A stretch of 64,000 nucleotides of DNA. Origin: a virus. Of the stretch, positions 1-64,000 are shown one piece after another. Positions within the stretch are counted from its first letter, which is position 1. The number at the start of each line of letters is the position of its first letter. The position numbers were made by a program, and so were the translations under genes. The notes under the pieces are model-generated. The model did not search any database. It had not been told where the DNA came from and was given only the letters and a program-made list of their open reading frames with translations. Location: positions 28,714-92,713 of IMG/VR virus record IMGVR_UViG_3300042691_029560; one strand, written 5' to 3'.

Positions 1-3000
1 AGTTCATTCGGCTGGGTTGAAGCTGTGATTGACTCTGAAGTAGAAGCAACGTGTTGCTTGTGCCACTTCTCTGGGATTAGATCTGTTTTGCCAAGAGCCT
101 TAGCACGACGCATAATGTGGCGACGAACCTTGTTTCTTTCAGATTCTTTTGCACGGCCGAATGCTTGAATAGCATTCTTCAGATCCTCTTCATTACGAAT
201 AGGATATGCTCCGTCTGGAAGAGCCTGACGCTTCTTTACGGCTGCATCGCGCTCTGCCTTGGTAATAGCAAAGTTGTCAACGTAACCATAAACCTTGTTT
301 GACAATTCAGCACTCCTGGCGGAAAGAACAGCTGCTCTTTCGCTACGGAATGCGTCAAACCTAGCTTTAGCTGCGGCAACCTGAGCATCTGGACCATAAA
401 GTTCAGAAGCTTTTAGTTCAGCTAGAGGGCGAGCACCAGCTGCAACAAGGGCCATTACAGCACCTGATGCGACACGGGCACGGGCGATTGGGAAGCCAGG
501 AACATTAACCTGGCAGACAGCTACAAGCTCAAGTGAGCCACGGATTGGACGCCAGTCACCTGAAGGAGCAGATGCACGAAGTGCACGTACTTGCTCAGGG
601 GTTGCGGATGGGCGAAGTCCACCGGCGACCCAGATACCATGTGCATCTTCTCCGGCATGTACGTCAGCAATTGCTGATGCAGTGTCGTCGTAGTGCTTAA
701 CGGCGTCTAGTGCGCTAGCTTCTAGTGGGGCATGGCCTCCCGCAAGCGTGAGTTGACCTACTGGTACATCCTTACCATTGGCAGTGCGAACAACGCCAGT
801 GTGGAAGTAAGAGTAGTTACTCTTGCTACGGGGAGGTTTGGTGCCGGCTACCAAACCGATATGATCAACGTTCCAAGCTGCAATGTGACCAAAGACTCTA
901 CCATCGTCAGTAACGGTGATAGGGGTAGGTTTACTTAGCTTAGGATTGTTAAACCATTCAGCAGGTGGCACAACCGGGATAGCTCCAGCAACTACAGCGC
1001 ATGCAACAAGCGATGCTGATTCTGGAGAATCCAGGTCTTCGGCATAAATTCCATCTTTTGGAATCATACTTTCCTCCTGGGGGTTTGCTTCCTCTAATAG
1101 GAAGATCTTGCATTCTTGGAACGCGGGCTTTGGCACCATAGTGATTGCCATTACCCGAGCTTTGTTGATAGTGAGTTTGTCTCCACCAACTTTTTTGTCG
1201 TCATCGATATCGATGTCGTTCTCAGTCTTAGCTTTAGAGTCCGATTTCTTTTTCTCTTCTTCAGCTTCAAACTGATCCATATCGGCTGATACGCCACGGA
1301 TAAATCCGTTGCGAACCAGACGTTCGGCTTCACGCCCGTACTCGCCGGTATCAAATACGCCAAACGCGTTTCCAATACCTTCTTCTGTACGCTCCATTCG
1401 GTCAATACGACCGACTACGACGGACCCATTGTGTCCATCTGAAGTTCTAACTTGCCACAGCAAAGGAAGTGGCAGCTCACGCATAGTTATAGAACCTTTA
1501 CGGAAAGTACGCCCGTCTCCAGTCTCTTTTCCTTCAGGAATAACTAGCGGAATTCTAAATGATGACCCACTTCCGCCCGCTACTAAAGGAGCAGCCGCAA
1601 GAAGTCCAAGTCTTTGTTTAGCGTTGTTTGATCGGGCTAAAAGTTCTAACGAGTTTATAACCATCTCGCTTGATTTAATGACATCGCTACTAAACATAGC
1701 TTTGTTACCGCCACGGCCTTTTCTACCATACATCTCTCTATGACGCTTGTCTCCGGTCCACATGCCAGTCATTTCTTTGTGGCGTAGAGCACAGTAACCT
1801 TTAGCACGTGGGCCTAGGTATTTTTCAAGTTGTCTTACGCAACGAGTCCAGTCACCCTTGGTGTTCCATCTAATCTTTAGACCACCCTTACCAACAGTCC
1901 AGTAGCGGCGTAATTCTTCTGCGTTACCACGGTTGCGATCTAAGCCACCGGCTGCAACAAGAATTTCTTCTCTAGGACCCCAAAGAACCATCATCTCGTA
2001 TTGAAGATACGCTGCAGAGGCAGTGATTCCATCTACTTGCTTTAGAACATCATTTAAAGTTGCGGAATCAAGTGGGACTACAGGTGGTGGAGTTGCTGAC
2101 TTAAGATCAGAAAGAGTTTTTTCGTCACGAACCCACTTCTTATCTAAACGACGGTAAATCATAGGAGCCGTAGACGTTGAGCTAGCTGGCACCATACTTA
2201 CAAGATCTAGCACAGCCTGAGGGTCGTCCGGAGCAACAATAGCAAAATATAGAGGCTGAACGTCAGAAGTTTCAGGAGTTAGCTGGACTGGCTTTCCTGG
2301 ATCTTTTGGGGTTGGACTACTTTTAGGTGCGCCTTCTGGCTTAGCCTCGTCTTTTTGAGTTTCTGTTACCGCATCAGTTGCAGGCTTTTGAGCTTCAGCT
2401 ATTTCAGCTGGAGTATTAGGTGCTGCAACCATTGCAGAAGCAACAACAGGAGATGCCCAGTTATTGTCAGTCTCTGGTTGCATCTCATCGCGTTGTTTTG
2501 AAGCACGCCACTTTTTTAGAAGCGGGTGATCATAAGATTCTATTCGCTCTTCTTTTTCATCTCCAGCACTTGTCATAGGAGTTTTGTAGTCTCCTGGAGA
2601 ATAAGAAGCACGTTGGCTTTGTACCCAAGCCGGGAAGTCATAAAGAACTTGGTGTAGATCTTCCTTAGTCATTGCAGGAAGTGTGCCAGAAATTCTAGCG
2701 TTTGGTCTATCTATTGGAGTACGAGGTTCACCAAGAATTCCAGAAGTATCTAGGGGACCTTCAAGTATTTCTTGTGGAGGTAGCCCAGATTCGGCTCTCT
2801 TTCTTTGCTCTTCTAGACTAATTCCCCCAGGCTTACCTTTGGAAGCTTCAGCACCCTGAGGTGTTGCACCTTGCTGTCCTGGTGCAACACTTTGCTTTCC
2901 AGCAGTAGTTTTTCCAGTATTGCCTTTGCTACCAAATCTTCCACCAGCAGCCCTAGGTTGTTTTGCAACATTTGCCGAACGTTCTTTTGAAGTATAGCCA

Positions 3001-4004
3001 GGCGTACCCATACCGCCTTCTCCAGCAGCAACCATACCAAGATCAATCATCTCCCAGTCTTCTTCTGGAATTGATCGGGCAGCTAGCATAGCTTCGTCTT
3101 TATCTAGGTCAAAAACAGAAACTTTTCCATAAGGACTACTTGCAAGTCTTGCTGCCATCAGTACAGCAGACGAAGGATCTATTAATATATGACTTTTTTC
3201 TATGCCGTCATCTTCAAAGTCAAGCTGCTCGTCATAGTCCCAAACATCGTGGTCAACATTACCCATGTCATCCCAGCAGTCGTTATCCCAAACGTAGACT
3301 TGCCCATCAATGTCAACTTTGTATAGACGATCTAATCCAGACCCATCCAAACAAACTCTAGCCATAAATTCTGGGCCATAATTTTCTTCCAAGTCAAAAG
3401 CATTTTTAAATGGATCAACTGGATTTTGAGACATTAAGTATCCATCAGCTTTCATAGCTTTAGGATCTGCGTGCTCTACAATGTCAGCGGCCCAACGCCA
3501 AGCGGAATCCCCGCCCCACAGCGCCCACGCTATTCGTCCGTTAGAAGGGAAGTTGTCTTGGCCAGGCTTCCAACCCTTACCCTTTTTGTCAACTTCGTGA
3601 CGCGGGAAATATTTTGCTATATGGCGGACTTTTTGTAGACCTATCTGTCCGCCGCGAGCCAAGATACGAGCAGTGTTAAGGCCAACAGGAGTGCCGCCAC
3701 GCTTGTGCTCTTTACGCCACTCAAGTGCTTTTTTAGCTTCAGCCTGAGCAGCTTTAGGAATTGTATACATACGTCCAGCAGCAGCTGTTATAGATTTTGC
3801 ATCTAAAGTTTGGAGTGCTATATTAGCAAGAGATGCTTCATTTGAGTAAAGATTCCGATCGGCTTTTTCCCATTTTCTAGAAGAAAATAACTCCTCGGGA
3901 ACACCTGACTCAACAACCATGTTGAAGTCAGTATCGACAACTACACCATGATGGTCGCTCGTAAATAGGAGCTGAGACCCAGATTGGCCGATTAATGTGA
4001 TCAT
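1..4004 (-). CDS. Capsid maturation (prohead) protease, multidomain, >1330 aa; 3' end lies beyond the window
   Basis: Not in the ORF track (no stop in window). Manual translation from ATG 4004 (MITLIGQSG...) is in the same frame wherever I checked down to base 1. Actinophage protease motifs LPLLWQ..SDGHNGSVVVGRID..GVSADMD..TMVPKPAF and GRVFGHIAAW..SGDWRPI..QVNVPGFP; accessory head motifs GRIAWALWGGD, GDWTRCVRQL..GYCALRH, YPIRNEEDLKNAIQAFGRA. Confidence 0.85.
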   Translation of the reverse strand, partial: MITLIGQSGSQLLFTSDHHGVVVDTDFNMVVESGVPEELFSSRKWEKADRNLYSNEASLANIALQTLDAKSITAAAGRMYTIPKAAQAEAKKALEWRKEHKRGGTPVGLNTARILARGGQIGLQKVRHIAKYFPRHEVDKKGKGWKPGQDNFPSNGRIAWALWGGDSAWRWAADIVEHADPKAMKADGYLMSQNPVDPFKNAFDLEENYGPEFMARVCLDGSGLDRLYKVDIDGQVYVWDNDCWDDMGNVDHDVWDYDEQLDFEDDGIEKSHILIDPSSAVLMAARLASSPYGKVSVFDLDKDEAMLAARSIPEEDWEMIDLGMVAAGEGGMGTPGYTSKERSANVAKQPRAAGGRFGSKGNTGKTTAGKQSVAPGQQGATPQGAEASKGKPGGISLEEQRKRAESGLPPQEILEGPLDTSGILGEPRTPIDRPNARISGTLPAMTKEDLHQVLYDFPAWVQSQRASYSPGDYKTPMTSAGDEKEERIESYDHPLLKKWRASKQRDEMQPETDNNWASPVVASAMVAAPNTPAEIAEAQKPATDAVTETQKDEAKPEGAPKSSPTPKDPGKPVQLTPETSDVQPLYFAIVAPDDPQAVLDLVSMVPASSTSTAPMIYRRLDKKWVRDEKTLSDLKSATPPPVVPLDSATLNDVLKQVDGITASAAYLQYEMMVLWGPREEILVAAGGLDRNRGNAEELRRYWTVGKGGLKIRWNTKGDWTRCVRQLEKYLGPRAKGYCALRHKEMTGMWTGDKRHREMYGRKGRGGNKAMFSSDVIKSSEMVINSLELLARSNNAKQRLGLLAAAPLVAGGSGSSFRIPLVIPEGKETGDGRTFRKGSITMRELPLPLLWQVRTSDGHNGSVVVGRIDRMERTEEGIGNAFGVFDTGEYGREAERLVRNGFIRGVSADMDQFEAEEEKKKSDSKAKTENDIDIDDDKKVGGDKLTINKARVMAITMVPKPAFQECKIFLLEEANPQEESMIPKDGIYAEDLDSPESASLVACAVVAGAIPVVPPAEWFNNPKLSKPTPITVTDDGRVFGHIAAWNVDHIGLVAGTKPPRSKSNYSYFHTGVVRTANGKDVPVGQLTLAGGHAPLEASALDAVKHYDDTASAIADVHAGEDAHGIWVAGGLRPSATPEQVRALRASAPSGDWRPIRGSLELVAVCQVNVPGFPIARARVASGAVMALVAAGARPLAELKASELYGPDAQVAAAKARFDAFRSERAAVLSARSAELSNKVYGYVDNFAITKAERDAAVKKRQALPDGAYPIRNEEDLKNAIQAFGRAKESERNKVRRHIMRRAKALGKTDLIPEKWHKQHVASTSESITASTQPNE

Positions 4005-4063
4005 CTAAAAGTCCTGCTGTTGATAGTATTTATATTTATTGTACACTTCTATTGTAAAAGTGA

Positions 4064-4234
4064 CTATTCTGGTTTACCACGGTAGACGCCGTTTTCATCA
4101 ACTTCATCGGAGTCGTCTTCATAATCCGGAACCGGATTTCCAATGATTCTAGCCATAAGAGCCCAGTATTCTGGGTCATCTTCTGTGTATTGCTTAGGCA
4201 TATCTGGGTCTTCTGGCATTTCTTTTTCAGCCAT
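4064..4234 (-). CDS. 56-aa acidic hypothetical protein
   Basis: ATG 2 nt after the upstream stop, preceded by GAGGAG; MAEKEMPEDPDMPKQYTEDDPEYWALMARIIGNPVPDYEDDSDEVDENGVYRGKPE. Confidence 0.7.
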   Translation of the reverse strand: MAEKEMPEDPDMPKQYTEDDPEYWALMARIIGNPVPDYEDDSDEVDENGVYRGKPE

Positions 4235-4236
4235 TT

Positions 4237-7200
4237 TTACTCCTCATCTTTGGATTCATCAGTAGATTTTTGAACAGCGTTTCCAATACTATATCCGTCC
4301 AGAGGGCTCCAGTCTCCGAGCTCTGTCCCAAGAATATAGTCTACAGCTTTTTGAGCCTGGCTAGTTGCGCTAATGATCTCATCTGGGTTAGATTTTAGGT
4401 GCTTTAGCCAACTTTGAACGTAAGCTGCACTATTATCAAATACTGCATCAACGCCAAACATATTACCTAGAAGAGCGGCTCCAATTTCAGCAATAAGTTC
4501 TTCTCTAGCTCTGGACTCTAGATCTGTTTCATAGTCTTTAGTTAGATCTGATCTATCTAAGCGATTTGGATGACCAGTGCTGTGTACCAGCTCATGGGCA
4601 ATGGTATCAAACAGATCTTCAGGAGATTCAAACTGCTCTAGATTAGGAAGGGTCACTTGGTCAGAGATAGTTCCCCAGCTTGGTGCTTGGTGAGCACCGC
4701 CAACTCCAACGTACTTGTGAGTGACGTTAGGTGCTTTTCCAGTTCTAGCGGCCATAGCTTTCTTGTATCTTTCAACAATAAACTCTTGTGCATCCAGTGG
4801 AGTCATCTTAGGAAGAGATTCTGTAGAAAGATCAGGCAAGTTTAGACCATCAATCTGTTCAGCATTGAATACTGCCATAGCTTTGAACATGGTGAATGAT
4901 CTAGTCTTATTTGGGTCTTTCTCATCCTTTTGGACTATACGCATAGGAACAAGAATGAATGTACCCTTCTCACCCTTACGGACTTGACCACCCATCTGCT
5001 CTGCCTGCTTATAGGTCATCCATCTAGGATCGCTGTACCCGTTTTCTTCTTGAGCAAATCTAAGTGCCATTGCGTTAACACCAGAGTAGATATGCTTAGA
5101 AGATGGGTTTCTAGGCAGACCCATACCAGCGTACTTTTCGCCTTCTTTATAAGGTTTACGCCAAGGAGTCTCGCCCTGCTTAATCTTTTCAAACAGGCCG
5201 GCCATAACTTTTTCTGTGGCAGTTTTGCTGTCAGAAACGACTTTCTTACCAGTACGACTCTTACCACCAGGCTTTTGAGCAAAGCCAGTTATTTCTGGGT
5301 TTTCATCAGATCCCGGGGTTCCAGGCGGATAAGCAGAAGGAGCATCCTCTGGTCTTAAGTTCGTGTCAGGGTTCCAGCTACGTGGGCCAGGATATCCTGG
5401 AACACCAGCCTGCTCCATCATGTCAACAGAGCTGTTAATCCATGGAGGAAGAACATCATTACCTAGTACAAAATCTACAGCTATCTCTGCTTCGGCCATA
5501 GCTTTAGTTATTTCAGCGTCACTTAAGCGGTGAGATTTTAGGTACTCAGCTGTTCTATTTGGATCATGGTTAATTCCTAGACGCTGTAGTAACAGCTGTG
5601 ATGCAATTTCAGCCACAGCTTCTTCCCTAGCTCTTTGCGGATCGGTAACACCTCTTCCAGCAAGATGGCCTTCTCTTCCAAGTCTACGTCTAGTTCCGCT
5701 AGCATGGGCAAGTTCGTGGAATAGACTGTATAGATAATCCTCCGGACTATCGTACTTACTTCTATCCGGAAGCCTAATTGATTCAACACCTTCACTTACA
5801 GACCAGAATGGAGTTATAGGTTTTCCTTTATTAGGTCCTTCTTTTGTCTCAATACCAATCAGATCTTCGTAGACCTTTAGTCTTCCAGATCCACCACGCT
5901 TCTTTTCAGCTTCAGCAAATCTACCAAGAACGAATTCCAAAGCCTGAGAAGCTGTCATTTTTTGCTGCTGCTTAGGGTTGTATGGCTCTAATCCATCCAT
6001 CTGAGCTGCGTTAAACACAGTCACAGGAGTCTGAACAAGTACACGTTCTCCGGTATCCTCGTTTTCAATAGTGCGGAATGTCATAATCCGAACACCCTGC
6101 TCACCATCACGTATCTTTGCGCCCATTTTTTTAGCCTGAGCTACAGACATCCATCTTGGATCTGTATATCCTCTCTCGGCTGCAGCTGCGGCAAGTGCGT
6201 GGTGGTTTATACCACTGTATTGGTGCTCTGAAGATGGGTTGAATGGCATGTTGCTAGGATTAACCGGAGCAGACATTGGGTCTTCAGCAGGATACTCAGA
6301 GTATGGTTTGTCGTAATCACCTGTACGATATGGCCTAGGGTTTTTAATACGCTCACGGAAAATGTCAAGCATCTTGGCTGCAGCTGATTTATTATCAGCT
6401 ACGGCTTTAGCTTTCTTTTCTTCAAAAGTTTTAGCTGGAACGGTTTCAGATGGAAGCGTTTGAGCAAAGCCATCTACATCTTCACCGCCCCTAATTTTGT
6501 CATCTTTTAGTGCAGCGTCTGCAGCATCTAAATTATCAGTAAAGTCTTTAGCAACCTTATCAACGGTAGGAGCTTCAATAGCTTTTGGAGTAGCTGGTTT
6601 CTTTGGCTTTAGATCTTCTGGGTGATTTTTCTTCCAACGATCTTTAGCAATTCTTGCAGCAAGTTTTGCTTTCTTAATTGCAGCAGATAGCTCAGAGATA
6701 GCAGCCATCTTCTCTTCAACGCCCTTAGACTTCTTCAAGTTGTCGATAGCTTTTTGTAGATCGGCTTTGACGTAACGCATGTTGTTTACGAATTCGCCGA
6801 CGTTGTTTACATCTTCACGAACCTTGGAGGTCTTACCCTTCCATTCGTCAAATAGACCTAGGGCGTTGCTTAGCGAAGCTATAGCCTCTAAAATACGGTG
6901 AGGACGCTTAGGTTGTTTTCCACCAAGCTGAGCAAATCCAGCTTCATCTACTCCAGCAGGAAGTATTTGAGTGTTTTTACCTGGAGTTTGTGCAAAACCT
7001 ACGTTATCTGACTTAGTGTTGTCAGGGGTCTCTACTAGGTCGAGCTCTACAGTTAAGTTTCCATTTGAATCTTCTTTAACTGAAGTAACCTTAAATTTTG
7101 AATTTCTTGGTAATATAACTTCATCTTCAGCGTATCTAGATAATGCAGACCCCATAGAATATCCGGTTAATTTAGATCCTTTAGGCGAAAGTGCATATGT

Positions 7201-9557
7201 TATTGATTTGCCAGTAAGTCGATTTCCGGTGAGTGCCTGTACAGGATTTACAAATAAATCAATCGAGTTTAAATCTGTAGAAGTTGACATAAAGCCAGGG
7301 TCAATAAATTCAGCTCCAGGGACTAAAGCCTTTTTAGCTTTTTCAAAGTCATCTAGTCCCCTACGAGATTCACCAAGTGTAACTACTTTTCCATCACTAA
7401 AAAACTCTCCTCTAAACAATCTAGAAGCTATTAGGGGATTTTTTGAAGTTAAAGAGTCTAGCCCACGGACTACAGATTCTTGATCTTTAGGAACAGGTGT
7501 ACCAGTCCTTAATGCTTTATTTATAGGTATATAAGCTGCACGAGTGCTATATTTTCTAGCAGCACTTGACTCATCTTTTGTAATAACATCTTTTGAAGAT
7601 AAGCCTTTAGACAGATCTGCTGGTGGAGTAAATGTAGATTTTCTAGCTTTAAGTTGTCGCCAATCAAAATCTCCGGACTTCATTTTAAAGAAATCGTTGT
7701 CAGATAGGAAATAGTATCCAGCCTGAATTACGTCAAACGTATCTGCATTTTCTTCATCTTCTTCATCAGCATCTTCATCAAAAATAGATTCGTTTAGACT
7801 AATACGATACAGTCCAGTGTTAGAGTCGGATGGATTTCCGGTTACTTGATCAAGAGTAATTCCTGTAAACTCTGCTTCATCACTTCCAAGAACTTCTTTA
7901 CCGGGTTCTGCATACCTGCTAGTTACTGATCTATTCAAATCCTGAAATCCTAGGGGAAGAGTGTCACTGTCAATAGACACATTAAACTTAGTCTTGTCCC
8001 CACGTTTTAAAGTTTTATTTTCCAGTGTTACTGTTCTGCTACCGTCTGAAGACTCTACAGACTTTCTAGAAGACTCTAATTTTTTATCTTCTTCGGCAGC
8101 TTGCTCACGTAGTTTTTGTCGTAAATCCTCTCTAGCTGCTTGTAATTTTAAAAATTTTGAACTATTTGTATATTCTCTAGTGTCTTCATAAGACACGTAA
8201 TCATCAATTTCAGCACCTTCAAAAGGTTTTTTTGGATCAGCATTAAGCCTTTTTTCTAAAGATTCTTTAGTTACAATTGCATATTCCGGAGCTATTCGCT
8301 CTGCTTCAACAGCTTCCCACCCAATATCATCTCCCTCTTGCATCTCGTATTCTTCTTTAGACAATCCATTTTCATCTAATTCAACAGGGTAGTCGTTATC
8401 TTTAAATTCTTCGGTTCTAAAAATAAATTTATCTTTGTCTTCTTCTTTACCAGTGATGTCAAATAAAGTTACTCCAGTGTACCTAGATGGAAATCTTTCT
8501 AGCCTAGGTTCTTCACCAAAACCAATATCGTCACCGAGATAGTCTGTGAATCCAGTGACTCCCTCAAAATGTTTTTCATAATCATCTAGCCCGGTGCCCG
8601 ACTCATAAGATCTGTCAAGTGGATACCAATCTCCTGGATTAATTTTGTTTCCGGAAGATAGAGTTATAGGAGTGTCTCCAAATACATCTCCCTGTACCTT
8701 GTTAAATCCAGGTTTTCTAGGTTTAGAAAATTTTCCTTCTTTTTGAGCAAAGCCGTCGTAATCAACGGTGTCGAACTCAGCGGTTCTAAGCATGATTTGA
8801 CGTTCAGCTTCTTTAAAAGCTTCACTTGCGTCAATTCCAAGATCTACTTTTTCTTTAGGCTTGTCGCTAAAAGTAGCGGTAAATCTGCCACCCTTTTCCA
8901 AAATGTCGGTGACTAGACCGTTTTCCTCACGAGTCCAACGACTAATGTCTTTTTTAGCGTCTTTCTCTGTAGTAGCATCTACAAACTTACGTTCCGCCGC
9001 TGTTTCATTGAACTTGCCGGCTCTTTCAGATCCAGCTGCTTGTGCAAATCCTTCAGAGTCTTCTGGAAGAAGCTCAGAATCAAAAAATACATCTCTCGGC
9101 AAGATAGTATCTTGATTTTCAGCAATTTTATCTAGCTTTTCTCTAGGAGCTACATATTTTCCGACTCTTCGAAGTTGAGTCTCATTTCCCGGAGAATCTT
9201 GAGAATTTACAATTCTTACTGGGACATACTCGACTCCGGCTTTACGAGCCGCGGCTAGTCTATGGTTACCTTCAGTAATAAATGCTTTACCATTTTTAGG
9301 GTTGAGCACTACTATAATTGGCTCTTTAAAGCCGATGCCTTCTTCTAGATCTTTGGCAATGCTGTCTACCGTACTCTGCTCACGAATCTCATTACCTTCA
9401 GCTCCAATTAGAGCTTTGGTATTTACGTACTGAACTACCGATTTTCCATCAGATTTATAATCTTGTAGGTTAGGATTATACTTTTTACTGTATTCAGCAT
9501 CTACCTCTGTACTAGGTGTCTGTGAGAACCCACGGTCCCCCTTTTCGGGGGTTACGC
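4237..9557 (-). CDS. Polyvalent-protein-like frame: ParB/Srx-like domain, ADP-ribosyltransferase, two ArdC-like (ssDNA-binding + HExxH) domains; probably expressed as a -1 frameshift extension of 9552-19577
   Basis: Frame stays open ~250 nt upstream of the tracked GTG 9309, with no ATG, to the slippery site. ParB motif GFKEPIIV..ITEGNHRLAAA; ART motifs LFRG / GFMSTS / EDEVILPRNSKF; ArdC motifs YSGxN..WM(S/T)xxQA..GE(Q/K)G..VFNAxQ with HELAH and HELVH. Confidence 0.85.
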
Positions 9558-9564
9558 TTTTGGG
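9537..9564 (-). other. Programmed -1 ribosomal frameshift signal
   Basis: In-frame X XXY YYZ heptamer C CCA AAA (9564-9558), spacer GCGTAA containing the 0-frame stop, then hairpin CCCCC-GAAAA-GGGGG (9551-9537); the downstream ORF is in the -1 frame. Confidence 0.85.
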
Positions 9565-12500
9565 GAGTTCGCACCTCTACGCTTTAGAGTATCAATAAGT
9601 CTTTGAATCTCGTCAGCAGACTTGCTGTTCAGGTTCGTGATTCCAAGCTTACGCTTCTCTGCAGAAGTCAGACCAAGAGAGTTAGCCAGATCCTTGACAC
9701 GCTTAAGTTGTCTAGGAGTTGGCTTACCGGTGTCGACGCCAGCCTTAGGGTTTAGAGCCCTAAGTTGTCCAAGCATTGCACCCATCTGAGCCTTAGTCAA
9801 GTTTTTACTTGATAGGGCATCTTGAATTGCAGTAGCTAGTTCTGGATCGATGCCGTCTCTGTTGCCACCAAGTTCCTTGAGGTAGTCATACTGAGCGTCA
9901 GTAGCTGGCTCACCCATCTTAGGTGATACAACTGCGTTGCCAGGTTCTTGAGAAAAGCCGTCAGAATCATCATTAACATCATCATAATAACCTCGGCTGT
10001 TTTCAGCATCTTCATCAACAAGATCGCTGTTGTAGTAGTCTAGCTTTTCATTAGCAAATGCTAGGGCTTCTTCTTTAGAACCAAAAGTCTGAGAACCTTC
10101 GTCATATTGGAATTCTGCATCTTTATCCATGTATTGATACGAGTGATCTACTTCCCACTCACCGTCGCCCTTATACCAGACCTCAATCTGACTGTCAGAG
10201 TAAGGGTCTGTAGTATAACCACCATCGCTGTTTTGACTTAGTTTGTCATCCCTAACTGGAGTGCCTTTTCTGCCAGGTTCTTGGGCGAAACCACCCTGAT
10301 CTTTCTTACGGTTTTTCTTATCTAGAATTCTCTGAGCACGATCTACAAAATCACTAAGAGCATATCTAAACTCATCTGATACTCTAGCATCACCAAAGTC
10401 CTCATAAAGCCTTGCCATTCTATCGATAAACTCTTGCTCAGTACCATTTTCAATAGCTGTTGAAAGTTCTTTCTCTAGATTTGCTTCCGAGAAGTTTTGA
10501 GATAGATTTGAGTTATAGTCAGCTGCTTCGTTAGCTGCCCACTCAATCGCGTCATCGCGGTCATCAAACTCTTGCCTATCATACGCAGAATCTCCGCTAT
10601 CAGAACCATAAGTAATTCTAGCTTCGTACTTACCATTCTCGTTTGGCTCATTGTCAATGTTGATTTCTGCTCCACCGCTTCTGTAGTCTCCCCAGTAACC
10701 ATCATCTGCAGCTTCTGCAATCTTATCGGCATCTGTTGAATAGTAAATTTCTCTAGCAGTAGCCATTTCATCTTCAACGTCAGATAGATCTAAGTTTCTT
10801 AAATCGTCAGGATCTCTAAGAGCTGCTCGTATTCCAGCACGATCTTCAATTCTCTTAATAACTTGATCTCTCAGGTTATCGAGCTCGTCTGCCAAACTAG
10901 AGTCACTAGAATTATCTCTTCTAAGTCTAGATACAACATCTTGAAGATCGGAAGCAAACATGTAAGACTGCTCTACAGCCCAGTCTTTACCATATTTTTT
11001 ATTGTCTGGATTGTCTGGATCTGACTCTGCTAACATTTCTCTCAAGTTGTCGCCGTCTAACATAAGGAAAGTGTCCTCATTTGCAGCGTCAAGTCTTCTT
11101 GCAAGCTCATCAATTCGCTCACCCTTTAGAGAGTTGTAGTAAGCATCCATCTCACCAGCAACTTCGGCAGGTCCGCTTTCTGTAAAGTCGTCACCAGCAC
11201 GGTCGCGGTTGAACTGCTCTTCTCCAGGAATGCCTGGCTCCTGAGCAAAGCCGATAGTCTCTGGACGATCCTTCTTTCTACGAAGCTTGTCGTTTAGAGC
11301 ATCTACTTCAGCACGGTTCATGTTTGGTAGGTTGTCTAGGATGTCCTTGACTTCTTCTGGAGTTAGGTCCTTGGTCACAAGCTTGCTGTTCAATGACTGA
11401 AGAGCACGGTCGCTTGGCTTGTTAGGGTCGACGCCCGGTTTGAACGGAGCATCACGCATAGGGCCAATAAGTGCACTCATCTGTGCCTTAGTTAGGTTCT
11501 TGTTCGCAAGAGCTTCTGTAATTGCCTGAGCAGTTAGGTCGTCAGCTGGAACTCTTTCATCAGCGTACTCTTGTAGAAGAGCATACTGAGCAGGAGTTGC
11601 AGGTTCCATCTGCTTAGCAGACAAACCTCCAGTTTTTTCCTTGTTTTGCTTCTTATTGCCGTCAGCAATCTGCTTACGTAGCCATTTCTCGGCTGCCTCT
11701 GGACTATTGAATGATTTACTAGTAGTATTTCCTAGTCCATTTCTATTTTCAGGATTAGCGTATTTAGCAAACCATCTGTTAGATTCTGTACCGTCTTCAT
11801 TTTTATAGACGCCATACCTAACGTCAGATATGTTACCGTTGGCATCTTTATAAACTACGCCTCCTACTTTATCGACAGACTTAAGATCTAAAGCGTTTGG
11901 GTCCTCTTCTAATAGATCGGAACCGGTTCCTGGTTCTTGGGCGAATCCACCGCTCTTATCTTCACGGAAGAAGTCATAGTCTTCACCATTGTTTAGACCA
12001 ATCGTATCAAACCATTCACCAGGTCCAAAGCCTGATTCTTTGTCTGCTTCTAGGAATAGCTTATAAGCTAGTACTTCACTATGGTAGCGACTAGGTTTTT
12101 CAATAGCTCCCTTAATCTCTCTACCGTTGTACCCATTAGCAACTGCCATATCAGCAATTAAATTGTAATAGCTGTATGGATCACTTTCGGCGAGACCATT
12201 TAGATAATCATCGTTGTAGCTCATAGCATTTTGTACTAGATCGCTAAGTTCTTCATTGTCATAGTCACCAGCAAGTTCAGAAAGTTTTTCCGAATCAAAA
12301 TAACCATCGTCTTCTGCGCCAAGAGCACTTAAAATTTTATTAGCATCTTCTTCGCTCTTTGAGAAAAGATCTTTGTTAATTTTATCTTGCTCGTCCCAGG
12401 CATTCTGTACGTCAGATGCAAGGCCGGCAAGTTCACCATCTTGAGGAAGGTACTTAAATTGCTTAGATCTTGCAGCCCAACCAAATTGAGCTTTTTGTTG

Positions 12501-15500
12501 TTGAAGATCTCGGATTTCATCTCTATTATCAGATTTATCAATTTTACCCTGAAGAATATCTTCAGCTTCTTTGACAGCTCGATTTACTTTATCACGTATT
12601 GGCTTATTAGCTGCTTTAGGAGTAAAATCAATTCTACCCTTTGGATAGTTTGTCCAAGCATAGTTTTTAGCTGGCTCTTCGCCACCAGGACGTTGAGCAA
12701 AGCCTTCACCTTCAGAGCCAAAACCAATCTCGTTTAGCCAGTGATCATTGTTCTGATCCTCAGCCCAGGTGTTCATTTCTGCGTCAAGAACATAGTCATG
12801 ATAGTTATAAGGTTTCTCAATCATACGTTTGAACTCAGATGGGCTTGCATTTATAGCTTCAGCAGCATTCGCAATTTTGTAGAAGTATTCAGCAGGATTT
12901 GTACGAGCTAAATTGTCTAGGTAGTTTTCATTTAGCTCTTTAATTTCCTGAGCAGCTTCGTAGTCTTCATCATCCTCGTCTAGACCGCCGTCTTCAATAA
13001 AAGCATACTTCTCAACAAGTCTCTTAGCTAGAGCTTTGTTCTTTGCTCTAACTTCTGGGCTTGGTCCGTTTCCAGGTGCTTGACCAAAGCCTCCGTAATC
13101 AAGATCGGCAGCGTAATCCTCTGCGTCCTGATTTACTTCCATACTGTTGTAGTAATTAAGTTTTTCGTTAGCAAATGCTAGAGCTTCTCCCTTAGTGTCG
13201 AAGGTCTTAGAGCCTTCGTCAAACGGCAACTCTCCTCTAGATTTGTCCATGTGAATGAACTGGTGGTTTACTTCCCACTTACCGTCATTGGTAGGGTTGA
13301 CTTCAATTTGACCTGGCTCACCAAAAGTAGTGCTAAGAGAACCGTCGTCACTCGTAATCAATTTGGAATTGTTTATAGGAGTATATTTTCTGCCAGGTTC
13401 TTGAGCGAAACCTCCGGACTCAAGATCAGCGGCGGCATCTTCTGCATCTGAGAATACCTTGTCACCGTTGTAGTAGTCTAGTTTTTCGTTAGCAAATACA
13501 AGAGCTTGCTTTATAGAATCAAACTTCTGAGAACCTTCGTCAAATGCAAACTCATTTCCAGAGCGTGCCATGTGGTTGTACGCGTGGCTTACTTCCCATT
13601 TACCGTCATCAGTAGGGTTGACTTCAATTTGCTTGTTAGAAGTTGGACTAGTACTGTAACCACGATTGCTAGTTGGCTGTAACACTTCTGGTTTGCCAGT
13701 TGCTTGAGCGAAGCCAGCTGCAGGAGATTCTCCGTTAGCGTCTCTAAGAGCTCGATCAATAGCCTCAACAGCGTCTTGTTTAGCCTTAAGTGGGTCACCA
13801 AACCCTAAGTTAGCTTTATCAATGTCTTCGATTGCTTGTCTAATTTCATCTTCGTAGTCTGGAACAATGTCTACAGGCTTACCATCGAAGGTGACCACAA
13901 GGAAATTACCGTCAGGATCTCCTTCTACGACTACCTTTAGGCGTCCGTCTGCAGAAGTAAAGTTTCCGCTTCTATCCCAGAGATCAGGATTGTCAGCTGC
14001 CTTACGGTCAATCTTAGGAGTGTAGCTAATTGAAAGATCTGCACTCTTGCCAACCTCAGCAAGAAGCTTGCCCATCTCGCCTTTGGTTAGGGCCTTGTTA
14101 GCAACGGCTTCTTCAACCATATCGCGAACGTCGGTTGGAAGTTTTTCACCTTGGTTATCTAAGATACCCTGAAGCTTGTTGTACTGTAGGGAGCTAGCTG
14201 GGTCTTTAGTCCAGGCTGGTGGCTCGTCGCCAGGTTCTTGAGCAAAACCGCCCATCTCGTCTGGAGACTTTCTAGCGTTTCCTTCAAGTTCTGAGAACAG
14301 ACGTTCGCCGTCTTCAAGTGCCTTGTCTAGATTATCTGTAGGTTCACCCTGGCCCATAATTTCACCATTACGGTTGTAGGCGATAGGGGTAATCATACCC
14401 TTGTCTTTTTCTAGACGTACAATTCCACCATCTTCTGTTTCTGCAGTAGCAGCAAAGAAAATATCACTATCTGGATATAGAAGGAATTTTCCGCGTTTAT
14501 TTGAAGACTCACCAGGCTTTTGATCAAATCCACCGGTTTGCTTCTTTAGGAATTTGTCAACTAAAACACCTACGTCTTTTGCTAGGTCTGCTGAATCGTA
14601 GCCCCAACCAATGTAAGGAAGCTCACCAACCCATTCGCCATCGTAAGATACAGAAATACGAGATAGGTTTGTACCACCAAATCCCATGTCTGGTTCTCCA
14701 TCTGCCATTGACTCAAGAGTCAATCTTCCATCTGGAGACTTGTAGGTAGCGTCATTACCGCCTTCAGGATCTCCGAACCAGTGGCTTAGGTTGGCAATGT
14801 GAGCCTCGTCAACTCCACCAGCTTGGCCGGCTGATTGGGAGAATCCTTCGATATCATCGGTTCTTTCACCGTACTTGATATTCGGTCCGCCTCTAAGAAG
14901 TTCTTTAAGATCCGAAACAATTTCTTCTGCTTCTCTTTCAACACCTTCAGGCTCCATGTCTGGGTATCGAGAACTATCGTCAACTAAAACAAAATTCTGT
15001 ACGTAGCCAATTGGTTTTCCATCATAACTAACTTCCCAGTCTCCACCTTCTACATAGGCAGAAGCAGCTCCTTTATTGGTTTCATAGTCATAATCACCAG
15101 ATTTGTCTACATATTTTATTTCAAGTTTTCCGTCCTTAGACTTCCACTCGTCTCTAAAATCAAAACTACTGTCAAGTTCACCAGAATAGTCTTTGGCTAA
15201 GTTACGTCGCTTAGGACTGCTATTAAGGTGCTTTGAGATTACATTCTCAATTTCATCAGCATAGTCGTCAATATCCATGAGCTCGATTGGTTGAGAGTAT
15301 GGTCTATCGATGTATCTAACAGGCTGTCCATCTTCTAGATCTATAGTATATTTTTCCCCATCAACAGATACTTCTAGATAAGATGTATCGACTGCAGGAT
15401 CATCTGCATAATAGCCAGCATCAGCGTCTCGGACGTAAGTAATCTTAATTCTTCCATCTCTAGAAACCCAGGTACGGTCCTTAAATGCTTCGGCAGACCA

Positions 15501-18500
15501 GTTGGCGTCTTTAAATGCGTCTACTGGAAGCTTATATTTTAGAGGCTCATCTTCTCCAGGCGCTTGAGCAAAACCTTCAATGTCATCTTGACCAGGAAGA
15601 TCTGCTAGAGAAATGTCATTTGCAGCCTTTTCTGCTGCACCAATGCTCTTGAAGTTTGATGACGCACCTAGTTCGCCACCATCCTGAGAAATTGGAGTTA
15701 CGTCCCAGGTACCATCGCCCTTAGGTGTGTAACGCATCATCAAACCTTCAGAGTTTTTCTTCAATAGGTTTGGACTTGCGTCTTCCCAGCCGTTGGTGTC
15801 TGGCATACCCTTTAGACGAGTAATGAGATCTGAAGCTTCATCCTTGGTCATCTTTGGAAGACGCTTGCTTAGATCAGCGGCTTCTTTAGCAGGAAGACCC
15901 TTAGAAATTAGACCACGGCGGATAGACGCTAGTTGTCTATCTGAAGGTACGTTGGTGTCAACGGCCTTTCGCATCTCACCAATTACGGCACCAATTTCGC
16001 CCTTAGTTGCTTCTTTGTTTGCAAGAATATCTTGCATAGACTTACGAAGTTCTTCTGGAAGTTTGTCACCCTGCTTTTCTAGGATGTTAGCTACGAATCC
16101 ACGCTGGGCATCGGTTGCTGGGTCAGAAGATTTTCCACCCGGTTCTTGACTGAAACCAGGCATTTGATCATAACCTTCAAAGCCATCAACGTCATAGTAA
16201 TCCCGATCATTTGATTTAGCTTGAGCGTTACCAAAAGCTTCGTCAAGCGCACCTATTTTTCCGTCTTCACCTTCACCATAGTTTTTAGGGTCATAGCCAT
16301 CACTAAACTCGCGCTCTTTGTCACCACCAAATGGACTTTTAACGAGACTACCACCTACAACATCAACAGTACCGTCGGAATACTGAGTTATCTCAGCTGA
16401 ACCGGCGTCACCTTCGTAGAACCAAACACGTTTTCCTGCTGCTTTATCGGATTCAGACGTTATTTCTTTGAAGTCTTTTCCGTAAGCCTTAACAAGATCG
16501 TCAACGGTATTAATTTCTGGTTCATTGCCAGGTGCTTGATAGAAGCCATCTCTTTCCCAGTCTTCAGGACCCTCTGGTGGCTCTGGTGGATCGTAGTCAC
16601 TCTCTCCAGCACCAAATATACCTGCAATATCGTCCATGGAAGAGCCCAAAGGAAGTGACTCATAACTAGTGTCTACATCTTGACTAGGTGGCTCATCCCA
16701 GCCTCCAGGATTGTATTTACCGGCAGTATATTGAGTTAATTCGGCTGCTCCACCAGGATAAATTTCTAGTTCTGCGTACTTGTAGTTATCTTCACTACCT
16801 AATGTTAGAAATATCACACCATCATCATCAGGGAATACATCTCCTGAATACCCGTATTCCTCTGCAAGATTTTTAATAGCAGCTAACTCTTCATCAGAAT
16901 AAAAAGAACTCTCAGAAGACCCATTTTCATAGTCGTCATATTTTTTAAGTTGAGCAGCGATTACATCGTGGTACTTAGCGTATTCAGGGTCCTCTAGCAA
17001 AGATTTCATTGCTTCTGCATCTAAATCCTTGAAAGACGTAAATACTTTAGCTTTTAATCCACGGTTGTACTTAATTTGCTCAATTTTGGCCTCGCGAGCC
17101 TTTTTTACATCTGACTTAAGTGGTTCTAAGCCATCTTTTTCACGTTTTTTATTTTTTGGAAATGCAAAGATTCCTTCTATATCATTCTGGGATCTTAAGT
17201 TATAACCATACTCACTGCTTAAAACACCAACACCAATGGTGTCTCCACTGTAGTACCTTTTACCAGCATTTTCTCCTTCGGTAATATTTATTTCAAAATT
17301 ACTCGGGTTAGGATTATTTTCTTGTCCACTCCAAGGCGTATATACAATCTCGTGGCCATAAGCTGACCATTTTCTAATGCCTTTGGCAGCATCTTCGGGG
17401 GTGGTAACTTCTACTGCATCATACTTTTTTGCAAAATCGTCAAGATTAATATTCTCCCCACCAGGTGCTTGATCATAGCCATAAAAATCGCGATTGTCGC
17501 GATCCTCGTCGTATGTGTCTGGCTCATCATCAGAATTATCGTAGTTTTCATAACCCTCATCCATCAGTCCAGCTAAGTCGTCTAAGCTAGAACCGGCTGG
17601 AATACTATTTCCATCACTTCTAACGTCAGCATCTGCTGGGCTATCCCAGGATGCTGCATAACGCTTTGCAACATAAAAGTTTTCTAGGTCTGCGGATCCA
17701 TCTGCACGTACAATTAGCTCAGCCCATGCGTCTCCAGCGTCATCGCCTTTTACTAGAGATATATATGGTTCTTCTCCTAAATATTCACCTCTAGGTAAGC
17801 CGTAACCAAACTCATCCATTAATTTTTGAATATCCTCGAGTTCTTTATTTGTCCAGTACGGGCTATCAGCTTCCCCTGCTTCATATGCCTTTGCTTTTTC
17901 TAACTGCTTACTAGCATAATCATGATGTGCCGCATATTCAGGATTGTCGAGTACTGACTGGATCTGCTCAATAGATCCAGTATTAATTCCACGATATGCG
18001 CGAATTTCAGCTACATCTTTAGGGGATATTCTTTGAGCTTTTGATACGAGCTCTTCCGCATTTGCAATTGCACGATCTTTTAGTTCGGTGCTTTCATATG
18101 CTGCGTTTTTCTTGTTTTCCAGATTTTTTTGTAGTGCTTCTACGTCGCCAAATCGAACAGCTTTTTGTCGATCGTAATATGATTCAAAATTATTGTAGAA
18201 TTTAGGATCACCGTATTCAAAAACACCATAGTCGTACTCTTTCTCACCAGGAGCTTGCTCGAAGCCTTCATTATTTTCTAATAGATCCTTAGGAGATAGT
18301 TTTTTATTTCTGCCAGGTTCTTGAGCGAAGCCCTTAGCTGGCTGCTGTTTGCGTAGACGTGCTTTTGCTTTTGGAGCCTTACCCTTACCAGAGTCATTAT
18401 CTGCGGCAAGCTTTTGAAGGTTTGCCCATTCCTGAGCGTAGCCAACAAAATCTCCAAATTCATCTGACAAAGAAAGTACAGGTTTGTTTGAATCATATGA

Positions 18501-19577
18501 GCCATCAGGACCAGCACCAATAAATTTTGAGCCCGAAGGTGCTTGCTCGCCGGATGGAAGAGTTGAAACAGAGTAGCCGTCTGCAGACGTAAAGGTGCCA
18601 TCACCATTGTCAGTCCAACCAGTTGGAGCAGACTTGCGGTTTGCTAGAAGTTCTTGTAGTGGAATTGCGTAACGTGAGTTTTTAGAGTCTGCCTTAAATG
18701 CTGGAGCTTCTCCAGTTCTAAGAATAGCTTTTAGACCTTCTACCTTAGATGCAGGAACAGAATAGATACCTGATGGAAGATCGGCTCCTCCTCCAGAAAT
18801 TTCAACTTCAATCCTGTCGCTGTCTTGTGGGTTACCAGCAAACTTACCAACGAACGACTTAATCATGTCGCCAATCATGGCAAATATACGAGATCCACCA
18901 CCCATCTCAGCAAATCGACCCTTACGGTCACGACGTTGCAACTTGGCACGTGCAGAACGTGCTGCTGAAGAGTTATTTCCAGCGAATGGGTTTCCGATAC
19001 CAAAAGCAGCGGTAATTGCTTGAATCTTAATGTCTGCTGGAACAGAAGCAGTTAGTGCCTCTAGACGTGCAGCAGCGTAGATGCTCTTGCTACTTCTTGG
19101 CTGTTGAACAAATGCCTCAAAGACTGCTTTACGTACAGACTCGTCAGTGATGCGTGGGTCGTAGGAAACCCAAGCAGCATTACGGACGCGACGTGCAGAT
19201 GCAGTAATCGGGCCAACGGTTTTTGTTGAGTACGGGTGAGCACTAGGGAGTAGGTCCCTAAACTCTACTACCGGAGCTTTATTGGAAGCCGGACCGTCGA
19301 TAGCGTAGTCAACAAAATTGGTTACTTCACGCGCAGCGTGGAAGAAAATGTCTCGAGGGTCTTCGATGTCTAGTTTGCTTGCAATGTAACGATCTGTGTA
19401 GTTAAGAACGTCTTTTAGTGCTACTTGTCTTACCGAGGCAACTAACGCGTTTCTTTCAACAACGTAGTTTATAACGCCTCTCTTAAAGATCTGCTCACTC
19501 TCGGTGACAGTTATTTCTAGATCTTTTTCACTTAAGCTCTCTAGAGCAGCAACTAGGGGATTCAAATTTTCACTCAC
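9552..19577 (-). CDS. Giant acidic modular protein (3341 aa), probable internal head/ejection polyprotein
   Basis: Lies between portal/Dps and the protease; 18 G[FY]xQxPG-type motifs separate internally duplicated modules; N-terminal DLLPxxHP and RRDRKGRF motifs. Confidence 0.8.
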   Translation of the reverse strand: MSENLNPLVAALESLSEKDLEITVTESEQIFKRGVINYVVERNALVASVRQVALKDVLNYTDRYIASKLDIEDPRDIFFHAAREVTNFVDYAIDGPASNKAPVVEFRDLLPSAHPYSTKTVGPITASARRVRNAAWVSYDPRITDESVRKAVFEAFVQQPRSSKSIYAAARLEALTASVPADIKIQAITAAFGIGNPFAGNNSSAARSARAKLQRRDRKGRFAEMGGGSRIFAMIGDMIKSFVGKFAGNPQDSDRIEVEISGGGADLPSGIYSVPASKVEGLKAILRTGEAPAFKADSKNSRYAIPLQELLANRKSAPTGWTDNGDGTFTSADGYSVSTLPSGEQAPSGSKFIGAGPDGSYDSNKPVLSLSDEFGDFVGYAQEWANLQKLAADNDSGKGKAPKAKARLRKQQPAKGFAQEPGRNKKLSPKDLLENNEGFEQAPGEKEYDYGVFEYGDPKFYNNFESYYDRQKAVRFGDVEALQKNLENKKNAAYESTELKDRAIANAEELVSKAQRISPKDVAEIRAYRGINTGSIEQIQSVLDNPEYAAHHDYASKQLEKAKAYEAGEADSPYWTNKELEDIQKLMDEFGYGLPRGEYLGEEPYISLVKGDDAGDAWAELIVRADGSADLENFYVAKRYAASWDSPADADVRSDGNSIPAGSSLDDLAGLMDEGYENYDNSDDEPDTYDEDRDNRDFYGYDQAPGGENINLDDFAKKYDAVEVTTPEDAAKGIRKWSAYGHEIVYTPWSGQENNPNPSNFEINITEGENAGKRYYSGDTIGVGVLSSEYGYNLRSQNDIEGIFAFPKNKKREKDGLEPLKSDVKKAREAKIEQIKYNRGLKAKVFTSFKDLDAEAMKSLLEDPEYAKYHDVIAAQLKKYDDYENGSSESSFYSDEELAAIKNLAEEYGYSGDVFPDDDGVIFLTLGSEDNYKYAELEIYPGGAAELTQYTAGKYNPGGWDEPPSQDVDTSYESLPLGSSMDDIAGIFGAGESDYDPPEPPEGPEDWERDGFYQAPGNEPEINTVDDLVKAYGKDFKEITSESDKAAGKRVWFYEGDAGSAEITQYSDGTVDVVGGSLVKSPFGGDKEREFSDGYDPKNYGEGEDGKIGALDEAFGNAQAKSNDRDYYDVDGFEGYDQMPGFSQEPGGKSSDPATDAQRGFVANILEKQGDKLPEELRKSMQDILANKEATKGEIGAVIGEMRKAVDTNVPSDRQLASIRRGLISKGLPAKEAADLSKRLPKMTKDEASDLITRLKGMPDTNGWEDASPNLLKKNSEGLMMRYTPKGDGTWDVTPISQDGGELGASSNFKSIGAAEKAANDISLADLPGQDDIEGFAQAPGEDEPLKYKLPVDAFKDANWSAEAFKDRTWVSRDGRIKITYVRDADAGYYADDPAVDTSYLEVSVDGEKYTIDLEDGQPVRYIDRPYSQPIELMDIDDYADEIENVISKHLNSSPKRRNLAKDYSGELDSSFDFRDEWKSKDGKLEIKYVDKSGDYDYETNKGAASAYVEGGDWEVSYDGKPIGYVQNFVLVDDSSRYPDMEPEGVEREAEEIVSDLKELLRGGPNIKYGERTDDIEGFSQSAGQAGGVDEAHIANLSHWFGDPEGGNDATYKSPDGRLTLESMADGEPDMGFGGTNLSRISVSYDGEWVGELPYIGWGYDSADLAKDVGVLVDKFLKKQTGGFDQKPGESSNKRGKFLLYPDSDIFFAATAETEDGGIVRLEKDKGMITPIAYNRNGEIMGQGEPTDNLDKALEDGERLFSELEGNARKSPDEMGGFAQEPGDEPPAWTKDPASSLQYNKLQGILDNQGEKLPTDVRDMVEEAVANKALTKGEMGKLLAEVGKSADLSISYTPKIDRKAADNPDLWDRSGNFTSADGRLKVVVEGDPDGNFLVVTFDGKPVDIVPDYEDEIRQAIEDIDKANLGFGDPLKAKQDAVEAIDRALRDANGESPAAGFAQATGKPEVLQPTSNRGYSTSPTSNKQIEVNPTDDGKWEVSHAYNHMARSGNEFAFDEGSQKFDSIKQALVFANEKLDYYNGDKVFSDAEDAAADLESGGFAQEPGRKYTPINNSKLITSDDGSLSTTFGEPGQIEVNPTNDGKWEVNHQFIHMDKSRGELPFDEGSKTFDTKGEALAFANEKLNYYNSMEVNQDAEDYAADLDYGGFGQAPGNGPSPEVRAKNKALAKRLVEKYAFIEDGGLDEDDEDYEAAQEIKELNENYLDNLARTNPAEYFYKIANAAEAINASPSEFKRMIEKPYNYHDYVLDAEMNTWAEDQNNDHWLNEIGFGSEGEGFAQRPGGEEPAKNYAWTNYPKGRIDFTPKAANKPIRDKVNRAVKEAEDILQGKIDKSDNRDEIRDLQQQKAQFGWAARSKQFKYLPQDGELAGLASDVQNAWDEQDKINKDLFSKSEEDANKILSALGAEDDGYFDSEKLSELAGDYDNEELSDLVQNAMSYNDDYLNGLAESDPYSYYNLIADMAVANGYNGREIKGAIEKPSRYHSEVLAYKLFLEADKESGFGPGEWFDTIGLNNGEDYDFFREDKSGGFAQEPGTGSDLLEEDPNALDLKSVDKVGGVVYKDANGNISDVRYGVYKNEDGTESNRWFAKYANPENRNGLGNTTSKSFNSPEAAEKWLRKQIADGNKKQNKEKTGGLSAKQMEPATPAQYALLQEYADERVPADDLTAQAITEALANKNLTKAQMSALIGPMRDAPFKPGVDPNKPSDRALQSLNSKLVTKDLTPEEVKDILDNLPNMNRAEVDALNDKLRRKKDRPETIGFAQEPGIPGEEQFNRDRAGDDFTESGPAEVAGEMDAYYNSLKGERIDELARRLDAANEDTFLMLDGDNLREMLAESDPDNPDNKKYGKDWAVEQSYMFASDLQDVVSRLRRDNSSDSSLADELDNLRDQVIKRIEDRAGIRAALRDPDDLRNLDLSDVEDEMATAREIYYSTDADKIAEAADDGYWGDYRSGGAEINIDNEPNENGKYEARITYGSDSGDSAYDRQEFDDRDDAIEWAANEAADYNSNLSQNFSEANLEKELSTAIENGTEQEFIDRMARLYEDFGDARVSDEFRYALSDFVDRAQRILDKKNRKKDQGGFAQEPGRKGTPVRDDKLSQNSDGGYTTDPYSDSQIEVWYKGDGEWEVDHSYQYMDKDAEFQYDEGSQTFGSKEEALAFANEKLDYYNSDLVDEDAENSRGYYDDVNDDSDGFSQEPGNAVVSPKMGEPATDAQYDYLKELGGNRDGIDPELATAIQDALSSKNLTKAQMGAMLGQLRALNPKAGVDTGKPTPRQLKRVKDLANSLGLTSAEKRKLGITNLNSKSADEIQRLIDTLKRRGANSPKA

Positions 19578-19667
19578 TTAGGAGTACCTTCCTACTACAG
19601 GTATCGCGACTGTTTTATTGTAACAAACTTAGAAAAAGTTTATCGTATTATGTGTACTTTGATTAGT

Positions 19668-20786
19668 TTAACCGTGTACGAAATAGCCTAATGCAAATGC
19701 AAGAGCTGTATTAAATCCAGACTTGCCCTTAGACTGCCCGTAGATCCAAGCATCCTTGATCTGGCTAACGGCTTCATAGCCTTTTCCAGAGAATTCAGCA
19801 ATATCTAGGACTGCATCATCATTACGCTTGTACTCGCCAGGCTTTCTAACAGTTACGGTTAGACCGTTTTTAACTGCAGCTGAAGCCACAAGTGGGTCAA
19901 TGCTTAGGGCCTTAGGGTGAGTATGAGGCAGCAAATCAGCGTCATCGGTTGAGAATGTTGTTAGCAACTTCTCACTACCAATCTGAGACAAGAAGTTCTG
20001 TACTCGGCTAATTGCAAAGCGGTGGCGGGTTGTGCCTTCGGACATTTCACCAGCGTACTTTCTAGCTCCACGGCGGTAAACGGTCTTGCACTTAGCAAAA
20101 GTAGTCTTTAGGCCATCCTGAGCAGAAGCGTTGTAGTTGTCAACAAGTGATCGCAGCTCTGCTTCAACGTTGGTTGGAAGCACTAGTTCGCGAGAACGTC
20201 CAGATGCAAAGAATGCAGTTCCGTCTTGGTCATAACCATCTAGGAATGCAAGCTCGTCGTCCCAGCCGTCCTGAGAAATTGGAACTATAGGAGACTCAAC
20301 GTCAACAATCATAATTGTGCTAGTCGATGGGACCTGCATTCCTAGAGTTGCAGCCAACTGCCACTGCCACTTCTGGTGCATGTCTATTCGCTCGGCAATA
20401 AAGTTTGCAACTCCCTGCTCATTGCAGCCATTTGCACAGTCAAAAGTCTGAACAAGGTGAGAGATAAGTTTACCGTTGACGTCAAGTAAAGACGAAACCA
20501 TACGAGTCGGGTCGCTAGAGATTATCTTCTCTGGAACACAGGTCGCAAGGTCGTTGAACTCTGACATCATAAATGGAGCGTCAAAGCCGAGCTTGCGGAT
20601 GTTCTCCGCCAGTGGGTCTAGCGATCCAGATACGTCTTCGTAAATGTCGCCAAAAAACTCGTGGAACTCTCTGAAGTCCATGCCTTTGACGTTCCAGTGA
20701 TAGCCGTGAGAAACGTGATACATAACAGCAGCGTTTGCAAGTGCTGTAGATAGCTTGTCTCTTAGATCGGTTTTTGAGTGAGTCAT
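19668..20786 (-). CDS. dps: Dps/ferritin-like domain fused to a phage head-associated domain
   Basis: HWNVKG..FHEFF..Y..DPLAENIRKLG..HQKWQWQL ferroxidase signature; C-terminal KTVYRRGA..FAISRVQNFL..DLLPHTHP module. Confidence 0.85.
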   Translation of the reverse strand: MTHSKTDLRDKLSTALANAAVMYHVSHGYHWNVKGMDFREFHEFFGDIYEDVSGSLDPLAENIRKLGFDAPFMMSEFNDLATCVPEKIISSDPTRMVSSLLDVNGKLISHLVQTFDCANGCNEQGVANFIAERIDMHQKWQWQLAATLGMQVPSTSTIMIVDVESPIVPISQDGWDDELAFLDGYDQDGTAFFASGRSRELVLPTNVEAELRSLVDNYNASAQDGLKTTFAKCKTVYRRGARKYAGEMSEGTTRHRFAISRVQNFLSQIGSEKLLTTFSTDDADLLPHTHPKALSIDPLVASAAVKNGLTVTVRKPGEYKRNDDAVLDIAEFSGKGYEAVSQIKDAWIYGQSKGKSGFNTALAFALGYFVHG

Positions 20787-20795
20787 CTTTTTACC

Positions 20796-22556
20796 TTACT
20801 GTGGTTCCGCTAGCGGAATTGGGGGAGCCTCCGGGTTTTCCTGGGCCGGAGCTTCTTGGGTTGGAGCTCCAGAAGGCGGAATTGCCTCTGGAGTTGGAGC
20901 TGCGGGAGCAGCGGGAGCAGGAGCAGGGGCACCTGGTTGTGCGCCTTGTAGCATCTGCTCTAAGCCTGGTGGAATTGGAGCAACAGAAGTTGCCTGTGAT
21001 GCAGCACGGGTAGCTTCCATAACTTCTGGAGCGACTGCGTTTAGCATAGCTTCGGTAAGTTCTGGCGTGATCATACCCTTGTCCATAATCATACGTAGAG
21101 CAACCTCTGTTGGACTTGGTGCATCCTGGTCTGAGAATCCGTGAGCACGTCTCCAAGTGTCGTAAGAAACTGCCATCTTCTCAAAGCCGGAGTCTGCATC
21201 CATTGCTCGGTCGTTACGAGTTGCAACTGCTGATGGGTCATACCAAGCAACAACTCTCTCGACTTCAGTGCGCGAGAAGCCATTGGCTAGAAGATATGGA
21301 CGTAAGTAAACAACAGTAATCGCGTCTGCAATTAAAAGCATAAGTGGCTCAATGTGAGCCTTGTAAAGTGACTCGTCGATCTGAACCGCGTTTGAATACT
21401 TTACGTTTGCAAGACCAGTAACAATATCCTTAGGAACGTCGAGACCTTGCAGAATACGCTCTAGTACACGGTCAGCACGTTGAACAAGAGTTGCATCGAA
21501 TGAACGCTCAAACTTGAACTGCTTAATCTTGTCACCAAGTTCCGCAGGACCACGAATGATCAGAGGAACAACTGCGGATGCAGAATCCTCGTCACGAATC
21601 GGAGTGGTCATCGCGTCGATTAGCTGGTCTTCAAATTCATCTGCCATCTCTTCTGGAGTTGGTTCAGCGGAAAGACCGTCTGCATCATCGTACGGATAAC
21701 TAGGGTCCGGAGTTGCGGCTACGGACAGGCCATCAGGCAGATAGAGCGCACCAGCGTTCAGACGGGAACGCGCCGTTGCACGGAACGTACGGTTTAGCAA
21801 CAGTAGTTCTGCGCAAAGATCTAGAAGGCCACGTAAGCTCGAATCAGCTTCTTCAGAAAAACGTGGGTGAGCTCGCCAAATACGTCCTACGAACGCATTT
21901 GGTGGAAGTTTGATTCCCATGCCTTTACCATTTGCTGTTCCTTGTAGCATTTCACGACGGGCAATAACAGAGTACTGTCCTTTGGTGTCAATCTGCAGTT
22001 CGTCAATTGATCGGATGTCCCAGCTTTCTGGAATTCCAGATCCTTGACGTTCAGGAATTTGTACTAGGTAGCATTCGCCGGTAACAGATAGGTTTAGGGC
22101 GGCGTCACGCAAAAGACCAGCCTGGCCTCCGTATGCGGAGTCTAGACGTTGAATTGCACGTTCGGCTGCAGAAGCTAGACGTGCTTCAATTGCATCTGCG
22201 TTACGAATTGGAACTGGTGCTTCTGCTGGATCAATAATGACCGCAGCGTAAAGACGAATACGAGAAACAACGGAAGCAACGAGTGAGAATGCGTATTTGA
22301 TTTCACCGATCGCGTCGTAGTATTCCCAAGCTTCAGACTGCCACGCAGAAGAAGATGCTAGACGTCGGTTTCTAAATTGCTCGGCTTCGGTTCTGTCGTT
22401 CAGTTTAATCTGAGCAGCGGCAGCAGTAAGTGGACGTGGTTGATTATAACTTACCGAGGTCGCCGGAATGTATCCGTACGGAATTGGTAGAGACGTAGGT
22501 GGAAGTGGCATCGAGGTATTGCGACTTCGAGCTGGTTCACGTCTGAAAACTGCCAT
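20796..22556 (-). CDS. Portal protein
   Basis: 586 aa; WQSEAWEYYDAIGEIKYA, LNLSVTGECYL, SRLNAGALYLP, RILQGLDVP motifs of actinophage portals; Pro/Ala-rich tail; lies downstream of TerL. Confidence 0.85.
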   Translation of the reverse strand: MAVFRREPARSRNTSMPLPPTSLPIPYGYIPATSVSYNQPRPLTAAAAQIKLNDRTEAEQFRNRRLASSSAWQSEAWEYYDAIGEIKYAFSLVASVVSRIRLYAAVIIDPAEAPVPIRNADAIEARLASAAERAIQRLDSAYGGQAGLLRDAALNLSVTGECYLVQIPERQGSGIPESWDIRSIDELQIDTKGQYSVIARREMLQGTANGKGMGIKLPPNAFVGRIWRAHPRFSEEADSSLRGLLDLCAELLLLNRTFRATARSRLNAGALYLPDGLSVAATPDPSYPYDDADGLSAEPTPEEMADEFEDQLIDAMTTPIRDEDSASAVVPLIIRGPAELGDKIKQFKFERSFDATLVQRADRVLERILQGLDVPKDIVTGLANVKYSNAVQIDESLYKAHIEPLMLLIADAITVVYLRPYLLANGFSRTEVERVVAWYDPSAVATRNDRAMDADSGFEKMAVSYDTWRRAHGFSDQDAPSPTEVALRMIMDKGMITPELTEAMLNAVAPEVMEATRAASQATSVAPIPPGLEQMLQGAQPGAPAPAPAAPAAPTPEAIPPSGAPTQEAPAQENPEAPPIPLAEPQ

Positions 22557-22579
22557 TGGAGGCTCCTGTAGTTATCTAG

Positions 22580-22873
22580 TTAGTTGTCGAGCTTGTTAGT
22601 TACTAGACCTGCAATTGCAGAAAGGGCTAGCGGCAGCAAGCAAACAAACGTTACTGATGGATATATTGTATATGAAATAGTGACTAGTGATCCGAACCAA
22701 ATGCTCATACACCAGTTGCATGTGAATAAATAGCCGAATGTGGTTGATGGTGGAAAGCGTTTCCACACACGTTGACGTAGGGCATCAAAAATAACGTCGG
22801 TTGTAAATAGACGTGCAAGTCTAAACGTTCCGAGAGATAGAACTAAGAGTTGAATTAGGGTTAGATCGTTCAT
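22580..22873 (-). CDS. DUF1360-like membrane protein
   Basis: FRLARLFTTDVIF..GYLFTCNWCMSIW; likely start ATG 22873 overlapping the upstream stop. Confidence 0.7.
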   Translation of the reverse strand: MNDLTLIQLLVLSLGTFRLARLFTTDVIFDALRQRVWKRFPPSTTFGYLFTCNWCMSIWFGSLVTISYTIYPSVTFVCLLPLALSAIAGLVTNKLDN

Positions 22874-23238
22874 TGAGTAGGGTCCAGTATCGAGCTTAGA
22901 GTGCGGTATGGATTCCACGCACGAAGACGTGAGCCACAGCCGCAAGAGTTATCTTTTTGGAATGCAAGCATCTTACCAGACGTCGTTAAAACGCGATATA
23001 CGCCTGATTGAGAGTCTGCAGGAAAGTATGAAAGATACGTCTCGTGGAAGACGATCTGAGGGCCCTCTGGGGCATCTGAGGCCACTGTGACGTGTGTGTC
23101 AGAGACTATTACACGGGTCGTAGAGACGTAGAAGGTTCCAAGGATGTGAGAGATTGGATTTAGCTCAAAGACGTCCCTAAGGGCACCTGCAGGGGCCGCA
23201 GAAAAGTGTGCAGGAAAGACATCGGCTAGTATTCTCAT
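22870..23238 (-). CDS. Hypothetical protein with CGCGS motif
   Basis: Translationally coupled to both neighbours. Confidence 0.6.
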   Translation of the reverse strand: MRILADVFPAHFSAAPAGALRDVFELNPISHILGTFYVSTTRVIVSDTHVTVASDAPEGPQIVFHETYLSYFPADSQSGVYRVLTTSGKMLAFQKDNSCGCGSRLRAWNPYRTLSSILDPTQ

Positions 23239-23735
23239 TAGCTACCTAGTCTACGGGATATGGCTCGATGTGTGACTCCAGCTGCCCTGGCTATGTCAGC
23301 AATCGAGACGTTGTTGGCTCGAAGATCTTTAGCCATTTGAGTGAAAAGGGAATTGGCTACAGACTCAGGAGAAGATGACGCCATACCGGAACGGAAACGT
23401 CGGGCCAGGGGTGCTAGACGTCGGAGTTCTTCAGCGGTGATCGGAGGAACACCGGGGGATTTAGGAGTCTTTCTTTGATAGCCGTTGGCCGACGTTTTTA
23501 ATGTTGGATCGGGAATAGGGACGTCGACGGTAACGTTTGGAGAAGGTCTATCCACCCAAGCTTTGACAGACGAACGTCCTTTCGGTGGATAGAGAGCGGA
23601 CCCGATTGCGGAAAGGGTCCAACCCCCACGAAAGAGTTGCTGAACTCGGAGGACTTTGTGATCGTAGTCGAGAGAGTTTAGAAAAAGGGTTTCCGTTTGT
23701 GGAAGCTTTTGATTACGAGCTGGACGTCTGGACAT
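23238..23735 (-). CDS. Double-HTH DNA-binding protein (paralog of 27179-27742)
   Basis: GWTLSAIG and VSIADIARAAGVTHRAISRRL; shared LxPLA..R core with 27179-27742. Confidence 0.65.
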   Translation of the reverse strand: MSRRPARNQKLPQTETLFLNSLDYDHKVLRVQQLFRGGWTLSAIGSALYPPKGRSSVKAWVDRPSPNVTVDVPIPDPTLKTSANGYQRKTPKSPGVPPITAEELRRLAPLARRFRSGMASSSPESVANSLFTQMAKDLRANNVSIADIARAAGVTHRAISRRLGS

Positions 23736-23889
23736 GTGTACAGTTTATCAGAAGATGAGACATTGATTGCGGCTGTACTGTGCGTAAAAATGATACATTA
23801 ACGTTTTTTGACTTTGGGCTGCGAGACGGCAACGCATGTTTTTCGCGTGCCGTCAAAACGTTTCCTGAATAATTCCTGAAAATCACAAG

Positions 23890-23908
23890 TTAGGTTAGGC
23901 TAACCTAA
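23890..23908. promoter_or_regulatory. DtxR/IdeR iron box (perfect 19-mer)
   Basis: TTAGGTTAGGCTAACCTAA matches the DtxR/IdeR consensus exactly. Confidence 0.85.
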
Positions 23909-23974
23909 GTTGTCTTGCGTGTAATGTGTGGGGGGTGGACGCAACTTCTAACGAACCAGACCAGACTTTATAAG

Positions 23975-23993
23975 TTAGGTTAGCCTAACCTAA
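23975..23993. promoter_or_regulatory. Second DtxR/IdeR iron box (perfect 19-mer)
   Basis: TTAGGTTAGCCTAACCTAA, the reverse complement of the first box. Confidence 0.85.
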
Positions 23994-24083
23994 CCAACTA
24001 CAAACCTGACCAAGCCAAGCAAGTCATTTGGATACAAACAAAGCAACCCAAGCAAGTAGCATAACTTCCAACAGACTTCTAAC

Positions 24084-24392
24084 GAGCTGAGCTACGAGCT
24101 GAGCTACAAGCTAGCTATGAGCTGAGCTAGCTCAAAGCTACGAGCTGAGCTACGAGCTGAGCTACAAACTTCTAACGAGCTGAGCTGAGCTATGGGCTAG
24201 CTACTAGCTACGAGCTGAGCTTAGCTGAGCTATGAGCTACTAGCTATGAGCTGAGCTACGAGCTACAAGCTACGAGCTATGAGCTACTAGCTATGAGCTG
24301 AGCTACGAGCCGAGCTGAGCTACGAGCTGAGCTGAGCTATGAGCTAGCTACTAGCTATGAGCTGAGCTGAGCTGAGCTACGAGCTAAGCTAG
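24084..24392. repeat. Irregular tandem array of GAGCT / GAGCTAC / TAGCTAT units
   Basis: Dozens of AGCT-centred units, non-coding. Confidence 0.95.
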
Positions 24393-24631
24393 CAAACTAT
24401 CACCGCATCAACTTACAAAGTTCTATGGTGAAGCAGTAGTGATTAGTAATGACTAACAAACTTATTCCTGTCCGTCTAAACAACACATACGGATCCAAAT
24501 GATAATAAAGCAATGATCAAATAAGCAAAGGCAAATAAATAATTGATCAACAATGATCACAAAGAGAGATCGTGATCAGCGATCATAAATAATGATCAAA
24601 CCAATACAAATAACGATCCGTATGTCCGTGT

Positions 24632-24793
24632 ATGAGCTGAGCTATGAGCTGAGCTATCCAGCTATCCGTATGAGCTGAGCTATCAACTTATAATGAGCTG
24701 AGCTATCCGTATGAGCTGAGCTATCAACTTATAATGAGCTGAGCTATCCGTATGAGCTGAGCTATGAGCTACAAGCTGAGCTGAGCTATCCGT
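24632..24793. repeat. Second AGCT array including a duplicated ~41-bp unit
   Basis: TATCCGTATGAGCTGAGCTATCAACTTATAATGAGCTGAGC repeated. Confidence 0.9.
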
Positions 24794-24794
24794 A

Positions 24795-24839
24795 TAAATA
24801 AATAATCCCCTATCAAGTTGATAAGGGATTATTTATTTA
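24795..24839. terminator. Bidirectional-type hairpin terminator
   Basis: TAAATAAATAATCCC...GGGATTATTTATTTA inverted repeat just downstream of 24848-25186. Confidence 0.7.
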
Positions 24840-24847
24840 GATACAAA

Positions 24848-25186
24848 CTAACCGAATACTACATCGCCAAACAAAGCAACTTGGATAATACAATCGGCGT
24901 CTTCGGCGTCATAATCAACATCGCTAGGGTCGCTAATAATCTGTTGGCATACTGCCTTAGTGTTGCTGTTGATAGATACTTCACCCGTAGCAAGTTTTTT
25001 GGCTGCGTCAAATAAGTCTTGATAGGTAATAGTTTTTGACGCCCAGCTCTCAACATACTCCGGCAATAGATACACCTTATAAGTTTGGCTGTCCGGATTA
25101 TGCTGACCCTTGCTGACCCAATAGCCAATCCAATAGCCACCATCGTCAATAATGTTCTCAATCAGTTCTGCTGTTTCTTGATTCAC
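24848..25186 (-). CDS. Conserved phage hypothetical protein
   Basis: GAAAGGAAA RBS; C-terminal DYDAEDADCIIQVALFGDVVFG. Confidence 0.7.
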   Translation of the reverse strand: MNQETAELIENIIDDGGYWIGYWVSKGQHNPDSQTYKVYLLPEYVESWASKTITYQDLFDAAKKLATGEVSINSNTKAVCQQIISDPSDVDYDAEDADCIIQVALFGDVVFG

Positions 25187-25755
25187 TAGATTTCCTTTCA
25201 GTAGTGATTACTAGATAACTATACTACGCTTCGCACTGCCAGCAAGCACAATCGTTATCCCCATAGAGATAAACCCCGTGTTCGCAATAATCAGTATTAC
25301 GCTTCTGCTCTAACGCTTCGCCCATTTGATCAATACTAATGAGCAACCTTTCACTAGCGTTGCCTAGTGATAGTTTGCGATACGCTTCTTCCAAAGCATA
25401 ACGCAAGGTTTCAGTGGAATAGTTTTTGTAAGGGTTTTCGGTGTTAGCCATTTTGCTCACCACACTTTCGGCAGTTAGTTTCTAGCGAATGGAAATAGTT
25501 TCCACATTGTTTTATTAGACCGAGCTTGGCTAATGTTCTAACTGCTCCTGCTAAACTAGCGACATTTTTACTAGCAACATCGTAAGGTCTAGCGTTAGCG
25601 ATTTGCTCGGGTGTTCCAGCGTAGTTCCAACTAACAACATAGGTAAGCATTTTTCGTTGTTGCTGATTTAGTTTTAGCACTTAGGTTCCCTTTCCGTAGT
25701 GGTAAGTCAATGCTACTACATACAACCGACAAAGCAAGGGATTTATTCCCAGAGA

Positions 25756-27168
25756 TTATCTAACTTTAAAGATACCTTTTCTGGATCCACCAGCTTCGCT
25801 TCCACGGGGATTAGGTATCTTTCTACCAGCAACCGATCGGGCTGTAATCTTTCCACCTGTAAATCCCGACGGGGGTTTGATAAGCAAGGCAGTTAGGGCG
25901 TGAACCAGGGCGTCTACCCTGTCCGGTGATTTGCCTTCGCCAGGTATCCAAGAATACATCTGGCTTTCCAATGATCCGAGATAACCTATGTGGTGAACCC
26001 TACCCTGCTCATAAGCCAATGTGACGGGTTCTGCTCTCAAGGCCTTTCCGTATTTGGAATGGACTTCTAATACTTTTATGTTTGGATCTATTGTGTGGAT
26101 CGCATTCTTCACCAATGCTCCACCTTGGTTCACTTCGGCTACAACAGGGCAACCCCACTTGCGAGCCATCTCTACAACCTTGTTAGCCCAAACATCGGGA
26201 CTTCCGTGAACACTTGCGTCTTCCAATACCCAAGCTTGACGCTTGTATAAATCTCTCTCAGCAGTAGACGAAACTACGACAATCCCACATTCATCTCTCG
26301 GGTTCTCAGCAACGCTAGGGTCAACACCAATGATCCGTAATGGAACGCCAAGTGGCATAGCACCTTGACGATACTGCTCAATCAGTTCTTCTGTCCACAA
26401 AGCACCCTCAACGCTATCTAACATCTCACCATAGATTTCTTGCTGAGCCAAGCGAGTTCCCTCATAAACACCCGTGATAGCGTCAAGATAAGCACTAGAT
26501 AAGTTCCCTGAGTTGTCCAATGTAGACCCACGAGTAATAACTACACGACCCGTCTTCGCTTCTTCTATCAACTTGTAAAGCAATGGAACACGCTTCGGTG
26601 TTGTAGTGACCATAATCTTAGGATTAGATCCAAGACGAGTTCCAACACGCAAGTTATCAAAGGCAGTCATACCAGCTGCGTCTGGTGTCTGTCGCCAAGC
26701 AGCGATCTCATCTCCCCAAGCGTGAGTAAATTGTGGACCACGAAGCGAGTCTGGTTCATCTGCCGTGAAGCAAGTAGCAACATTTCCGTTAGGCCAAGTT
26801 AGTCTTCGCTTGGATGGTTCATACAAAGGTCTTTCACTAGGGGGAGTCACATTCATAATCCCCGACTCACCTTCTACGATTACATCTCTAACATCGGCAG
26901 CCGTTCTTGCGACTAATGCAAAGCGACGCTGTCCCGTAGTTGTATGCTTCGCTTCTTCACGAACCCATTCAGCAGCAGTTCTAGTCTTACCAGCACCACG
27001 ACCAGCAATGTAAGCCCAAATGTTCCAATCACCAGCCGGGGTTTGCTGTTCAGGGCGACCCCAAGCAGACCAATCCCACATAAGCGTTTCCGGATCCATA
27101 CCAGCCAATACTCTTGCTTGTTCTTCCGGAGATAGCAAAGCTATCTGTTCCATTAGGGACTTAGCCAT
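25756..27168 (-). CDS. terL: Terminase large subunit
   Basis: Walker A AGRGAGKT, LRGPQFTHAWGDE Walker B, TTTP coupling motif, IGVDPS and SPDRVDA nuclease motifs. Confidence 0.95.
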   Translation of the reverse strand: MAKSLMEQIALLSPEEQARVLAGMDPETLMWDWSAWGRPEQQTPAGDWNIWAYIAGRGAGKTRTAAEWVREEAKHTTTGQRRFALVARTAADVRDVIVEGESGIMNVTPPSERPLYEPSKRRLTWPNGNVATCFTADEPDSLRGPQFTHAWGDEIAAWRQTPDAAGMTAFDNLRVGTRLGSNPKIMVTTTPKRVPLLYKLIEEAKTGRVVITRGSTLDNSGNLSSAYLDAITGVYEGTRLAQQEIYGEMLDSVEGALWTEELIEQYRQGAMPLGVPLRIIGVDPSVAENPRDECGIVVVSSTAERDLYKRQAWVLEDASVHGSPDVWANKVVEMARKWGCPVVAEVNQGGALVKNAIHTIDPNIKVLEVHSKYGKALRAEPVTLAYEQGRVHHIGYLGSLESQMYSWIPGEGKSPDRVDALVHALTALLIKPPSGFTGGKITARSVAGRKIPNPRGSEAGGSRKGIFKVR

Positions 27169-27178
27169 AAACTCCTAC

Positions 27179-27742
27179 TTACTCTTGGTCAATAATAACC
27201 CTGTTCTTATCTAGGATAGCAGAATACACTTGGCTCTTACCTGTCGTTTCTGTCTTATACCCGTATCTAGCAAGACGGAAACGAATAGCCCCGTGAGTAA
27301 TCCCTAGCAACTTGGCTAAGCGATACACCGAAACTCCTTCTACTTCTACTGCCTTGTTTAGCAGATACGAGTATTCTTCGGCTTCCCTGCGATACTTCTT
27401 GCTATGAGAACGAACCTGTTGGGCTAGTGGTTGTAGTTCCACTAGGCGACTAAGCGTTTCATTACTAGGCAAGATAATAACTCTTGTAGATTTCACTACT
27501 TCGGGGGCGATAGGTGGTGTTGGTAGTGGAAACTCAACTGCCTTATCGGTATCAACGCTAGATTTGGCGATTTGCCTTGCTCTCTCTCTTGTAATCTCAA
27601 ACGCAACGCCAATGCTCTCAAATGTCCAACCTAGACCCCTTAGAGCCTTTACATAGGCATCTCTAAGTTCTCTATCGGTGATACTTCTAGCAGTAGCGAC
27701 TACTTCTTCGGGGATTTGGTGATTTTGCTTCACATAAGACAT
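27179..27742 (-). CDS. Double-HTH DNA-binding protein
   Basis: GWTFESIGVAFEITRERARQI (sigma region 4-like) and VSVYRLAKLLGITHGAIRFRL. Confidence 0.7.
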   Translation of the reverse strand: MSYVKQNHQIPEEVVATARSITDRELRDAYVKALRGLGWTFESIGVAFEITRERARQIAKSSVDTDKAVEFPLPTPPIAPEVVKSTRVIILPSNETLSRLVELQPLAQQVRSHSKKYRREAEEYSYLLNKAVEVEGVSVYRLAKLLGITHGAIRFRLARYGYKTETTGKSQVYSAILDKNRVIIDQE

Positions 27743-27850
27743 AACTTTCTCCTTTTGTCGTGTGTATTTGTCTTTCTACAACATTACAAGATAATAACGA
27801 GAAATGCCAACTCGCAAATGCGAATTGGCATTCCTTAGTAGCGAACAGAT

Positions 27851-28387
27851 CTATAAGACTACTCTTACATTAGGATCATTAGCAAAGATCAGCTCAAATG
27901 TCTCGGCGTTGATCACGCCATCTCCCACTAGGCCACGATCAGCCTGGAACTGAGCGATCGCTGATTTAGTTACATCTCCGTAATACCCGTCTTTATCTTT
28001 CAGGGCTACAACATAACCAAGTTCATACAATCTTCGTTGTAAGTGGTGGATCGTTAGCGACTTGCGATTGTAGATGTTCTTGTAGATACACTTGTCCAAG
28101 AACACTTCATCAACTACGCCTAGTCCAACCACAGCTGGCCCTGCCGGGACAACTTCTTCTTGCTTGATAGGTGGAGCCGGAGTTGGAACCATACCACCAT
28201 CCGTGATCTCAATAACCGGAGCGATCTTTACCGGAATAGGATCTGGATCTACAACCGGCTCTTCTACCGGATCTACGACAGGTTCTTCTACCGGATCTTG
28301 ATCAACAACCGGCTCTTGATCTACAACAAGATCATTAGTTAGATCCGGATCTTTATTTTCTTTATTATTTGCCACTGATTTCTCCAA
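27851..28387 (-). CDS. Peptidoglycan-binding domain protein with acidic/Pro-rich N-terminal repeats
   Basis: LQRRLYELGY..DGYYGDVTKSAIAQFQADRGLVGDGVIN; PVVD/PVEE repeats. Confidence 0.8.
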   Translation of the reverse strand: MEKSVANNKENKDPDLTNDLVVDQEPVVDQDPVEEPVVDPVEEPVVDPDPIPVKIAPVIEITDGGMVPTPAPPIKQEEVVPAGPAVVGLGVVDEVFLDKCIYKNIYNRKSLTIHHLQRRLYELGYVVALKDKDGYYGDVTKSAIAQFQADRGLVGDGVINAETFELIFANDPNVRVVL

Positions 28388-28399
28388 TCTAATAAATGA

Positions 28400-28561
28400 T
28401 TACGCTCGCTGGGCAAGCAGAGCAAGTGAAATGCTTCCAAGACCTAAGACAACTGCGACAGCTGGATTAAAGAACGCAACGATCACAGCCAATCCTAGAA
28501 ATACAACAGAAAAAATGGCCGGCCACACCAAATCACGCAACCGGATAAGCCAACTAGACAT
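28400..28561 (-). CDS. Small two-TM membrane protein
   Basis: MSSWLIRLRDLVWPAIFSVVFLGLAVIVAFFNPAVAVVLGLGSISLALLAQRA; below the track cutoff. Confidence 0.55.
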   Translation of the reverse strand: MSSWLIRLRDLVWPAIFSVVFLGLAVIVAFFNPAVAVVLGLGSISLALLAQRA

Positions 28562-28935
28562 ACTAATCTTCTTTCTTCGGGGAAACTACCCCAAGTAGAG
28601 TTTGTGGCTCCGGATCATTCTTCCGGGCCATACGATCAGCATACAGGAATAAGATCCCATAAGAGATCCCATTGATCAATAAGATCGATCCAATGATCGC
28701 AAGTAAAAACCATAAAAGTTCCATTAGTCCACCAAATCTTCATCAAAAGTAGAATACCAATCATCTTTCTCAGATCCGTATAGGTATAAAACCTTAGCAA
28801 TCGGCAGCAGCACAGCTACGGCCAGGATCAAAAAGATAAACACCCCTAGGGTGAATAAAAGGATTGTAAGGATCATAAAGAAATGATACCTTAGAAAAAA
28901 CCCCCCTAGTTTATGACTAAGGGGGTTATCTACTA

Positions 28936-29381
28936 CTAATCTCTATGCCTACGCCTAATAAATCTAGGCAATTCACTAATAGCAAGAACCAAAGCACCAA
29001 AGATTAGCAATAGACCGAGAGATAGTCCAACAAACATAGAGTTTGTATGACCGAGATGCTCACCAAAGTAAAATCCCATAATCACCGAACTACAACCGAG
29101 AGCCATTAGTAAAAACTTCATTAGTCATTTCTCCTTAGAGCATCAAACGCAAACAACAAAGTAAATCCTACACCGAGAACCATACCGAACCCAAAGTAAT
29201 CGGCAAAGGTGTTTCCATTAGAACCAGCACCATAAGCGATTAGCATTACGCAACCAACCGAATAGACAAGTCCAACAAACGGAACAATAACAATACCAGC
29301 AAGTAATCTACGAACAAAGAACTTCATTTGTAATCTCCTTTCCTGAGATACTAAAAGTCTATACCACAATAAAGCAAACAC
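28936..29381 (-). CDS. Two small membrane proteins (28936-29121, 29121-~29327)
   Basis: Hydrophobic two-helix ORFs with coupled stop/start and AGGAG RBS. Confidence 0.6.
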
Positions 29382-29729
29382 ACAAGTATTTATTTAGACC
29401 ACTTTTTAGGGCAGTCCATATGGAAATAGGTAATAAGAGCCTGAGTTGGATCGGTAGTAGTAGCACCACACCACATACAAGACCAGCTCTCTTTTTTAGA
29501 CTTCTTAGGGGACTTACGATCTGCCATTAGTTTCTCCTTTACTTTTTGGCGTTTAGGTTGTGAGCAATCCAAGATAACTTATGAGCAACGCTTACAAGCG
29601 TGCCACTAATACTTAGCAAGCGTTTAGCGATTTTCTTTTTCATTAGAACTCCTTGTGTTGTAAGTCTAGTGGATTAGGTGAGCAGTTTAGAACACTTGCT
29701 CAGGTGTTATCTCTTTCTATGAGATTGGC

Positions 29730-29960
29730 TTATGATAACTTTTCACCGAGAGCAGTTAGCAACTCGTAAGGTGAAACACGCAACTCTCGGCAAAGGGTAG
29801 CAAGCGTGTTTGACGGGATGTGTCGCTGATTGTGAAAGTATCGGCTAAGGCTAGACTTCTGTAAGCCCGTAGCGATTGCGAATTGGTTTAGGGATTGGTA
29901 GCCCTGACTTTCATACTGAGCAACGAACCACGCCCAAGTATCTACTTTTTTCTTTCCCAT
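29730..29960 (-). CDS. XRE-family HTH protein
   Basis: SLNQFAIATGLQKSSLSRYFHNQRHIP..LCRELRVSPYELL. Confidence 0.8.
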   Translation of the reverse strand: MGKKKVDTWAWFVAQYESQGYQSLNQFAIATGLQKSSLSRYFHNQRHIPSNTLATLCRELRVSPYELLTALGEKLS

Positions 29961-30091
29961 TTTGTTTCTCCTTTTCTAATCGGGAATAACTCAATCTAAC
30001 CACAACTCAAACTTATTCGCAAGTTTATTTGTATCCGTGTTTGGATCGGTTTCCAGAGATCTCCAAGCTTCGGCCGGCCATAGCCTAGACA

Positions 30092-30616
30092 CTACCAACT
30101 CGGGTTAGTAGTGTCTAGGGCTAGCAACCACTCAACAAAGTTAGGGTTGAACAGAACTAACTCGTGTCGCTTCTCACGCATTAGGTCAATCGCTTCTTGG
30201 ACTTGGTATCCGTCAAGCATTAGAACTATCGCCATAAGTAAGCCAGACCTATTTAGACCTGCTTGGCAACGGACTAGCACCTTTTCCCCAGACTTCCAAT
30301 CAGTAAAGATGTTGTAAGCGATACGCATAAATGCTTTTTCATCAAAGTCAGTATCAGCACTATCAAAGTATCCGTATCTAAACTCTTTTACTAACCAATC
30401 AACAGGGTTAGCGTGAGCATAGAAAGTATAAACGCTATCAAAGTTTCGCTTCTTGATAGAGATTAGGGGTCTATCAAACTCGCAATGCTTATCACCAACT
30501 CGGTCATCATCATCAGTTCCACCTAGCCAAAGGTTAGGCAGTATCTCACTCCAAAGTTCAGGCTTGGTGAACTTCTTAGTTTTTGCTTCGTCATAAGATT
30601 TTTCGTAGTTATTCAT
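30092..30616 (-). CDS. Dual-specificity protein phosphatase
   Basis: EILPNLWLG; CX5R P-loop VLVRCQAGLNRS. Confidence 0.85.
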   Translation of the reverse strand: MNNYEKSYDEAKTKKFTKPELWSEILPNLWLGGTDDDDRVGDKHCEFDRPLISIKKRNFDSVYTFYAHANPVDWLVKEFRYGYFDSADTDFDEKAFMRIAYNIFTDWKSGEKVLVRCQAGLNRSGLLMAIVLMLDGYQVQEAIDLMREKRHELVLFNPNFVEWLLALDTTNPSW

Positions 30617-31031
30617 TTTGTCCTTTCACTAACTACAACCTAAATACTATTTGATTTATTCCCGAGATTAGAAATAATTTTGGATCGTGTTTAGTCAAAC
30701 TCCCGAATAGATTTTGACTTGTTAGCCAAGCGTGTTCTTGCTCGCTTGCTTCGCTTATCAGCGTGAACGCCACTAGCGTTAGAGCGTGAACGCTCACGCA
30801 ACATAATCTCCAACGCCAAAGCTTCGGCATTACGCCTTGCCTTATTAGCCTTGTTCATTTTCATTCCTTTCCCGAATGGCAGACACTCTAATCCTATCAG
30901 TTAGGGCAGACATAGCAAGTGGCGTGTCGCGGCCACAGATCAACCGGCAGAGATCTCTACCGGATCTCCCGGCCGGTAGAGATAATCCCCCTGGCGAATG
31001 ATCCAGGGGGATTTTCTAAGTCGGTGGCAGA

Positions 31032-31244
31032 TTAGATGTAATCGCTAAACGCTAGCAAAGGGTCAAAGGGTTCTGGCTTTTTCTTTACTCGCATTTTCTC
31101 AACATAATCGCTGTCTTTCCATTGCTCGGCTCCACAAGACGGACAAAGTAGTTCACCCGTTCTAGTTAGCGATTGCTCCCCGTAGAAGTGTCCACAAGCA
31201 ACACAATCAAAGATGTAGATGTAGTGTTTTCTAAACCCGAACAT
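31032..31244 (-). CDS. Zn-ribbon protein
   Basis: CVACG..CPSCG; GGAAAGGAAA RBS. Confidence 0.6.
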   Translation of the reverse strand: MFGFRKHYIYIFDCVACGHFYGEQSLTRTGELLCPSCGAEQWKDSDYVEKMRVKKKPEPFDPLLAFSDYI

Positions 31245-32810
31245 TAGTTTCCTTTCCTAGTAGTTTTCGTTTAGGTATTCCATAAGTTCAGTATAACTCT
31301 TTCCAAGAGAAATCAAACTAATAAGTTGCTCATCCATAGCAAGTAAGTTTATGTCTATCAAGCTCTCACCCGAAAGCATAAGTAAGATTTTACCTACTGC
31401 TCCAATTCCCATTTCAGTTCCTTTCCAGAGAATTCCAGCAATTCGTTTTTCTGCTCATCGGTGAGCATAGCAAACGCCATACCAGCAAGATACGCATAAG
31501 CGTTATCCTCTTTATCAGTTTTACCTGTCCTGATTAGGTTGTCGATAATTTGTTTTGCTAAAGTATCCATTTGGTTCCTTTCTTATTCGTTGTCTAGTTT
31601 ATCAGGTTCATCGTAGTTATCGTGCCAGATTTCATCTGGTATCGCCCAAATAGTTTCTAACTCCATAAGTCGCTGGTTCAGCACTCTTAGGGTTTTGTTT
31701 TTTGGTTTTTCTAGCCAAGTTGGATCGTTTGTTATGTCGCTGATTACTGCCTTGTAAGCGTCTGCTAGTTCCAAGGTTGTTTCCTTTCATCCGTGTATCT
31801 AAACATTACCACATTTGATTATTTTACAAAGTTTAGATCGATCGGTGTTGATTATTTTTTTCTTTTCTTTTTATCGCCAATTGCGACAATAATATCAACT
31901 TCGTAGAAGCGTTCTACAACTTCTCTTGCTGTTTCCCAAGTAGATAGTTCGATGTAAGTTCCATTGTGCATTTCCACAAGTTCATCAGCAAGGCGTTCTA
32001 GTAGTTCATCGCTACTTAGGTGTTTTACATACTTAGCCATTAGTTAGTTTCCTTTCGGGATTAGGGGTTTCAGTTTATAGCAAACTTGCGACATTAGGCA
32101 AGATTTATTCCGGCAAGTCTGGATCAAATTTGTAAAGCTTCTTTACTCCGGATTAGTCTGCTTCTTTAGAACTCTAACTCTCCGGCTAAGTCTAAGGTTA
32201 GGTTGGAATGGAATTAGTCCGGCGGCCATCGCCAGGTACACAAGTTCGTAAAGCTTCCGTGTCTGGAACTTGTCTAGTTCAGCGATCTGTTCAGGCGTTA
32301 GTTTAGTTCTCACTCTTGCTCACTCTCGTCAATAGGAAACGCTTGTCTAAACGCTTCATCTACTTCGGGGTCAAAGAGCCACTCCAAGAAACCCCTAACA
32401 CCACTCTCGGTGTTCAGGTCAAACTTAGGGTTCAGTAGTGGGTTCTGGTCTGGGTCTGGGATTTGATTAGTCATTTACTTCCTTTCAGTAAATAGAACCA
32501 AGTTTATTTAGGATTTATTCCCGATTTGGATTTTATTTTTCAGTTGTCGCAACCTAATCCGTGTTGTCCCGTGGGTCTTACACCACTTCGGGTGCTTACA
32601 CGGAACTAAGACAAGTCGCCTTTCGCCGAATGGGTCTTTATCTTTCAGTAGTCCAAGGGCAAACAATTCGGCTTTCTCGGCATCGCCTTTTTTCTCAACA
32701 AACATAACTTTCCTTTCCAATAAAGATAACTCTATCAACCTTGGATTTATTCCCAAGTATTTCAATAAGTTTTGATCGGCCGGCCGGTGAGCTTAGCCAC
32801 GCAGATACGG

Positions 32811-32936
32811 AAACACCCCCAACCAGAAAAATAGAGAAAACTAGTTAGGGGTGTTCCTTTATAGGAAAGGAAACTACTGACTTGGTGAAACATGAAAAAC
32901 CAAGTCGGGCAAGTGAGATACTCTCGAACTTGCTTA
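32811..32936 (-). ncRNA. Candidate small RNA carrying anti-RBS sequence
   Basis: TTGCTA-N17-TAACCT promoter, several hairpins, terminator, no ORF. Confidence 0.45.
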
Positions 32937-33024
32937 TTGCTAGGTTAGCAAATAAATAACAAAATAGCAACACCAAAAGCAAAAAACCGTAGCAATTTAG
33001 CTACGGTTTTTCGCTGATTTGGAT

Positions 33025-33582
33025 CTATCCAGCAAACGCAGGTTTTTTGTTTGATACCTGATCAATGACCCTTACAAACCGGATCTGACTATTTTTGTAG
33101 TCAGATAGTGGCTGTATGATCGTCGATCTTGCTCCGTAATGAGCGTTTATGATCTTTCCATTACCAATATAGATTGCTGAGTGGTAGAAGCTATGACTGC
33201 CCTTGTAGGCAAACACAACCACATCTCCAGCTCGGGGGTTGGACACACGCTTACCAATATGCGCTTGCTTATCGGCAGAATGAGGGATTTCTAGGCCGAA
33301 CCTTTGGTAGGTCCAGCGAACTAATCCTGAGCAGTCCCAACCCCTTGGAGAAGATCCGGAGAACACATAGGGTGTTACTCCAACCTTAGTCCGTAAGTAT
33401 TTGATGACTTGCTTCATCCGGACAGTATTGCGATGAAGCTTCAACGGATCGTCAGAATACTTATTCGCAACACTATTTTTCTGATCCGAAACAACCATAG
33501 GTCTATGATCGTATCCGGACGCAGCTGATGAACATCCAACTAGCATTAGGAGCACACTAGTTATTGTGATGAACCTCTTCAT
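33025..33582 (-). CDS. NlpC/P60 cell-wall peptidase, lipoprotein-like signal
   Basis: LVGC lipobox; PYVFSGSSPRGWDCSGLV, GDVVVF, HSAIYIGNGKIINA. Confidence 0.9.
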   Translation of the reverse strand: MKRFITITSVLLMLVGCSSAASGYDHRPMVVSDQKNSVANKYSDDPLKLHRNTVRMKQVIKYLRTKVGVTPYVFSGSSPRGWDCSGLVRWTYQRFGLEIPHSADKQAHIGKRVSNPRAGDVVVFAYKGSHSFYHSAIYIGNGKIINAHYGARSTIIQPLSDYKNSQIRFVRVIDQVSNKKPAFAG

Positions 33583-34093
33583 TTGGCGACCACCTTTCCT
33601 TGCGTTAGTACAGGTCGTTTATTGTCGGGTCTCCCGTCACATTGATCCGAAAACCAATGTGTCTAAATTATAAGGGCCAATTAGATCTACAAACAACATT
33701 TTTGATCAATTTTTCCGAAAAAATAGCAAAAACCCCTGGAAAACCAGGGGTTCTTACATTGACCGGAGATTTCTACTCTGCCGGTGTGTTCTCGGCGATT
33801 TGCTCCTTGAGCCAAGCTAACGCAGCCTGCCGGCCCTTTACTCCGCGACCGAAAGTCTTGTAAGCGTCAATGTTGAGCAACCGGCCCAATGACTTCATAG
33901 CCGGTTCGCCAAAAGTCATCTTTCCGTCTGTGCTGATTTCAAACTCCAAGTTGATAACTAGGATTTCTGCCTGTAGTGAGTTCATTTGATTTCCTTTCGC
34001 CTAACTACATAAAAAGCCTACACCAAAAACTAAAAAACACAAACATAAAAACATAAATAGATCTGTTTCTATGTTTGTGTCGTTTAGTGTTTG

Positions 34094-36012
34094 TTAGATA
34101 CTCCACGCACCAAAGTCGGTATCGGCAGCGATACGCCTAGCGTTCATCCACGCACTTTCTCCATAAAAGTATGTGACTTTCTTGGTGACTTTGTTTCTAA
34201 CTTTCCAATAGTCTTGCTCGAATACCGCAGTTCCATAACTAACTTCCACTAGGTCGCTGTTATAAGCAACTGTCCATTCTTTCACTAGACTTACGCTTGG
34301 CTTAGCCATTTAGTTTCCTTTCGGTTGATTATCGATAATCTGTGTAAATAGTTTATTGACTACCCTGTCCATATGGCAAGGGTCGCATAGAAAAGATTCG
34401 CTCGGTAAAAGCTCCGTTCGGCAGTCTAAACAGGTTCGCACTATTTCAGCGCCTTTCTAGTCTTTCTTAGCGATACCAATTCCTTTACATCGCTAATGCC
34501 GATATTGTCTAAGGCAGATACAACTTTGTAAGCAATTTCTAATGACTTGTGTTCGGTTGAGATAGGGGCTAATACTTTGGTCGCAACTTTGGCAACAATC
34601 TTGGCAGTAATAATTTCGGCTAGCATTTATTTCCTTTCGTAGAATTACAGACTACATTACACCTAAGACATTTCGCAACATTTCACCAAACTAAATTGGA
34701 TCGTGTTGTAGAGATCTCTAAGCTTGGTGAGCAGATAGGCTACGGCCTATCTGTCGAAAACAGTATCTAAAAACTCTTGCTTTGTATAGACAACTTCTCG
34801 ATAGACAACATTTCCGTCGTCAGCAGAAATAATAATTGCTTCATTGTCGTCAGCGAAAAATCGGTTCTCTCCCACGCTAATACCGAAACTTAGGTTTCCG
34901 TCATAGTTAGCCCGTGTAGAAAACTCATAGAAAAGTTGAGCAGTTAGATAAGCAGGGTCGCCAATTCTATCTGTTCTCGATAAAACATCTACTACGGCAA
35001 GCACATTATCTGTTCCTGACCAGTGGCCGTAAAGGTGGATAGGTTCGATAAAGTCTTTGCTTGTTACAATAATTCTTGACCTGTCGCCCATTTGGATTTC
35101 CTTTCATTCGGGACACTAAAAGACTACACCTAACCTAAGACATTCGCAAGCGTGTCGCAAGCCGGCCGGAGCTGGATCAAAAAGTTGTCCCCCGTTAGGC
35201 GCTAACATAACGGGGGACTAATTTGGTCGTACACCTAAGCAGTTGTTGTGAACATTATTAAGTTATTTATACTTAGATGTTTGTCGCGGTTGCGACTAGA
35301 AAACTCTACCAAAAATTTTATTTATCGGCAAGCTTAGAGATCTTATGAATAAACCCCCGGTGTATTTCAACCGGGGGTTTACCAGAATTATTTATTCTGG
35401 CAATTCATCCATAACTTGAATTGTGAACAGCAACCCATTCTTCAATTCTGTTTTGGTTGGCATTCTTCCAAACTCTTCTTGGAATGTTTCAATCACTTGG
35501 TCAACAGCGTGTCCAATAATGTCTGCTGGGGTATCTCCCCAAACTCCGGTAACTTCTTCTTCAGGAACTTCCCTAAAGATAATTGAGTTTGAACCTTGCA
35601 TTCTCCAATAACCCATTTTGATTTCCTTTCGTTAGGTTATGTATAAACTCTACACCATACCCCAGACATTTCAAGTATTTATTTACAGATCTCTAAACAG
35701 CTTCGGTAAAGACTAACCCCCGATAAACTATCGGGGGTTAGGTAAGGTCTAAACAGATTAGGCGATTTGGTTCTGCCAATACTCTCTAATCTTTGCGATT
35801 TCTTTCGCTTCTGCTTCTTTCTGCTCTCTCATTTCTGCTTCGTGAGCATTACAGACAATAGTAGCCATTAGGTCAATAGCGAAAGGGCTAGCCATTTTAT
35901 CGGTAAGAATATAGTCAATCTGCTTTACCAAACTCTCGATTTCGTAAACTGCCTTTGGCTGAACTGAGTAGTGTGAAGCGATTGCCATTACTAGTTTCTC
36001 TTTTAGTTCCAT
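34094..36012 (-). CDS. Separate small cassette ORFs (34094-34309, 34441-34626, 34747-35091, 35392-35616, 35758-36012), hypothetical
   Basis: Each has a GAAAGGAAA RBS; most have their own promoter and hairpin terminator. Confidence 0.7.
35096..35170 (-). promoter_or_regulatory. Representative cassette promoter
   Basis: Sense strand GACACGC-TTGCGA-ATGTCTTAGGTTAGGTG(17)-TAGTCT...GAAAGGAAA; the same layout recurs upstream of many cassettes. Confidence 0.75.
35184..35297 (-). ncRNA. Candidate ~115-nt small RNA
   Basis: TTGCCG-N17-TAGAGT promoter, two hairpins, GC terminator, no RBS or ORF. Confidence 0.4.
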
Positions 36013-36192
36013 GCTCGGTGTTTCCTTTCCGTAGTTTCTGGCTTTCTGCCATTACCTAAATACTAGCATACCCATACGGAAACTTGTCAAGGTTTTTATA
36101 AATATTTTTTGGCGTGTCTATTGGATCAGGATCAAGTTAGCATCCGGATCAAGATCTGAACCGGCCGGTGATCCGTGAAGCTGGCCAGAAAC

Positions 36193-36412
36193 AACAAACC
36201 CCCTGCGTCTCCGCAAGGGGTTATGTAGTGAATAGGTGGATTGCGTTTTACCACCAGTGCCTAGTCAATTCGGTTCTCATAGATCCGCTTTTGAGCACAC
36301 CCGCCCTTTACCCGCTAAGGTGAACCGCTAAGTTCAGGCGTTGCCTTGTCTGACCCATTTGACGTTTCAGACTATTCAGCCATACTCCAAGTTTCCTGTC
36401 GGAACCTTGTTA
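36193..36412 (-). ncRNA. Candidate ~220-nt structured RNA
   Basis: TTGCGG-N17-TACTAT promoter, multiple stems, terminator CCCCTTGCGGAGACGCAGGGGG-TTTG, no cassette-type RBS. Confidence 0.5.
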
Positions 36413-36671
36413 TCTCAATAGTATATGAAACAGGCATTTACCGCAAATCAAGACACGCTAATTTGATAACAAATTTATAACGGATCTGCAGCCCTGATCA
36501 GCTTCGGATCTAGCCTGGTAGATCCGGCTAGGATCTCAGCTTAGGATCCAGCTCAGCTGCTCCGGAGGATCCGGCCGGCCAGGATCATTGGACAGATCTA
36601 AATTTAGCTTCCCCCCGATCCATAAAGTAAACCCCTAGTACTTTGTACTAGGGGTTACTTCGGCAGATTAC

Positions 36672-37043
36672 TTATTCGCCACGCTTACGGGACATCAACA
36701 TCCCGAGCATTCCAACCATAGCCAACCAGTCCAGTCCTTCATTGGTAAGTCCAGTTGGTTCACCTTCGGCAGTAATGCCACCAGTAAATACGATAGTTCC
36801 AGCGATAGGGTGTGGATTTTCCAAACAATCAAACGCAACAGCGTAAGCGATAGTTCCAACAGGGTTGATTGGTAAGTTGTGGATTAGTCCTTCTTCATTG
36901 ACCCACATAGTTACCATAGGGTTTAGTCTAACCATTTCCACATAGCCACCAACTTTGTCCTTCATAACTTCATACCAGTCGGTAGATAGTTGTAGTTCGG
37001 TTGGTTCTAGTTCGGTGTTTGTTACAACTGCTAAGTTACTCAT
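36672..37043 (-). CDS. DUF3846-like protein
   Basis: VGGYVEMV..MWVNEEGLIHNLPINP..IAGTIVFTG. Confidence 0.75.
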   Translation of the reverse strand: MSNLAVVTNTELEPTELQLSTDWYEVMKDKVGGYVEMVRLNPMVTMWVNEEGLIHNLPINPVGTIAYAVAFDCLENPHPIAGTIVFTGGITAEGEPTGLTNEGLDWLAMVGMLGMLMSRKRGE

Positions 37044-37798
37044 TTGATTTTCCTTTCCGTGAGTAGTTCCAGTTTATAGCACGCCAGCGACATTTGGCAA
37101 CATTTATTTTCCGTGTCGCTAACAGATCTCTAGCCTAAGCTAAGCGAGCGATTACTCGCCTAGTTCTTTTAGTTCTTTTTGTAGTTGGTCAAGTTCGCTT
37201 TTGATTGTTAGGGCGTATTCTTTGTTGGCTCGTAGCCTTGTAATAATGTTGTCCAAGTCCATAGATAACTTTGCTAACTGAGTATCATCGGTAGGGTCGA
37301 TGTTTCTAATCTGGGTAATGATACCTTCCATTAGCGACAAGATACCTACGCCATCAAGTCTAACTTTTTTGATTTTCTCATTTAGTTCTGCTAAACGCTC
37401 TTGCATTTTTTACCTTTCGTGGTTGATAACTTCATACTACTAATAACTGCCGACATTACAAGTTTATTCCCAAGATTTTCTAGAAATAATCCGGACAAAC
37501 TTTTCTCCCCGGTCATTGATCATTTCGGCCAGGTCGTAATCATCTCCGGTAAAGATTCGGCCAATTCCATCCGGGCTATAGAAATGAATGGTGCAACCGG
37601 GCAGACAATAAATAACTTCGGTGTTCCATTTCTCGTAGTCGCCGGCGTCAAGCTGGTCATCGTCTAGAACTAATGCAATGTTTGGTGATTTGTGATTATT
37701 CATAATTTCCTTTCGTCAATGAAATCTTACCAGGGCCGGCAGACATTCGGCAAGAATGAAACCCCGCCACACGATCTCTGGCGGGGTTTATTCAAACT

Positions 37799-37996
37799 TT
37801 ATTCTTCTTCTTCTTCTTCTTCTTCTTCTTCTTCTTCTTCAACTTCTTCAACTTCAATACTTTCAACGCTGTCGTATTCAAGTTGAGGGTCATCTCCGTA
37901 GTAAGAAGACCAAGCCAGTTCTTCGGCTTCGGCTTCGGTGTTGGCTTCAATTTCGCCTGAATAATTTACTTGGATTTTTACATAGAACTTTGGCAT
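37799..37996 (-). CDS. Small acidic protein with poly-Glu tail
   Basis: EIEANTEAEAEELA motif; (GAA)n run. Confidence 0.7.
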   Translation of the reverse strand: MPKFYVKIQVNYSGEIEANTEAEAEELAWSSYYGDDPQLEYDSVESIEVEEVEEEEEEEEEEEEE

Positions 37997-38589
37997 TTGC
38001 CTACTCCTTTCCCGAGTGGTTTCAGTTTAGCGTAGTTTTTTATTTTTACGCAAGTTTATTTTGAATTATTTTTTGGCGTGTCTTCCAGAGATCTTTCAGC
38101 TGCAATTAGTTACCGGGGTAACTAATTTATGATCCGCGGAGCTCCCCCGAAACTGCCTAATCACTTAGGCAGTTTATCGGTAAGCATAACTAACGCTAGG
38201 CGATACGCTTCACGCTTCATCAGTGCTTCATCTTGCTCAGGTTTGTGTTGTTCAGCGTGTTCGTCAGTTCCGTCAGTTGTCCAGTTCATTCTGCTAATAC
38301 TTTCGATAACCCATTCGGCATACTTATTGGCAACTGTGCCGATAGCCCTTGCTAAGTTGTAGGGGTTCTCAACCTTGTATACATTTTTGATAATGAGTTC
38401 AGCGTATTCTTGTGGTGTAGTGTTCATTGATTTACCTTTCCAGTATTTACCTTACACTACTAACAACCAGTTTGCTAATCTATTTATTCCCGAGATTAGA
38501 AATATTTTTTAGAGATCTCTCGAGCCCCGGCCGGTAAGTAACCCCCAGGGCAGCTAATCTCTGTGGATCAGATTTGCCCCAGAGAAAGA

Positions 38590-38758
38590 GAAATCCCCCG
38601 AGTCGCGAACTCGGGGGAAATCTTTGTACTCGCGCGAGTACCAACTCCATTGACGGCAGGGAAGTCCAGACACTCGTATTTCTATTCGACTAGCTTAACT
38701 AGTATGAGCTGGTGAATAAGAATCCATAAGCCGTTACATTTGCCGTGTGGAGTTGTTA
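38590..38758 (-). ncRNA. Candidate rod-like small RNA
   Basis: TTGACA upstream; 5'/3' closing stem CAACTCCA-CACGGCA / TGCCGT-CAA-TGGAGTTG; terminator; no ORF. Confidence 0.45.
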
Positions 38759-39015
38759 GTACTATCTAAGCATAGATTCGCGATGTTTGTCAACTTTACG
38801 GCATTTATTAGATAACACTTTTGTTACCAAATTTGATCAGCTCGTTCGGGCCCTAACGATTATTCGTTTGGATGCGAACGATTATCGTTTGGATGCGAAT
38901 GAATATTTGCAGCCAGCTCCGGAATCTTGTGGATCATAATCGGCATAAGTGGAAACCCCCAGCGTATTCACGCTGGGGGTTTTTTGGTTAGGGATTAGGG
39001 CAGACCTAACCAAAC

Positions 39016-39252
39016 CTAAGCCATAGGGCTAACGCAAGCCCATTGGACATTGATGTCGCCTTTTTCATCAACGCTCTCAAAGCAGATGTTCAGGGTTCCG
39101 TATCCACCCTTAGTCATCTTTACAACAATCTCAACCACTAACCCACTTCTGCCATTCGGCGTGATGTAGGTGTCGCCTAGCGTTGGCATAGCAACTTCGG
39201 CGAACTTGGTGCGCTCGGCGTTTAGTGGTAGTAGTGTGGTTTGTCCAGCCAT
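39016..39252 (-). CDS. Hypothetical protein, paralog of 41399-41620
   Basis: Shared LPL..R..F..V.MP.LG...PN..SG.VV..K.TK.GY..QWA..SP.A. Confidence 0.7.
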   Translation of the reverse strand: MAGQTTLLPLNAERTKFAEVAMPTLGDTYITPNGRSGLVVEIVVKMTKGGYGTLNICFESVDEKGDINVQWACVSPMA

Positions 39253-39498
39253 TTTGGTTTCCTTTCATTCGGGGACATTTCTAATCTTATAGTAGATAAC
39301 CGACAAAGCGCAAGATTTATTCCAACTATTTTATTTCGGCGTGTCGGCAAACAGATCTCTAAATAATCATTCGGGTCCGAATGATTATTATTCGTTTGGA
39401 TGCGAATGATTTCTGCCCGGCCGGTGCAGCTCGATCCACATAAAGATATCCCCTTGCTAGCCGTAACTAACAAGGGGAGTCCAGAGATCGTGTGAAGA

Positions 39499-39894
39499 CT
39501 AATAATCTTCGTCTTCGTCTTCTTCGTCTTCGTCTTCTTCATCGCACTGACCAGCGCACCATTCTTCATCGCAAATCTCGCAAGGTTCGGTTTCTCTCGC
39601 ACCTTGCTCAATTAGCGTGGTGTATCCAGCGTTCGGGTCGTCGTGGTTAGTTTCTACTGCTTGGATAAACTTCAGGGCGCAAGATTTTGCAAACCATTCT
39701 TTTAGCGTGGCAAGCATTTCATCGTGGCTCATCTCTTCGGCACTTCTAATCTCGTCGTATTCCAAGCGTCGCATTTCTTCCAACTGCTCGTCGTCCATAA
39801 GCACATAGATTTTGTGGCAAGTATCAAAGGCGATACCCTTAGCACCAACTAAACCTAAATCTACTTCGTCCCAATTGATAACTGACATTTCCAT
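39499..39894 (-). CDS. Hypothetical protein with Cys cluster and acidic tail
   Basis: IAFDTCHKIY, SCALKFI; RBS present. Confidence 0.7.
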   Translation of the reverse strand: MEMSVINWDEVDLGLVGAKGIAFDTCHKIYVLMDDEQLEEMRRLEYDEIRSAEEMSHDEMLATLKEWFAKSCALKFIQAVETNHDDPNAGYTTLIEQGARETEPCEICDEEWCAGQCDEEDEDEEDEDEDY

Positions 39895-40663
39895 TTCCTT
39901 TCGGTAGCGATTTTGCTACAAGTCCAGATTACACTAACCAGCAGACAAATCGCAACATTGATTTTTTGTATTTTATTTCGGCGTGTTGTGAAACAGATCT
40001 CTAGGCCAGCTCACCTTATCGGTAATCTGTCCTAACGATAAAGATAAGGTTTAGAACTTCACGCAAGCGTTCCAAGTATTCTTGGGATTTTTCTGGTGAA
40101 GCAACTACTAGGTGGCAACCAGCAAGTTCTTGGATTTGCCTATTGTTTTCACATTCGGCATAAATCATTGCTAGGGTTGCTTGGGAGTATTCGTCTCTAC
40201 CCCCAGCCATTCTCATAACTTCTTCAAACGCAAAGTTTGTAATCGTATTAGCCATTTGATTTCCTTTCCGTAGGGGCTAACTAAATCCTATAACTAACCA
40301 CAGACATTTAGATAGGTTGCCCACAGTTAGAACATTCGGCGTGTTCTTCGCAATCGCAATCATGCGTGTAGAAGAACGGATCGTTCTCGGCGTTAGACAC
40401 TTTCCAAGTGTCTGGTCCAGACTTACCACAATAACCGCAGTAGTCATTTTCTTTATCTTCTGCCATTTGATTTCCTTTCGTATGGTCTATCTAAACCCTA
40501 CACCTAACCGCAGACATTTAGCAACATTCCCCGCGTGTTGATCATGATCATGTCACCGGCAGCTCCGGCCAGGTTGCAGCTATATCCGGCCGGCGTGTCT
40601 AAATACCTAGAATGTCGGGGGTCGGTGTTAGTATCTATCTACCACAAACTGAAAGGTTGCCAA

Positions 40664-40867
40664 ATGGCTCTCTCAACAAACAAAGATGTTATGGCTCTAA
40701 TCAAGAAAGCAGTAAAGCAAGGTTGGCGAATAGAAGCAACTAAATCTGGACACATAAGATGGACTTCACCAACTGGTGAGTTCTTTCATTCAGCAAGTTC
40801 GCCTAGTGATTTCCGTGCTATCAAATACATTCGCCAGTATCTCCGTAAGTATGGAATGAAAATCTAA
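40664..40867 (+). CDS. HicA-like (dsRBD-fold) protein
   Basis: KQGWRIEATKSGHIRWTSPTG..SSPSDFRA; start ATG 40664 after GAAAGG; own AATGTCGG-type promoter on +. Confidence 0.65.
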   Translation: MALSTNKDVMALIKKAVKQGWRIEATKSGHIRWTSPTGEFFHSASSPSDFRAIKYIRQYLRKYGMKI

Positions 40868-41398
40868 CGGCAGTTAGAGATCTCTCGAGCTAAAACTAAA
40901 CCCCCGTATCAACGGGGGTTTAGTGTTTAGTGCAAGGGATAACTAATCTCTATCGGAAACCCAAGCCCAGATTAGAGCAACCAGAGATAAACCAATAAAC
41001 ACCCAAGACACAACTTCCCAGCGGGCATACATAACTAAGTCATCCTGCATTTCATACTTGACCCAAGCAGTTAGATACAGGCTAGAAATTTTTTGAGTTA
41101 GGTAAGCGAATGCCATAATTGGAACAAGAACCAGAATACGAATAAAGAATTTTTTCACTTGATAACCTTTCCTAGTTGGTGGTGTTGCTACATAAATACT
41201 AACACTAAATTAGTGTATTTTATTCCCAAATAGCAAATAAATTTTTAGCGTGTTTTGGATCATCCGCGGAGCTTGATCAACACCAGGTGGCCCTGGATAA
41301 TTGCCGCAACGTTACATTGATCCGGAATAAAGAAATTCTCCGGCCGTATGCAAGCCGGAGAATTTTTTGAGTGTGGCCGACACTCGGCGGGTTCTAAT

Positions 41399-41620
41399 TT
41401 AGGCTAGCGGTGAAATTGTTGCCCATTGACTTTTAGTTTCACCAATAGCAACGAACTCGATAACTAGAACCGCATAACCAGCCTTAGTAATTTTACTTGC
41501 GAGAGAAACAACAATTCCAGAACGCTTGGTGTTTGGTGAAACAACAATTCCCCCGAGTTCTGGCATTTCGACAGAAACAAAGGAATCTCTTTTTTCGGTG
41601 AGTGGCAGTTGAGTTAGCAT
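41399..41620 (-). CDS. Hypothetical protein, paralog of 39016-39252
   Basis: See paralog; GGAAAGGA RBS. Confidence 0.7.
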   Translation of the reverse strand: MLTQLPLTEKRDSFVSVEMPELGGIVVSPNTKRSGIVVSLASKITKAGYAVLVIEFVAIGETKSQWATISPLA

Positions 41621-42859
41621 TTCAGTCCTTTCCTTGACTAACTAGATTCTATACAATACAACCGACAAACCGCAACATTTATTCCGCATTTCGCAAATAA
41701 ATTTTTGGCGTGTCTAGATCCTACGTTAGAGTTCACTTTCATCATCGCACGCGTTAGCGCAGTCATCGCAGATGTAGTTTTCAGTTTCAATATTGCAATC
41801 GATTACTTGACACTTTTCCATTTGGAAACTCCTTTCCCGAGTAGTCTCAGTTTACAGTAAGCCGCAGACATTTCGCAAATAAAGTTTTGGCGTGTCGCAG
41901 AGATCTCTCCAAAGCTTATAGGTGTTCGCAGTGGAATAAGATGGCGTTGAATTCTACAAGTTCATACCCGCGTGTTTCGAGAACTTCAACAGCAATTTGA
42001 ACGCCAACTTCGAACGCGTATCTTGTTTCCGCGTTAGTGTTTTCTAATTTAGTTTCGACATTATTACCGCGAGCGTCTAAACCCTTGACCATGTGAAATA
42101 AAGCGTGGTCGCTAAGTTTAGAAATTTGAGCAGTGTAAGCTTTTCTAATTTCAACTTCGATAATTTTTTTGTGAGCTTTTGTAAGTGCCATTAGTTTTTA
42201 TTCCTTTCCCGAACAACTACATCTTACTAAATAGAACCGACAAACCGCAACATTTATTCCCGCGTTTATAAATTATTTTTGGATCATGAGCTCAGTCGAT
42301 GCGGCAAGATCTTGGAGGGGCCACCGGGTAATTTTGATCACCCGGTGGCGTCTCTGGCGAAGCTTCAGATTTTATTTACCGCGTAAGGCTTTACGTAATT
42401 CGATTAATTCTTCTATCACTGAATAGCAAGGCAAACATAGAATTAGTCTTTTACCTTTTTGGATTTCGATGTCAACGGTGCCTTGATTAGTTTCGCAGTT
42501 TTGGCATTTCATAGGGGATTTCCATTCTGGTCAGTTGTTAGTAGCAGTTCGATTAGTCTATCGAGTAATCTATCTAAACCATTGGTCAAGATTAGAATGT
42601 CCCGAATAGTTCCAACTTCATTAGCGTTCTCTAAGGCGATAAAGGTCATTGGAATAATTTCGAGCAGTTCAGTTTCAGTTAGAGTTTCGAATGAACGATT
42701 AGACATTTAGATTTCCTTTCCTAGTCCATAAGAATTATAACTGAACCCTACGACAAATTATTCCCGATTGGCAAATAATTTTTTACGGCGTGTTTGGATC
42801 AGATTTAGAAGCTTCGCCGCATTCCGGCCGGAATCCGGAGCTCAGCGTTAGAGAGATCT

Positions 42860-43312
42860 CTAACGCCACTTCTTTTTGATTTTGGTGGATAACCTAGACA
42901 TGTCCAGAATAACTTTTTCTGGAACAGGGTTTTCTCTTTCCGCATTTCTTAGCAAACATTCCGCAATCGAAACTTCAAGAAAAGAATTGTTGATTTCAAA
43001 ATCAACATTGAGAGTTTTAGATAATCTCTCTAATCGCCTAACTTCACTAGTTGCTAAGTTAGTGTTGTCCATGATTACCAACTGATAACCATTCTTGAAC
43101 GCTACCCTAATAAGATTAGTCCGCAACTTTCTTAGTAGTTGAGAACTATTTGAACCGCCACCAAAACTAGAACCAAACATAGAAGTAGCAAGTTCATCAT
43201 TATTGATCCGCAGGGCATAACCCGCAGGATAATCAGCAAGAAGTTTTTTAGCGTAAGTTGATTTTCCGCTAGCGGGTAGCCCTTGTAGAACCAGAAGTTT
43301 TTTAGAAGTCAT
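42860..43312 (-). CDS. Stand-alone P-loop kinase (polynucleotide kinase/AAA_33-like)
   Basis: LQGLPASGKST, IMDNTNL, ECLLRNAERENPVPE; TATAAT 6 nt before ATG (leaderless). Confidence 0.8.
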   Translation of the reverse strand: MTSKKLLVLQGLPASGKSTYAKKLLADYPAGYALRINNDELATSMFGSSFGGGSNSSQLLRKLRTNLIRVAFKNGYQLVIMDNTNLATSEVRRLERLSKTLNVDFEINNSFLEVSIAECLLRNAERENPVPEKVILDMSRLSTKIKKKWR

Positions 43313-43457
43313 ACAAAGATTATACACTTCCGCAAAATAAAATCAAACTATTTTCCGCGTGTTGATCACCGCGTGTAGCTGCATTGGATCCATGCTGCAA
43401 CACCGGGTAAGAATAAACCCCGGCACCTGGCCGGGGAATATTCGAAGCTTCGGCAAC

Positions 43458-43736
43458 TTACTTAGTAAGTTCCAACAAATCTTCGGGGATGTAATCTGGA
43501 ACGCCAGCCATAAATAGTCCAACCTTGATTACAAGTTCGGCAGGTGTAGTTTTCATACAGCCAGCAACTTCTACCAGCATTTCACTAGACGCTTCTTTTT
43601 TAGCGTTTTCTAGTTCCCAAAGATAAGTAAGCGATACACGCCCCGAACCATTGGAAGCCATTTTTCTCAAGGTGAGGTTATTGTCGTATCGGTATTCGGC
43701 AATAACTTTACCTAAGGCATCTCTAAACTTCATCAT
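43458..43736 (-). CDS. ClgR-like XRE transcription factor
   Basis: LTLRKMA..RVSLTYLWELENAKKEASSEML resembles actinobacterial ClgR [21 protein letters not shown]. Confidence 0.7.
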   Translation of the reverse strand: MMKFRDALGKVIAEYRYDNNLTLRKMASNGSGRVSLTYLWELENAKKEASSEMLVEVAGCMKTTPAELVIKVGLFMAGVPDYIPEDLLELTK

Positions 43737-43923
43737 CAAACTCTCTCCAACTATCTCCCGAGCCTTCAATAAGACTTAGGTTTGAACCATTATCCCACTC
43801 TACCATAATCGTTAGGTAGCCCCAAGGGTCAGTGTATTCTCCAACCTTAGTTCCAACGTCTCCACTTTTTAGAGATGTATAAGGGTCGCTAGTGTTTAGC
43901 AACAGGACTCTTTTATTTGCCAT
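43723..43923 (-). CDS. DUF4314-like protein
   Basis: DPYTSLKSGDVGT..VEWDNGSNLSLI. Confidence 0.7.
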   Translation of the reverse strand: MANKRVLLLNTSDPYTSLKSGDVGTKVGEYTDPWGYLTIMVEWDNGSNLSLIEGSGDSWREFDDEV

Positions 43924-44088
43924 TTTGATTTCCTTTCATTAGCAGTAGTTCTATAGTATCAATAACCGCAGACATTTCAAGTTTATTCCGGTGTGTTTTT
44001 GGATCGGTGTCGCAGAGATCTCTAGCACACCAGCTAAAGCGAAACCCCCGAGCCAAGCAGTAACTCGGGGGTACGCTTAGTTGCGGTG

Positions 44089-44559
44089 TTAGGCAAGCAC
44101 CGCAACCGCTCCACCAACCAAAGTGAGAACAATTGCGTAAGGTCCTAGCGTAATACTTCCACGCAGAGTTGCCCTAACACGCCTAACCGCAGTAGCCATA
44201 GTCAAGCCATACGCTAGAACTAATGCCAGAGCGATTACCGCAAGTGAATAGAGAACAGAGAAATAACCAAGAGCGAGCGTGATACCAACAAAGAGTTTCA
44301 CATCACCCATACCGAGCCACTCTAATCCATTTAGGTAAACACCTAGAAACAGAATAGCAACCGCAGTTCCAAGAGTGATTAGCAGACTAATCCACTGCCC
44401 ATCAACCAGAGATACAACAATGGTAGTAATGAAAGACAGAGCGATAAATGGCAGAACCATTTTGTTTGGTAAGCGGTGTTCCCTAACATCAACAATGATT
44501 AGGGGAATAGCGATTACCGCAAGATACGCAAGCGGTAGTAGAGCAACAATGTCCAACAT
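44089..44559 (-). CDS. Prepilin peptidase (A24 family)
   Basis: DVREHRLPN and GMGDVKL catalytic Asp motifs; multiple TM helices. Confidence 0.85.
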   Translation of the reverse strand: MLDIVALLPLAYLAVIAIPLIIVDVREHRLPNKMVLPFIALSFITTIVVSLVDGQWISLLITLGTAVAILFLGVYLNGLEWLGMGDVKLFVGITLALGYFSVLYSLAVIALALVLAYGLTMATAVRRVRATLRGSITLGPYAIVLTLVGGAVAVLA

Positions 44560-44690
44560 AAAGTTTCCTTTCACTAAGGGACACTAGCAGTTTATAGCAA
44601 CCTACTGACATTTCGCAAATCTATTTCCAGCGTGTTTGGATCAGTTTCCGCAGAGATCTCTGGCGAAGCTTCTGGCCAGACTAGGTTGCC

Positions 44691-45038
44691 CTAGTCCAAG
44701 TCCCCATCCTGAATAAAGATAATCTCTAACTTAGAGATGCGCTTGCCCCAGTTAGTGTCATAAACATAAGTAGCCATAACTGGATAATACCCATCACCTA
44801 ATCCACTTCTAACAACTACACCCGCACCAGCGTGTCCCATCGGAAAGTTTAGTTGCCCCGCACCCTCAACATCGAGAGTAGTTGCACACGCACCAGCCCA
44901 AGAATAATCCCCGATGCCAGTATCGCCCATCTCGTTATTTTGCCAATCATTCAGATAGCCAGGGTCAGTGATTAGAATTTGTCCGCTATCAACCGCACAA
45001 TAGCCAATCATTTTTGTTTCAGTTTTTGTAATCGCCAT
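44691..45038 (-). CDS. DUF4241-like protein
   Basis: AVDSGQILITDPGY, SGLGDGYYPV. Confidence 0.65.
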   Translation of the reverse strand: MAITKTETKMIGYCAVDSGQILITDPGYLNDWQNNEMGDTGIGDYSWAGACATTLDVEGAGQLNFPMGHAGAGVVVRSGLGDGYYPVMATYVYDTNWGKRISKLEIIFIQDGDLD

Positions 45039-45224
45039 TTTAGTTTTTCCTTTCGATAGGCGTATCAAAATTCTATAGCAACCCGCAGACATTTCGCAAA
45101 CATTTCACCGCGTCAACAGATCGATTATTTAGAAGCTTCAAGCACCGGCATGATCCATACACCGGACATAAAGCAAACACGCCCAACCTTTTCAGGTTAG
45201 GCGTGTAAGCGTTAGGCGATTAGA

Positions 45225-45743
45225 TTAGCAAATCTCAAAGCCACCAGAATTTAGCAGAAATTCGGCAAATTCTTTTAGGTCGTCAATTTCCAAATCGTAA
45301 TTGGTTTCCCAAGCCTCTTTTTTGCCCTCGCCATTACAGCCATTACACCAGCCAATAGTTCTGCCTAAGAGAATAGCAAGTTCGGCAGGGAGTTCTCGTT
45401 CAGGCATTTTGTTTTCAGTTCCAACTTCGTCAGCCCTGATTCCCGAACCATCACAGAATTCGCAGTCTAATCTCGGCAGACCAGCAAGGTAAGCGTTTCG
45501 TTGCGAGATGTAAAGTTCGGCAGTTCCATCAGCAATAGCAGAGAGAATAGCGTTTCCAAGTTCCACGCTAGCAGTTCCATCTAGTCCATCGCCATCGTTA
45601 GAGTGTCCATACTCAACAGCACCAGCGATTTCGTTATGAACATTTAGGCAGTAATCCCAGAGTGGTCGCCAACCCCAAACATTACGACGGAAATACGCTC
45701 CTACTTCATTAGTAGGATTCTTACCATAGACATCCATTCCCAT
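45225..45743 (-). CDS. Hypothetical protein with DnaJ-type CxxCxGxG motifs
   Basis: MGMDVYG..YFRRNVWGWRPLW; CEFCDGSG, CNGCNGEG. Confidence 0.7.
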   Translation of the reverse strand: MGMDVYGKNPTNEVGAYFRRNVWGWRPLWDYCLNVHNEIAGAVEYGHSNDGDGLDGTASVELGNAILSAIADGTAELYISQRNAYLAGLPRLDCEFCDGSGIRADEVGTENKMPERELPAELAILLGRTIGWCNGCNGEGKKEAWETNYDLEIDDLKEFAEFLLNSGGFEIC

Positions 45744-45975
45744 TTTTAGTTTTCCTTTCACTAGGGAATTTATTACTAGGTCAGTTTATAGCAACGCCCC
45801 GACATTTAGCAAATTATTAGCAAACTTTTTTTCGGCGTGTTTTGGATCATAATCAACGCCCCGGAGCTTATCGGCAGAGATCTCCCCGGCCTAAATATGA
45901 TCCGCGCATCTCCGGCCGGAAATAGATAAAGGCCGGCACCAACCGGCACCGGCCAAATCTTGAAATCTCGGCAAA

Positions 45976-48709
45976 CTATTCTTCTAGGTTTCCAAGTTCC
46001 CACTTATCGCAAAGGTCGCAACCAAACTCACCATTAGAGTTAGGTTGTAAATCGTGGTCGTTATTCTTGAACCACTCGGCAAACTTAGAGCGCTCACTAT
46101 CAGTCGTGTATTCAATACTCGCCCAAAAGTGTTCATCAATCTCGTCTTCGTCAATCACAACTAAGTTAGTGTGGTCGCCCCAGTTTCCGTCTTCGGCAAA
46201 ATAAAAGTTCGGCATTACTTCTCACCCCCACTCACCCAAGTATCAATCTCGCTAAACTCTACGCACTTACAAAGTTCATCACCTTCGGCTTCGGCTTCTT
46301 CACCAAAAGGCGGAAATCCGCAAGAGCAATCTTTACCCGAGATGTAGTCGTGATACTTCTGTTCGGCTTCTTCGGGTGTATCGGCAACAACATCATACTT
46401 CTTGCCGATAAGTACTTGATAAATAGCCATTAGGTTTCCTTTCGTTAGGCTCATACAAAGTCTAGCGGTTTAGGTATCTCCACGCAACAACACGCCGCAA
46501 CTTATTCTTGGAGATTCACCGTTGATCATAATCGCGCAGAGATCTCTAGCTCGCCGTAATCTTTAGCTCGCCGGCCGGTAGATACGGCAAAGGGGACATC
46601 ACCTAAGTGACATCCCCACGCCGTTCAGTTCGGGTTAGCGATACTGCCAGAGTTCAAGTTCTTCTTCGGTTGCAAGCCTGAAGATAAACTTGCCAGTCCC
46701 CATCGGCTCATCGTGCGAGTATCTAACGGCAGACATCTCGCCGTCTTCGTAAGTGAAGCGTAAAGTAAAGTCGCCGTTTATCGCAAGTGCCTTGATGATT
46801 GCATCCGTGTTCGTCTTAGCGATAGCGAACCCACTACGGCGTTGCCAACCCACGCCAGAGCCACCAATGTAAAGCATGTCGTCTTCAGTCCAACCTTTAG
46901 ACTTGATGAACGGCTGAACAATGTCGTAGTCCAAATTGGACTTGTCGTCTTCATAGCAACCCATACACCAATCGGCAGGGACAGGGTCGCCGTCTTCGTC
47001 TAAGACTTCACTCTCGGTTTCTTCATCCCACTTGGTGCAACGGCAGTAATCAACTAACTCGTATTCAATCTTGACCATAATCTTTTCCTTTCGCTTGGTC
47101 GTGTATCCAGTATAGCGGTTTATAGTTTCAATGCAACTTTATCGGCGTGTTCAGATCGATCCGTTTAGCTCGCCGTATCGTCATCGGCATTAGTGATAAT
47201 CTCGGCCAGCTTCACCATTACGGACTCAACCCATTCAGGGTCATCGGCGCGCTTCCACGCGTCATAGACTAGCCCGAAAACAAAGTCTTTTTCATCGGCA
47301 GACAGATTACTCATCTTCGGTTTCTCCAACTTGGTCGGCATAGCCATACTCAATTAGGTTTTCGTCTAACTTTCTTAGTAAAGCCAACGCCATCTTTTTT
47401 CTCTCGTCAGCGTTTTCGTGATTATCGGCAAAGGCGTAAGTTTGAGAAATAATACTCCACAGATAATCGTGTTCCTGTTTGGTTAGTTCCATAATTTTCC
47501 TTTCGGGTCGTAAGTCCATTATACAGATTTATCAACTCGCCGCAACTCTATCCGCGTGTCGCGTGGATCGGAGCTGGCCGGAATTAGTCTTCTAACTTGG
47601 CCTGGCACTTGGAGCAATAGACTTCATCGTCTTCCCAATAACCAGGCCGGCCACAGTGCCACCAAGAGATGTCTTGGTCGTCTTTCAACTCCCAGTTACT
47701 CATCAAGAGATTCCACCGTGTAGTCCCAACGCCTAAGCGTTAGGTCAAGTCCCTCGTTATCAAAGATTCTGGAAACAGCAAGCATCGCGATATGGTAGTC
47801 GTCTGCTTCAATCTCGCCATCATAATCAACGGTAGTAATAAAACTAGTCTGGTCGGTTGTTAGGGTTACGGTATAACTTGCCATGTGATTCTTCCTTTCG
47901 TTAGGCATGTATCTATTGTATCGGTTATCGGTTATTAGTCAAGCATAGGTCGTAGTTTCGCAACGGATCTTTCGTACTCAGCTTCTGTCTCAGCTCGCCA
48001 CTCCCCGAGCTCGTCACTCCAAACTAATCCGTCATGAAATCTAGCTACCGCGGTATCGTCATCGATCTCCACCTCGCCGGTTTCAAGATCCACAGCAACA
48101 ACAAAATAAAGCTTCTCACTCATCAAACACTCTCCGTTTCATGTAGGTCGCACCAGCAACCTTCGTCATCATCAGGGTATCCAGCATGCTCGCCAACCGG
48201 TAAGCATGTTTGGTGATAAAAATTTCCTTCTTTATCTCGCACGTCGCAGTCTAAATAAATCTGCTTGTCGCACTCGTCGCACGCAAATCCCGAACACTCG
48301 GCGCAACCCCAACCGTCTTCAACCGGCAACCGGTTCACAAATCTACCGGAGCCAAACGCAGTACTCTCGCCACAATAGTAGCAAGGGTCAATAACTTTCT
48401 TCTTTCCCATTACGCACCACGCTTTCCTGCTGGATGTCTAACCATACTAATCTGTAAATCAAACTCTTTCTCGCCAACTCTCTCGTAATACTTGTAGAGA
48501 AAACCAGCGAGAACTACACGGTAAAACTCGCCACGCTTAGACTTCGGGAATAACTTGTAAAACGCTAAGGCGAACACTAACCGTTTAGGCACGCCAACTT
48601 CGCCAAGCAAAAACTTTCTTGACTTCTTATTTAGTTTCAACATAACTAGTCCTTTCACTAGTGAATACCGTATCACTCTACCAAATACCCATGACATTTG
48701 TAAGAACAC
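45976..48709 (-). CDS. Cluster of small, mostly acidic or Cys-rich hypothetical ORFs
   Basis: ORFs in track with GAAAGG RBSs and cassette promoters. Confidence 0.6.
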
Positions 48710-48786
48710 GCCGACAAAAGATCTGCCCGCGTAATCTTAGCTGGCCGGATCGTGCCGGCAGATTTCTCCACCGGCACTCGCCGAAA

Positions 48787-49293
48787 TCACCAACTACTCT
48801 GGTAATAAAAATCCCAACCATGAAGCCCACTTGTTTCAAACTTCGGGTTGTTCAAAATCCGTTCCAAGATAGCGATAGTGTCGTCAATCTGCTCGTAATA
48901 CCACTCGTCATACTCGGTAGAGCCAAAGAAAAATCCACTTTCACTCGGCAACAAATCACCTGCTAGTGATTTATCAACGCTGATTTGCTGGCACAAAGTT
49001 AGTAGTTCAACTAACTTCTCTCTTTCAAAAAAGTATTTACCGCAGTCATCAACTCCCTCTTGGACATTATCAACAAACCACTTATGGATTTGATTTGCTT
49101 TACGCCAATAACCAACTTTGGCGTGTAGTTCCACGCTTGGAAAATCTTGGCAGACTTCTTCCAAACCTAAACCAACAGCACCAATAATCTCGGTAAAGGC
49201 TGGCACAGGCGTTCTTACAACCTGCTCGTTCTCTCTTGAATAATCCACGCCTGAAACATACTTTCTGGCGTATAAATACATGTCTAGTCCCAT
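48787..49293 (-). CDS. Conserved phage protein (MGLDMYL family)
   Basis: YWRKANQIHKWF, GFFFGSTEYDEWY, FYYQSSW. Confidence 0.75.
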   Translation of the reverse strand: MGLDMYLYARKYVSGVDYSRENEQVVRTPVPAFTEIIGAVGLGLEEVCQDFPSVELHAKVGYWRKANQIHKWFVDNVQEGVDDCGKYFFEREKLVELLTLCQQISVDKSLAGDLLPSESGFFFGSTEYDEWYYEQIDDTIAILERILNNPKFETSGLHGWDFYYQSSW

Positions 49294-49524
49294 TTGGATT
49301 TCCTTTCGTTAGGGATAGTAAAAGTATAATGGTCGGCACAGACATTTCACAACATTTCACAAAAAAAGTTTCGCGTGTTTGGATCATGTTTCGCAGCTAC
49401 GGTTAGCCTGGTCGAAGCTCCGGTGAGCTCCGGTCCGGCTCGCCAAGATCTCGGGATAGACAAATCCCCCTACAGGAAAGGAAGAAGTGTAGGGGGATTC
49501 TCGTCATTCGGTTAGACCGAAAGT

Positions 49525-50196
49525 TTATTCATCGGTCGGTTTAGCAAACTTCTCAAAGTCGGCACGCATCTCACTCTCACCGATAACTCGGTTAGGGTCG
49601 TTGGTGTCTCTCGGGCAGTCTTCATACCACTCTTCTTCATCGTCAAAGTGGCTACACACACAACCATCTACATCGTCTTTCGCAACATAGTCAGCGTGAG
49701 AGTTCGGGATGTCCCAAGAATGAGTTTCTTCTACCTCGCCGTTCTCGCCGACATAAGTAGAACCCCACCCCTGTTCTTCTTCGCACCAGAACTCAAAGCG
49801 TAGTTCGGGGTGTTGCTCAACCATCGCACTCATTACAGGCTCGGGGATACTCCACGCCGTATTGTAAGAGATACTAATACTTCCAGTTGTGATGTCTTCC
49901 TTGCCGATGTAGGCATCACACGCATCCCACTTAGTTCCCCAGTTGGCAACATTCCAGTTATACCAGTTCCCACTAGTATCCCCCATTGACTTTCCATCAG
50001 CGTATCCGTGAATACCAAAGTATTCACCACTATCTACGATGTCTTGACTTGGTGATACAAAGTTCCAGAAAGAGAAGTATTCATCACTCATCTTGCCGTC
50101 TTCTTGTGGTCGTGGTTGTGTTGATTTCTTGATAAAGGTTTCAAGGTCTTCTACCTTGCCTGTAATCTTTACAGATGAATAAACCCAGTTTGGCAT
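49525..50196 (-). CDS. DUF1281/YubB ferredoxin-like domain protein
   Basis: MPNW, WYNWNVANWGTKWDA, YNTAWSIP. Confidence 0.7.
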   Translation of the reverse strand: MPNWVYSSVKITGKVEDLETFIKKSTQPRPQEDGKMSDEYFSFWNFVSPSQDIVDSGEYFGIHGYADGKSMGDTSGNWYNWNVANWGTKWDACDAYIGKEDITTGSISISYNTAWSIPEPVMSAMVEQHPELRFEFWCEEEQGWGSTYVGENGEVEETHSWDIPNSHADYVAKDDVDGCVCSHFDDEEEWYEDCPRDTNDPNRVIGESEMRADFEKFAKPTDE

Positions 50197-51590
50197 TTGA
50201 TTTCCTTTCGTTAGCCGTAGTAAGAGTTTAGCGAAGTTATTATCTCAACGCAAGTTTATCGAGCTAAATTTTTACTCGCCGTCGTCGTCTTGATCAGATA
50301 GACAAGTGCAATCAGCCGGGTATCGCTCTAAACAGATCTCGCACTGAGTTCCGCAGGCCACACATAAGCAGTTCAGCTCCATCACCGGCTCCTATTCTTC
50401 TAACTTCCCACCGAGCATCGAGTAAACAATTGAATACGCATCCATCGCGCCTTCAAGATAACTAGCAGTATCATCATCGCCTTCTTCAAGAGCAGTAAGC
50501 GATAGTTCTTCCATCTCGTCAATCCGGATTTCACAGAACTCTTTTAGTTCTTCGGGTGTAGCAGGGAGCATTACGCCCCCTGCCCGAACTCGTCAGGTCT
50601 TCCAATGAAGTTCCAAGTGATAGTGTCGTCATCTTCTTCCACCTTTTCCCACATTTCAGCAATGTTGTCGTCAATGGCGATTTGGACAAACTTGGCGAGT
50701 TCCACGCCATCAGGGTTGCCAATTTTCTTGCTAATCTCAACGCAGAGTTCAGCGAGCATAGCCATTGGTGGAGTTGATAACTTCTTGCCAGCGTGGTCGC
50801 TTAGCACAAACAGAACACTAGCAACTAGGGTAGCAAGAACTTCTGCCCCATCATCAGTATTCCTGACCAACTCAATAGGGTTGGTGAATTCATCGTTCTC
50901 GTGGTCGTGGTTCGGGTTATCGCACATAGGGTTTCCTTTCGTAGAGTGCTTACATAGCGATTATGCCACAGCCCTACGACATTTCGCAACACATTTCACG
51001 AAATTCCCATAAATAAATTTATCGTTATAAATTCTGATCCACCGGAGTTTATCGAAGCTAATACTGTTTCCGGAAAGTTTCGATCTCCGGAAAGCCGCCT
51101 AGACATCTGACGAGTCCGTCAGAAGTTCTTACCACCCCCCGAACCTACCGGTTTCATGATTGTTCCTGGATCTCCGGAAAGCTCAGCTCAGCTTGATCCA
51201 GGATCACCCGTTCCTGGTGGCATATCTTTTAACAAGCTAGCGGTTAGCTTCGTCAGATGTTACCCCCTCACCGATACACTGCAGCTTTCTACGGTTGCAG
51301 CTACAGCACTCCGTTAGAAGTTACCTTCCCTTTCAGATCTCCGGTCCCCAGGTAACAGGCACTGACCCGTTAGCTCGTTAGCTTCTCACCAACGTCAGCG
51401 GTTAAAGATCTCTACATCTAACCTAACCCTGACCCTGACCTAGGGCACGCGGTTATTTGATCCACGCTTAGGGCTCGCCGCTTTTTGTTTTCGAAGCTTA
51501 GGCTCGCCGATAAAAAATTTCCCCACCGGGCACTTCATAAACGAAAGGAAAGGAAGTGATAGTGCCCGGTAGGGAAACTTGGCGGTTAGT

Positions 51591-53441
51591 TTAGAACGAG
51601 TTTCTCTCGCCCATCTTCGATAGAACTTCGGAAGCGGTTTGTCCGATAATCTTACTTGCTTCGACAACATTGTTAGAAACTGAAATCAGTTTGGCATCAG
51701 TATTCTTCACGATGAAACTAGCACCCGCAACGGAGTTGTCGTAGCCAATCCATAGAACAGCCACGCCATTACGCTTACACTCGTCTAGCCACTCTTTCGC
51801 TTTACGACTTTCAGGGTTAGTGAAGTTTCCATCCGATACAACGACAAGCAATCTCGCCCCTGTTCCGTAAAGTAAGTTGGACATACCATCTACCGCTTGG
51901 AACGCAGTATCGAATTGCTCTGTCCAATCACTAGCCGAATACACTTCGACTTCTTCTAGGTGTTGTCCGACAGATAGAGCAGGGAATACATCAGCACCGA
52001 AATAGACCATAGCGGTTCTCGCCTGAACTCGCCTACCCGCTTCGGATAGAACCCAAGCGGTAGTTGCCATAGGGTTCATGGCAGAACCCATAGAACCCGA
52101 GATGTCCACCATCACGCCAATAGTCAGCGTAGGCTCGTCAGTTTGTTTTCTAGTCTTGGTTTTCCATAACTCGATTGGAGTGTGGATGCCCTTTGATTTT
52201 AGAGCCTTGCTCTGAACTAAGGCACGACTTCTAAGTTTGCCAGCAGGAACGACTTGGTTATGAACGACAACATCTCTCTCACGATACTTCGCCTTTTCGA
52301 GCAACTTGGCAACGAGAACCGCAGACGACCTTTCCAACGAAGTTGGTTTTCTTCTCTCGACTAATCGAGAGTTAGTGTTGCCACTTGGTTCACCATCACG
52401 CTTTTTGTTTTCGAGAATACGCTTGGCGATTTTCTTGTTTGTTTCTCTTTGTTTCGCCTGTTTCGCACTCGACCTAACTTCATCCGCCCAATTCTCGGAT
52501 AACTGTTGCTCGTCAATTTCAGTTTGACCAGATAGAGAAGTGTTGTCGGCATCTTCATTTAGAGCATCAACAAGTTTTTTGATTTTGCCCTTGCCACTTT
52601 TGCCACGACCTTTTCCAGCTTCGCCATCTTCGCCATCTTCGCCATCTTCACTACCGCCACTTGGATAATGGCATCCACCATCGGGTTCTTGTCCAGCATC
52701 TTCGGAAAGTTTCTTCACGATACTTTCCCATCTTCTAGCCAACTCGTAAAGTGGTTCAGCGTTAGCGTGGTCAGCGTGGTTCTGAAACTCGATCCAGACT
52801 TCACGAAGTTCTGCCAACCCATCAGCACCAATCAGTTCCATCAGAACTGAATTGACCGCAACTACATCTTCGGGTTCGAGAACGCCAGCATCAACTCTCG
52901 CAAGTGTTAGACCAGCCAAGTAAGCACCAGCACGAACTAGCCCCATGTTTTCGAGTGCCTTATCAAGTTCGGCAAGCACGACTTCGAGAACAGAAACTCG
53001 CAGAAACGCTTTCTTATTTGGTTGAGCAATAACTCCCCACTTCTCAATTCTCGTTTCTTCGAGCAGGTGTAGCGCACCGAACTCGTTTTCATTGAGAACC
53101 TTGCTCGCATCTTCGAGTGAGTAGAGAGAGAACTTGGCGTGGCAACTTTCGTGATAGAGAGTTCCGAACCCCCTAGCGTTATCGTATTGGACATCTCTAC
53201 TTCTGATGTCGCCAAGATTTTCAGGGGTAGTTCCATAACCGAAAGATTTTGGAATACATACTTCGACTTCCGAAGTATTAGGGTTGTATCGAGCAGGATT
53301 AGGTTGTTCAGTATCGGCAACGAGAATAACTAGGTCGTTTCTATCCGACCACTCATTTACCAACTGTCCTAAGTCAGCACCTACTTTGAGCCACTCTTTC
53401 GGAGTGGTTGTTTTGATTTCTTCATTTGAGAAGTGAGCCAT
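51591..53441 (-). CDS. vWA protein with N-terminal HExxH metallopeptidase-like domain (CobT-like MoxR partner)
   Basis: YHESCHAKF..LEETRIE; MIDAS VDISGSMG; VVSDG. Confidence 0.85.
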   Translation of the reverse strand: MAHFSNEEIKTTTPKEWLKVGADLGQLVNEWSDRNDLVILVADTEQPNPARYNPNTSEVEVCIPKSFGYGTTPENLGDIRSRDVQYDNARGFGTLYHESCHAKFSLYSLEDASKVLNENEFGALHLLEETRIEKWGVIAQPNKKAFLRVSVLEVVLAELDKALENMGLVRAGAYLAGLTLARVDAGVLEPEDVVAVNSVLMELIGADGLAELREVWIEFQNHADHANAEPLYELARRWESIVKKLSEDAGQEPDGGCHYPSGGSEDGEDGEDGEAGKGRGKSGKGKIKKLVDALNEDADNTSLSGQTEIDEQQLSENWADEVRSSAKQAKQRETNKKIAKRILENKKRDGEPSGNTNSRLVERRKPTSLERSSAVLVAKLLEKAKYRERDVVVHNQVVPAGKLRSRALVQSKALKSKGIHTPIELWKTKTRKQTDEPTLTIGVMVDISGSMGSAMNPMATTAWVLSEAGRRVQARTAMVYFGADVFPALSVGQHLEEVEVYSASDWTEQFDTAFQAVDGMSNLLYGTGARLLVVVSDGNFTNPESRKAKEWLDECKRNGVAVLWIGYDNSVAGASFIVKNTDAKLISVSNNVVEASKIIGQTASEVLSKMGERNSF

Positions 53442-53570
53442 GATTTTTCCTTTCGTTAGGCTACTAGAAGTTTATAGATAGTTCTAAGTTTCCGCAAGTC
53501 CACCAGATCGACAACCGAGCTAATTTTCACTAGCTCGATTGCCGACTTGGTTTTCTAGGGATAGGACAAC

Positions 53571-54596
53571 CTAGATTTTGGCAGGGCGACAATCTTTTCC
53601 GAACACTCGGGTAAAGACATCAGCCACGATTGGTCTGTCCATTTCAGGCGAGCAAGCGAGCAAGTTGGCGATTGCCCAATCAGTTCCATAAGACTTCTCA
53701 ATCTCTCGGAACGCAAGCAACTCTCGGAATTGTGGCGACCAAGAAGTTTCACCTGAAAGTTGTTTCTTGGCGAGATTTTGACTTGCTGTAATTGCCAAGC
53801 GTGGAACGCCCAACTTTTTAGCAAGTTCCCAATCAGTAGTCATTTCGACTTGTAGCAAGCAACGAGATAACAAGGCTTCTGAAAGACGAACTCCGGGAGC
53901 ATTAGGGTTGGTAGCACCAACGACATAGAACCCATCTTTCGCCTTTACAGTTCCCCTTTCGGGATTTTGAGTGATGGTGATTTCTTTACGACCATCCATC
54001 AACCCATAGAGAGCAGATAGAACTTTTGGATCGATTAGTCCAATCTCGTCAATGAGAAGAACTTTCCCTTGCTCGGCAGATTTTACTAACGCACCATCCA
54101 CCCACTCGAAATCGCCACTTGGAGTTTGGACATAGCCACCAATGAAATCCGAAAGTTCAGTATCGCCTGAACCGAGAATTGTATAAAGTTCATCCCCGAA
54201 ACTTGCTTCGACCAATGCTGTCTTTCCGCAACCCGGGCTTCCATAGAGCAACGCATAGTGTCCAAGTTTTCTACCAAGTCGTAGCACTTCGACATCAGGC
54301 ATACCTGACCATTGACGAGAGTAGTAGAAATCACCATTAGGTCTTTCATACTTTTCTAATCCATCTACCATAGGGGCATCCACGACACGAACTTTCTTTG
54401 GAGTTTTAGGGGTAGCACTTCTCTTGGTGAGAGAACTTGATTTGTTAGACCACTTATCGAGAACCGCTTTTGTTTCACTTGATAATGATACTTGCTGTTT
54501 GGCATAAGCGAGTAGAGCAGTTGGAAGTCCAACTTCGAGTGATGAAAGTTTTGATAAATCTTCCATAGTTGTTGTTGATACTTTGTATGTTGGCAT
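53571..54596 (-). CDS. MoxR-family AAA+ ATPase
   Basis: GSPGCGKT, WVDGAL, LLIDEIG, GATNP, SEALLSR. Confidence 0.9.
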   Translation of the reverse strand: MPTYKVSTTTMEDLSKLSSLEVGLPTALLAYAKQQVSLSSETKAVLDKWSNKSSSLTKRSATPKTPKKVRVVDAPMVDGLEKYERPNGDFYYSRQWSGMPDVEVLRLGRKLGHYALLYGSPGCGKTALVEASFGDELYTILGSGDTELSDFIGGYVQTPSGDFEWVDGALVKSAEQGKVLLIDEIGLIDPKVLSALYGLMDGRKEITITQNPERGTVKAKDGFYVVGATNPNAPGVRLSEALLSRCLLQVEMTTDWELAKKLGVPRLAITASQNLAKKQLSGETSWSPQFRELLAFREIEKSYGTDWAIANLLACSPEMDRPIVADVFTRVFGKDCRPAKI

Positions 54597-54620
54597 TTTG
54601 ATTTGTCCTATCTTTTCTAA

Positions 54621-55106
54621 TTACGCCACGAATAATTCATCAGGGAAGCCAGCTTCTTTTCGAGTTCTAAGAACTCTACGAATTAGCCCCTGTGGAGTGT
54701 TGTATTTGCTAATGTCCATAGCATCTTGGAGTGATACTTCGAGAGTGATAACTTTGCCATCTCTAATCTTCCAATCTCTCTCAATCATGTAAGCAAGTTG
54801 AGTTTGGATCGGGGCGAGAACTTCTGATGCTAATTGCTGTTTTACATCAGAAGATAGTGTCGTATCGAACTCGTGATTAGTTCCGACAAGTTTGGTATCA
54901 GCCACACTTGTCGAAATGTGGTTCATCTGCCATTGCGCTCTTGGCGACCAATTATTTACAGTTCGCCTAAGCATGGTGTTAGGAACTCTCTTACCATCCA
55001 CGATTGCTGATGGAGTGAGAAGAACCTGTGCTGTTTCTTTTCCATTAGTAGATACGAACTCTAAATAGAGAGCCTGACCTACTAACTGACTTTGTGTTTC
55101 TTCCAT
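54621..55106 (-). CDS. Hypothetical protein, first gene of the MoxR-vWA operon
   Basis: GAAAGG RBS and upstream TTGACT promoter-like element. Confidence 0.7.
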   Translation of the reverse strand: MEETQSQLVGQALYLEFVSTNGKETAQVLLTPSAIVDGKRVPNTMLRRTVNNWSPRAQWQMNHISTSVADTKLVGTNHEFDTTLSSDVKQQLASEVLAPIQTQLAYMIERDWKIRDGKVITLEVSLQDAMDISKYNTPQGLIRRVLRTRKEAGFPDELFVA

Positions 55107-55239
55107 TGGATAACCTTTCGTTGTAAGTTGGAAGTTGTTATTACCTAATCAACCTTAGCGATTTTTCGTTGGAAGTCAAGTTAGATTTATATAATTCTCA
55201 AATATTTTTTCCGGATCTTCTGTTGGCCTAGATCGATAA

Positions 55240-55581
55240 ATGAACTACTATAGAACTATGTGTTACGCGTGCAGTGATTATGTATATGAAGAAGCTTGTC
55301 CTGATGAGTTTCCGGGATGTCAAGGTGAATGCAGTGGCTTTAGCTGTATGGATTGCTCCGGAAATACTTTGCATCTGAACGAGTTCTATATGGTCCACGA
55401 CCACGTGTGGGATTCAGTAATCTCCAAGGCCGAAACAAGGGGAATGATTTGTATTGGTTGCCTTGAGCTTCGACTAGGTCGTCTATTGAATGCAGCAGAC
55501 TTTACTGATGCCCCAGTCAACAGTGGGTTCGTTGAGCGATCCCCCAGGCTAATCGACAGAATGACGAGCGAAGATAACTAG
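55240..55581 (+). CDS. Cys-rich hypothetical phage protein
   Basis: EFYMVHDHVW..ICIGCLELRLGR..DF. Confidence 0.65.
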   Translation: MNYYRTMCYACSDYVYEEACPDEFPGCQGECSGFSCMDCSGNTLHLNEFYMVHDHVWDSVISKAETRGMICIGCLELRLGRLLNAADFTDAPVNSGFVERSPRLIDRMTSEDN

Positions 55582-57417
55582 TCTTCCACCGGGATTACGA
55601 TTGGGAATCCTTCCCAAACCACTTCGTGCTCTTCGTCGTCCTTAGGGTACCCAATGAAATCGTCTCCAATGAGATCTGGGTCTGCATCAATCTCAATCAT
55701 GACTTCGTCAGGGTCTGCACTCTCTGATTCGTAGAGTCCATCCAACTCAATGTTTGTTGCTACCCCATCAATAGTGACGTCCCAGTAAACGCGATACTTA
55801 TATTTCTTCATAGAGCCAGTTTACTGTTGCAGGCATCGGAAGTCAAGAGGATCTCCTGGCGGCCGGAAACTTCTCACCAGCTCGTTAAAAGTTATGAAGG
55901 CGATCCGGATCTGAGCTCATCAGCTCAGCTGTTATTTCTTCGTTAAAAGTTTCCTGGATCTATCACGGGCAGCGCACAGTCGCTACATATGAAGTACTCG
56001 AGGTCCTCCCCGTCTACGTCTCCCAACACCAGGACACACGGTATGAAGTCTTCCTCGTGATAAGCTACGGCTTCTTTACAGTTCTCACAGAACTCATCGG
56101 ATCTGAATATGACCAGTCCGGTATCCTCTGCTAGGTTAGCATCGGTTTCATCGTTAATAATGTGCAGCTCTACTTGTTGCATTTAGTACCTCCAATAAGA
56201 TACTAATACACCCAGCGGTTAGGCTATTTGGACGTGTGCTATACACTCGCCGCTCGATGCTCGCCGTACACTGCAGCGCGTAACTTCTAACGTAGTTTGT
56301 TAGAAGCTACCATCCTCTTCACGGTACTGATCCGCTCGCCAGACAGACGGTGAATGGTTCTCCTCGACGTCCCGTTTCATAGACTCATCCTCGTACATAC
56401 GTACAACGTGATAACAAGGGTCCTCGCCGTTATCGTAGGCTTCGTCTTCCTGAGCTGACGTTGGCAGGCCGTCATGCGGTACACATACCGGTGGTCCTAC
56501 CCAACCTTCACGCAGGCCGATCTTCATCCAGACGTCAAAAGTGATTTCGTTAAAAGTGGTGTCATTCATGAGCTCATCCTAACATGCCTCGCCGTCAAAG
56601 TCAACTTACAACCTTGCACAGCGTTTCGTGAATTGTGCAAGCTCTGCTAGCTCGCCGTTATGTTTAATCCGACCGTAAAACCTTCCCGCGGATTGGGTGA
56701 AAATAGTCTTCTCATCAAAGATGATCCCGATCTCGTAAAGCAGTGCTTCAACTTCTGACGAAGACAGTGATGAGAATCCCAGTCCCATGTAGATCGATTT
56801 GTAGTGGGAGTCCCGTTTGTAGACTTCAAGCACATATTCGACTGGCCGTGCTTCAGGCCGCTTTCGAATCATAATCTCTTTATGTGCTTTCATACCACGC
56901 TGTGCAATGGTGAGTGCTGATTGCATTAGTCGTCCTCCTCATCGATCTCACGTAGAACCTTGAATCCTACATACTCGAGGATGGTTGTTTTTGCCAGCTC
57001 GTACTGCTCCTGGTTGTCAAAGTAGAAACCAATCCTGTGGTCAACGTCAAAGTTCTCATCAAACACTGCGATGCCATCTCCAATGGCAACTAGAATTTCA
57101 TGCTCTTCATACATTGGGTGGGCGGGGTCTTCATACTCTGTAATCATGACGTCGACGTATGTGAGTCGATTGTCAGGGTCGAGCGTGTAATCGTAATCGT
57201 AATTTGTCATTCGTTGTCTCCTTCAAACTCGACGTTATCATAAGTGCCCTCTTCTTTGCAAGGTTCGCAAATCCAGATGGTGGTGCCATCGATCCCTGGT
57301 GCTCCATAACTGGCAGTCATTTCATGACAGTTGTCGCAGACGTACTCGTCTTTGGGCTGAATCATAATTCTCCTAACTTAGGTGTAGTTGAATAATAACT
57401 CCGGCCCTACAGGTTTG

Positions 57418-58218
57418 TCAAGTCAAAACAGAAAAAAGTTTTGTTTTCGCAGAAAGTGCTAGCAAGCTGTTTTGATCGGGGAGACCAGTTGCATCGTCTC
57501 CAACATAACCAATCTTTCGTTGGAAGTTTGCGAAGGCGCTACGCGTCTGAGCGTCGTAAGTTCCTCTCTTCGCATTCCGGAGTCCGACTTCTTGAGCCAA
57601 GGCCAGCTGGATGAGCTCGACGTCCCGGCAAGGTTTTAACGAAAGAACTCGTGATAAGTTTACCGGAGGCTGCCGGATCTCCCCCTCCGGATCTTTCAAC
57701 CGGTTTCGTGAAAAGTCTGGACGTCCAAAGCCCAGCACATCCGTCAGGTACCTGGTGCGTTCAAAGATTCCGTTACGGTCCTGAGGTCCCTTCAGCAGTC
57801 CAGTGTCAACGTTAGCTTCGATCGTTTTAAAGCTTCCGTTAAAAGTTACACCCGTCACGTCTGTGACGATCCCCACATGTGGCATCTCGAAATGGGCACC
57901 CGTTGAGAAGTTAAAGAAGACGACGTCTCCTGGTTTGGGATTCACGTAAAGTCGACCCGTTCGTAAAAAGTTTGCTGCAGCAGCTGGGGTATACACGCAA
58001 CTGGGAATATCGACGTCGGTTACCTTCGCTACGTAATCAATAAACGATCCAGACCAAGGCTGGCCGCTATACCCGCTACGCTCGCCGTAGTACGATACAC
58101 GTCCAGCTTGGCTTCTATAACCCAGATGGCTCGCCGCCTCCTCCAGGAATGCACGTAACTTTTCACGACGTCCGTTAGATCCAGATCCAGATCCAGATCT
58201 TCCTCGCCGGCTAAACAT
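57418..58218 (-). CDS. CHAP-like amidase domain plus C-terminal peptidoglycan-binding domain; catalytic Cys appears to be Ser
   Basis: PWSGSFI, PKPGDVVFF, PHVGIV, TIEAN; GTYDAQTRSAFANFQRKIG. Confidence 0.75.
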   Translation of the reverse strand: MFSRRGRSGSGSGSNGRREKLRAFLEEAASHLGYRSQAGRVSYYGERSGYSGQPWSGSFIDYVAKVTDVDIPSCVYTPAAAANFLRTGRLYVNPKPGDVVFFNFSTGAHFEMPHVGIVTDVTGVTFNGSFKTIEANVDTGLLKGPQDRNGIFERTRYLTDVLGFGRPDFSRNRLKDPEGEIRQPPVNLSRVLSLKPCRDVELIQLALAQEVGLRNAKRGTYDAQTRSAFANFQRKIGYVGDDATGLPDQNSLLALSAKTKLFSVLT

Positions 58219-58379
58219 TTACTGCTCCGTTAAAAGTTTCTCCAGGTAGCTCACCAGGTGCTGAGCTTCGTTGGCTCGAGTCGTCATGCGTATGTGATCG
58301 ACGCGGTTTGCTGCCTGGCGAATGTCTTCTTCCAGACGTTGGGCATGTTCCCTGGCCGCTTCTAAAATTTGTTCCACGG

Positions 58380-59363
58380 TCACTCCTTGACCTCGTTTGT
58401 ATTGTTGTCATTCTCTTCGCTTTCTACGATCTCTGCATCTACTATATCATCTCGAACGTCCGTTTCAACCTCTACAGTGACACCCGTTGCTGCAAGGCTG
58501 GCCGCGTTTGACATGGCGTTGACGGCTAGCCGGTTCAGACGTTCAGCAATGATACTAGCAGCTGGACGTACGTCTAGGTTAACGTTCGCATCTAACTCTA
58601 CACCACCACGCACGCCTGCGCGATCCAGAATCTCAGTGGCGGCTTTTAATTTTACCGGCTCAGATTCTGCGTTCGACATCATGTCTTCGAGAACGTCGAC
58701 GGCGTAGGGAGCTGCCTGGGTTAACTTTGCACGAGCTCGTTCGATGTCATCTCCCGGACGTCTCTTCAAACTTCCTAGGTGGATCCGACACAGGCCGTCA
58801 TCAGTCAGACGTCCAGAAGACCAAAGTTGGCAGCGGATCCCGTCGTCTTTGATTGCGTTGCATCTGTGAGGGAGGGCGGCTGGCTTACGTTTAGAACTTT
58901 TAACGGGTTCCGTTTGTTCTTTGATCCAGGATCTGGTAGCACCGATGACCCAAGGCGGTACGAGGTAGTCGGTTGATTCTTCTGCGATGAGATCGTATCC
59001 GATGAGGTAGTCGGAGTTCTTATTTGATGGGTCCGTTAAAAGTGGTTTCTTTTCTGCAAGGCTCAACACTCGACGTTCGGTTAACATCTCGGAGCTGATG
59101 GCTTGGATCAATCCGGTTGGGACTCCGTTAGTGGCGTAGACAGGAGCCCAGTTTAGTTTCGATCGACGTAAGATGGCACGGTTCTCATACGTATCTTCAC
59201 AAACACCACGGTCAGACTCTTGGATACCTAGCAGGGACAGATCTGGACGTAGGTTAATCGGTTCATCAATACGAACGTCGGGCTTCTCTATTTCGGGGGC
59301 GGAAAATGGGTTCGTATCCTCGCCGCTATCCTCGCCGGGGTCGACGTTTGTTGGGTCTGTCAT
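58380..59363 (-). CDS. Candidate terminase small subunit
   Basis: RCNAIKDDGIRC..CRIHLG (HGGxSTG-like Zn motif) then VKLKAATEILDRAG and an IVDAEIV tail. Confidence 0.5.
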   Translation of the reverse strand: MTDPTNVDPGEDSGEDTNPFSAPEIEKPDVRIDEPINLRPDLSLLGIQESDRGVCEDTYENRAILRRSKLNWAPVYATNGVPTGLIQAISSEMLTERRVLSLAEKKPLLTDPSNKNSDYLIGYDLIAEESTDYLVPPWVIGATRSWIKEQTEPVKSSKRKPAALPHRCNAIKDDGIRCQLWSSGRLTDDGLCRIHLGSLKRRPGDDIERARAKLTQAAPYAVDVLEDMMSNAESEPVKLKAATEILDRAGVRGGVELDANVNLDVRPAASIIAERLNRLAVNAMSNAASLAATGVTVEVETDVRDDIVDAEIVESEENDNNTNEVKE

Positions 59364-59601
59364 ATGGACGTCCGTTCTAAGACTGGCCGCACCGCGGGGA
59401 GAGACATGGTGCGACCAGCCGATTTTTGCGTAAGGTGCTACGCGGTAAGGGGTCTCTTCCCGACGTCACCAATTTGCATTTTCGGTGACGGTACTAGTAT
59501 GGTGGAAAAGTTTTTTGGGTGAGTTGAGGGTGACGCGCACCTTCCGTTTACAAACAACGGAAAAGCCCCCATAAAATCAAGGATCTTACAGGGGCTGGCC
59601 G

Positions 59602-59886
59602 TTATTTAAAATTGATCGGAGGCGGTCCATCTAACTTGATAAAGTTACCGTTTTTATCTCTCGGTTGTTTATCCCAATTGAGGTTGTATAGCTTGGACTT
59701 CCGTTCAACACCTTTTGCTAATTCTCGTAGAACTTCATTTAGATCGACGTGATAGTAGCGAGAACCCGGTTTAATTGGATGACGTTTTACGTATCCTCGC
59801 CGGATCATGTATCCAATCATGCTGATTGAAACATTTGAGTAGTAAGCAGCAGTTTTTGAGTTAACTAGTTTTACTTCTTCTTGCAT
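59602..59886 (-). CDS. Excisionase/MerR-like HTH protein
   Basis: LVNSKTAAYYSNVSISMIGYMIRRG..YHVDLNEV. Confidence 0.55.
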   Translation of the reverse strand: MQEEVKLVNSKTAAYYSNVSISMIGYMIRRGYVKRHPIKPGSRYYHVDLNEVLRELAKGVERKSKLYNLNWDKQPRDKNGNFIKLDGPPPINFK

Positions 59887-60112
59887 TTACAATTACCCCC
59901 ACCACAGCATCCGCTGTCTGGTTTTTCTGCATCAAGAAAAATCCACCTACCCTTTGCATCCCTGGCCGGTTTATCGAGAAGGGATTGAATCTTTTGGGCT
60001 TCAAATCTAGCAAGTGCTTTATCTAGTTCTGCCCAAGCAGCATCTACATTTTTTCTTCTCCTGCGTTCAGCCCAGTTGCGTCCAAAGATCTTACGAAAGA
60101 ACTTCTTCATGA

Positions 60113-60391
60113 CTACTTGCTGTTCTTCTTAGGAGCTGGCTTCTTAGGAGCTGGCTTCTTAGCGGTTGGAGCAGTTGGCTTCTTAGCTACTGGCTTCTTC
60201 GCTGTTGAGGTTGCTGGCTTCTTTTTCGGAGTTGCCTTCTGAACCTTCGGTAGTTCCACCTTCTTGGTGGTCTCCTTCAGAGTTGAGAAGTCCGTTTTCT
60301 GAATCAGATCCTTCACCTGTTCCGGGCTCAGAATTGTTACTTGGTTCTCCTTCGAGAACGCCTTCTTGATTTGATTGAATAGATTTTTCAT
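60113..60391 (-). CDS. Lys/Pro/Ala-rich histone-like protein
   Basis: AKKP repeats; ATG 60391 after GAAAAAGG. Confidence 0.65.
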   Translation of the reverse strand: MKNLFNQIKKAFSKENQVTILSPEQVKDLIQKTDFSTLKETTKKVELPKVQKATPKKKPATSTAKKPVAKKPTAPTAKKPAPKKPAPKKNSK

Positions 60392-60544
60392 TACCTTTTT
60401 CTTTCTCTTGTTTATTACAAGTTTTGCAATAGCAGTACCACACACTGTCGTACCACTTAATTTCTGGTCTACACAATTCGTGCGTGTTGGTATAGCAATA
60501 CCCACATACTCGAGTTGTGTCTGTTTCCTTTTCTTTTGCCACAG

Positions 60545-61216
60545 CTACCTAACTACATAAATAGTCTCTTTGTGGTGCTTGACTTTTACCGTTGGGTCGG
60601 CCCAAACAGTAAATCCGTTTCTCCTGGCATTCATGCACCAAGAATAATCTTCTCCTACATTGCACTCAAAGTCAAGTTGATCCCACTTAACTCCTTGAAT
60701 CCTGAACCATGGTCTGTCGCACTTCTCGAAAACACCGGACTTAATGGCAATAAATCCAAACCCTAGACCGAACACTTCTACTGGATCATCCTTCATAAAG
60801 AACGACAGCTCGTTGGTTAGAGTCGGTCTACCCTTGTCATCAAAAAATGCACAGGCTAATGTACCCATTGGATCTGTTCTGTACAATCCGCCAACAATAT
60901 CTAAATCTGATTTGAGCAGCTTCTCAAACTCAGCAATATCCCATGAGATATCTGAATCAATCCAAAAGATCTTGTCGTAAGTATATTTACCTGCACCAAC
61001 TTCTCTGGTGACCCAATCGTTTTCCCATTGGTCAAGTGCGGTAATTTCTCTTGCACTTGGAATGAACGAAGAATACTTATTCAACCACTTGTATGTGTAT
61101 CCGTTCTCGGTTAACCAATTGATCGTATCTAGCAGACTTCGCACATACTCAGGGTTTAGTGAACTACCTGGAGTAGCAATTAAAACGTTATAGTGCTTCT
61201 TCTGGCTTGCAGACAC
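60545..61216 (-). CDS. Glycosyltransferase family 2-like protein
   Basis: VLIATP, FWIDSDI (DxD), GFGFIAIKSGVFE, GEDYSWC. Confidence 0.8.
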   Translation of the reverse strand: MSASQKKHYNVLIATPGSSLNPEYVRSLLDTINWLTENGYTYKWLNKYSSFIPSAREITALDQWENDWVTREVGAGKYTYDKIFWIDSDISWDIAEFEKLLKSDLDIVGGLYRTDPMGTLACAFFDDKGRPTLTNELSFFMKDDPVEVFGLGFGFIAIKSGVFEKCDRPWFRIQGVKWDQLDFECNVGEDYSWCMNARRNGFTVWADPTVKVKHHKETIYVVR

Positions 61217-61607
61217 TTAACCATCCTTCAACTAGTGATTGAAATTGTGGAACCGTTAGATTTGATAGTACTGCCACATCTTCTGGATTTACAAGCAGAT
61301 AGTAGAACAGCTCGTATGTATCAACAAGCTTCTTACTTTCATCTGCCTTTTCTAGAGCGATTGCGGCTAGAACTGAAATGCTATCTAGGTGGCTCAAGTT
61401 TAGTGACTTTTCTGGAGCATACTCCACGGTCACATATTTTCTTTCGTCAGACATTGAACATTCTTTCTTTTACAGCCCGGACATCTTTACCAATTGATCC
61501 TAGCTTATAAAACAAGATAAAGGCGAACATCAACACGGCCCCTACAATCATTAGGAAAAGCACGATTTTGATTGGCCAAACGAAAAAGATATTGAAAAAG
61601 GTTTTCA

Positions 61608-62063
61608 TTAGATTTCCGATCTACATTGTTTGCACAGAAGCTTATCGTAACCTGTCGGCTCTTCCATTGCAACCCCCCGCTGGCTAACTGCCACTGGAGC
61701 AATTGGCCCACCAACTCCACATCGATCACACTTCATATCAATCAGCCACTCGACTTCTCTGCCATCAGCAATGGCCTTCTTCAGTCCTCGGCCTAAAGCG
61801 TGTAAAGGTCCTTGACCTTCGGTTTTTCTCAAGAAAGATCTTGTGTCTGAAGTTCTCAGAACAACTCGTTGCTCTTTGCATGGACATTCCATCCTGGTTG
61901 GTTTACAAAATACCAATCCGGCAACTAAAGTATGTCTGGTTATCGGATGTCCACAAACACAGATTCTGCCATCTCGATCTCTACCTGGAACTAAATTTTT
62001 CTCAGCTTCTTCTACTTCTTCAAACGTAAAATCTACGTACGAAAATGGATCTTTTTCTGTCAT
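61608..62063 (-). CDS. Cys-rich hypothetical protein
   Basis: CVCGH, CPC, CDRC, CKQC. Confidence 0.65.
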   Translation of the reverse strand: MTEKDPFSYVDFTFEEVEEAEKNLVPGRDRDGRICVCGHPITRHTLVAGLVFCKPTRMECPCKEQRVVLRTSDTRSFLRKTEGQGPLHALGRGLKKAIADGREVEWLIDMKCDRCGVGGPIAPVAVSQRGVAMEEPTGYDKLLCKQCRSEI

Positions 62064-62164
62064 AAAAACTCCTTCTTAAAAATTTGACAACTTCATCCTA
62101 ACACAAGTCGATCCATGTATCTCATGAAACACCATGAAAAACACATGAAAAACATAATCAAACC

Positions 62165-62257
62165 CATGTAACCATGTAAGTCAACTATAGTTTCAGTTAA
62201 CGCAGAATTGAACTCTATACGCGTAGTAAAACTATAGTTGTATTACATGGTTACATG
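62165..62257. repeat. ~29-bp-arm inverted repeat in an AT-rich divergent intergenic region
   Basis: CATGTAACCATGTAA-GT-CAACTATAGTTT ... AAACTATAGTTG-TA-TTACATGGTTACATG. Confidence 0.85.
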
Positions 62258-62483
62258 ACTATGTATAGCAACTTTTTTAAAACTATTTTCAAATTTTTTA
62301 CTAGTATCTCTTTGTAGCAGATTTCTCGATCTTGTACAGCTTTTTGCTTTTCCCTAAATATACAGCAGTAGGATTAAAGTTGAAATTATACACTACGTCT
62401 TTTTCAAAACCCTCTTCTTTTATACAAATTTATATAAAAGATGTCCAATAATCCCACTTCATTTTTGAGTATAAAATAGACTC

Positions 62484-62690
62484 ATGTCAGAGAATTTTGA
62501 ACCCGAAGCAATCCTAGATAAGATCGCTTTGTGCTCAATCGTGATCGACCAGATCAAAGAAGAATACGAAATAACTCCTGACCCTGATCAACGCGCAGAC
62601 TTGTTATTAGCGGTTGAGGGTTTAGCAGATAATGTAGCTCGCTTAGTGATGGACGTTCGTGATAAAGTCTGGAACCATCCAAAAGTTTAA
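62484..62690 (+). CDS. Hypothetical protein
   Basis: ORF track; -10-like TAAAAT just upstream. Confidence 0.55.
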   Translation: MSENFEPEAILDKIALCSIVIDQIKEEYEITPDPDQRADLLLAVEGLADNVARLVMDVRDKVWNHPKV

Positions 62691-62715
62691 CAACTAAATC
62701 ATAGAAAGTACTTAA

Positions 62716-64000
62716 ATGAGACTCCGCCCAGTAAAGGGCGAGGGAGAGCGCTCGAAGTCATTATTGAAAAAAGGACCGTTGCTTATTGCAACGGCCCTCT
62801 TTATCGGCTATCCGGTTTGTATAGCCCAAGCGGTTACTACTTCTTCCGCTTTAGGACTGCCAATACAGCAGCAAGGACAAATACAGAAACCCATCCAGCT
62901 ACAAACCCAACCCAAAAACTATCTAAGTTTACGGTCAATTGCATCGTTACCCTCCAATCAGGAAATCAGTACTCTTGAGTCTACTCTTAATTCCTACAAA
63001 GCACAACTCAAAACGCTAAAATCTTCTACCCCTCTAGACCCATCTTTTTCAGCCGAAATAGCCCAGAAAGTCCAAATCCTAGAGACCAAGATCCAGTCCC
63101 TAGAAACCAAGATCCAACGTCTAAAAGACAGCCTAGTATCCCTACAATTAGCTAAAGACACCCTTTCTTCCGCTATTGCTACCCTGGACGTCGCCATAGC
63201 CACAGAATCGGCCGCTTTGACCAAATACAACACAGCCAAGGCCAAACACGACCAAGATCTCTCAACCTTTACAGAAGCATCCTCGGCCCTTTCTAAAGCA
63301 GAATCAGCCCTACAAACAGCCACTTCTGACGCTTCTAAAGCCCTGGACGTCTACAACACAGCTTCAGCTAATAAGTCAGCTGCCCAGAACACTCTCAACC
63401 AAACGCAGCAAACTTTAAACGAAGCTCAAAACAAGTACGACACAGAGCTCATCCCAGATCCAACGTGGACAGCACCTACCTACCAAAAAGAACACATAAG
63501 AGTATTTCCAGAAACCATAATTGTTGTGGAAGTAACCACAACTACTCAGCAAAGCGAAAACATTCTTCCACCCCTAGACCACACGACTTGGTCTGGTGCT
63601 GGGACAGGTGCTCAAGGCTCACAGCCAACTATCAACCAAGGCGTTGTTAAGTTCTCTTACATGATGCAGGGAGTTACTTCAACAGGACAAGTAAATTCTC
63701 CAGCAAACGAACCGTTTACGCTATCCGTTGATGTTAAGAACATGGATGCAAACAGAGGAATTCAAGACACCTACAAGATTGAACTATTCACCTACAACGT
63801 ACAGGGACAGCAAAATGGCTACGCAATCTTTAACTCACCTCAAGGCTGGCACGACTGGACAACCAGAACAATTAGCACAACTCCAACCTCTGACGTAGCT
63901 TCGTACAAAGTAGTTCTTTCTGCAATTGACGGAGGTTTTTGGTGGGGAACCTACGGCCCAGAAATGAAGAACCCAACTCTTTCTGCCACTACCACTACCA
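62716..64000 (+). CDS. Secreted coiled-coil protein, 3' truncated
   Basis: Not in track (no stop in window); KKGPLLIATALFIGYPVCIAQA signal peptide, heptad region, then a beta-rich domain. Confidence 0.7.
   Translation, partial: MRLRPVKGEGERSKSLLKKGPLLIATALFIGYPVCIAQAVTTSSALGLPIQQQGQIQKPIQLQTQPKNYLSLRSIASLPSNQEISTLESTLNSYKAQLKTLKSSTPLDPSFSAEIAQKVQILETKIQSLETKIQRLKDSLVSLQLAKDTLSSAIATLDVAIATESAALTKYNTAKAKHDQDLSTFTEASSALSKAESALQTATSDASKALDVYNTASANKSAAQNTLNQTQQTLNEAQNKYDTELIPDPTWTAPTYQKEHIRVFPETIIVVEVTTTTQQSENILPPLDHTTWSGAGTGAQGSQPTINQGVVKFSYMMQGVTSTGQVNSPANEPFTLSVDVKNMDANRGIQDTYKIELFTYNVQGQQNGYAIFNSPQGWHDWTTRTISTTPTSDVASYKVVLSAIDGGFWWGTYGPEMKNPTLSATTTT
62837..62944 (-). CDS. 35-aa single-TM peptide nested antisense in 62716-64000
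   Basis: GGAGGG RBS; MQLTVNLDSFWVGFVAGWVSVFVLAAVLAVLKRKK; double stop; hairpin downstream. Confidence 0.55.
   Translation of the reverse strand: MQLTVNLDSFWVGFVAGWVSVFVLAAVLAVLKRKK

Follow-up and report, generated by a model that had tools for sequence, protein, structure and literature searches.

A recurrent seven-residue tag in a giant polyvalent phage protein as a candidate cleavage site for ArdC-type metallopeptidases

Polyvalent proteins and related systems

Polyvalent proteins are widespread in phages and plasmids. Processing by their own zincin domains has been suspected since 2017, with no cleavage site defined. As described by Iyer, Burroughs, Anand, de Souza and Aravind in J Bacteriol, these proteins of phages and conjugative elements are encoded among late virion genes and combine domains such as ParB-like, ART, ArdC-N and MPTase-PolyVal in one polypeptide around a zincin-like MPTase hub, for which autoproteolytic processing was already proposed (Iyer et al., 2017; PMC5512222). 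They contain 2 to 15 domains; neither the processing site nor a junction peptide is described in that paper, where the word "linker" is absent. According to the same source, the large anti-restriction proteins DdrB and DarB of phage P1 are packaged in the head, and DdrB, which carries a C-terminal MPTase, was found processed in heads; pSa ArdC and TraC1 are transferred at full length (PMC5512222). The protein described here, from an uncultured lake phage of Actinobacteria, shares the domain repertoire, a probable late-gene location and the MPTase hub of these systems. Unlike them, it comprises about 25 modules, most of no known family, that are fenced by a seven-residue tag, and its peptidase part is added by a conserved putative −1 frameshift. 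DdrB and DarB, by comparison, undergo a single processing event at an undefined site and have no repeated tag and no frameshift; head packaging, established in P1, is only probable here.

[quoted passage not shown] No protease substrate was found for this free-standing 297-aa protein, its catalytic pocket is negatively charged, and its catalytic Glu is dispensable for anti-restriction (Gonzalez-Montes et al., 2020; PMC7213743). In the phage protein, by contrast, two such units stand in tandem at the end of a giant polypeptide and are preceded by a conserved tag, a candidate substrate.

Prohead proteases are well known to process head-internal proteins, as do T4 gp21 (acting on IPI-III and Alt), phiKZ gp175 and SPN3US gp245; there, the cargo proteins are encoded by separate genes and share a motif of 2-3 residues with capsid and scaffold proteins (PMC5694885; PMC10052503). 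The cargo of the present locus, likewise encoded in the head module, marked by a short motif and probably packaged with the DNA, forms one polyprotein, and its seven-residue tag is found in no other head protein and co-occurs with a zincin in cis.

Retroviral Gag/Gag-Pol provides a functional analogy, with no homology. There, −1 frameshifting at a slippery heptamer followed by a downstream structure yields a short, abundant product and a long, protease-bearing one; the assembly domain is present in both, and cleavage by the protease takes place at defined junctions. The phage system would differ in employing a zincin rather than an aspartic protease, in its bacterial host, and in its modules, which are presumed to be anti-host effectors rather than capsid parts; moreover, the frameshift was lost in one relative.

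Organization of the locus

The window is a stretch of 64,000 nucleotides (positions 28,714 to 92,713 of IMG/VR record IMGVR_UViG_3300042691_029560). Genes of the phage are arranged in the order terminase, portal, Dps, giant protein, protease protein, capsid protein, and tail genes, such that the giant gene lies between those for portal and capsid. Its product is cysteine-free and approximately 5,100 residues long (~5113 with the frameshift). The main features are as follows:

9552..19577, minus strand: ORF A, the 3341-aa zero-frame product; an N-terminal anchor domain, then ~18 small, mostly acidic modules with tags between them
18444..19577, minus strand: conserved N-terminal anchor domain, residues 1-378
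4237..9576, minus strand: trans-frame part B, 1779 open codons, with ParB-like, ART and two ArdC-N plus zincin units
9193..9456, minus strand: ParB-like domain, frame-B residues 41-128
7018..7590, minus strand: ADP-ribosyltransferase domain (PF03496), frame-B residues 663-853
5287..6279, minus strand: ArdC unit 1 (ArdC-N-like domain and zincin), HELAH at 5704-5718
4240..5220, minus strand: ArdC unit 2 (PF08401 ArdC-N and PF18818 MPTase-PolyVal), HELVH at 4582-4596
3..4004, minus strand: next gene (context), of which the first 1334 aa lie in the window (1584 aa in the full record); prohead-protease-like domain at ~1008-1202; no tag

The recognizable domains of the giant protein are ParB-like, ADPrib_exo_Tox, two ArdC-N and two MPTase-PolyVal domains, to which at least five families of unnamed modules are added; many modules are internal duplicates belonging to at least five families. 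This association of several unrelated effector and DNA-binding domains with a zincin-like MPTase hub marks it, on sequence grounds, as a polyvalent protein. Searches of Pfam, NCBIfam and PDB sequences with the 3341-aa part returned nothing except a marginal DUF2188 match.

Both ArdC units appear intact. Family matches are strong (PF08401, E 2.8e-49; PF18818, E 1.1e-44), the HExxH motif and downstream Glu are present in each, and an alignment of 38 sequences shows no change at H596, E597, H600 and E628. AlphaFold predicted both units to be folded at pLDDT 70-92, so that the arrangement of ArdC-N followed by gluzincin, as in R388 ArdC, is indicated by sequence and model alike. In the prediction, the tag between the units was not docked onto either zincin. 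Complex prediction with ArdC unit 2 (38-row alignment), Zn and a 40-residue GFAQEPG linker gave a score of 0.01, which was obtained without controls and carries no weight either way.

The product of the next gene matches PHROG "head maturation protease" over residues 1008-1202 (E 1e-58), and the ESM Atlas, a language-model resource, gave a lead to Peptidase_S78/S77. Pfam, NCBIfam and PDB sequence searches gave no match for this protein.

A conserved tag between modules

Translation of both frames revealed 25 copies of G-[FY]-x-Q-x-[PA]-G, 18 in ORF A and seven, one of them degenerate, in the downstream frame. This is the same total, with GFSQTPS counted downstream, as that given in an earlier note on this DNA. 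In ORF A, 16 of the 18 copies conform strictly to G[FY]xQxPG, the exceptions being GFSQSAG and GFAQATG.

18312..18332, minus strand: GFAQEPG, residue 416
18246..18266, minus strand: GFEQAPG, residue 438
17460..17480, minus strand: GYDQAPG, residue 700
16527..16547, minus strand: GFYQAPG, residue 1011
16137..16175, minus strand: double tag GYDQMPG-FSQEPG, residues 1135 and 1141, with one Gly in common
15555..15575, minus strand: GFAQAPG, residue 1335
14826..14846, minus strand: GFSQSAG, residue 1578
14511..14531, minus strand: GFDQKPG, residue 1683
14229..14249, minus strand: GFAQEPG, residue 1777
13695..13715, minus strand: GFAQATG, residue 1955
13392..13412, minus strand: GFAQEPG, residue 2056
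13071..13091, minus strand: GFGQAPG, residue 2163
12684..12704, minus strand: GFAQRPG, residue 2292
11928..11948, minus strand: GFAQEPG, residue 2544
11232..11252, minus strand: GFAQEPG, residue 2776
10272..10292, minus strand: GFAQEPG, residue 3096
9939..9959, minus strand: GFSQEPG, residue 3207
9511..9531, minus strand: GFSQTPS, fusion residue 3350, 12 residues past the shift site; relatives have a tag at the same place
9031..9051, minus strand: GFAQAAG, fusion residue 3510
8734..8754, minus strand: GFAQKEG, fusion residue 3609, at the start of a 604-aa block missing in relative G001
6979..6999, minus strand: GFAQTPG, fusion residue 4194
6919..6939, minus strand: GFAQLGG, fusion residue 4214, at the end of the block missing in G001
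6451..6471, minus strand: degenerate GFAQTLP, fusion residue 4370; GF[AS]Q[ST].. is kept in close relatives
5266..5286, minus strand: GFAQKPG, fusion residue 4765, in the disordered linker between the two ArdC units

A 26th regular-expression match, GYAQEWA at residue 379, was rejected as a tag; it lies within the conserved N-terminal domain rather than in a linker.

Such a number of copies greatly exceeds expectation: when the fused sequence was shuffled 2000 times, relaxed matches averaged 0.27 and reached at most 3, whereas the real protein has 24. All ORFs of 80 aa or longer in the entire 92.7-kb record were also scanned with position weights, which gave 24 sites of 15.6-26.6 bits in the giant protein and nothing above 6.9 bits in any other ORF, including those for the capsid protein, protease-bearing protein, portal and Dps fusion. 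The codons vary (GGC/GGT/GGA, TTT/TTC), and GFAQEPG, which occurs six times, is encoded by stretches that have only 15-20 of 21 bases in common; conservation therefore lies at the protein level, as the earlier note held, and a nucleotide-level repeat or recombination site was rejected on this ground. Ribosome skipping of the 2A type, suggested by the xPG ending, was likewise rejected, as the residue after Gly is variable and not Pro; such skipping is not known outside eukaryotic ribosomes. When IMG/VR was scanned with a degenerate DNA pattern for GFAQEPG, ~80 single matches were found, consistent with chance, and the only multi-copy contigs were the two already known. The tag is undescribed in the literature searched (the full text of Iyer et al., 2017, and titles and abstracts for the rest).

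In the window protein and two relatives, the G, F, Q and G of the tag are 76-86% conserved, whereas the 30 residues flanking the tag on each side reach 17-58%. These four positions carry 3.4-4.8 bits of information; beyond the seven residues of the tag, the content stays below 0.9 bits. In an AlphaFold model of residues 1141-2300, each of the nine tags falls in a coil segment where pLDDT dips locally (mostly to 22-30, averaged over blocks of 10 residues) between blocks that score 60-76, only this relative pattern being used from a model built on a two-row alignment with a mean pLDDT of 44.5. The tag between the well-folded ArdC units occupies a linker of pLDDT ~30. The tag is thus a conserved seven-residue island in variable, predicted disordered linkers at every module boundary. 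Indeed, tags at frame-B 16 and 176 bracket the ParB-like domain, another at 860 follows the C-terminal edge of the ART domain, and those at 1036 and 1431 precede the two ArdC units, bearing out the placement given in the earlier note.

The boundaries are also sites of module exchange. Alignment with G001 pairs 19 of the 24 relaxed-pattern tags, and the ART-bearing 604-aa block missing in G001 extends from just past tag 3609 to tag 4214. Conversely, a G001 block of ~120 residues without a counterpart in the window (G001 3104-3223) is bounded by tags 3111 and 3224. In more distant relatives, homologous modules start exactly at the tags of those proteins. Comparison of these sequences, of the kind that the note had proposed, indicates that modules are gained and lost at tags.

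A putative frameshift joining the two ORFs

Part B is open upstream of its ParB-like domain and has no good start of its own there. The end of ORF A contains the elements of a programmed −1 frameshift:

9558..9564, minus strand: slippery heptamer C_CCA_AAA, two codons ahead of the ORF A stop
9537..9551, minus strand: hairpin CCCCC-GAAAA-GGGGG, directly past the stop codon; stems kept and loop variable in relatives

The cassette thus consists of a heptamer of the X_XXY_YYZ type, a 6-nt spacer including the stop, and CCCCC-N5-GGGGG. It is kept in all nine relatives examined, with C_CCA_AAA or A_AAA_AAA, variable loops, and a tag 10-25 residues later; a third relative shows the same ...SPKA stop at the end. 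In G001, both parts are fused in frame as one 4801-aa ORF. These observations support the view that the two ORFs constitute one translational unit joined by a putative −1 frameshift. As G001 manages without the shift, ratio control of the Gag/Gag-Pol kind is not universal in this group.

Co-distribution of the tag with ArdC units

Tandem-ArdC polyvalent proteins, retrieved by the ArdC unit alone and with units 47-58% identical, carry GFDQ, GLDQ or SLDQ some 20 residues upstream of their second ArdC-N domain, and the junctions between ParB, ART and ArdC hold further copies. In 46 proteins, 74 copies were counted against 11.9 expected; when patterns were counted de novo in six relatives, G[FL]DQ ranked first among the repeats in four (L149-L152). 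Along these lineages the tag drifts with the ArdC unit, from GFxQxPG to GFDQAPG, GLDQDA and SLDQD. The position between the ArdC units is the ancestral place of the tag in tandem-ArdC proteins; that just after the frameshift site is ancestral too.

Loci of relatives were taken from IMG/VR and metagenomes. Sister phages without ArdC present a different picture. DSL-LC01, searched over its whole genome, and L125, L133, L134 and L137 have neither the tag nor any other repeated tag, although their portals are 70-76% and their protease proteins 49-58% identical to those of the window. In the latter four, the giant ORF is directly followed by the protease gene; the capsid-protein fragment of DSL-LC01 is ~70% identical. 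Modules of ArdC-less relatives are joined by Pro-rich or untagged linkers. The tag therefore appears to travel with the ArdC-type zincin units and not with the prohead protease, which points away from the latter as the enzyme.

This correlation is imperfect, as L154 (two intact HExxH units) and L155 (one) have degenerate tags or none. When mapped on a portal tree, the combination of ArdC and tag falls into two distinct clades, both well supported, and the correlation hence amounts to approximately two evolutionary events. The tag could have spread by descent with the ArdC cassette rather than through being read by the zincin.

Candidate readers of the tag

We read G-F-x-Q-x-P-G as a putative recognition and cleavage tag for the protein's own ArdC-type gluzincin metallopeptidases (MPTase-PolyVal), with a probability of roughly 45%. 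Counting against this reading, many tags carry Glu or Asp, given the negatively charged pocket of R388 ArdC. The dispensable catalytic Glu of that protein and its want of a protease substrate, the full-length transfer of pSa ArdC and TraC1, and the undocked inter-unit tag in the AlphaFold prediction also weigh against it. The earlier note had proposed a polyprotein diced at the motif. Its tagged junctions and the joining of two ORFs into one unit are retained here, but its choice of enzyme, the protease of the ORF at 1-4004, is not. Cleavage in trans, whether by the prohead serine-protease-like domain of that 1584-aa protein or by a host protease after injection, is quite unlikely, even though the giant gene lies directly upstream of the PHROG-matched gene with its Peptidase_S78/S77 lead, prohead proteases are known to process head-internal proteins, and the tags are disordered and conserved, as cleavage sites are. 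Known prohead proteases recognize a single motif in capsid, scaffold and cargo alike, whereas here the capsid protein, protease protein, portal and Dps have no site above the 6.9-bit level; the ArdC-less sisters, with their similar protease proteins, are wholly devoid of tags; and the oldest tag position lies between tandem ArdC units, in proteins found through that unit alone. In neither respect, a motif common to capsid, scaffold and protease or one tracking the protease across relatives, does the tag behave as that of prohead-protease cargo. The note's analogy with 3C proteases likewise finds no support: no 3C-like match emerged when the giant protein and neighbours such as the protease-bearing protein, the capsid protein and Dps were compared with Pfam and PHROG, covering part of the phage (54% complete).

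The tag might instead remain uncut and serve as a multivalent short linear docking motif, with the capsid interior, scaffold, portal, ArdC units or a host protein as partner. Encapsulin cargo-loading peptides and the C-terminal tail of the HK97 protease are models for such a role. A short conserved peptide in disordered linkers suits binding as well as cleavage, tandem copies such as GYDQMPG-FSQEPG would raise avidity, and an unrelated portal-like ORF of another viral contig ends in GFAQEPG-GIG-GFAQSPG. We nevertheless consider docking unlikely. The tag is missing from relatives whose capsid proteins are 65-75% and whose portals are 66-76% identical, which speaks against these two partners and weakens the capsid-interior alternative in particular, since the motif does not track the HK97-fold shell protein across relatives. 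Moreover, the tag drifts with the ArdC unit, and the regular occurrence of one tag per domain junction, also past the frameshift site and between two enzymes, matches the requirements of a polyprotein and goes beyond those of tethering. Very improbable is a passive boundary read by no protein, such as a linker or hinge carried along with duplicated cassettes, or a recombination landmark. Internal duplication, module gain and loss at tags, and a somewhat elevated use of CAA and CCT within the tag would agree with it. Against it, synonymous Gly and Phe codons differ freely, the bases shared by identical peptides are too few for homologous recombination, and four tag positions are ~80% conserved compared with ~40% for the flanks across proteins with largely unrelated modules. 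As the linkers of ArdC-less relatives illustrate, mere joining of modules requires no specific peptide.

Proposed mechanism and significance

From the computed features (tags, their positions and conservation, the frameshift cassette, and the tag/ArdC co-distribution), we infer frameshifting itself, packaging, and cleavage with its scissile bond and timing, as follows. Most ribosomes would halt after 3341 residues, producing a protease-free string of the conserved anchor and ~18 small acidic modules. Some would slip by −1 at C_CCA_AAA ahead of the GC hairpin and continue to ~5113 residues, adding the ParB-like domain, the ADP-ribosyltransferase and two ArdC-N plus zincin units. Both forms are probably loaded into the prohead, because both carry the anchor and the gene occupies the slot, from portal to protease and capsid, of head-internal proteins. 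Zincins of the long form would then cut at the tags, in cis and in trans, in the head or after ejection, and free ~25 separate cargo proteins, a design resembling Gag/Gag-Pol. The combined proposal, that a conserved −1 frameshift sets the ratio of protease-free cargo polyprotein to long form and that ArdC proteases read the tag at every junction to release ~25 effectors, is tentative, and the odds lean against its holding in full.

The locus and its relatives provide an explicit candidate site with 25 repeats and natural variants from GFxQxPG to SLDQD, together with matched negative controls in the form of sister phages lacking both ArdC and tag. If the cleavage reading is true, the missing substrate of ArdC-family metallopeptidases would be the junctions of their own polyprotein, and the tag would constitute a portable, evolvable "cut here" code through which phages can swap effector modules freely, with arsenals diversifying by cassette exchange at tags. 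A single gene would deliver dozens of mostly uncharacterised, acidic, cysteine-free anti-host modules. Programmed frameshifting in tailed phages would also gain a second use beside the tail chaperone, namely the dosing of a protease.

The N-terminal anchor

The anchor is the only part that recurs in giant proteins elsewhere, namely in 30 metagenomic relatives, in phage DSL-LC01 and, as its core only, in gp82 of the cultured Microbacterium phage Pumpernickel. The latter protein lacks ArdC and, on that account, presumably the tag. A profile search of the PDB with the anchor alignment found nothing. Between the Dps fusion and the N-terminus of the giant protein, a 31-residue match was observed (E 0.011), which may or may not reflect a shared module.

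Genome setting and architecture of the giant protein

The source IMG/VR record, of which the window covers bases 28714-92713, is 92.7 kb long, with an estimated completeness of 54%, and a siphovirus-type late operon occupies the minus strand of the window.

Features of the late operon
25756-27168, minus: large terminase
20796-22556, minus: portal
19668-20786, minus: ferritin/Dps fusion
9552-19577, minus: ORF A, the 3341-aa zero-frame product
9537-9564, minus: frameshift cassette, also present at the junctions of nine relatives among the viral loci L147-L156
4237-9576, minus: frame B, open for 1779 codons
3-4004, continuing past the window edge, minus: protease protein, 1584 aa, with a prohead-protease-like domain

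The protease gene is followed by those for the major capsid protein, head-tail adaptor, major tail protein and tape measure. Among named phages, DSL-LC01, a metagenome-assembled phage of Actinomycetia, is closest, with large phages of Microbacterium, Arthrobacter and Gordonia further off. The Dps fusion, directly after the portal, carries PF00210 at residues 10-149 and then some 220 C-terminal residues that are kept in most relatives, many of which match this region only; the region bears a weak likeness to the DLLPxxHP segment of the giant protein (31 residues, E 0.011).

The giant protein, encoded by ORF A and frame B, belongs to the known polyvalent-protein kind. Its N-terminal anchor domain (residues 1-378) is the sole part common to 30 metagenomic giant proteins and that of DSL-LC01, and its core is also found in gp82 of Pumpernickel, a cultured Microbacterium phage; in all of these relatives, the gene lies right after the portal. 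The core, NSSxARSxRAxLQxRDRxGRFxEMGxG ... GKFxG ... LPxGxYxV (window 18444-19577), opens the 2235-aa gp82 (L177:5384-12091). Pumpernickel could serve as a model for giant-protein loading. Behind the anchor lie about 25 modules of 94-585 residues, along with three places where successive tags are only 6-22 residues apart. Most modules are acidic (net charge -8 to -19 per 100 residues), and at least five module families are duplicated internally. The trans-frame part comprises a ParB-like domain, an ADP-ribosyltransferase (ART) and two ArdC units, each an ArdC-N domain with an MPTase-PolyVal zincin whose motif is intact (HELAH and HELVH). Cysteine is absent from both the 5113-residue fusion (window 4237-19577, both frames) and a 4801-residue relative (L013:640-15045); ArdC-less giant relatives have 0-3 cysteines and the adjoining protease protein has 7. 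A helical stretch of some 60 residues, PATxAQxxYL ... LTKxEMxxLI, recurs in four modules (four places in window 9939-16157) and appears DUF3072-like by eye, with no Pfam call; for three further modules, the sole match was a marginal one to DUF2188.

A probable programmed frameshift

ORF A ends in TCC CCA AAA GCG TAA, which contains the in-frame heptamer C_CCA_AAA, and a CCCCC-GAAAA-GGGGG hairpin follows directly 3'. The -1 frame is already open five codons earlier, and in frame B the ParB-like domain is coded ahead of any plausible start codon. All nine of the more distant relatives examined carry the cassette at the same junction, with a shift of -1 each time: C_CCA_AAA or A_AAA_AAA, one codon, a stop, and CCCCC-N5-GGGGG, the stems being invariant and the loops variable. 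In the close relative G001 (IMGVR_UViG_3300032334_001128, 126 kb), an in-frame fusion stands in place of the cassette: both parts lie in one 4801-aa ORF, which includes some 135 additional residues. The related database protein P0002 ends at an identical ...SPKA stop. Together, the cassette and shift kept in relatives, the G001 fusion and the P0002 stop argue strongly, on comparative grounds, for a programmed frameshift, which would yield products of 3341 and about 5113 aa.

Junction tags and module boundaries

The earlier note had counted some 25 copies of a junction peptide, here called the tag, and this count held: G-[FY]-x-Q-x-[PAT]-G occurs 18 times in ORF A, and frame B adds seven copies, among them GFSQTPS just past the frame junction and a degenerate GFAQTLP. 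The codon variation it described was found at the Gly and Phe positions, with Pro biased to CCT and Gln to CAA. Relaxed matches in the fused protein number 24, against a mean of 0.27 in shuffles. A weight-matrix scan of every ORF in the whole record returned 24 sites of 15.6-26.6 bits in the giant protein and none above 6.9 bits in any other ORF. Information is confined to the G, F, Q, P/A and G positions, between hydrophilic flanks that lack conservation; among three homologues, identity is 76-86% at the four key positions and 17-58% at those up to 30 residues away on each side. Of the relaxed-pattern tags, 19/24 align with tags of G001. Elsewhere, a 735-aa ORF on another, short viral contig (L070:5575-7779; IMGVR_UViG_3300032731_000802), portal-like as judged by eye, has a Gly-rich tail ending GFAQEPG-GIG-GFAQSPG, which may be chance or a hint of a peptide role at the portal.

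Residues 1141-2300 were modelled with AlphaFold, at low confidence overall (mean pLDDT 44.5); all nine tags fell in coil at local confidence minima, where 10-residue block means were mostly 22-30, against 60-76 for the blocks on either side. The two ArdC units gave a better model (mean pLDDT 70.9), with their tag predicted in the disordered linker that joins them. Module gain and loss at tags was seen in comparison with G001. A 604-residue ART block (fusion residues 3617-4220, window 6940-8733) that starts directly behind tag 3609 and reaches tag 4214 is absent from the ArdC region of G001, which is 79-80% identical, the excision falling exactly between two tags, and a block of about 120 residues in G001 (3104-3223), also fenced by tags, has no window counterpart. 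Modules shared with more distant relatives start exactly at those relatives' tags, and for half of the modules these relatives lack a counterpart. Some ArdC-less giant proteins (metagenome loci L120, L127) join modules by Pro-rich low-complexity linkers (PEVP repeated 11-12 times; PxPxPxP 15 times) rather than a specific tag.

Distribution of the tag among relatives

A search with one ArdC unit for longer proteins yielded about 1000 relatives. Tandem-ArdC proteins with 47-58% identical units carry GFDQ, GLDQ, GYLEQ or SLDQD about 20 residues before the second ArdC-N domain, with extra copies at ParB/ART/ArdC junctions; in the database protein P0034, for example, tags at 112, 405 and 817 flank the ART (237-393) and ArdC-N (827) domains. 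In 46 proteins of this kind, 74 tag copies were counted versus 11.9 expected from shuffles. The IMG/VR loci L147-L156 are true sister phages (portals 66-72%, capsid proteins 65-75% and protease proteins 47-55% identical to those of the window) with the same layout: three to nine G[FL]DQ..G tags in the ORF that immediately precedes the shift site, one past it and one between the ArdC units. L152 has the variant DLDQ, the truncated L153 ORF has no tag upstream of the shift site, and L154 and L155 carry ArdC with degenerate or absent tags.

The ArdC-less sisters are DSL-LC01 (searched over its whole genome) and L125, L133, L134 and L137, whose giant ORF directly adjoins the protease gene. They have similar head genes (portals 70-76% and protease proteins 49-58% identical to the window's; a DSL-LC01 capsid-protein fragment, about 70%), yet neither the tag nor any other repeated peptide. 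In a portal tree, the ArdC-plus-tag state falls in two separate well-supported clades. Because ArdC-bearing relatives are tagged and these sisters are not, the tag appears to follow the zincin, and not the capsid, portal or prohead protease, a correlation over few evolutionary events to which L154 and L155 are exceptions.

Proposed processing and its alternatives

These comparisons suggest a Gag/Gag-Pol-like design, in which the short form would be cargo only and the frameshifted long form would add enzymes and two zincins. Both forms, sharing the anchor, would probably be loaded into proheads, and cutting at the tags by the zincins could release about 25 proteins. We put the probability of this zincin-tag mechanism at roughly 45%. 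Since the residue that zincins select at P1' is usually hydrophobic, a scissile bond before Phe/Leu (G|F-x-Q) is as plausible as one after Gln.

The earlier interpretation finds partial support: a polyprotein with junction tags holds up, but the suggested reader, a prohead or 3C-like protease, is unlikely, since the tag follows the zincin. Cleavage by a protease acting in trans has an established precedent in prohead-protease processing of head cargo; the tag does not track the prohead protease among relatives, however, and we consider this route quite improbable. That the tag is instead an uncut docking motif is somewhat less doubtful, though still unlikely, as it follows neither capsid nor portal, two of the candidate partners. 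A purely passive boundary marker is the least credible reading, with very little probability assigned to it.

MPTase processing of polyvalent proteins has been proposed, with no processing site defined in the full text (Iyer et al., 2017; PMC5512222). R388 ArdC has no known substrate and does not need its protease for anti-restriction (PMC7213743), which is both a caveat for the zincin reading and the reason a candidate substrate matters. A literature search (titles and abstracts; Iyer et al., 2017 in full) found neither tag-fenced polyvalent proteins nor an ArdC module preceded by a frameshift described.

Follow-up and report, generated by a model that had tools for sequence, protein, structure and literature searches.

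A probable programmed -1 frameshift within a giant head-module cargo gene of a tailed phage

Results

Organization of the giant gene pair

The window, as the term is used here, is the whole 64,000-nt stretch analysed from IMG/VR virus record IMGVR_UViG_3300042691_029560, which comes from an uncultured phage. Two giant reading frames lie on its minus strand among portal, terminase and head genes, the setting in which polyvalent proteins are encoded:

27168-25756, minus strand, terminase gene
22556-20796, minus strand, portal gene
9552-19577, minus strand, ORF1 (zero frame), 3,341 aa, with its stop at 9554-9552
4237-9564, minus strand, -1 frame as read past the proposed shift, starting CCC AAA AGC GTA and giving 1,773 residues from Ser (AGC, 9558) before a stop
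4004-3, minus strand, MuF/portal-like and protease-like gene, following the giant gene

ORF1 encodes a modular, mostly acidic protein with 12 GF[AS]Q linkers, for which the Pfam search of the window proteins returned no domain. Its 3' end reads GGT GCG AAC TCC CCA AAA GCG TAA, and the protein ends in ...KRRGANSPKA*. The -1 frame is free of stop codons from 9576 to 4237 (minus strand, 1,779 codons), and because it opens at 9576, 12 nt 5' of the heptamer described below, it overlaps ORF1 by only 25 nt. Its translation includes PKSVTPEKGDRGFSQTPSTEV. This overlap, together with a long -1 frame that lacks an independent start, is the canonical arrangement of a -1 frameshift site, and the predicted fusion would comprise 3,340 + 1,773 = 5,113 aa. 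Identical ORF1 and ORF2 proteins with the same split were found on at least 12 contigs (9 + 3) in JGI, NCBI, Logan and ENA assemblies, and no continuous allele of ~5,113 aa was found when lengths of 1,837-5,847 aa were searched. No minus-strand promoter or terminator was found within 9000-10000.

The slippery sequence and its hairpin

The junction of the two frames contains four short elements:

9572-9577, minus strand, SD-like GAGGTG, 7 nt upstream of the heptamer
9558-9564, minus strand, slippery heptamer C CCA AAA in X XXY YYZ register, preceded by TC
9552-9557, minus strand, 6-nt spacer GCG TAA, in which an Ala codon precedes the stop of the zero frame
9537-9551, minus strand, hairpin CCCCC-GAAAA-GGGGG, a 5-bp GC stem with a 5-nt loop and the putative 3' stimulator

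In this register both tRNAs of the heptamer can pair again after a shift to the -1 frame. V_VV.A_AA.R motifs are among the most efficient -1 motifs in E. coli, and C_CC.A_AA.A falls in the efficient bacterial class (PMC4066793). In-register XXXYYYZ heptamers (Y = A/T) occurred at a background of 0.0015 per codon over 11,674 window codons, and the chance of such a heptamer in the 25-nt overlap was ~1%. The hairpin begins 6 nt 3' of the heptamer, within the ~5-9 nt expected for a 3' RNA structure. Folding of the 28 nt that follow the heptamer gives -12.3 kcal/mol, flanking GCG/CGU pairs included, and equally stable folds made up 0.06-0.08% of ~5,100 in-register 28-nt windows from both ORFs (~15 kb of coding sequence). 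Heptamer and fold stability both exceed chance. The stem arms, which in the -1 frame contribute to the encoded T-P-E-K-G, use CCC and GGG, the least frequent codons for Pro (CCC, 2%) and for Gly (GGG, 4%).

An earlier note, made from the sequence alone, had described these frames, the heptamer, the spacer and the hairpin, and all were re-derived as it gave them. It had also called the opening stretch of the -1 frame free of stops and of ATG, as was found; GTG 9309 is the first ATG, GTG or TTG. The SD-like GAGGTG that it placed 7 nt upstream is present at that offset. A stimulatory role for it is not supported: an upstream SD-like 5-mer has a background rate of 11%, and GAGGTG is found in the window only, being absent from the site in all seven diverged relatives described below. 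The element is probably incidental, and the conserved upstream SD of a dnaX-type three-part signal was not found.

Domains encoded in the -1 frame

Five features of the -1 frame bear on where its product could begin and what it would carry:

9520-9531, minus strand, GFSQ linker, 10 residues past the shift point and ahead of any start codon
9172-9498, minus strand, ParB/Srx-fold domain, approximately residues 27-135 of the -1 frame, straddling the first possible start
9307-9309, minus strand, GTG at codon 90, the first ATG, GTG or TTG of the frame, 83 codons past the shift
7039-7590, minus strand, ADP-ribosyltransferase (ART; PF03496), within a ~594-aa block
4357-5220, minus strand, C-terminal ArdC-N and MPTase-PolyVal unit (ArdC-N 4867-5220; MPTase-PolyVal 4357-4674)

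In all, the frame encodes ParB/Srx, ART, Tc-38/ArdC-like, ArdC-N and MPTase-PolyVal domains and 7 GF[AS]Q linkers, with Pfam matches to ADPrib_exo_Tox, Tc-38, ArdcN and MPTase-PolyVal. Several effector domains with an MPTase at the C-terminus are the typical composition of a polyvalent protein. The last ~780 residues are 42% identical to the whole ORF2 of one relative (L023).

Pfam ParB_N alone fell below threshold on the window protein (E = 0.075). The ParB/Srx profile search matched SbnI and ParB, and the (D/E)G-x-HR motif of the fold appears as EGNHR, invariant in 20 sequences. The AlphaFold model had pLDDT 79-96 over residues 31-120, the structural elements at 48-92 fall before or at residue 90, and Foldseek with this model returned Noc, sulfiredoxin and ParB at probability 1.00. 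The domain thus has a complete beta-alpha core with the conserved motif, and its first beta-alpha-alpha-beta is encoded upstream of the first start codon. Gene callers begin a 1,690-aa "ORF2" at GTG 9309, which lacks a good SD and sits within a beta-strand of this domain. The first near-cognate codon of the frame (ATT, codon 57) also lies inside it.

Conservation of the cassette in diverged relatives

The same cassette, C CCA AAA GCN TAG CCCCC-N5-GGGGG, with GCN TAG as the spacer, was present on seven IMG/VR phage contigs (L019-L023, L026 and L027). Identity to the window proteins was 30-42% for ORF1 and 42-44% for ORF2, with no ORF2 match for the incomplete L026. In all seven the cassette closes the homologous gene, which follows the portal gene. 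The -1 ORF 3' of it is ~770 codons long where complete, has no start codon for 41-142 codons, carries GLDQ as the equivalent of the GFSQ linker, and in three relatives encodes ArdC-N and MPTase. It is always found at the boundary that separates the acidic modular part from the ArdC/MPTase part. An exact-pattern scan for the cassette in 2.9 million viral contigs gave 7 matches, every one in this setting.

Across the window and the seven relatives (8 loci), 24 of the 28 cassette positions were invariant, while flanks and loop varied. The heptamer was identical in 8/8 loci and the stem never changed. The codon before CCA always had C as its third base, though its residue varied (S/N/A). Among these diverged homologues the cassette is conserved beyond the requirement of the protein. 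No compensatory stem changes were seen across the 8 loci, and since the stem never varies, the T/A-P-x-x-G peptide that it encodes, in place of RNA structure, could account for part of this constancy. In every locus the hairpin came near the top when local folds across the two ORFs were ranked by stability, and the hairpins of the relatives were stronger (8-11 bp, -16 to -23 kcal/mol) than that of the window (5 bp, -12.3 kcal/mol).

A PKA* ending was also seen in twelve further clusters of ORF1-type proteins, where Pro follows S, N, A or R, each an amino acid with an NNC codon. The proteins P0004 and P0171-P0173, 83-91% identical in the last module, share the GANSPKA* ending. The recurrence of one cassette in lineages only 30-44% identical indicates that it is old and has been maintained.

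Fused relatives

In relatives at 65-75% identity, both parts lie in one continuous 4,801-codon ORF. The relatives with the two frames fused are P0003 and P0005-P0009. Homology to them follows the zero frame up to ..KRR and the -1 frame from TPEK, two codons past the heptamer. Because several relatives have fused the frames, the split is dispensable and a fixed low ratio of the two products is not obligatory. Neither the fused relatives nor P0018, a near-identical variant, have the ~594-aa block with ART. All the near-identical variants, P0013-P0018, differ too little for purifying selection after the split to be read from them.

Discussion

Alternative explanations

The downstream protein might be made separately, by initiation or by termination-reinitiation past the ORF1 stop, leaving adjacent genes and no trans-frame protein. 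This is what the gene-caller annotation from GTG 9309 implies, and one relative (P0019) starts with Met inside the module that precedes ParB in the fused relatives, although that start may be a contig or caller artefact. We consider separate synthesis very unlikely, as no ATG, GTG or TTG occurs for 83 codons past the site, the ATT at codon 57 is already within the domain, and GTG 9309, which lacks a good SD, would remove beta1-alpha1-alpha2 and half of beta2 of the confidently modelled ParB/Srx fold. The GFSQ linker and the TPEK homology precede every start, the relatives are start-less over 41-142 codons, and conservation of heptamer and hairpin would be left unexplained. If anything more improbable is an unselected one-base homopolymer deletion that split the gene, with ORF2 now decaying or rescued by accidental low-level slippage. 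The same cassette, stop offset and hairpin in lineages 30-44% identical stand against it, as do an ORF2 that stays open for ~770-1,773 codons wherever the contig has it whole and a hairpin built from rare codons. Base loss from C or A runs is nonetheless the commonest kind of indel and itself leaves a slippery-looking run, close relatives do have one continuous ORF, and P0013-P0018 are too much alike to reveal purifying selection after it.

Were the frame changed by RNA polymerase slipping on C4A4, and not by the ribosome, the fusion protein would be identical. Productive transcriptional slippage needs ~8 or more identical bases, and the runs here are 4 C and 4 A. Long A runs are used in this way by some phage genes (PMC5009743). 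The conserved in-register heptamer with a hairpin at 6 nt is the ribosomal signature, and we rate the polymerase as a still less probable source of the frame change. The least probable account is a sequencing or assembly error in a genome that truly has one continuous ORF: the runs are just 4 nt long, identical ORF1 and ORF2 proteins come from at least 12 contigs of four sources (JGI, NCBI, Logan and ENA), P0004 and P0171-P0173 share the GANSPKA* ending, and the same frame break recurs on seven other contigs.

Proposed mechanism

The sequence evidence, of which the comparative part is decisive, makes it highly likely that a -1 ribosomal frameshift at C CCA AAA is both real and conserved. We regard the site, with much the same assurance, as a programmed shift inside a single giant cargo gene of the head module, of the type that encodes polyvalent proteins. 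Given that diverged relatives keep the slip signal almost letter for letter, some ribosomes very probably add the 1,773 residues. The central proposal of the earlier note, a hairpin-aided -1 shift fusing both giant frames, is supported by cassette conservation, the PKA* clusters, the fused relatives and the linker and half-domain encoded ahead of any start. The conservation of heptamer and hairpin in related phages, which it had put forward as a check, was seen in seven relatives, and its placing of another linker and the missing first half of the ParB domain in the start-less stretch agrees with the GFSQ linker and with the profile, model and Foldseek results.

In the proposed mechanism, most ribosomes on ORF1 would decode TCC CCA AAA GCG and stop at TAA, giving the 3,341-aa mostly acidic protein. 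The GC hairpin 6 nt downstream would stall a minority of them while the P site holds tRNA-Pro paired to CCA and the A site holds tRNA-Lys paired to AAA. Such ribosomes would slip one base back (CCA to CCC, AAA to AAA) and go on with AGC GTA ACC CCC GAA AAG. The predicted 5,113-aa fusion, with the junction ..GANSPK-SVTPEK.., would gain a linker, ParB/Srx, ADP-ribosyltransferase and two ArdC-N/zincin-peptidase units. That slippage takes place, and with what efficiency, is our inference.

The gene context suggests packaging in the virion and delivery to the host, and both products may be packaged in the capsid. From the architecture, in which the site lies between the acidic and the ArdC/MPTase parts, it is a reasonable inference, as the earlier note proposed, that the enzymatic cargo is held at lower copy number than the acidic modules, the shift setting the proportion of the two; the fused relatives evidently manage at 1:1. 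More tentatively, the cassette may be a Gag-Pol-like dosing device for a protease-processed cargo polyprotein. Its efficiency would then set how many packaged chains carry the anti-defence tail of ParB/Srx, ART and ArdC plus the zincin, and the zincin or a head protease would cut the ~19 GF[AS]Q linkers; processing at these GFxQ linkers is conjecture. If the dosing reading is true, lineages that fused the frames (4,801 aa) or inserted modules right after the cassette (ParB and ART here) are natural dose-retuning experiments. With frameshifted and fused relatives both in existence, the importance of the injected effector dose can be addressed directly.

If the site works as read, a single 5,113-residue protein is annotated as two "genes" by gene callers, with its ParB/Srx domain cut through, and metagenome catalogues would carry the same mis-annotation for all members of this phage family. 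Being short and almost invariant, the cassette (C CCA AAA GCN TAR CCCCC-N5-GGGGG) can be used to search for further sites and as a small test system for frameshifting. Although -1 frameshifting is familiar from phage tail chaperones and capsid decoration, we found no report of it for the giant polyvalent cargo proteins, which phages presumably inject to counter host defences. The word "frameshift" does not occur in Iyer et al. 2017 (PMC5512222), and a literature search gave no report combining polyvalent protein, ribosomal frameshift and phage, nor frameshift, ArdC, phage and virion.

Comparison with known systems

In Lactobacillus phage A2 the heptamer is likewise C CCA AAA, again with a stem-loop 3' of it. 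In the A2 major head (gp5A/gp5B) and major tail protein genes, as in gene 10A/10B of T3/T7, a -1 shift gives a short major product and a C-terminally extended minor one (PMC5009743), which confirms the precedent of A2 head and tail gene shifts invoked in the earlier note. The window resembles these systems in that its proposed shift falls close to the 3' end of a gene from the virion module, likewise in a dsDNA phage. Their extensions, however, are tens to ~100 residues, often Ig-like decoration, in capsid or tail shell genes, whereas 1,773 enzymatic residues would here be added to a 3,340-residue body in a cargo gene. The tail assembly chaperone G/GT of lambda likewise has a conserved -1 shift in a morphogenesis operon, there fixing the short:long ratio, and differs from the window pair in gene class and size. 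A G/GT-like pair is also encoded in the phage studied here, ahead of the tape-measure gene, and no canonical heptamer was seen in it.

E. coli dnaX (tau/gamma) and IS3/IS911 OrfAB combine an X XXA AAR heptamer and shift-prone tRNA-Lys with a nearby 3' stem-loop (PMC4066793), and the bacterial-type heptamer and 3' stem-loop are shared by the window. dnaX also needs an upstream SD, whereas the SD-like element here is not conserved, and its shift truncates the protein where this one would extend it. As in retroviral Gag-Pol and coronavirus 1a/1ab, an abundant upstream part would stop and a -1 shift would add enzymes, including a peptidase, to a minority; unlike those, this is a dsDNA tailed phage with a simple hairpin and not a pseudoknot as stimulator. 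Polyvalent proteins (Iyer et al. 2017, PMC5512222) carry many effector domains per polypeptide and are encoded beside portal and terminase genes; the prediction is that they are packaged and then injected. The window gene matches them in joining ParB-like, ART, ArdC-N and MPTase domains in one predicted polypeptide, and differs from them as described in that its expression would proceed via recoding, a new element.

Reading frames and probable slip site

The frames concerned and their neighbours are listed below. ORF1 is the zero-frame giant ORF and the -1 ORF is the frame that would be entered after the shift, of which ORF2 is the part called separately from GTG 9309.

Features of the giant frames and the surrounding genes (window coordinates)
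27168-25756, minus strand: terminase
22556-20796, minus strand: portal
20786-19668, minus strand: DNA-binding protein, between portal and ORF1
19577-9552, minus strand: ORF1, 3,341 aa, ending GGT GCG AAC TCC CCA AAA GCG TAA
9576 to 4237, minus strand: -1 frame, open for 1,779 codons; a TAG closes the frame just before 9576
9564-9558, minus strand: heptamer C CCA AAA, in X XXY YYZ register
Minus strand, between heptamer and hairpin: spacer GCGTAA, 6 nt
9551-9537, minus strand: hairpin CCCCC-GAAAA-GGGGG
4004-3, minus strand: large MuF/portal-like and protease-like gene, after the -1 ORF

ORF1 and the -1 frame overlapped by only 25 nt. In-register XXXYYYZ heptamers (Y = A or T) occurred at 0.0015 per codon in the 11,674 codons of the window, giving an expectation of ~1% for one inside this overlap. 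The 28 nt 3' of the heptamer had a fold energy of -12.3 kcal/mol, a stability equalled by 0.06-0.08% of the ~5,100 in-register 28-nt windows of both giant ORFs. The stem arms are supplied by the -1-frame codons ACC CCC and AAG GGG; CCC makes up 2% of the Pro codons and GGG 4% of the Gly codons of these ORFs. A shift at the heptamer produces the junction ..GANSPK-SVTPEK.. and a protein of 5,113 aa (3,340 + 1,773). The predicted fusion product reads ..RRGANSPKSVTPE.. across the shift point, and the junction Lys (..SPK, ahead of SVTPEK) is a trypsin site. The in-register heptamer, 6-nt spacer, 5-bp GC hairpin and product length described in the earlier note were all confirmed in the sequence. That note had also listed an SD-like GAGGTG. 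The element is present, 7 nt 5' of the heptamer, but such a 5-mer is found at a like distance from 11% of positions and this one lies outside the conserved signal; it is weak evidence.

Other roles for these elements were considered. The hairpin lacks a U tract and is not called by the terminator scan, and was rejected as an intrinsic terminator; no promoter or terminator was predicted on the minus strand at 9000-10000. GAGGTG was rejected as an RBS for the -1 frame, there being no start codon at a suitable distance. The earliest ATG, GTG or TTG in that frame is GTG 9309 (codon 90), and the earliest near-cognate is ATT at codon 57. GTG 9309 has no convincing SD, although the genes of this phage generally have one.

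Reality of the split and fused relatives

Identical 3,341-aa and 1,690-aa proteins were found on at least 12 contigs (JGI, NCBI, Logan and ENA), and a protein search covering lengths of 1,837-5,847 aa found no continuous allele of ~5,113 aa. The related protein P0004 shared only 50-57% identity with most of ORF1 but 91% with its last module, and had the same GANSPKA-stop end; no ORF2 partner of P0004 was identified. The frame split is neither an error nor a one-off. In a 36.6-kb JGI contig, ORF2 (1,690 aa) is recorded in two pieces, 774 and 847 aa long (P0016/P0017), which points to another break or to faulty assembly of that copy. The related proteins P0018 and P0013 are separated by indels and by only ~23 substitutions, which cluster at module borders, and their comparison was dropped as powerless evidence of purifying selection on ORF2 since the split.

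Both parts form one continuous ORF of 4,801 codons (4,795 aa as called) in the IMG/VR contigs L001 and L002, with 65% identity to the ORF1 end and 66% to the -1 frame start. Zero-frame homology to these fused relatives extends to ..LIDxLKRR, and -1-frame homology starts at TPE(K), two codons past the heptamer, and carries on across VDAEYSKKYNPNL. This confines the frame change to G-A-N-S-P-K. Because fused-frame relatives exist, the split is not obligatory. The place of the cassette (heptamer, spacer with its stop, and CCCCC-N5-GGGGG hairpin) is taken in the fused relatives by a Gly-rich linker and a ~165-aa module (..KKKYPEGIYSMIDIAADPNSTQQ..; L001 2509-3000, IMGVR_UViG_3300032334_001128, versus window 9537-9575). 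Another related protein, P0019, begins with a Met inside this module.

GF[AS]Q linkers numbered 19 over window 4237-19577 (minus strand), 12 in ORF1 and 7 in the -1 frame, against a roughly estimated chance expectation of ~0.1. One copy lies 10 residues past the shift point, far ahead of the first start codon, and is the additional linker motif that had been ascribed to the -1 frame. The relatives carry GLDQ or GLGQ instead. These linkers are candidate protease cut sites.

Conservation of the cassette

Conservation of heptamer plus hairpin in related phages had been proposed as a check, and both were kept in all seven diverged IMG/VR contigs for which DNA was obtained (L019-L023, L026 and L027). 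In each, the homologous gene lies downstream of the portal gene and has NNC CCA AAA GCN TAG CCCCC-N5-GGGGG-CUG at its end, followed by a -1 ORF that runs for 41-142 codons before any start codon. Complete copies of this -1 ORF are 767-770 codons long. The ORF shares 42% identity with the final ~780 residues of the -1 frame in the window, and ArdC-N and MPTase-PolyVal were found in all three tested. Window ORF1 is 30-42% and ORF2 42-44% identical to the cassette-bearing relatives. In 2.9 million viral contigs the exact pattern had seven occurrences, each of them in the same context.

In the alignment of eight sequences, 24 of 28 cassette positions were invariant. Variation was seen in the upstream coding sequence, the third base of the Ala codon, the stop (TAA in the window, TAG elsewhere) and the five loop bases. 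There was no covariation in the stem across these eight sequences because the stem never varies; the case for its conservation is made by the contrast between fixed arms and a variable loop, together with the codons used. In every locus the hairpin ranked with the most stable folds of 28-nt windows across the two ORFs, and CCC and GGG are rare codons there. When shorter relatives of the ORF1 end were sought, 12 clusters were recovered, all ending in PKA-stop (KRRGANSPKA, GLGQEAPKA, AKNPKA, EKNPKA, GQESPKA, GQDSPKA and FSSRPKA); the residue preceding Pro was S, N, A or R, each an amino acid for which C-ending codons exist. Neither the exact window junction nor back-translated KRRGANSPKA-stop was found in the viral contigs, a set said to exclude near-identical records. 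DNA and protein queries of the GenBank phage collection gave no match, and scans of metagenome contigs by protein and by degenerate junction pattern found nothing. As judged by sequence comparison, conservation of the cassette is the decisive evidence for the shift.

The start-less stretch and the cargo modules

Among 1.84 billion cluster representatives, 228 matched -1-frame residues ~27-140, many of them stand-alone proteins of 150-190 aa, and the EGNHR motif was invariant in their alignment. The profile of these residues matched SbnI and ParB structures. The AlphaFold model reached pLDDT 79-96 for residues 31-120 and placed strands and helices at 48-52, 53-56, 67-78 and 87-92, and Foldseek matched the modelled domain to Noc, sulfiredoxin and ParB. 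All three analyses support the claim that the -1 frame provides the missing first half of a ParB domain. The start-less stretch is functional coding sequence, and by the model a start at GTG 9309 (residue 90) would remove half of the ParB/Srx fold.

Compared with the cassette-bearing relatives, the window has ~980 extra residues inserted immediately behind the cassette; they include the ParB/Srx domain and a ~594-aa block with an ADP-ribosyltransferase (ART) domain. The latter (window 6952-8733, minus strand, inside the -1 ORF) is missing from P0018, which is otherwise ~95-98% identical, from P0019 and from the fused relative P0003, and looks like a cargo module recently gained or lost. The conserved core of ORF2 (window 4357-6630, minus strand; -1 ORF residues ~982-1762) consists of two tandem units of ArdC-N-like domain and HExxH zincin peptidase, with the motifs FHELAHASG and AHELVHSTG. 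The first of the two is a degenerate unit that Pfam scores only as Tc-38. The last module of ORF1 (window 9555-9953, minus strand) comprises 133 aa after GFSQEPG, ..PATDAQYDYLKEL..LIDTLKRR, and is 79-91% identical in relatives versus 30-57% for the rest of ORF1. The same helical module is repeated inside ORF1.

Discussion

Cassette conservation, homology shared by the two frames and the functional start-less stretch support the earlier claim that a -1 shift fuses the two giant frames, and the site is very probably a functional frameshift signal. Classical simultaneous slippage is the best reading: tRNA-Pro would leave CCA to pair with CCC while tRNA-Lys would re-pair from AAA to AAA, and the hairpin 6 nt downstream of the heptamer would aid slippage. 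V_VV.A_AA.R heptamers, including C_CC.A_AA.A, are among the most efficient -1 motifs in E. coli, and stimulators greatly increase their output (PMC4066793). The window hairpin is weaker than those of the relatives (8-11 bp, -16 to -23 kcal/mol) because TAA stands for TAG and ACC for CUG, and shift efficiency may therefore be lower here. That either product is packaged and that the shift serves to set a dose are inferences, as is its efficiency.

A second candidate overlap lies outside the window (G000:C1:20193-20956, minus strand, in the upstream part of the 92.7-kb record), where a 108-aa ORF and a -1 ORF overlap by 34 nt directly before a 1,569-aa gene, probably a tape measure. Its layout resembles the G/GT tail-chaperone frameshift. 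The overlap (..GAC CGC CCG ATA GAG CGG CCA TAG) has no canonical X XXY YYZ heptamer, and the pair was unhelpful as an internal control for heptamer type.

The relatives have the same gene order as the window's terminase-to-MuF/portal-like series, and the setting in the window matches that of the 'polyvalent proteins' described by Iyer et al. 2017 (PMC5512222), a paper in which the word 'frameshift' does not occur. No paper combining polyvalent proteins, frameshifting and phage was found in the literature searched. Frameshift cassettes as such are known; here a conserved one of the -1 type stands in a new class of gene and would yield an unusually large product.

Follow-up and report, generated by a model that had tools for sequence, protein, structure and literature searches.

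A palindrome-purged block with site-rich spacers upstream of the terminase gene of an uncultured freshwater phage

In a freshwater phage whose relatives infect Actinomycetota, one region carries small genes that are nearly free of short palindromic words, and some of the same words are crowded into the gaps between these genes. What kind of selection could empty one part of a genome of such words, and why are a few of them concentrated between its transcription units? We analyzed a stretch of 64,000 nucleotides (the window, to which all coordinates refer) of a linear 92.7-kb contig, a 54%-complete fragment; no reads of the phage were found in the raw-read runs examined. A first-pass annotation of the window had described site-free genes separated by site-saturated spacers, which were proposed to act as decoys or sacrificial cut points, or to recruit host methyltransferases or other binding proteins.

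Extent and layout of the block

Two groups of tetramers were distinguished: class-1 sites (ACGT, TTAA, GTAC, TGCA, ATAT, and CATG) and class-2 sites (GATC, CCGG, AGCT, and GGCC). Class-1 sites are scarce throughout a block of approximately 31.3 kb, one third of the phage genome, whose main parts are as follows.

23,860-55,190, no strand assigned: palindrome-purged block, with 98 class-1 sites or 3.15 per kb (elsewhere in the window, 22.1 per kb)
24,848-55,106, minus strand: about 61 ORFs, all in the same orientation, arranged as about 40 promoter-RBS-ORF-terminator units
55,107-55,239, minus strand: the block's first promoter, within a divergent intergenic region at the high-coordinate edge (TTGACT, 16 nt, TAAGGT)
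24,000-24,860, no strand assigned: non-coding satellite at the edge distal to the terminase large subunit (TerL) gene

The edges are sharp to about 100 bp. On the low-coordinate side, the final class-1 site ahead of the block is at 23,858 and the following one at 25,766; on the other side, class-1 density is back to normal from 55,189. Both edges match landmarks, namely the satellite and the first promoter. The feature had originally been placed from 28,900 onward, and its actual start near 23,860 brings TerL and lysis-type genes into it. Codon usage and G+C content are the same in the block and in the rest of the genome.

Standard -35, -10, and RBS elements are repeated before most units, together with shared upstream boxes. 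The RBS GAAAGGA has 41 minus-strand copies between 25,199 and 53,454 (one extra minus-strand copy, at 23,583, lies within a coding region), and 34 terminator-like sites were found between 24.8 and 44.7 kb versus 16.7 in shuffled sequences. The satellite has an A/T-rich core, which contains about six TGATCA-type hexamers and is bordered by a 41-nt repeat (3.3 copies) and AGCT-based 12-nt repeats (about 26 copies). Satellites occupy the matching position in two relatives, G001 (78% nucleotide identity) and the complete genome G002, the latter with a different satellite sequence. Many IMG/VR contigs terminate at the satellite, which is a candidate pac site, injection-stop signal, or origin.

Palindrome depletion in the block and in related phages

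Block ORFs contain 417 palindromic tetramers, compared with 1081 +/- 28 expected from synonymous resampling with the codon usage of outside genes and 1054 +/- 27 when their own codon usage was reshuffled (z about -23). Genes outside the block are at expectation (1386 versus 1337 +/- 31). Thirteen of the 16 palindromic tetramers fall significantly below expectation with one or both nulls, a pattern of the restriction-avoidance type, as the first-pass annotation had recognized. Among all 136 strand-symmetric tetramers, ACGT, TTAA, and GTAC are the most depleted, followed by CCTC/GAGG, TGCA, and ATAT.

The depletion is specific to symmetric words. Palindromic tetramers have a median block/outside ratio of 0.56, versus 1.01 for the others (p=1e-4); the interrupted pentamers show 0.65 versus 1.04 (p=1e-5). 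ACNGT, GANTC, GCNGC, GTNAC, TTNAA, and GGNCC are found at 0.20-0.37x, and all non-palindromic xyNzw classes at 0.49x or higher. The asymmetric words CCTC and GAGG are both low on either strand of the block, which argues for selection on DNA rather than on mRNA.

Individual genes differ in the words they retain, and the following were considered.

25,756-27,168, minus strand: TerL, without class-1 sites and with GATC, AGCT, and CCGG at normal levels
27,851-28,375, minus strand: peptidoglycan-binding-domain protein of late or lysis type, with 17 GATC, 9 CCGG, and zero class-1 sites
30,092-30,616, minus strand: site-free early ORF with a dual-specificity phosphatase fold, an example of the first-pass annotation
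33,025-33,582, minus strand: NlpC/P60 endopeptidase of lysis type, with 9 GATC, 4 AGCT, and 4 CCGG
45,225-45,743, minus strand: site-free early ORF, a second such example, in which only AATT and CTAG among palindromic tetramers exceed one copy
49,525-50,196, minus strand: site-free early ORF, the third example
51,591-53,441, minus strand: vWA-like protein of 616 aa (Pfam VWA match below cut-off), TCGA-rich
53,571-54,596, minus strand: AAA_5 (MoxR-like) ATPase, TCGA-rich, with GATC, AGCT, CCGG, and GGCC almost absent

Our counts confirmed that the three example ORFs lack all class-2 sites and that other palindromic tetramers are rare in them, only CTAG, TATA, and (in one ORF) AATT being present. 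The 1.85-kb vWA-like gene, said to hold about two sites, has one GATC and one AGCT and is nearly free of class-2 sites. Freedom from sites could not be extended to every ORF of the block: TerL and the NlpC/P60 and peptidoglycan-binding genes carry GATC, CCGG, or AGCT at or above expectation, and most of the GATC and CCGG in block ORFs falls in TerL and the lysis genes. TCGA is mostly confined to the first three ORFs at the promoter end (a 161-aa ORF, the AAA ATPase, and the vWA-like gene).

A purged arm upstream of TerL is also present in relatives from other metagenomes. G001 has the same 31-kb block with the same limits and spacer enrichment as well; it lacks eight of the 61 block ORFs, and local rearrangements separate the two genomes. 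The arm of G002 is even cleaner, with four sites of ten tetramers in 15.6 kb. It contains a normal-density island with a junction inside TerL, whose 5' part is not free of class-1 sites, indicating that recombination moves segments in and out. A strongly purged arm was detected in 23 of 59 TerL-linked loci, and the block recurs in a group of uncultured actinophages from lake metagenomes of at least 16 studies. The purged word sets differ among relatives. Block-limited depletion was not seen in DSL-LC01, which lacks TTAA and ATAT genome-wide, or in the cultured relative A3Wally (TerL 64% aa identity), despite the common gene layout; in A3Wally, small genes upstream of TerL form a 15,503-bp direct terminal repeat.

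One explanation of these data is historical. The ORFs of the arm would have come as cassettes from a shared gene pool that includes genome-wide avoiders, and would thus carry the union of past avoidances without any present position-specific selection; spacers, homogenised within each genome, would show only the words tolerated by the present lineage. This fits the strong heterogeneity among ORFs in the palindromes they carry (p from 1e-4 to 1e-13), the island of G002, the 16-18 of 61 block ORFs whose homologues occur in the G002 and G005 arms, and the genome of G005 itself, which has zero GATC, zero AGCT, and one ACGT. However, codon usage and G+C content do not set the block apart, its limits fall at functional landmarks and are identical in G001, and TerL, a vertically inherited gene, is free of class-1 sites here, though not in its 5' part in G002. 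Furthermore, in several independent lineages no other part of the locus is as purged as the arm upstream of TerL, which argues for continuing, position-tied selection. We regard a purely historical origin as unlikely.

The block is the early arm of the phage, probably in a terminal position. About 40 units, each with a host-type (sigma-A-like) promoter, a strong RBS, a small ORF, and a terminator, lead into the terminase genes, and the array stops at the repeat satellite. Strong selection on the DNA has removed nearly all short symmetric words from the block, including the majority of 4-bp palindromes and several interrupted ones of 5 bp; a few asymmetric words are also depleted, on either strand. 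This stretch would be the part of the chromosome that host Type II enzymes can reach while protective early functions are not yet at work. The remaining genome would enter, or become exposed, later, so that sites could be afforded there. We infer a logic similar to that of the first-step-transfer (FST) region of T5 and the leading region of T7-like phages. The late functions in the block (TerL and lysis-type genes), contrary to the T5 FST region, count against this reading, as do A3Wally and DSL-LC01, in which the same gene layout comes without a block-limited depletion.

Ordered entry would also be needed if the phage had early nucleases of its own that degrade host DNA and the arm had lost their sites, the rest of the genome being still outside the cell while they act. 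Such self-immunity would explain the sharp block and has a precedent in T5 A1 (Davison's proposal; bioRxiv 10.1101/866236). We consider it very unlikely: PHROGs and Pfam annotation revealed no nuclease family among the 20 largest block proteins, the purged set, which takes in about 13 tetramers along with several pentamers and some words without symmetry, is too wide for one or two enzymes, and the different sets purged by relatives are better explained by varied host enzymes.

Site-rich spacers between the units

Compared with dinucleotide shuffles of each spacer, all four class-2 tetramers are enriched in the gaps between units: GATC (103 versus 31.5, z=+14), CCGG (79 versus 30, z=+9.7), AGCT (63 versus 36, z=+4.8), and GGCC (z=+2.5). 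TTAA is reduced to 6 versus 73, and ATAT, ACGT, GCGC, GTAC, and CATG are likewise depleted, indicating no general saturation with sites. Thus, the proposal of saturated spacers held for four tetramers and failed for the remaining ones, which are avoided as in the ORFs. Representative spacers and repeated elements are given below.

45,744-45,975, minus strand: model spacer, comprising a terminator hairpin, CCGGCCGG, an AGATCT box, GATCCAAA-ACACGCC, an A-tract, -35, -10, and RBS
36,481-36,621, minus strand: densest 'polylinker', upstream of the promoter of a manA-like RNA, with 21 class-2 sites in 141 bp versus 6.0 +/- 2.1 in shuffles
30,055-51,413, no strand assigned: palindromic box AGAGATCTCT (consensus TAGAGATCTCT), 18 copies with one mismatch allowed, all in inter-unit spacers of the block
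30,969-46,578, no strand assigned: CCGGCCGG box, 11 perfect copies and zero elsewhere in the 92.7-kb contig (about 0.5 expected from base composition by our estimate)

Within the model spacer, positions 45,841-45,955 had been said to contain about 15 sites. We counted 7 CCGG, 4 GGCC, 3 GATC, and 1 AGCT, that is, 15 in 115 bp versus 4.6 +/- 1.9 (maximum 11) in 2000 dinucleotide shuffles; here the first-pass annotation was right, as it was that avoidance alone does not suffice to produce such dense local enrichment. Class-2 sites peak 75-175 nt upstream of start codons, and the final 50 nt are almost empty. They lie between a terminator and the next -35 and are missing from early transcription units and from short intra-operon gaps. 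Late genes use these tetramers freely, as had been noted, with all four at or above expectation.

Longer boxes contain many of the enriched sites. The families, TAGAGATCTCT-type, CCGGCCGG, AAGCTT, and GATCCAAA-ACACGCC, recur in a set order directly upstream of -35, and an ACACGCC box upstream of -35 is also found in G002. About half of the spacer GATC and CCGG is outside the named boxes. Between this genome and G001, 42% of spacer bases are unalignable, although the flanking ORFs often align. Only 20-31% of spacer class-2 sites are shared in position with G001, with density retained, and the sites are preferentially located in the unalignable segments.

The first-pass annotation proposed decoys or sacrificial cut points: host enzymes would cut only between units, leaving each unit expressible, or would be soaked up by the sites. 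The location of class-2 sites in terminator-to--35 gaps and their constant density at changing positions in G001 speak for such a model, and one copy of the arm would in principle be expendable if part of it were a long terminal repeat, as in A3Wally. However, added sites are no better than zero sites. Spacers of G002 are plain, without class-2 enrichment, and its arm, the cleanest one, is protected without them, which suggests that protection as such does not depend on a strategy with site-rich spacers. The words purged hardest from ORFs (ACGT, TTAA, GTAC, TGCA, and ATAT) are purged from spacers too, and the ordered boxes are a further difficulty. TerL and the lysis genes in the arm need intact inheritance, and short linear fragments are rapidly degraded by RecBCD- or AdnAB-type nucleases. 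Decoys are, in our opinion, quite unlikely.

The alternative that had also been offered, other binding proteins, is closer in spirit to the explanation we favor, although no candidate protein for the boxes was identified in our analysis. The site-rich spacers are a separate, lineage-specific layer between the terminator of one unit and the -35 of the next. Their GATC, CCGG, AGCT, and GGCC largely belong to palindromic boxes of 6-12 bp (TAGAGATCTCT, CCGGCCGG, and GAAGCTTC) and to the asymmetric GATCCAAA-ACACGCC, built solely of palindromes that the lineage tolerates in late genes too. These boxes may be binding arrays for dimeric regulators of early promoters; like T4 PeSLs, they would move and be homogenised as composite terminator-promoter cassettes. 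Taken as a whole, a restriction-exposed early arm with regulator boxes as a separate layer has about an even chance of being correct.

Regulator boxes explain neither the early ORFs without GATC, AGCT, and GGCC nor the behavior of the sites relative to G001. Low position sharing at retained density and the preference for unalignable segments suggest selection on number or rapid cassette replacement, and confinement to the gaps upstream of -35 likewise leaves room for selection on site number. Class-2 clusters could then be positively selected, fast-turning-over arrays that act by number, kept out of transcribed early DNA as putative landing or cutting sites for a site-specific protein, an idea we think improbable. 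This protein could be a DNA binder that is co-injected or early, an enzyme of restriction-like type, or a binder sensitive to methylation. It might insulate units or hold incoming DNA, shut early promoters once replication alters the methylation state, or process on purpose an expendable terminal-repeat copy that enters first. A search of this fragment and of the complete G002 for Dam, C5, and N4/N6 methyltransferases gave no hit. The partition would then be a designed split between expressible cassettes that are cut-proof or free of roadblocks and site-dense functional gaps, which is likewise improbable.

Significance and comparison with known systems

Avoidance of single sites in first-entering DNA is already known from T5 and T7-like phages. 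Here it takes the form of a compositional block of 31 kb in which about 13 tetramers plus pentamers are purged between sharp edges. If our interpretation is true, sequence alone could reveal, in unculturable phages, the order of entry and how far the exposed segment reaches, and purged word sets would reflect the restriction enzymes present in their hosts, freshwater Actinomycetota for example. Since some relatives have a purged block, others have lost two or three tetramers genome-wide, and still others show neither, they form a natural system for the evolution of anti-restriction strategies. For the second layer, in which tolerated palindromes occupy inter-unit gaps upstream of -35 and are absent from early ORFs, no described mechanism explains the pattern.

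A closely similar system is the T5 FST region, on which alone EcoRI and CRISPR act. It is located in the left terminal repeat, and small genes of A3Wally likewise make up a terminal repeat; the T5 region lacks the EcoRI sites present elsewhere in the T5 genome, and its inner border is a non-coding zone dense in repeats and palindromes (bioRxiv 10.1101/866236). Both regions are arrays of small early genes of terminal type, presumably so in our phage, transcribed by host RNA polymerase, and our block also lacks restriction sites frequent in the remaining genome. The repeat-rich satellite at its border is a candidate counterpart of the injection-stop signal. On the other hand, the T5 region is about 10 kb and avoids the site of one enzyme, whereas the block here is 31 kb, includes terminase and lysis-type genes, and avoids nearly all short symmetric words. 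A1/A2 homologues were not seen among the 20 largest block proteins in PHROGs and Pfam.

In Autographiviridae, Type I motifs matter in the leading region only (PMC12455610). Sensitivity is set by the first-injected motifs alone, so region-confined avoidance suffices; there, the effect of one Type I motif within a few kb was demonstrated by escape mutants and did not show up as a compositional block.

The host-takeover genes of SPO1 have strong promoters and ribosome-binding sites, and SPO1 DNA contains hydroxymethyluracil. Its terminal repeat carries a cluster of about 24-26 small early genes (PMC10531801, PMC6873191), resembling in this respect the 15.5-kb terminal repeat of A3Wally, and no restriction-site partition has been described for SPO1. 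In T4, PeSLs are repeated modules of a terminator and an early promoter between small accessory ORFs and are thought to mediate modular exchange (PMC2839356, PMC4122927). The spacers of our block are a comparable family with ordered boxes, often unalignable to G001 between alignable ORFs, but palindromic 'polylinker' stretches and site-free ORFs are not known from PeSLs.

The pac site of P1 contains GATC hexamers. Adenine methylation controls cleavage at this site (Sternberg and Coulby 1990, as cited in PMC12707154). The TGATCA-type hexamers of our satellite, next to the terminase genes, bear a resemblance only, and the satellite sequence changes in G002. Finally, genome-wide avoidance of palindromic Type II sites is known in phages (PMC6286503). 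The same type of selection appears in G005 and DSL-LC01, whereas in the phage studied here it stops sharply, within about 100 bp, at the edges of a block that makes up one third of the genome.

Extent and nature of the purged block

The window is the final 64 kb of one 92,713-bp viral contig, whose completeness was estimated at 54% by CheckV. The following gene was informative about the identity of the phage:

25756-27168, minus strand: terminase large subunit (TerL)

This protein is 78% identical to its counterpart in DSL-LC01, an Actinomycetia phage recovered from a lake metagenome, and 60-64% identical to the TerLs of ~190-kb Microbacterium phages. The same DNA was present in runs from 16 studies, mostly freshwater, and a related terminase is encoded by 460 IMG/VR stretches. 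Thus, the sequence belongs to a natural, widespread, uncultured actinophage. An assembly chimera or a synthetic construct was rejected on account of these 16 studies and of independent IMG/VR contigs that carry the same block.

The first-pass annotation had described gene cassettes almost free of GATC, AGCT, CCGG and GGCC, separated by site-rich spacers. All of its counts were correct on recount and the feature is real, but it is larger than had been stated, forming one contiguous block (~23,860-55,190). This block contains 98 sites of ACGT, TTAA, GTAC, TGCA, ATAT and CATG (hereafter class 1), or 3.15 per kb, compared with 22.1 per kb in the remaining window; the contig's 28.7 kb beyond the window have the density found in the window outside the block. 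At the low-coordinate edge, a class 1 site at 23,858 is followed by the next only at 25,766. At the high-coordinate edge, the usual density is back at 55,189, within the intergenic region bearing the block's first promoter.

To obtain an expectation for ORFs, synonymous codons were resampled with each protein sequence preserved. Block ORFs contain 417 palindromic tetramers versus 1081 +/- 28 expected from the codon usage of outside genes and 1054 +/- 27 from the block's own, whereas for 24 kb of outside genes this resampling gave an expectation of 1337, with 1386 observed. Codon usage and G+C are almost equal inside and outside the block, which indicates that palindromes were lost via codon context, as is expected under selection on the DNA word; for the same reason, a recent foreign origin of the block is unsupported.

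Among the 136 strand-symmetric tetramers, the strongest depletion was observed for ACGT (0.04x), TTAA, GTAC, CCTC/GAGG, TGCA and ATAT, and both CCTC and GAGG are scarce on the coding strand. The interrupted palindromes ACNGT, GANTC, GCNGC, GTNAC, TTNAA and GGNCC occur at 0.20-0.37x, whereas all non-palindromic xyNzw classes stand at 0.49x or higher. CTGGAG/CTCCAG was found once versus 36 expected. Such loss of symmetric words is characteristic of avoidance of restriction-type recognition sites and not of constraints on mRNA or translation.

Two palindrome classes and the architecture of the gaps

The block comprises ~61 minus-strand ORFs arranged in ~40 units. Gene calls were rule-based; 32% of the block was labelled "intergenic", a fraction in which one or more RNA genes and some overlooked short ORFs are counted. 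The ribosome-binding site GAAAGGA occurs in 41 copies on the minus strand between 25,199 and 53,454, most of them downstream of a -10 (TAnAnT) and a -35 element (TTGCGA, often TTGCGAAATGTC). The block has twice as many terminators as shuffles do.

Tetramers in spacers, compared with dinucleotide shuffles made per spacer
Tetramer, observed, expected
GATC, 103, 31.5
CCGG, 79, 30
AGCT, 63, 36
GGCC, 41, 29
TTAA, 6, 73

The proposed enrichment of spacers therefore holds over composition-matched shuffles for GATC, CCGG, AGCT and GGCC (class 2) and is reversed for TTAA, ATAT, ACGT, GCGC, GTAC and CATG, which are depleted. Palindromes thus fall into two classes, one (class 1) being purged throughout the block, the other (class 2) being avoided by early ORFs and crowded into the inter-unit gaps.

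The late-type ORFs within the block (TerL, an NlpC/P60 gene and a PG-binding gene) tolerate class 2 sites but not class 1 sites; class 1 avoidance thus tracks position, and class 2 avoidance tracks membership in an early unit. The latter rule may be historical, if cassette ORFs circulated among lineages unable to afford GATC/AGCT. One such lineage is the complete relative G005 (L092-L098; 135,336 bp), which has zero GATC, zero AGCT and one ACGT, very low CCGG, TCGA, CGCG and GCGC, and N4/N6 methyltransferases encoded at 51.3-54.4 kb. Alternatively, the rule may be functional, if a protein that binds or cuts class 2 sites needs to be excluded from early DNA that is transcribed. The gene caller skipped three short hydrophobic ORFs that resemble holins on visual inspection and are unusually GATC-rich (12 in 560 nt):

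28376-28935, minus strand: three small hydrophobic ORFs

Class 2 sites peak 75-175 nt upstream of start codons, immediately upstream of the -35 element; they are almost absent from the final 50 nt before start codons, and none was found in short intra-operon gaps. Many are portions of longer words, which mostly recur in one order:

AGAGATCTCT: palindromic box, 18 copies at <=1 mismatch, consensus TAGAGATCTCT, some extended to a 22-bp inverted repeat
CCGGCCGG: box with 11 perfect copies and zero in the rest of the contig
AAGCTT or GAAGCTTC: recurrent longer word containing class 2 sites
GATCCAAA-ACACGCC: asymmetric, followed by an A-tract and then the -35 element

Terminator stems were rejected as the source of CCGG/GGCC, as most are C-run/G-run hairpins and few bear such sites. 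Hairpin or cruciform potential was also rejected. The polylinker-like spacers show no unusual folding energy overall (four of six with z of -0.2 to -0.8); in the two with lower values (z of -2.0 and -2.5), an AGATCT box is extended into a long inverted repeat. No 10-11 bp periodicity of class 2 sites was detected.

Two non-coding stretches were further considered:

51030-51420, minus strand: extended non-coding segment that follows the vWA-like gene and contains 23 class 2 sites and three copies of a GGTAAC-TCT-ACG-like motif
36225-36406, minus strand: match to the manA RNA motif (RF01745; E=1.8e-10, 51.2 bits, below the gathering score of 55.2)

The first, unmatched in Rfam, could represent either a structured RNA or an array of binding sites. 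A search of the long spacers against Rfam recovered the manA-like RNA alone, which is served by a separate promoter and terminator within a 659-nt early-arm stretch first called spacer.

Related phages and the proposed role of the gaps

G001, an 81-kb collinear relative with ~78% nucleotide identity, shares with the present phage the 31-kb block, its edges and the partition between ORFs and spacers, and also has a GATC/AGCT satellite.

Class 2 sites per kb in G001
Tetramer, spacers, ORFs, outside
GATC, 13.2, 3.3, 5.3
CCGG, 6.7, 2.2, 1.5

Only 20-31% of spacer sites lie at positions common to both genomes, and class 2 spacer sites fall preferentially in segments unalignable to G001; both genomes nevertheless retain a two- to four-fold spacer excess. 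Such turnover with the excess kept leaves the functional reading of the class 2 rule alive. Within spacers, identity to G001 is 0.81 at site bases and 0.79 at the remaining bases. Retention of aligned sites somewhat exceeds the background of 51% for GATC and AGCT (67-75%) and equals it for CCGG and GGCC. Positional conservation is therefore weak evidence either way.

The arm of the complete relative G002 (137.5 kb) is cleaner than the present block, with only four sites of ten tetramers in 30.5-46.1 kb and two intervals of 5.4 and 6.7 kb free of them. No spacer enrichment is seen in G002: ORFs and spacers have AGCT, GATC, CTAG and AATT at equal frequency, and hardly any CCGG or GGCC is present. 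Between 46.1 and 50.0 kb (L086 6100-10020), the purged arm is interrupted by a 4-kb island in which palindromes have their normal density. The island ends on the right within TerL, around codon 255, which indicates that recombination imports unpurged DNA; it looks like a recent recombinational replacement.

In 59 loci, 5 kb or more of sequence upstream of TerL was available; this stretch was strongly purged in 23, intermediate in 20 and normal in 16, and where both sides of TerL are known the upstream arm is never richer in sites. DSL-LC01 (L001-L003; 129,469 bp, 53.6% G+C), which lacks both TTAA and ATAT genome-wide, and the cultured Microbacterium phage A3Wally (L091/L104) were rejected as replicates, as neither carries the block. 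These comparisons show the purged arm to be an evolving trait of this phage group, to which site-rich spacers are a lineage-specific addition.

With regard to the gaps, we favour putative regulator-binding arrays on composite terminator-promoter cassettes, which resemble the composite early-promoter/stem-loop cassettes (PeSLs) of T4-type phages (PMC2839356, PMC4122927). The boxes are palindromic, ordered and placed where operators or activator sites sit, and the ACACGCC box is common to G002. In addition, the four class 2 tetramers are at or above expectation in late genes of the present phage, so they are evidently harmless to it. The first-pass annotation had proposed, among other readings, that spacers act as decoys. 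This appears improbable: decoys are unneeded for protecting the arm, as G002 exemplifies, the avoidance of class 1 words by spacers is left unexplained, and there is no obvious selective logic, since a site never beats no site.

The block border and possible ordered genome entry

The low-coordinate border of the block is occupied by a non-coding satellite:

24000-24860: satellite of AGCT-based repeats (12-nt unit ~26 times, 41-nt unit 3.3 times)

Its A/T-rich core contains ~6 TGATCA-type hexamers and is flanked by the repeats. The position of the satellite is conserved in G001 and G002 but its sequence is not (44 GATC plus AGCT repeats in G001, CAGGCT-type repeats in G002), and many IMG/VR contigs end at this position. 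An adjoining region is likely the control region of the structural operon:

23890-23993 and 23790-23830: two TTAGGTTAGCCTAACCTAA-type palindromes, then the stretch AAAGTCAAAAAACGTTAATGTATCATTTTTA

The AAAGTCAAAAAACGTTAATGTATCATTTTTA stretch is nearly unchanged at the equivalent place in G002, which has a different palindrome, TTCGAACACTTGTTCGAA, in place of the TTAGGTTAGCCTAACCTAA-type palindromes.

Profiles of methyltransferases (PF00145, PF01555 and PF02086) had no match in the present fragment (54% complete) or in complete G002. Phage methyltransferases were thus rejected as protectors of the site-rich two thirds, given that complete G002 has no Dam-type, C5 or N4/N6 enzyme; as two thirds of the G002 genome are nonetheless full of sites, protection other than self-methylation is required there. 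Ordered entry is the solution known from other phages. In T5, EcoRI and CRISPR act solely on the first-step-transfer (FST) region, which itself lacks EcoRI sites and whose inner border is marked by a repeat- and palindrome-dense zone, and a pre-early function shields the rest of the genome (bioRxiv 10.1101/866236). In Autographiviridae, Type I motifs count only within the leading region (PMC12455610). By analogy, the block fits such ordered-entry logic.

Two geometries, which we do not rank, are compatible with this reading. The left genome end could lie near 55.2 kb, in which case the satellite would be a stop signal; or packaging could begin at the satellite toward the head genes, so that the arm would be packaged last and injected first. 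Three raw-read runs searched for genome ends or two-fold depth yielded zero phage reads. The summed contig depth in run X10, which is no copy number, was 25-28 in the block and 16-17 outside.

Two proteins encoded outside the block were also noted:

4237-9309, minus strand: 1690-aa protein adjoining a 3341-aa ORF
19668-20786, minus strand: 372-aa protein with a ferritin/Dps-like domain, among head genes

The former, with ADP-ribosyltransferase, Tc-38-like, ArdC N-terminal and polyvalent-protein metallopeptidase domains, is a candidate for an anti-restriction or effector protein that is co-injected.

In keeping with ordered entry, the block is co-oriented, has host-type promoters and is bounded by a non-coding satellite. 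In A3Wally, positions 5504-15503 recur without change as the final 10,000 bp, which means that small forward genes upstream of TerL form a direct terminal repeat of 15,503 bp. No feature in the annotated tables retrieved marks this repeat, whose architecture matches that of T5 and SPO1.

Follow-up and report, generated by a model that had tools for sequence, protein, structure and literature searches.

Clusters of GATC that are read by Dam and SeqA occur in oriC of E. coli, in pac of phage P1 and at sites upstream of the lambda promoter pR. In cyanobacteria, the palindromic 8-mer HIP1 (GCGATCGC) is found far above expectation and is spread through genes genome-wide (PMC5861425). Phages are known to lose restriction sites, at times only in the DNA that enters the cell first, and 4-bp palindromes are removed from the whole leading region in the first-step-transfer DNA of T5 and BF23 (PMC10644984) and in Autographiviridae (PMC12455610). 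The T4-type phages RB49 and phi1 possess a hyperplastic early region of small genes, mostly of unknown function, each lying between a strong, conserved sigma-70-like promoter and a stem-loop terminator, and these PeSL cassettes move between contexts (Arbiol et al. 2010, PMC2839356, in the sections used here). manA RNAs have been described as 5'-UTR elements and putative cis-regulators of cyanophages and gamma-proteobacteria (PMC2864571), and according to a 2026 preprint they form RNA cages (10.64898/2026.07.01.735769).

The locus described here is a 141-bp gap between early genes of an uncultured virus, located at positions 36481-36621 of the window (i.e., the whole stretch of 64,000 nucleotides that was analyzed) and packed with four words, GATC, AGCT, CCGG and GGCC. 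It resembles the Dam/SeqA clusters in having many GATC in a short non-coding stretch beside a promoter, but differs from them in that no Dam-family gene was found, helical phasing is missing (the distances from one GATC to the next range over 4-45 bp and do not peak at 10-11 bp or its multiples) and AGCT and CCGG are co-enriched; actinobacteria, to our knowledge, lack SeqA. As with HIP1, a short palindrome lies far above expectation, but here the 4-mers are excluded from genes and confined to gaps upstream of promoters. As in T5, BF23 and Autographiviridae, 4-bp palindromes are depleted in early and not in late DNA (the region being set apart here by early and late genes, not by order of entry), but in the gaps three or four of the words reach a tenfold concentration. 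The PeSL arrangement is matched by strong sigma-70-type promoters and stem-loop terminators between small early ORFs, most of them of unknown function, and by the mobility of one unit, that of a manA-like RNA; the spacers packed over 30-140 bp and the exclusion of the words from the units are differences, as the PeSL sections used here describe a promoter and a stem-loop and make no mention of a word-rich spacer. A single molecule loses the words from about 40 early units and concentrates them in the adjoining gaps, a partition of which no published account was found in the literature searched.

The window represents bases 28714-92713 of a 92.7-kb uncultured-virus record (G000). Complete relatives are about 135-137 kb in size, which indicates that roughly one third of the G000 genome, about 45 kb, is missing from the record. 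Nearly every gene of the window lies on the minus strand. The window includes genes for the portal and the large terminase; no tRNAs were found in it. Judged by the portal protein, the nearest cultured relatives are Actinomycetia phage DSL-LC01 (73%), which is the closest, and large Microbacterium and Arthrobacter phages, and the host is probably actinobacterial. A megablast search of the phage database yielded no close cultured relative. IMG/VR contains 460 relatives of the terminase, and metagenomes of lakes and fresh water from 16 studies contain DNA of the phage. Three genomes figure in the comparisons below: the sister phage G001 (81 kb available, incomplete, collinear with G000, terminase 94% identical, DNA about 70-85% identical), which was the only close relative used for the comparison of orthologous gaps; the complete clade-mate G002 (137.5 kb, terminase 88%); and the complete sister genome G004 (135 kb, loci L221-L227), which is free of the sites. 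Two giant proteins of 1690 aa (4237-9309, minus strand) and 3341 aa (9552-19577, minus strand) adjoin the portal gene. The former combines ADP-ribosyltransferase, ArdC-N and zincin-peptidase (MPTase-PolyVal) domains, a mix which suggests an injected polyvalent anti-defence protein.

The stretch contains 10 GATC, 5 AGCT, 4 CCGG, 2 GGCC, 2 CCWGG and 2 CTAG; the high site density reported in the initial annotation was borne out, all five of its counts being exact. The four words together account for 21 sites in the 141 bp and cover 54% of the bases, and the GC content is 0.57 vs about 0.43 for the genome. Given a window mean of 0.77 GATC per 141 bp, the Poisson probability of 10 or more is 1e-8 (about 5e-6 allowing for 454 windows), and no 141-bp segment in 60 first-order Markov simulations of the window had more than 6 GATC (mean maximum 4.05) or more than 11 four-word sites. 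The absence of an ORF was likewise confirmed, the longest stop-to-stop frame being 38 aa with no start-bearing ORF of 30 aa or more, as was the lack of a dominant hairpin (RNA fold z-score -0.76; just two short palindromes). No conserved peptide or RNA that would explain the composition was found within 36481-36621, where no RNA family matched; at gathering scores, Rfam yielded no match in the whole window. The statement that the stretch is not a tandem repeat largely holds, although TRF still finds a 12-bp unit (2.8 copies, 82% match, score 43). This unit covers 33 of the 141 bp, and an identity as tandem repeat or microsatellite, which calls for head-to-tail copies of one unit, was rejected. 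A repeat search returned imperfect direct repeats of 10-30 nt in two to three copies. The only motifs recurring inside the stretch are RGATCY and AGCT-N0-2-GATC, which in part form AGCT-N0-2-GATCY units repeated roughly every 12 bp. In contigs of four lake runs (2017-2025), substitutions were found in the flanks but neither a substitution nor an indel inside the stretch; in the low-depth run X19 contigs break inside it (36534-36733).

All features around the stretch are read on the minus strand. The early gene upstream (36672-37043, 123 aa, phrog_3777) holds none of the four words, and no usable relatives of it were found. It is followed by an intrinsic terminator (36630-36656) with a 12-bp stem and a T-rich tail, and then by the word-packed spacer. 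Beyond the spacer, an A/T-rich UP-like tract (36460-36481) and an ACACGC box in inverted orientation (36452-36459), which together immediately precede the -35, were assigned by analogy with other early promoters, and a promoter was predicted by consensus at 36420-36446, with TTGCGG (36446-36441), a 15-nt spacer and TATACT (36425-36420); the corresponding promoter in G001 has an identical geometry. The structured RNA gene at 36219-36412, which begins 70 bp downstream of the stretch, ends in a predicted intrinsic terminator (36197-36222). There follow a second spacer of similar type (36121-36190; 5 GATC, 1 AGCT, 3 CCGG and 2 GGCC; partly alignable with G001), the standard early promoter module of the next gene (36060-36117), comprising the ACACGCC box (36117-36111), an A-tract, TTGACA (36090-36085) and TAGTAT (36065-36060), and the next early gene itself (35758-36012, 84 aa), which has no family match and none of the four words. 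With a terminator on one side (36656-36630) and the RNA-gene promoter on the other, the stretch is the gap before a free-standing RNA gene, and it is predicted to be untranscribed DNA between cassettes. Two further regions had been called similar to it: the second spacer is a good match, with 11 sites in its 70 bp (15.7 per 100 bp), and 51030-51420 does bear the words, but more weakly, with 23 sites over 391 bp (5.9 per 100 bp).

The RNA gene, an ORF-less unit of about 195 nt, matches the Rfam manA model (RF01745) over its full length with 51.2 bits (E 3.4e-12); because the gathering score is 55.2, the gene is called manA-like and not manA. Among four homologues, compensatory changes were observed in 21 of the 58 pairs, and 97.4% of the cells were paired, vs 27-48% when the partners were slid as a control; a conserved multi-stem structure is strongly supported by these values. 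The homologues come from three other phage contigs, at different genomic positions. Counting related phages and the same lakes, the cassette occurs in at least four different genomic contexts, and it is absent from the complete genome G002. With a promoter and a terminator of its own, and with a separate promoter for the next gene, the RNA is not placed in a 5' UTR.

The stretch is the largest of about 40 word-packed gaps between early genes of G000. These genes, about 40 in number, form autonomous cassettes of common architecture, in the order terminator, gap rich in CCGG, AGCT and GATC, ACACGCC box, A/T tract, TTGCGA, about 17 nt, TATAAT and the ribosome site GAAAGGA, with the promoter module conserved in about 18 listed units per genome. 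In the window from 29000 to 62000 the ACACGCC box is situated 15-25 nt upstream of the early -35 (e.g., 36111-36117, 41895 and 44635), and in both G000 and G001 a GATC is found 3-16 nt upstream of the box. Among the 136 strand-symmetric 4-mers, GATC, AGCT and CCGG rank as the top three in intergenic over-representation (2.3-3.1 times expectation), independently in G000 and in G001. Taking the ORF plus 75 nt upstream as an early unit, the four words occur in G000 at 2.9 per kb in 38 early units and at 28.9 per kb between them (29-51 kb of the window; binomial p 6e-62), and in G001 at 4.5 vs 35.2 per kb (p 2e-68). Most early ORFs contain no four-word site at all. Compared with synonymous-codon shuffles, the early ORFs are poor in GATC (28 observed, 74 expected), AGCT (31 and 81), TTAA (12 and 67) and GTAC (13 and 50); in the late ORFs GATC (256 and 196) and AGCT (347 and 353) are tolerated. 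Almost all 4-bp palindromes are depleted in the early but not in the late ORFs, and the same is true of G001. The gaps are not free of restriction avoidance either, since the 12 other 4-bp palindromes are strongly depleted there (about 21 per kb vs a composition-based estimate of about 50 per kb). Gaps between late genes lack the four words, which shows that the packing is not a general behavior of filler DNA.

The words also hold fixed places. In 43 units of G000 and 40 of G001, anchored at the ribosome site, they lie between -160 and -60, with CCGG distal and GATC proximal, and hardly any occur between -60 and +100. As in an operator array, the words have a fixed place and orientation with respect to the promoter, and AGCT-N0-12-AGATCT is oriented toward the promoter in a ratio of 12:3 in G000 and 12:4 in G001. 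This oriented arrangement points to a function linked to promoters. The 8-mer AGAGATCT is intergenic in 28 of 29 copies in G000 and 17 of 18 in G001, and CCGGCCGG in 11 of 11; genome-wide both form discrete boxes, which differs from the recurrences inside the stretch itself. A pattern scan of viral contigs for AGAGATCT-N-ACACGCC returned single chance matches only.

Over about 125 bp, the orthologous gap of G001 holds 8 GATC, 7 AGCT and 4 CCGG. No alignment of this gap with the stretch is possible, whereas the adjoining end of the gene, the RNA gene and its promoter do align, so that the conserved site density without conserved linear sequence that the initial annotation anticipated in related phages is indeed present. 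Across 24 orthologous gaps of the two genomes the word counts correlate with r=0.95. As density is kept and alignment is lost, it is the words that persist rather than the linear sequence. Within orthologous gaps 46% of the words are kept in place, vs 27% of other 4-mers; in a non-orthologous control the values are 18% and 5%, so part of the excess is alignment bias. By our own arithmetic the bias-adjusted expectation is about 37%, and the remaining excess conservation of individual words, as estimated from these alignments, appears modest.

In G002, which has ACACGCC promoters, GATC, AGCT and CCGG are neither lost nor packed; its early ORFs contain 101 GATC (92 expected) and 148 AGCT (140 expected). 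Loss from the units and packing in the gaps go together, and both were seen in two genomes only, G000 and G001, of one sub-lineage. More distant members of the clade (L125-L136) also have the ACACGCC box, and aGATCt often stands at the corresponding place. Sister phages that are free of the sites do not have the box. Among these, 22 more distant sister loci (347 kb, e.g., L150, L152, L160 and L180) contain not a single GATC or AGCT, and G004 contains no GATC, AGCT, GCGC or ACGT; CCGG and GGCC are very scarce in all of them. This elimination indicates that strong selection of the restriction type acts on GATC and AGCT in the hosts which the family infects. The site-free genomes (G004 and the 22 sister loci) encode N6_N4-type methylases. 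Apart from unrelated GC-rich contigs, no word packing was found at the other loci examined. In DSL-LC01 (locus L003, OQ999401.1), a different and highly conserved early promoter of its own (…ctaaagatgTTATAATagaatca… then acgacGAAAGGAca) precedes dozens of small genes, and the gaps there are not packed with words. An origin of the word-poor cassettes by import from site-free sisters was also considered and rejected, as the best matches of the early ORFs were site-free in 7 cases and site-tolerant in 12, with none in 29, and all were of low identity.

Neither the 92.7 kb of G000 nor the 81 kb of G001, both incomplete, encodes a domain of the C5, D12 or N4/N6 methylases (PF00145, PF02086 and PF01555), and no methylase was found in the 5.3 kb (L235) and about 2 kb (L236) available beyond the contig end. 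The complete G002 has no methylase of these three families. PF02086 is also absent from five relatives, so that an enzyme of the Dam/SeqA type was not found in these phage genomes, of which G000 and G001 are incomplete. Small proteins common to G000 and G001 and absent from G002 include no DNA-binding, nuclease or methylase family, with the exception of a probable small-terminase HTH (27179-27742).

Any explanation has to cover the loss of the words from early units, their packing upstream of early promoters, the indifference of the late genes and the restriction of all this to one sub-lineage. The reading we prefer, tentatively and with somewhat less than even confidence, is that the stretch, placed before an early promoter, is a multimerized platform for protein docking or insulation. 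Nearly all early promoters have a spacer of this lineage-specific kind in front of them, and the stretch is the largest copy; the basic module may be read toward the gene as terminator, CCGG(CCGG), AGCT, (AGA)GATC(TCT) or GATCYAA, ACACGCC box, A/T tract, -35, -10 and GAAAGGA, with the AGCT and GATC boxes apparently multiplied about tenfold in 36481-36621. We infer protein binding, the nature of the reader and an effect on transcription from this layout: the words would be recognition cores for sequence-specific DNA-binding (or DNA-modifying) proteins in early infection, and proteins docked upstream of the promoters might activate the units or insulate them from each other. The same proteins bound inside a transcription unit would block RNA polymerase, and such a roadblock would explain why the words have been swept out of the early units. 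Several observations do not fit easily. A reader was not found among the phage proteins searched; GATC has neither consistent flanks nor phasing, and adjacent sites commonly follow each other at 5-8 bp, which leaves too little room for dimers to bind independently; to read four different words, several proteins, or ones of the restriction-modification type, would be required; and the stretch contains RGATCY but not the AGAGATCTCT box. Furthermore, GATC and AGCT are the very words that the sisters have eliminated completely, a link to restriction which a plain transcription-factor model does not predict, and the modest conservation of individual words after bias correction and the occurrence in two genomes only also count against it. 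If the words are docking or modification sites, they would make up a new kind of promoter-upstream element built of 4-bp palindromes, and this would be a clear case of site avoidance due to transcription and not to DNA cleavage.

Two readings that take the link to restriction as their starting point are each considered unlikely. In the first, words of the restriction-modification systems of the host population would be removed from the early units, displayed in clusters between them and read there by proteins of the restriction-modification type, thereby insulating the early cassettes and shutting these down after the DNA has replicated. The readers might be a multispecific phage methylase encoded in the unsequenced third of the genome, or host methylases and nucleases that bind without cutting, and the partition would then act as an epigenetic or roadblock device.

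In the second, which we regard as no more probable than the first, the gaps would be methylation targets: the phage (in its missing third) or the host would methylate the four words, and the clusters would mark parental vs new DNA and so time or shut down early transcription. GATC, AGCT, CCGG and GGCC all contain C and are known targets of C5 methylases, and a set of this kind is what 4-bp-specific restriction-modification enzymes read. That sisters drop GATC and AGCT wholly, and CCGG and GGCC nearly so, implies that enzymes for these words exist in the host population. The lack of flank preference around GATC, the tolerance of late genes for the four words, and the coincidence of no methylase of the three families and no packing in G002 are in keeping with methylation. 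It is opposed by the failure to find C5, N4/N6 or D12 methylases in G000, in G001 and in the 5.3 kb beyond the contig end, and by the consideration that fully methylated DNA would need no loss of words from its early units; we know of no methyl-reading factor here. If either restriction or methylation is involved, the layout would tie host defence repertoires to phage gene regulation, and the abundance of the phage family in lakes opens the question to methylome and metatranscriptome data.

Non-adaptive growth of simple DNA appears rather improbable. Self-complementary words would expand by slippage or by break-and-repair wherever indels are tolerated, and the stretch would be the longest such expansion. 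Micro-repeats of the expected kind do exist, namely the 12-bp unit in the stretch, (CCGG)2 at eleven places, (GATCA)n in G001 and a (GAGCT)n satellite at 24.1-24.8 kb; the failure of orthologous gaps to align and the only modestly greater conservation of words than of their neighbors also agree with it. Left unexplained are the loss of words from early units, which only the packing lineage shows, the unpacked state of the late intergenic DNA, the AGCT-AGATCT order and the positional profile, and no variation in length was seen in four populations over 8 years. Scars of fill-in repair at cut GATC sites were tried as a specific source and rejected, as GATCGATC occurs three times in G000 and twice in G001, close to chance spacing by estimate.

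A role of the gaps as recombination linkers is distinctly doubtful. Any two word-rich gaps would supply microhomology for the shuffling, loss or capture of promoter-gene-terminator cassettes, as in the PeSL precedent (PMC2839356, in the sections used here), and the autonomy of each early gene, the several contexts of the manA-like RNA cassette and the absence of sister homologues for 29 of 48 early ORFs, which indicates a high turnover, all suit such shuffling. The conserved promoter and terminator, however, already provide longer homology, the loss of words from the units is given no reason, and recombinant joints were not seen in the contigs.

The initial annotation suggested a decoy role. 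Host restriction enzymes would be attracted to the gaps, or permitted to cut there as at sacrificial break-points, and each early unit would remain intact and expressible; this we judge very improbable. The words are indeed of restriction type and eliminated from sister phages, and early units, unlike late genes, are nearly free of 4-bp palindromes, as expected of DNA that is injected first (PMC12455610, PMC10644984). But a cut anywhere breaks the genome, and some 40 fragments with identical ends cannot rejoin in order; there is no mechanism by which cleavable sites would protect. Site-free units need no decoy, sites in the first-injected DNA of T5 and BF23 render these phages sensitive (PMC10644984), the words are oriented to promoters, and the depletion of the 12 other palindromes in the gaps implies that cutting there is not harmless.

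An origin of replication or a packaging site, whether of the Dam/SeqA or of the iteron type, is extremely improbable, for the superficial resemblance of a GATC cluster, an A/T-rich tract and a non-coding RNA to oriC, P1 pac and RNA-primed origins is outweighed by the presence of about 40 such gaps, the lack of a turn in cumulative GC skew, of phasing and of any Dam-family enzyme found, and the existence of a better candidate at 24.1-24.8 kb.

That region (24082-24796), between the terminase and portal genes, is a non-coding satellite of GAGCT type (TRF periods 5, 7, 12, 23 and 41) flanking an A/T-rich core (24491-24610) with 9 GATC, mostly TGATCA, and is a candidate origin or packaging site. 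It is present in G001 and appears to be absent from G002, where the corresponding 10-kb stretch has no excess of AGCT. Not every GATC cluster in the window is spacer DNA: a second cluster of 10 GATC (28221-28350) is coding and falls where a gene at 27851-28387 (minus strand) is repetitive, with repeats of 24 and 18 bp; the protein of this gene also has a peptidoglycan-binding domain.
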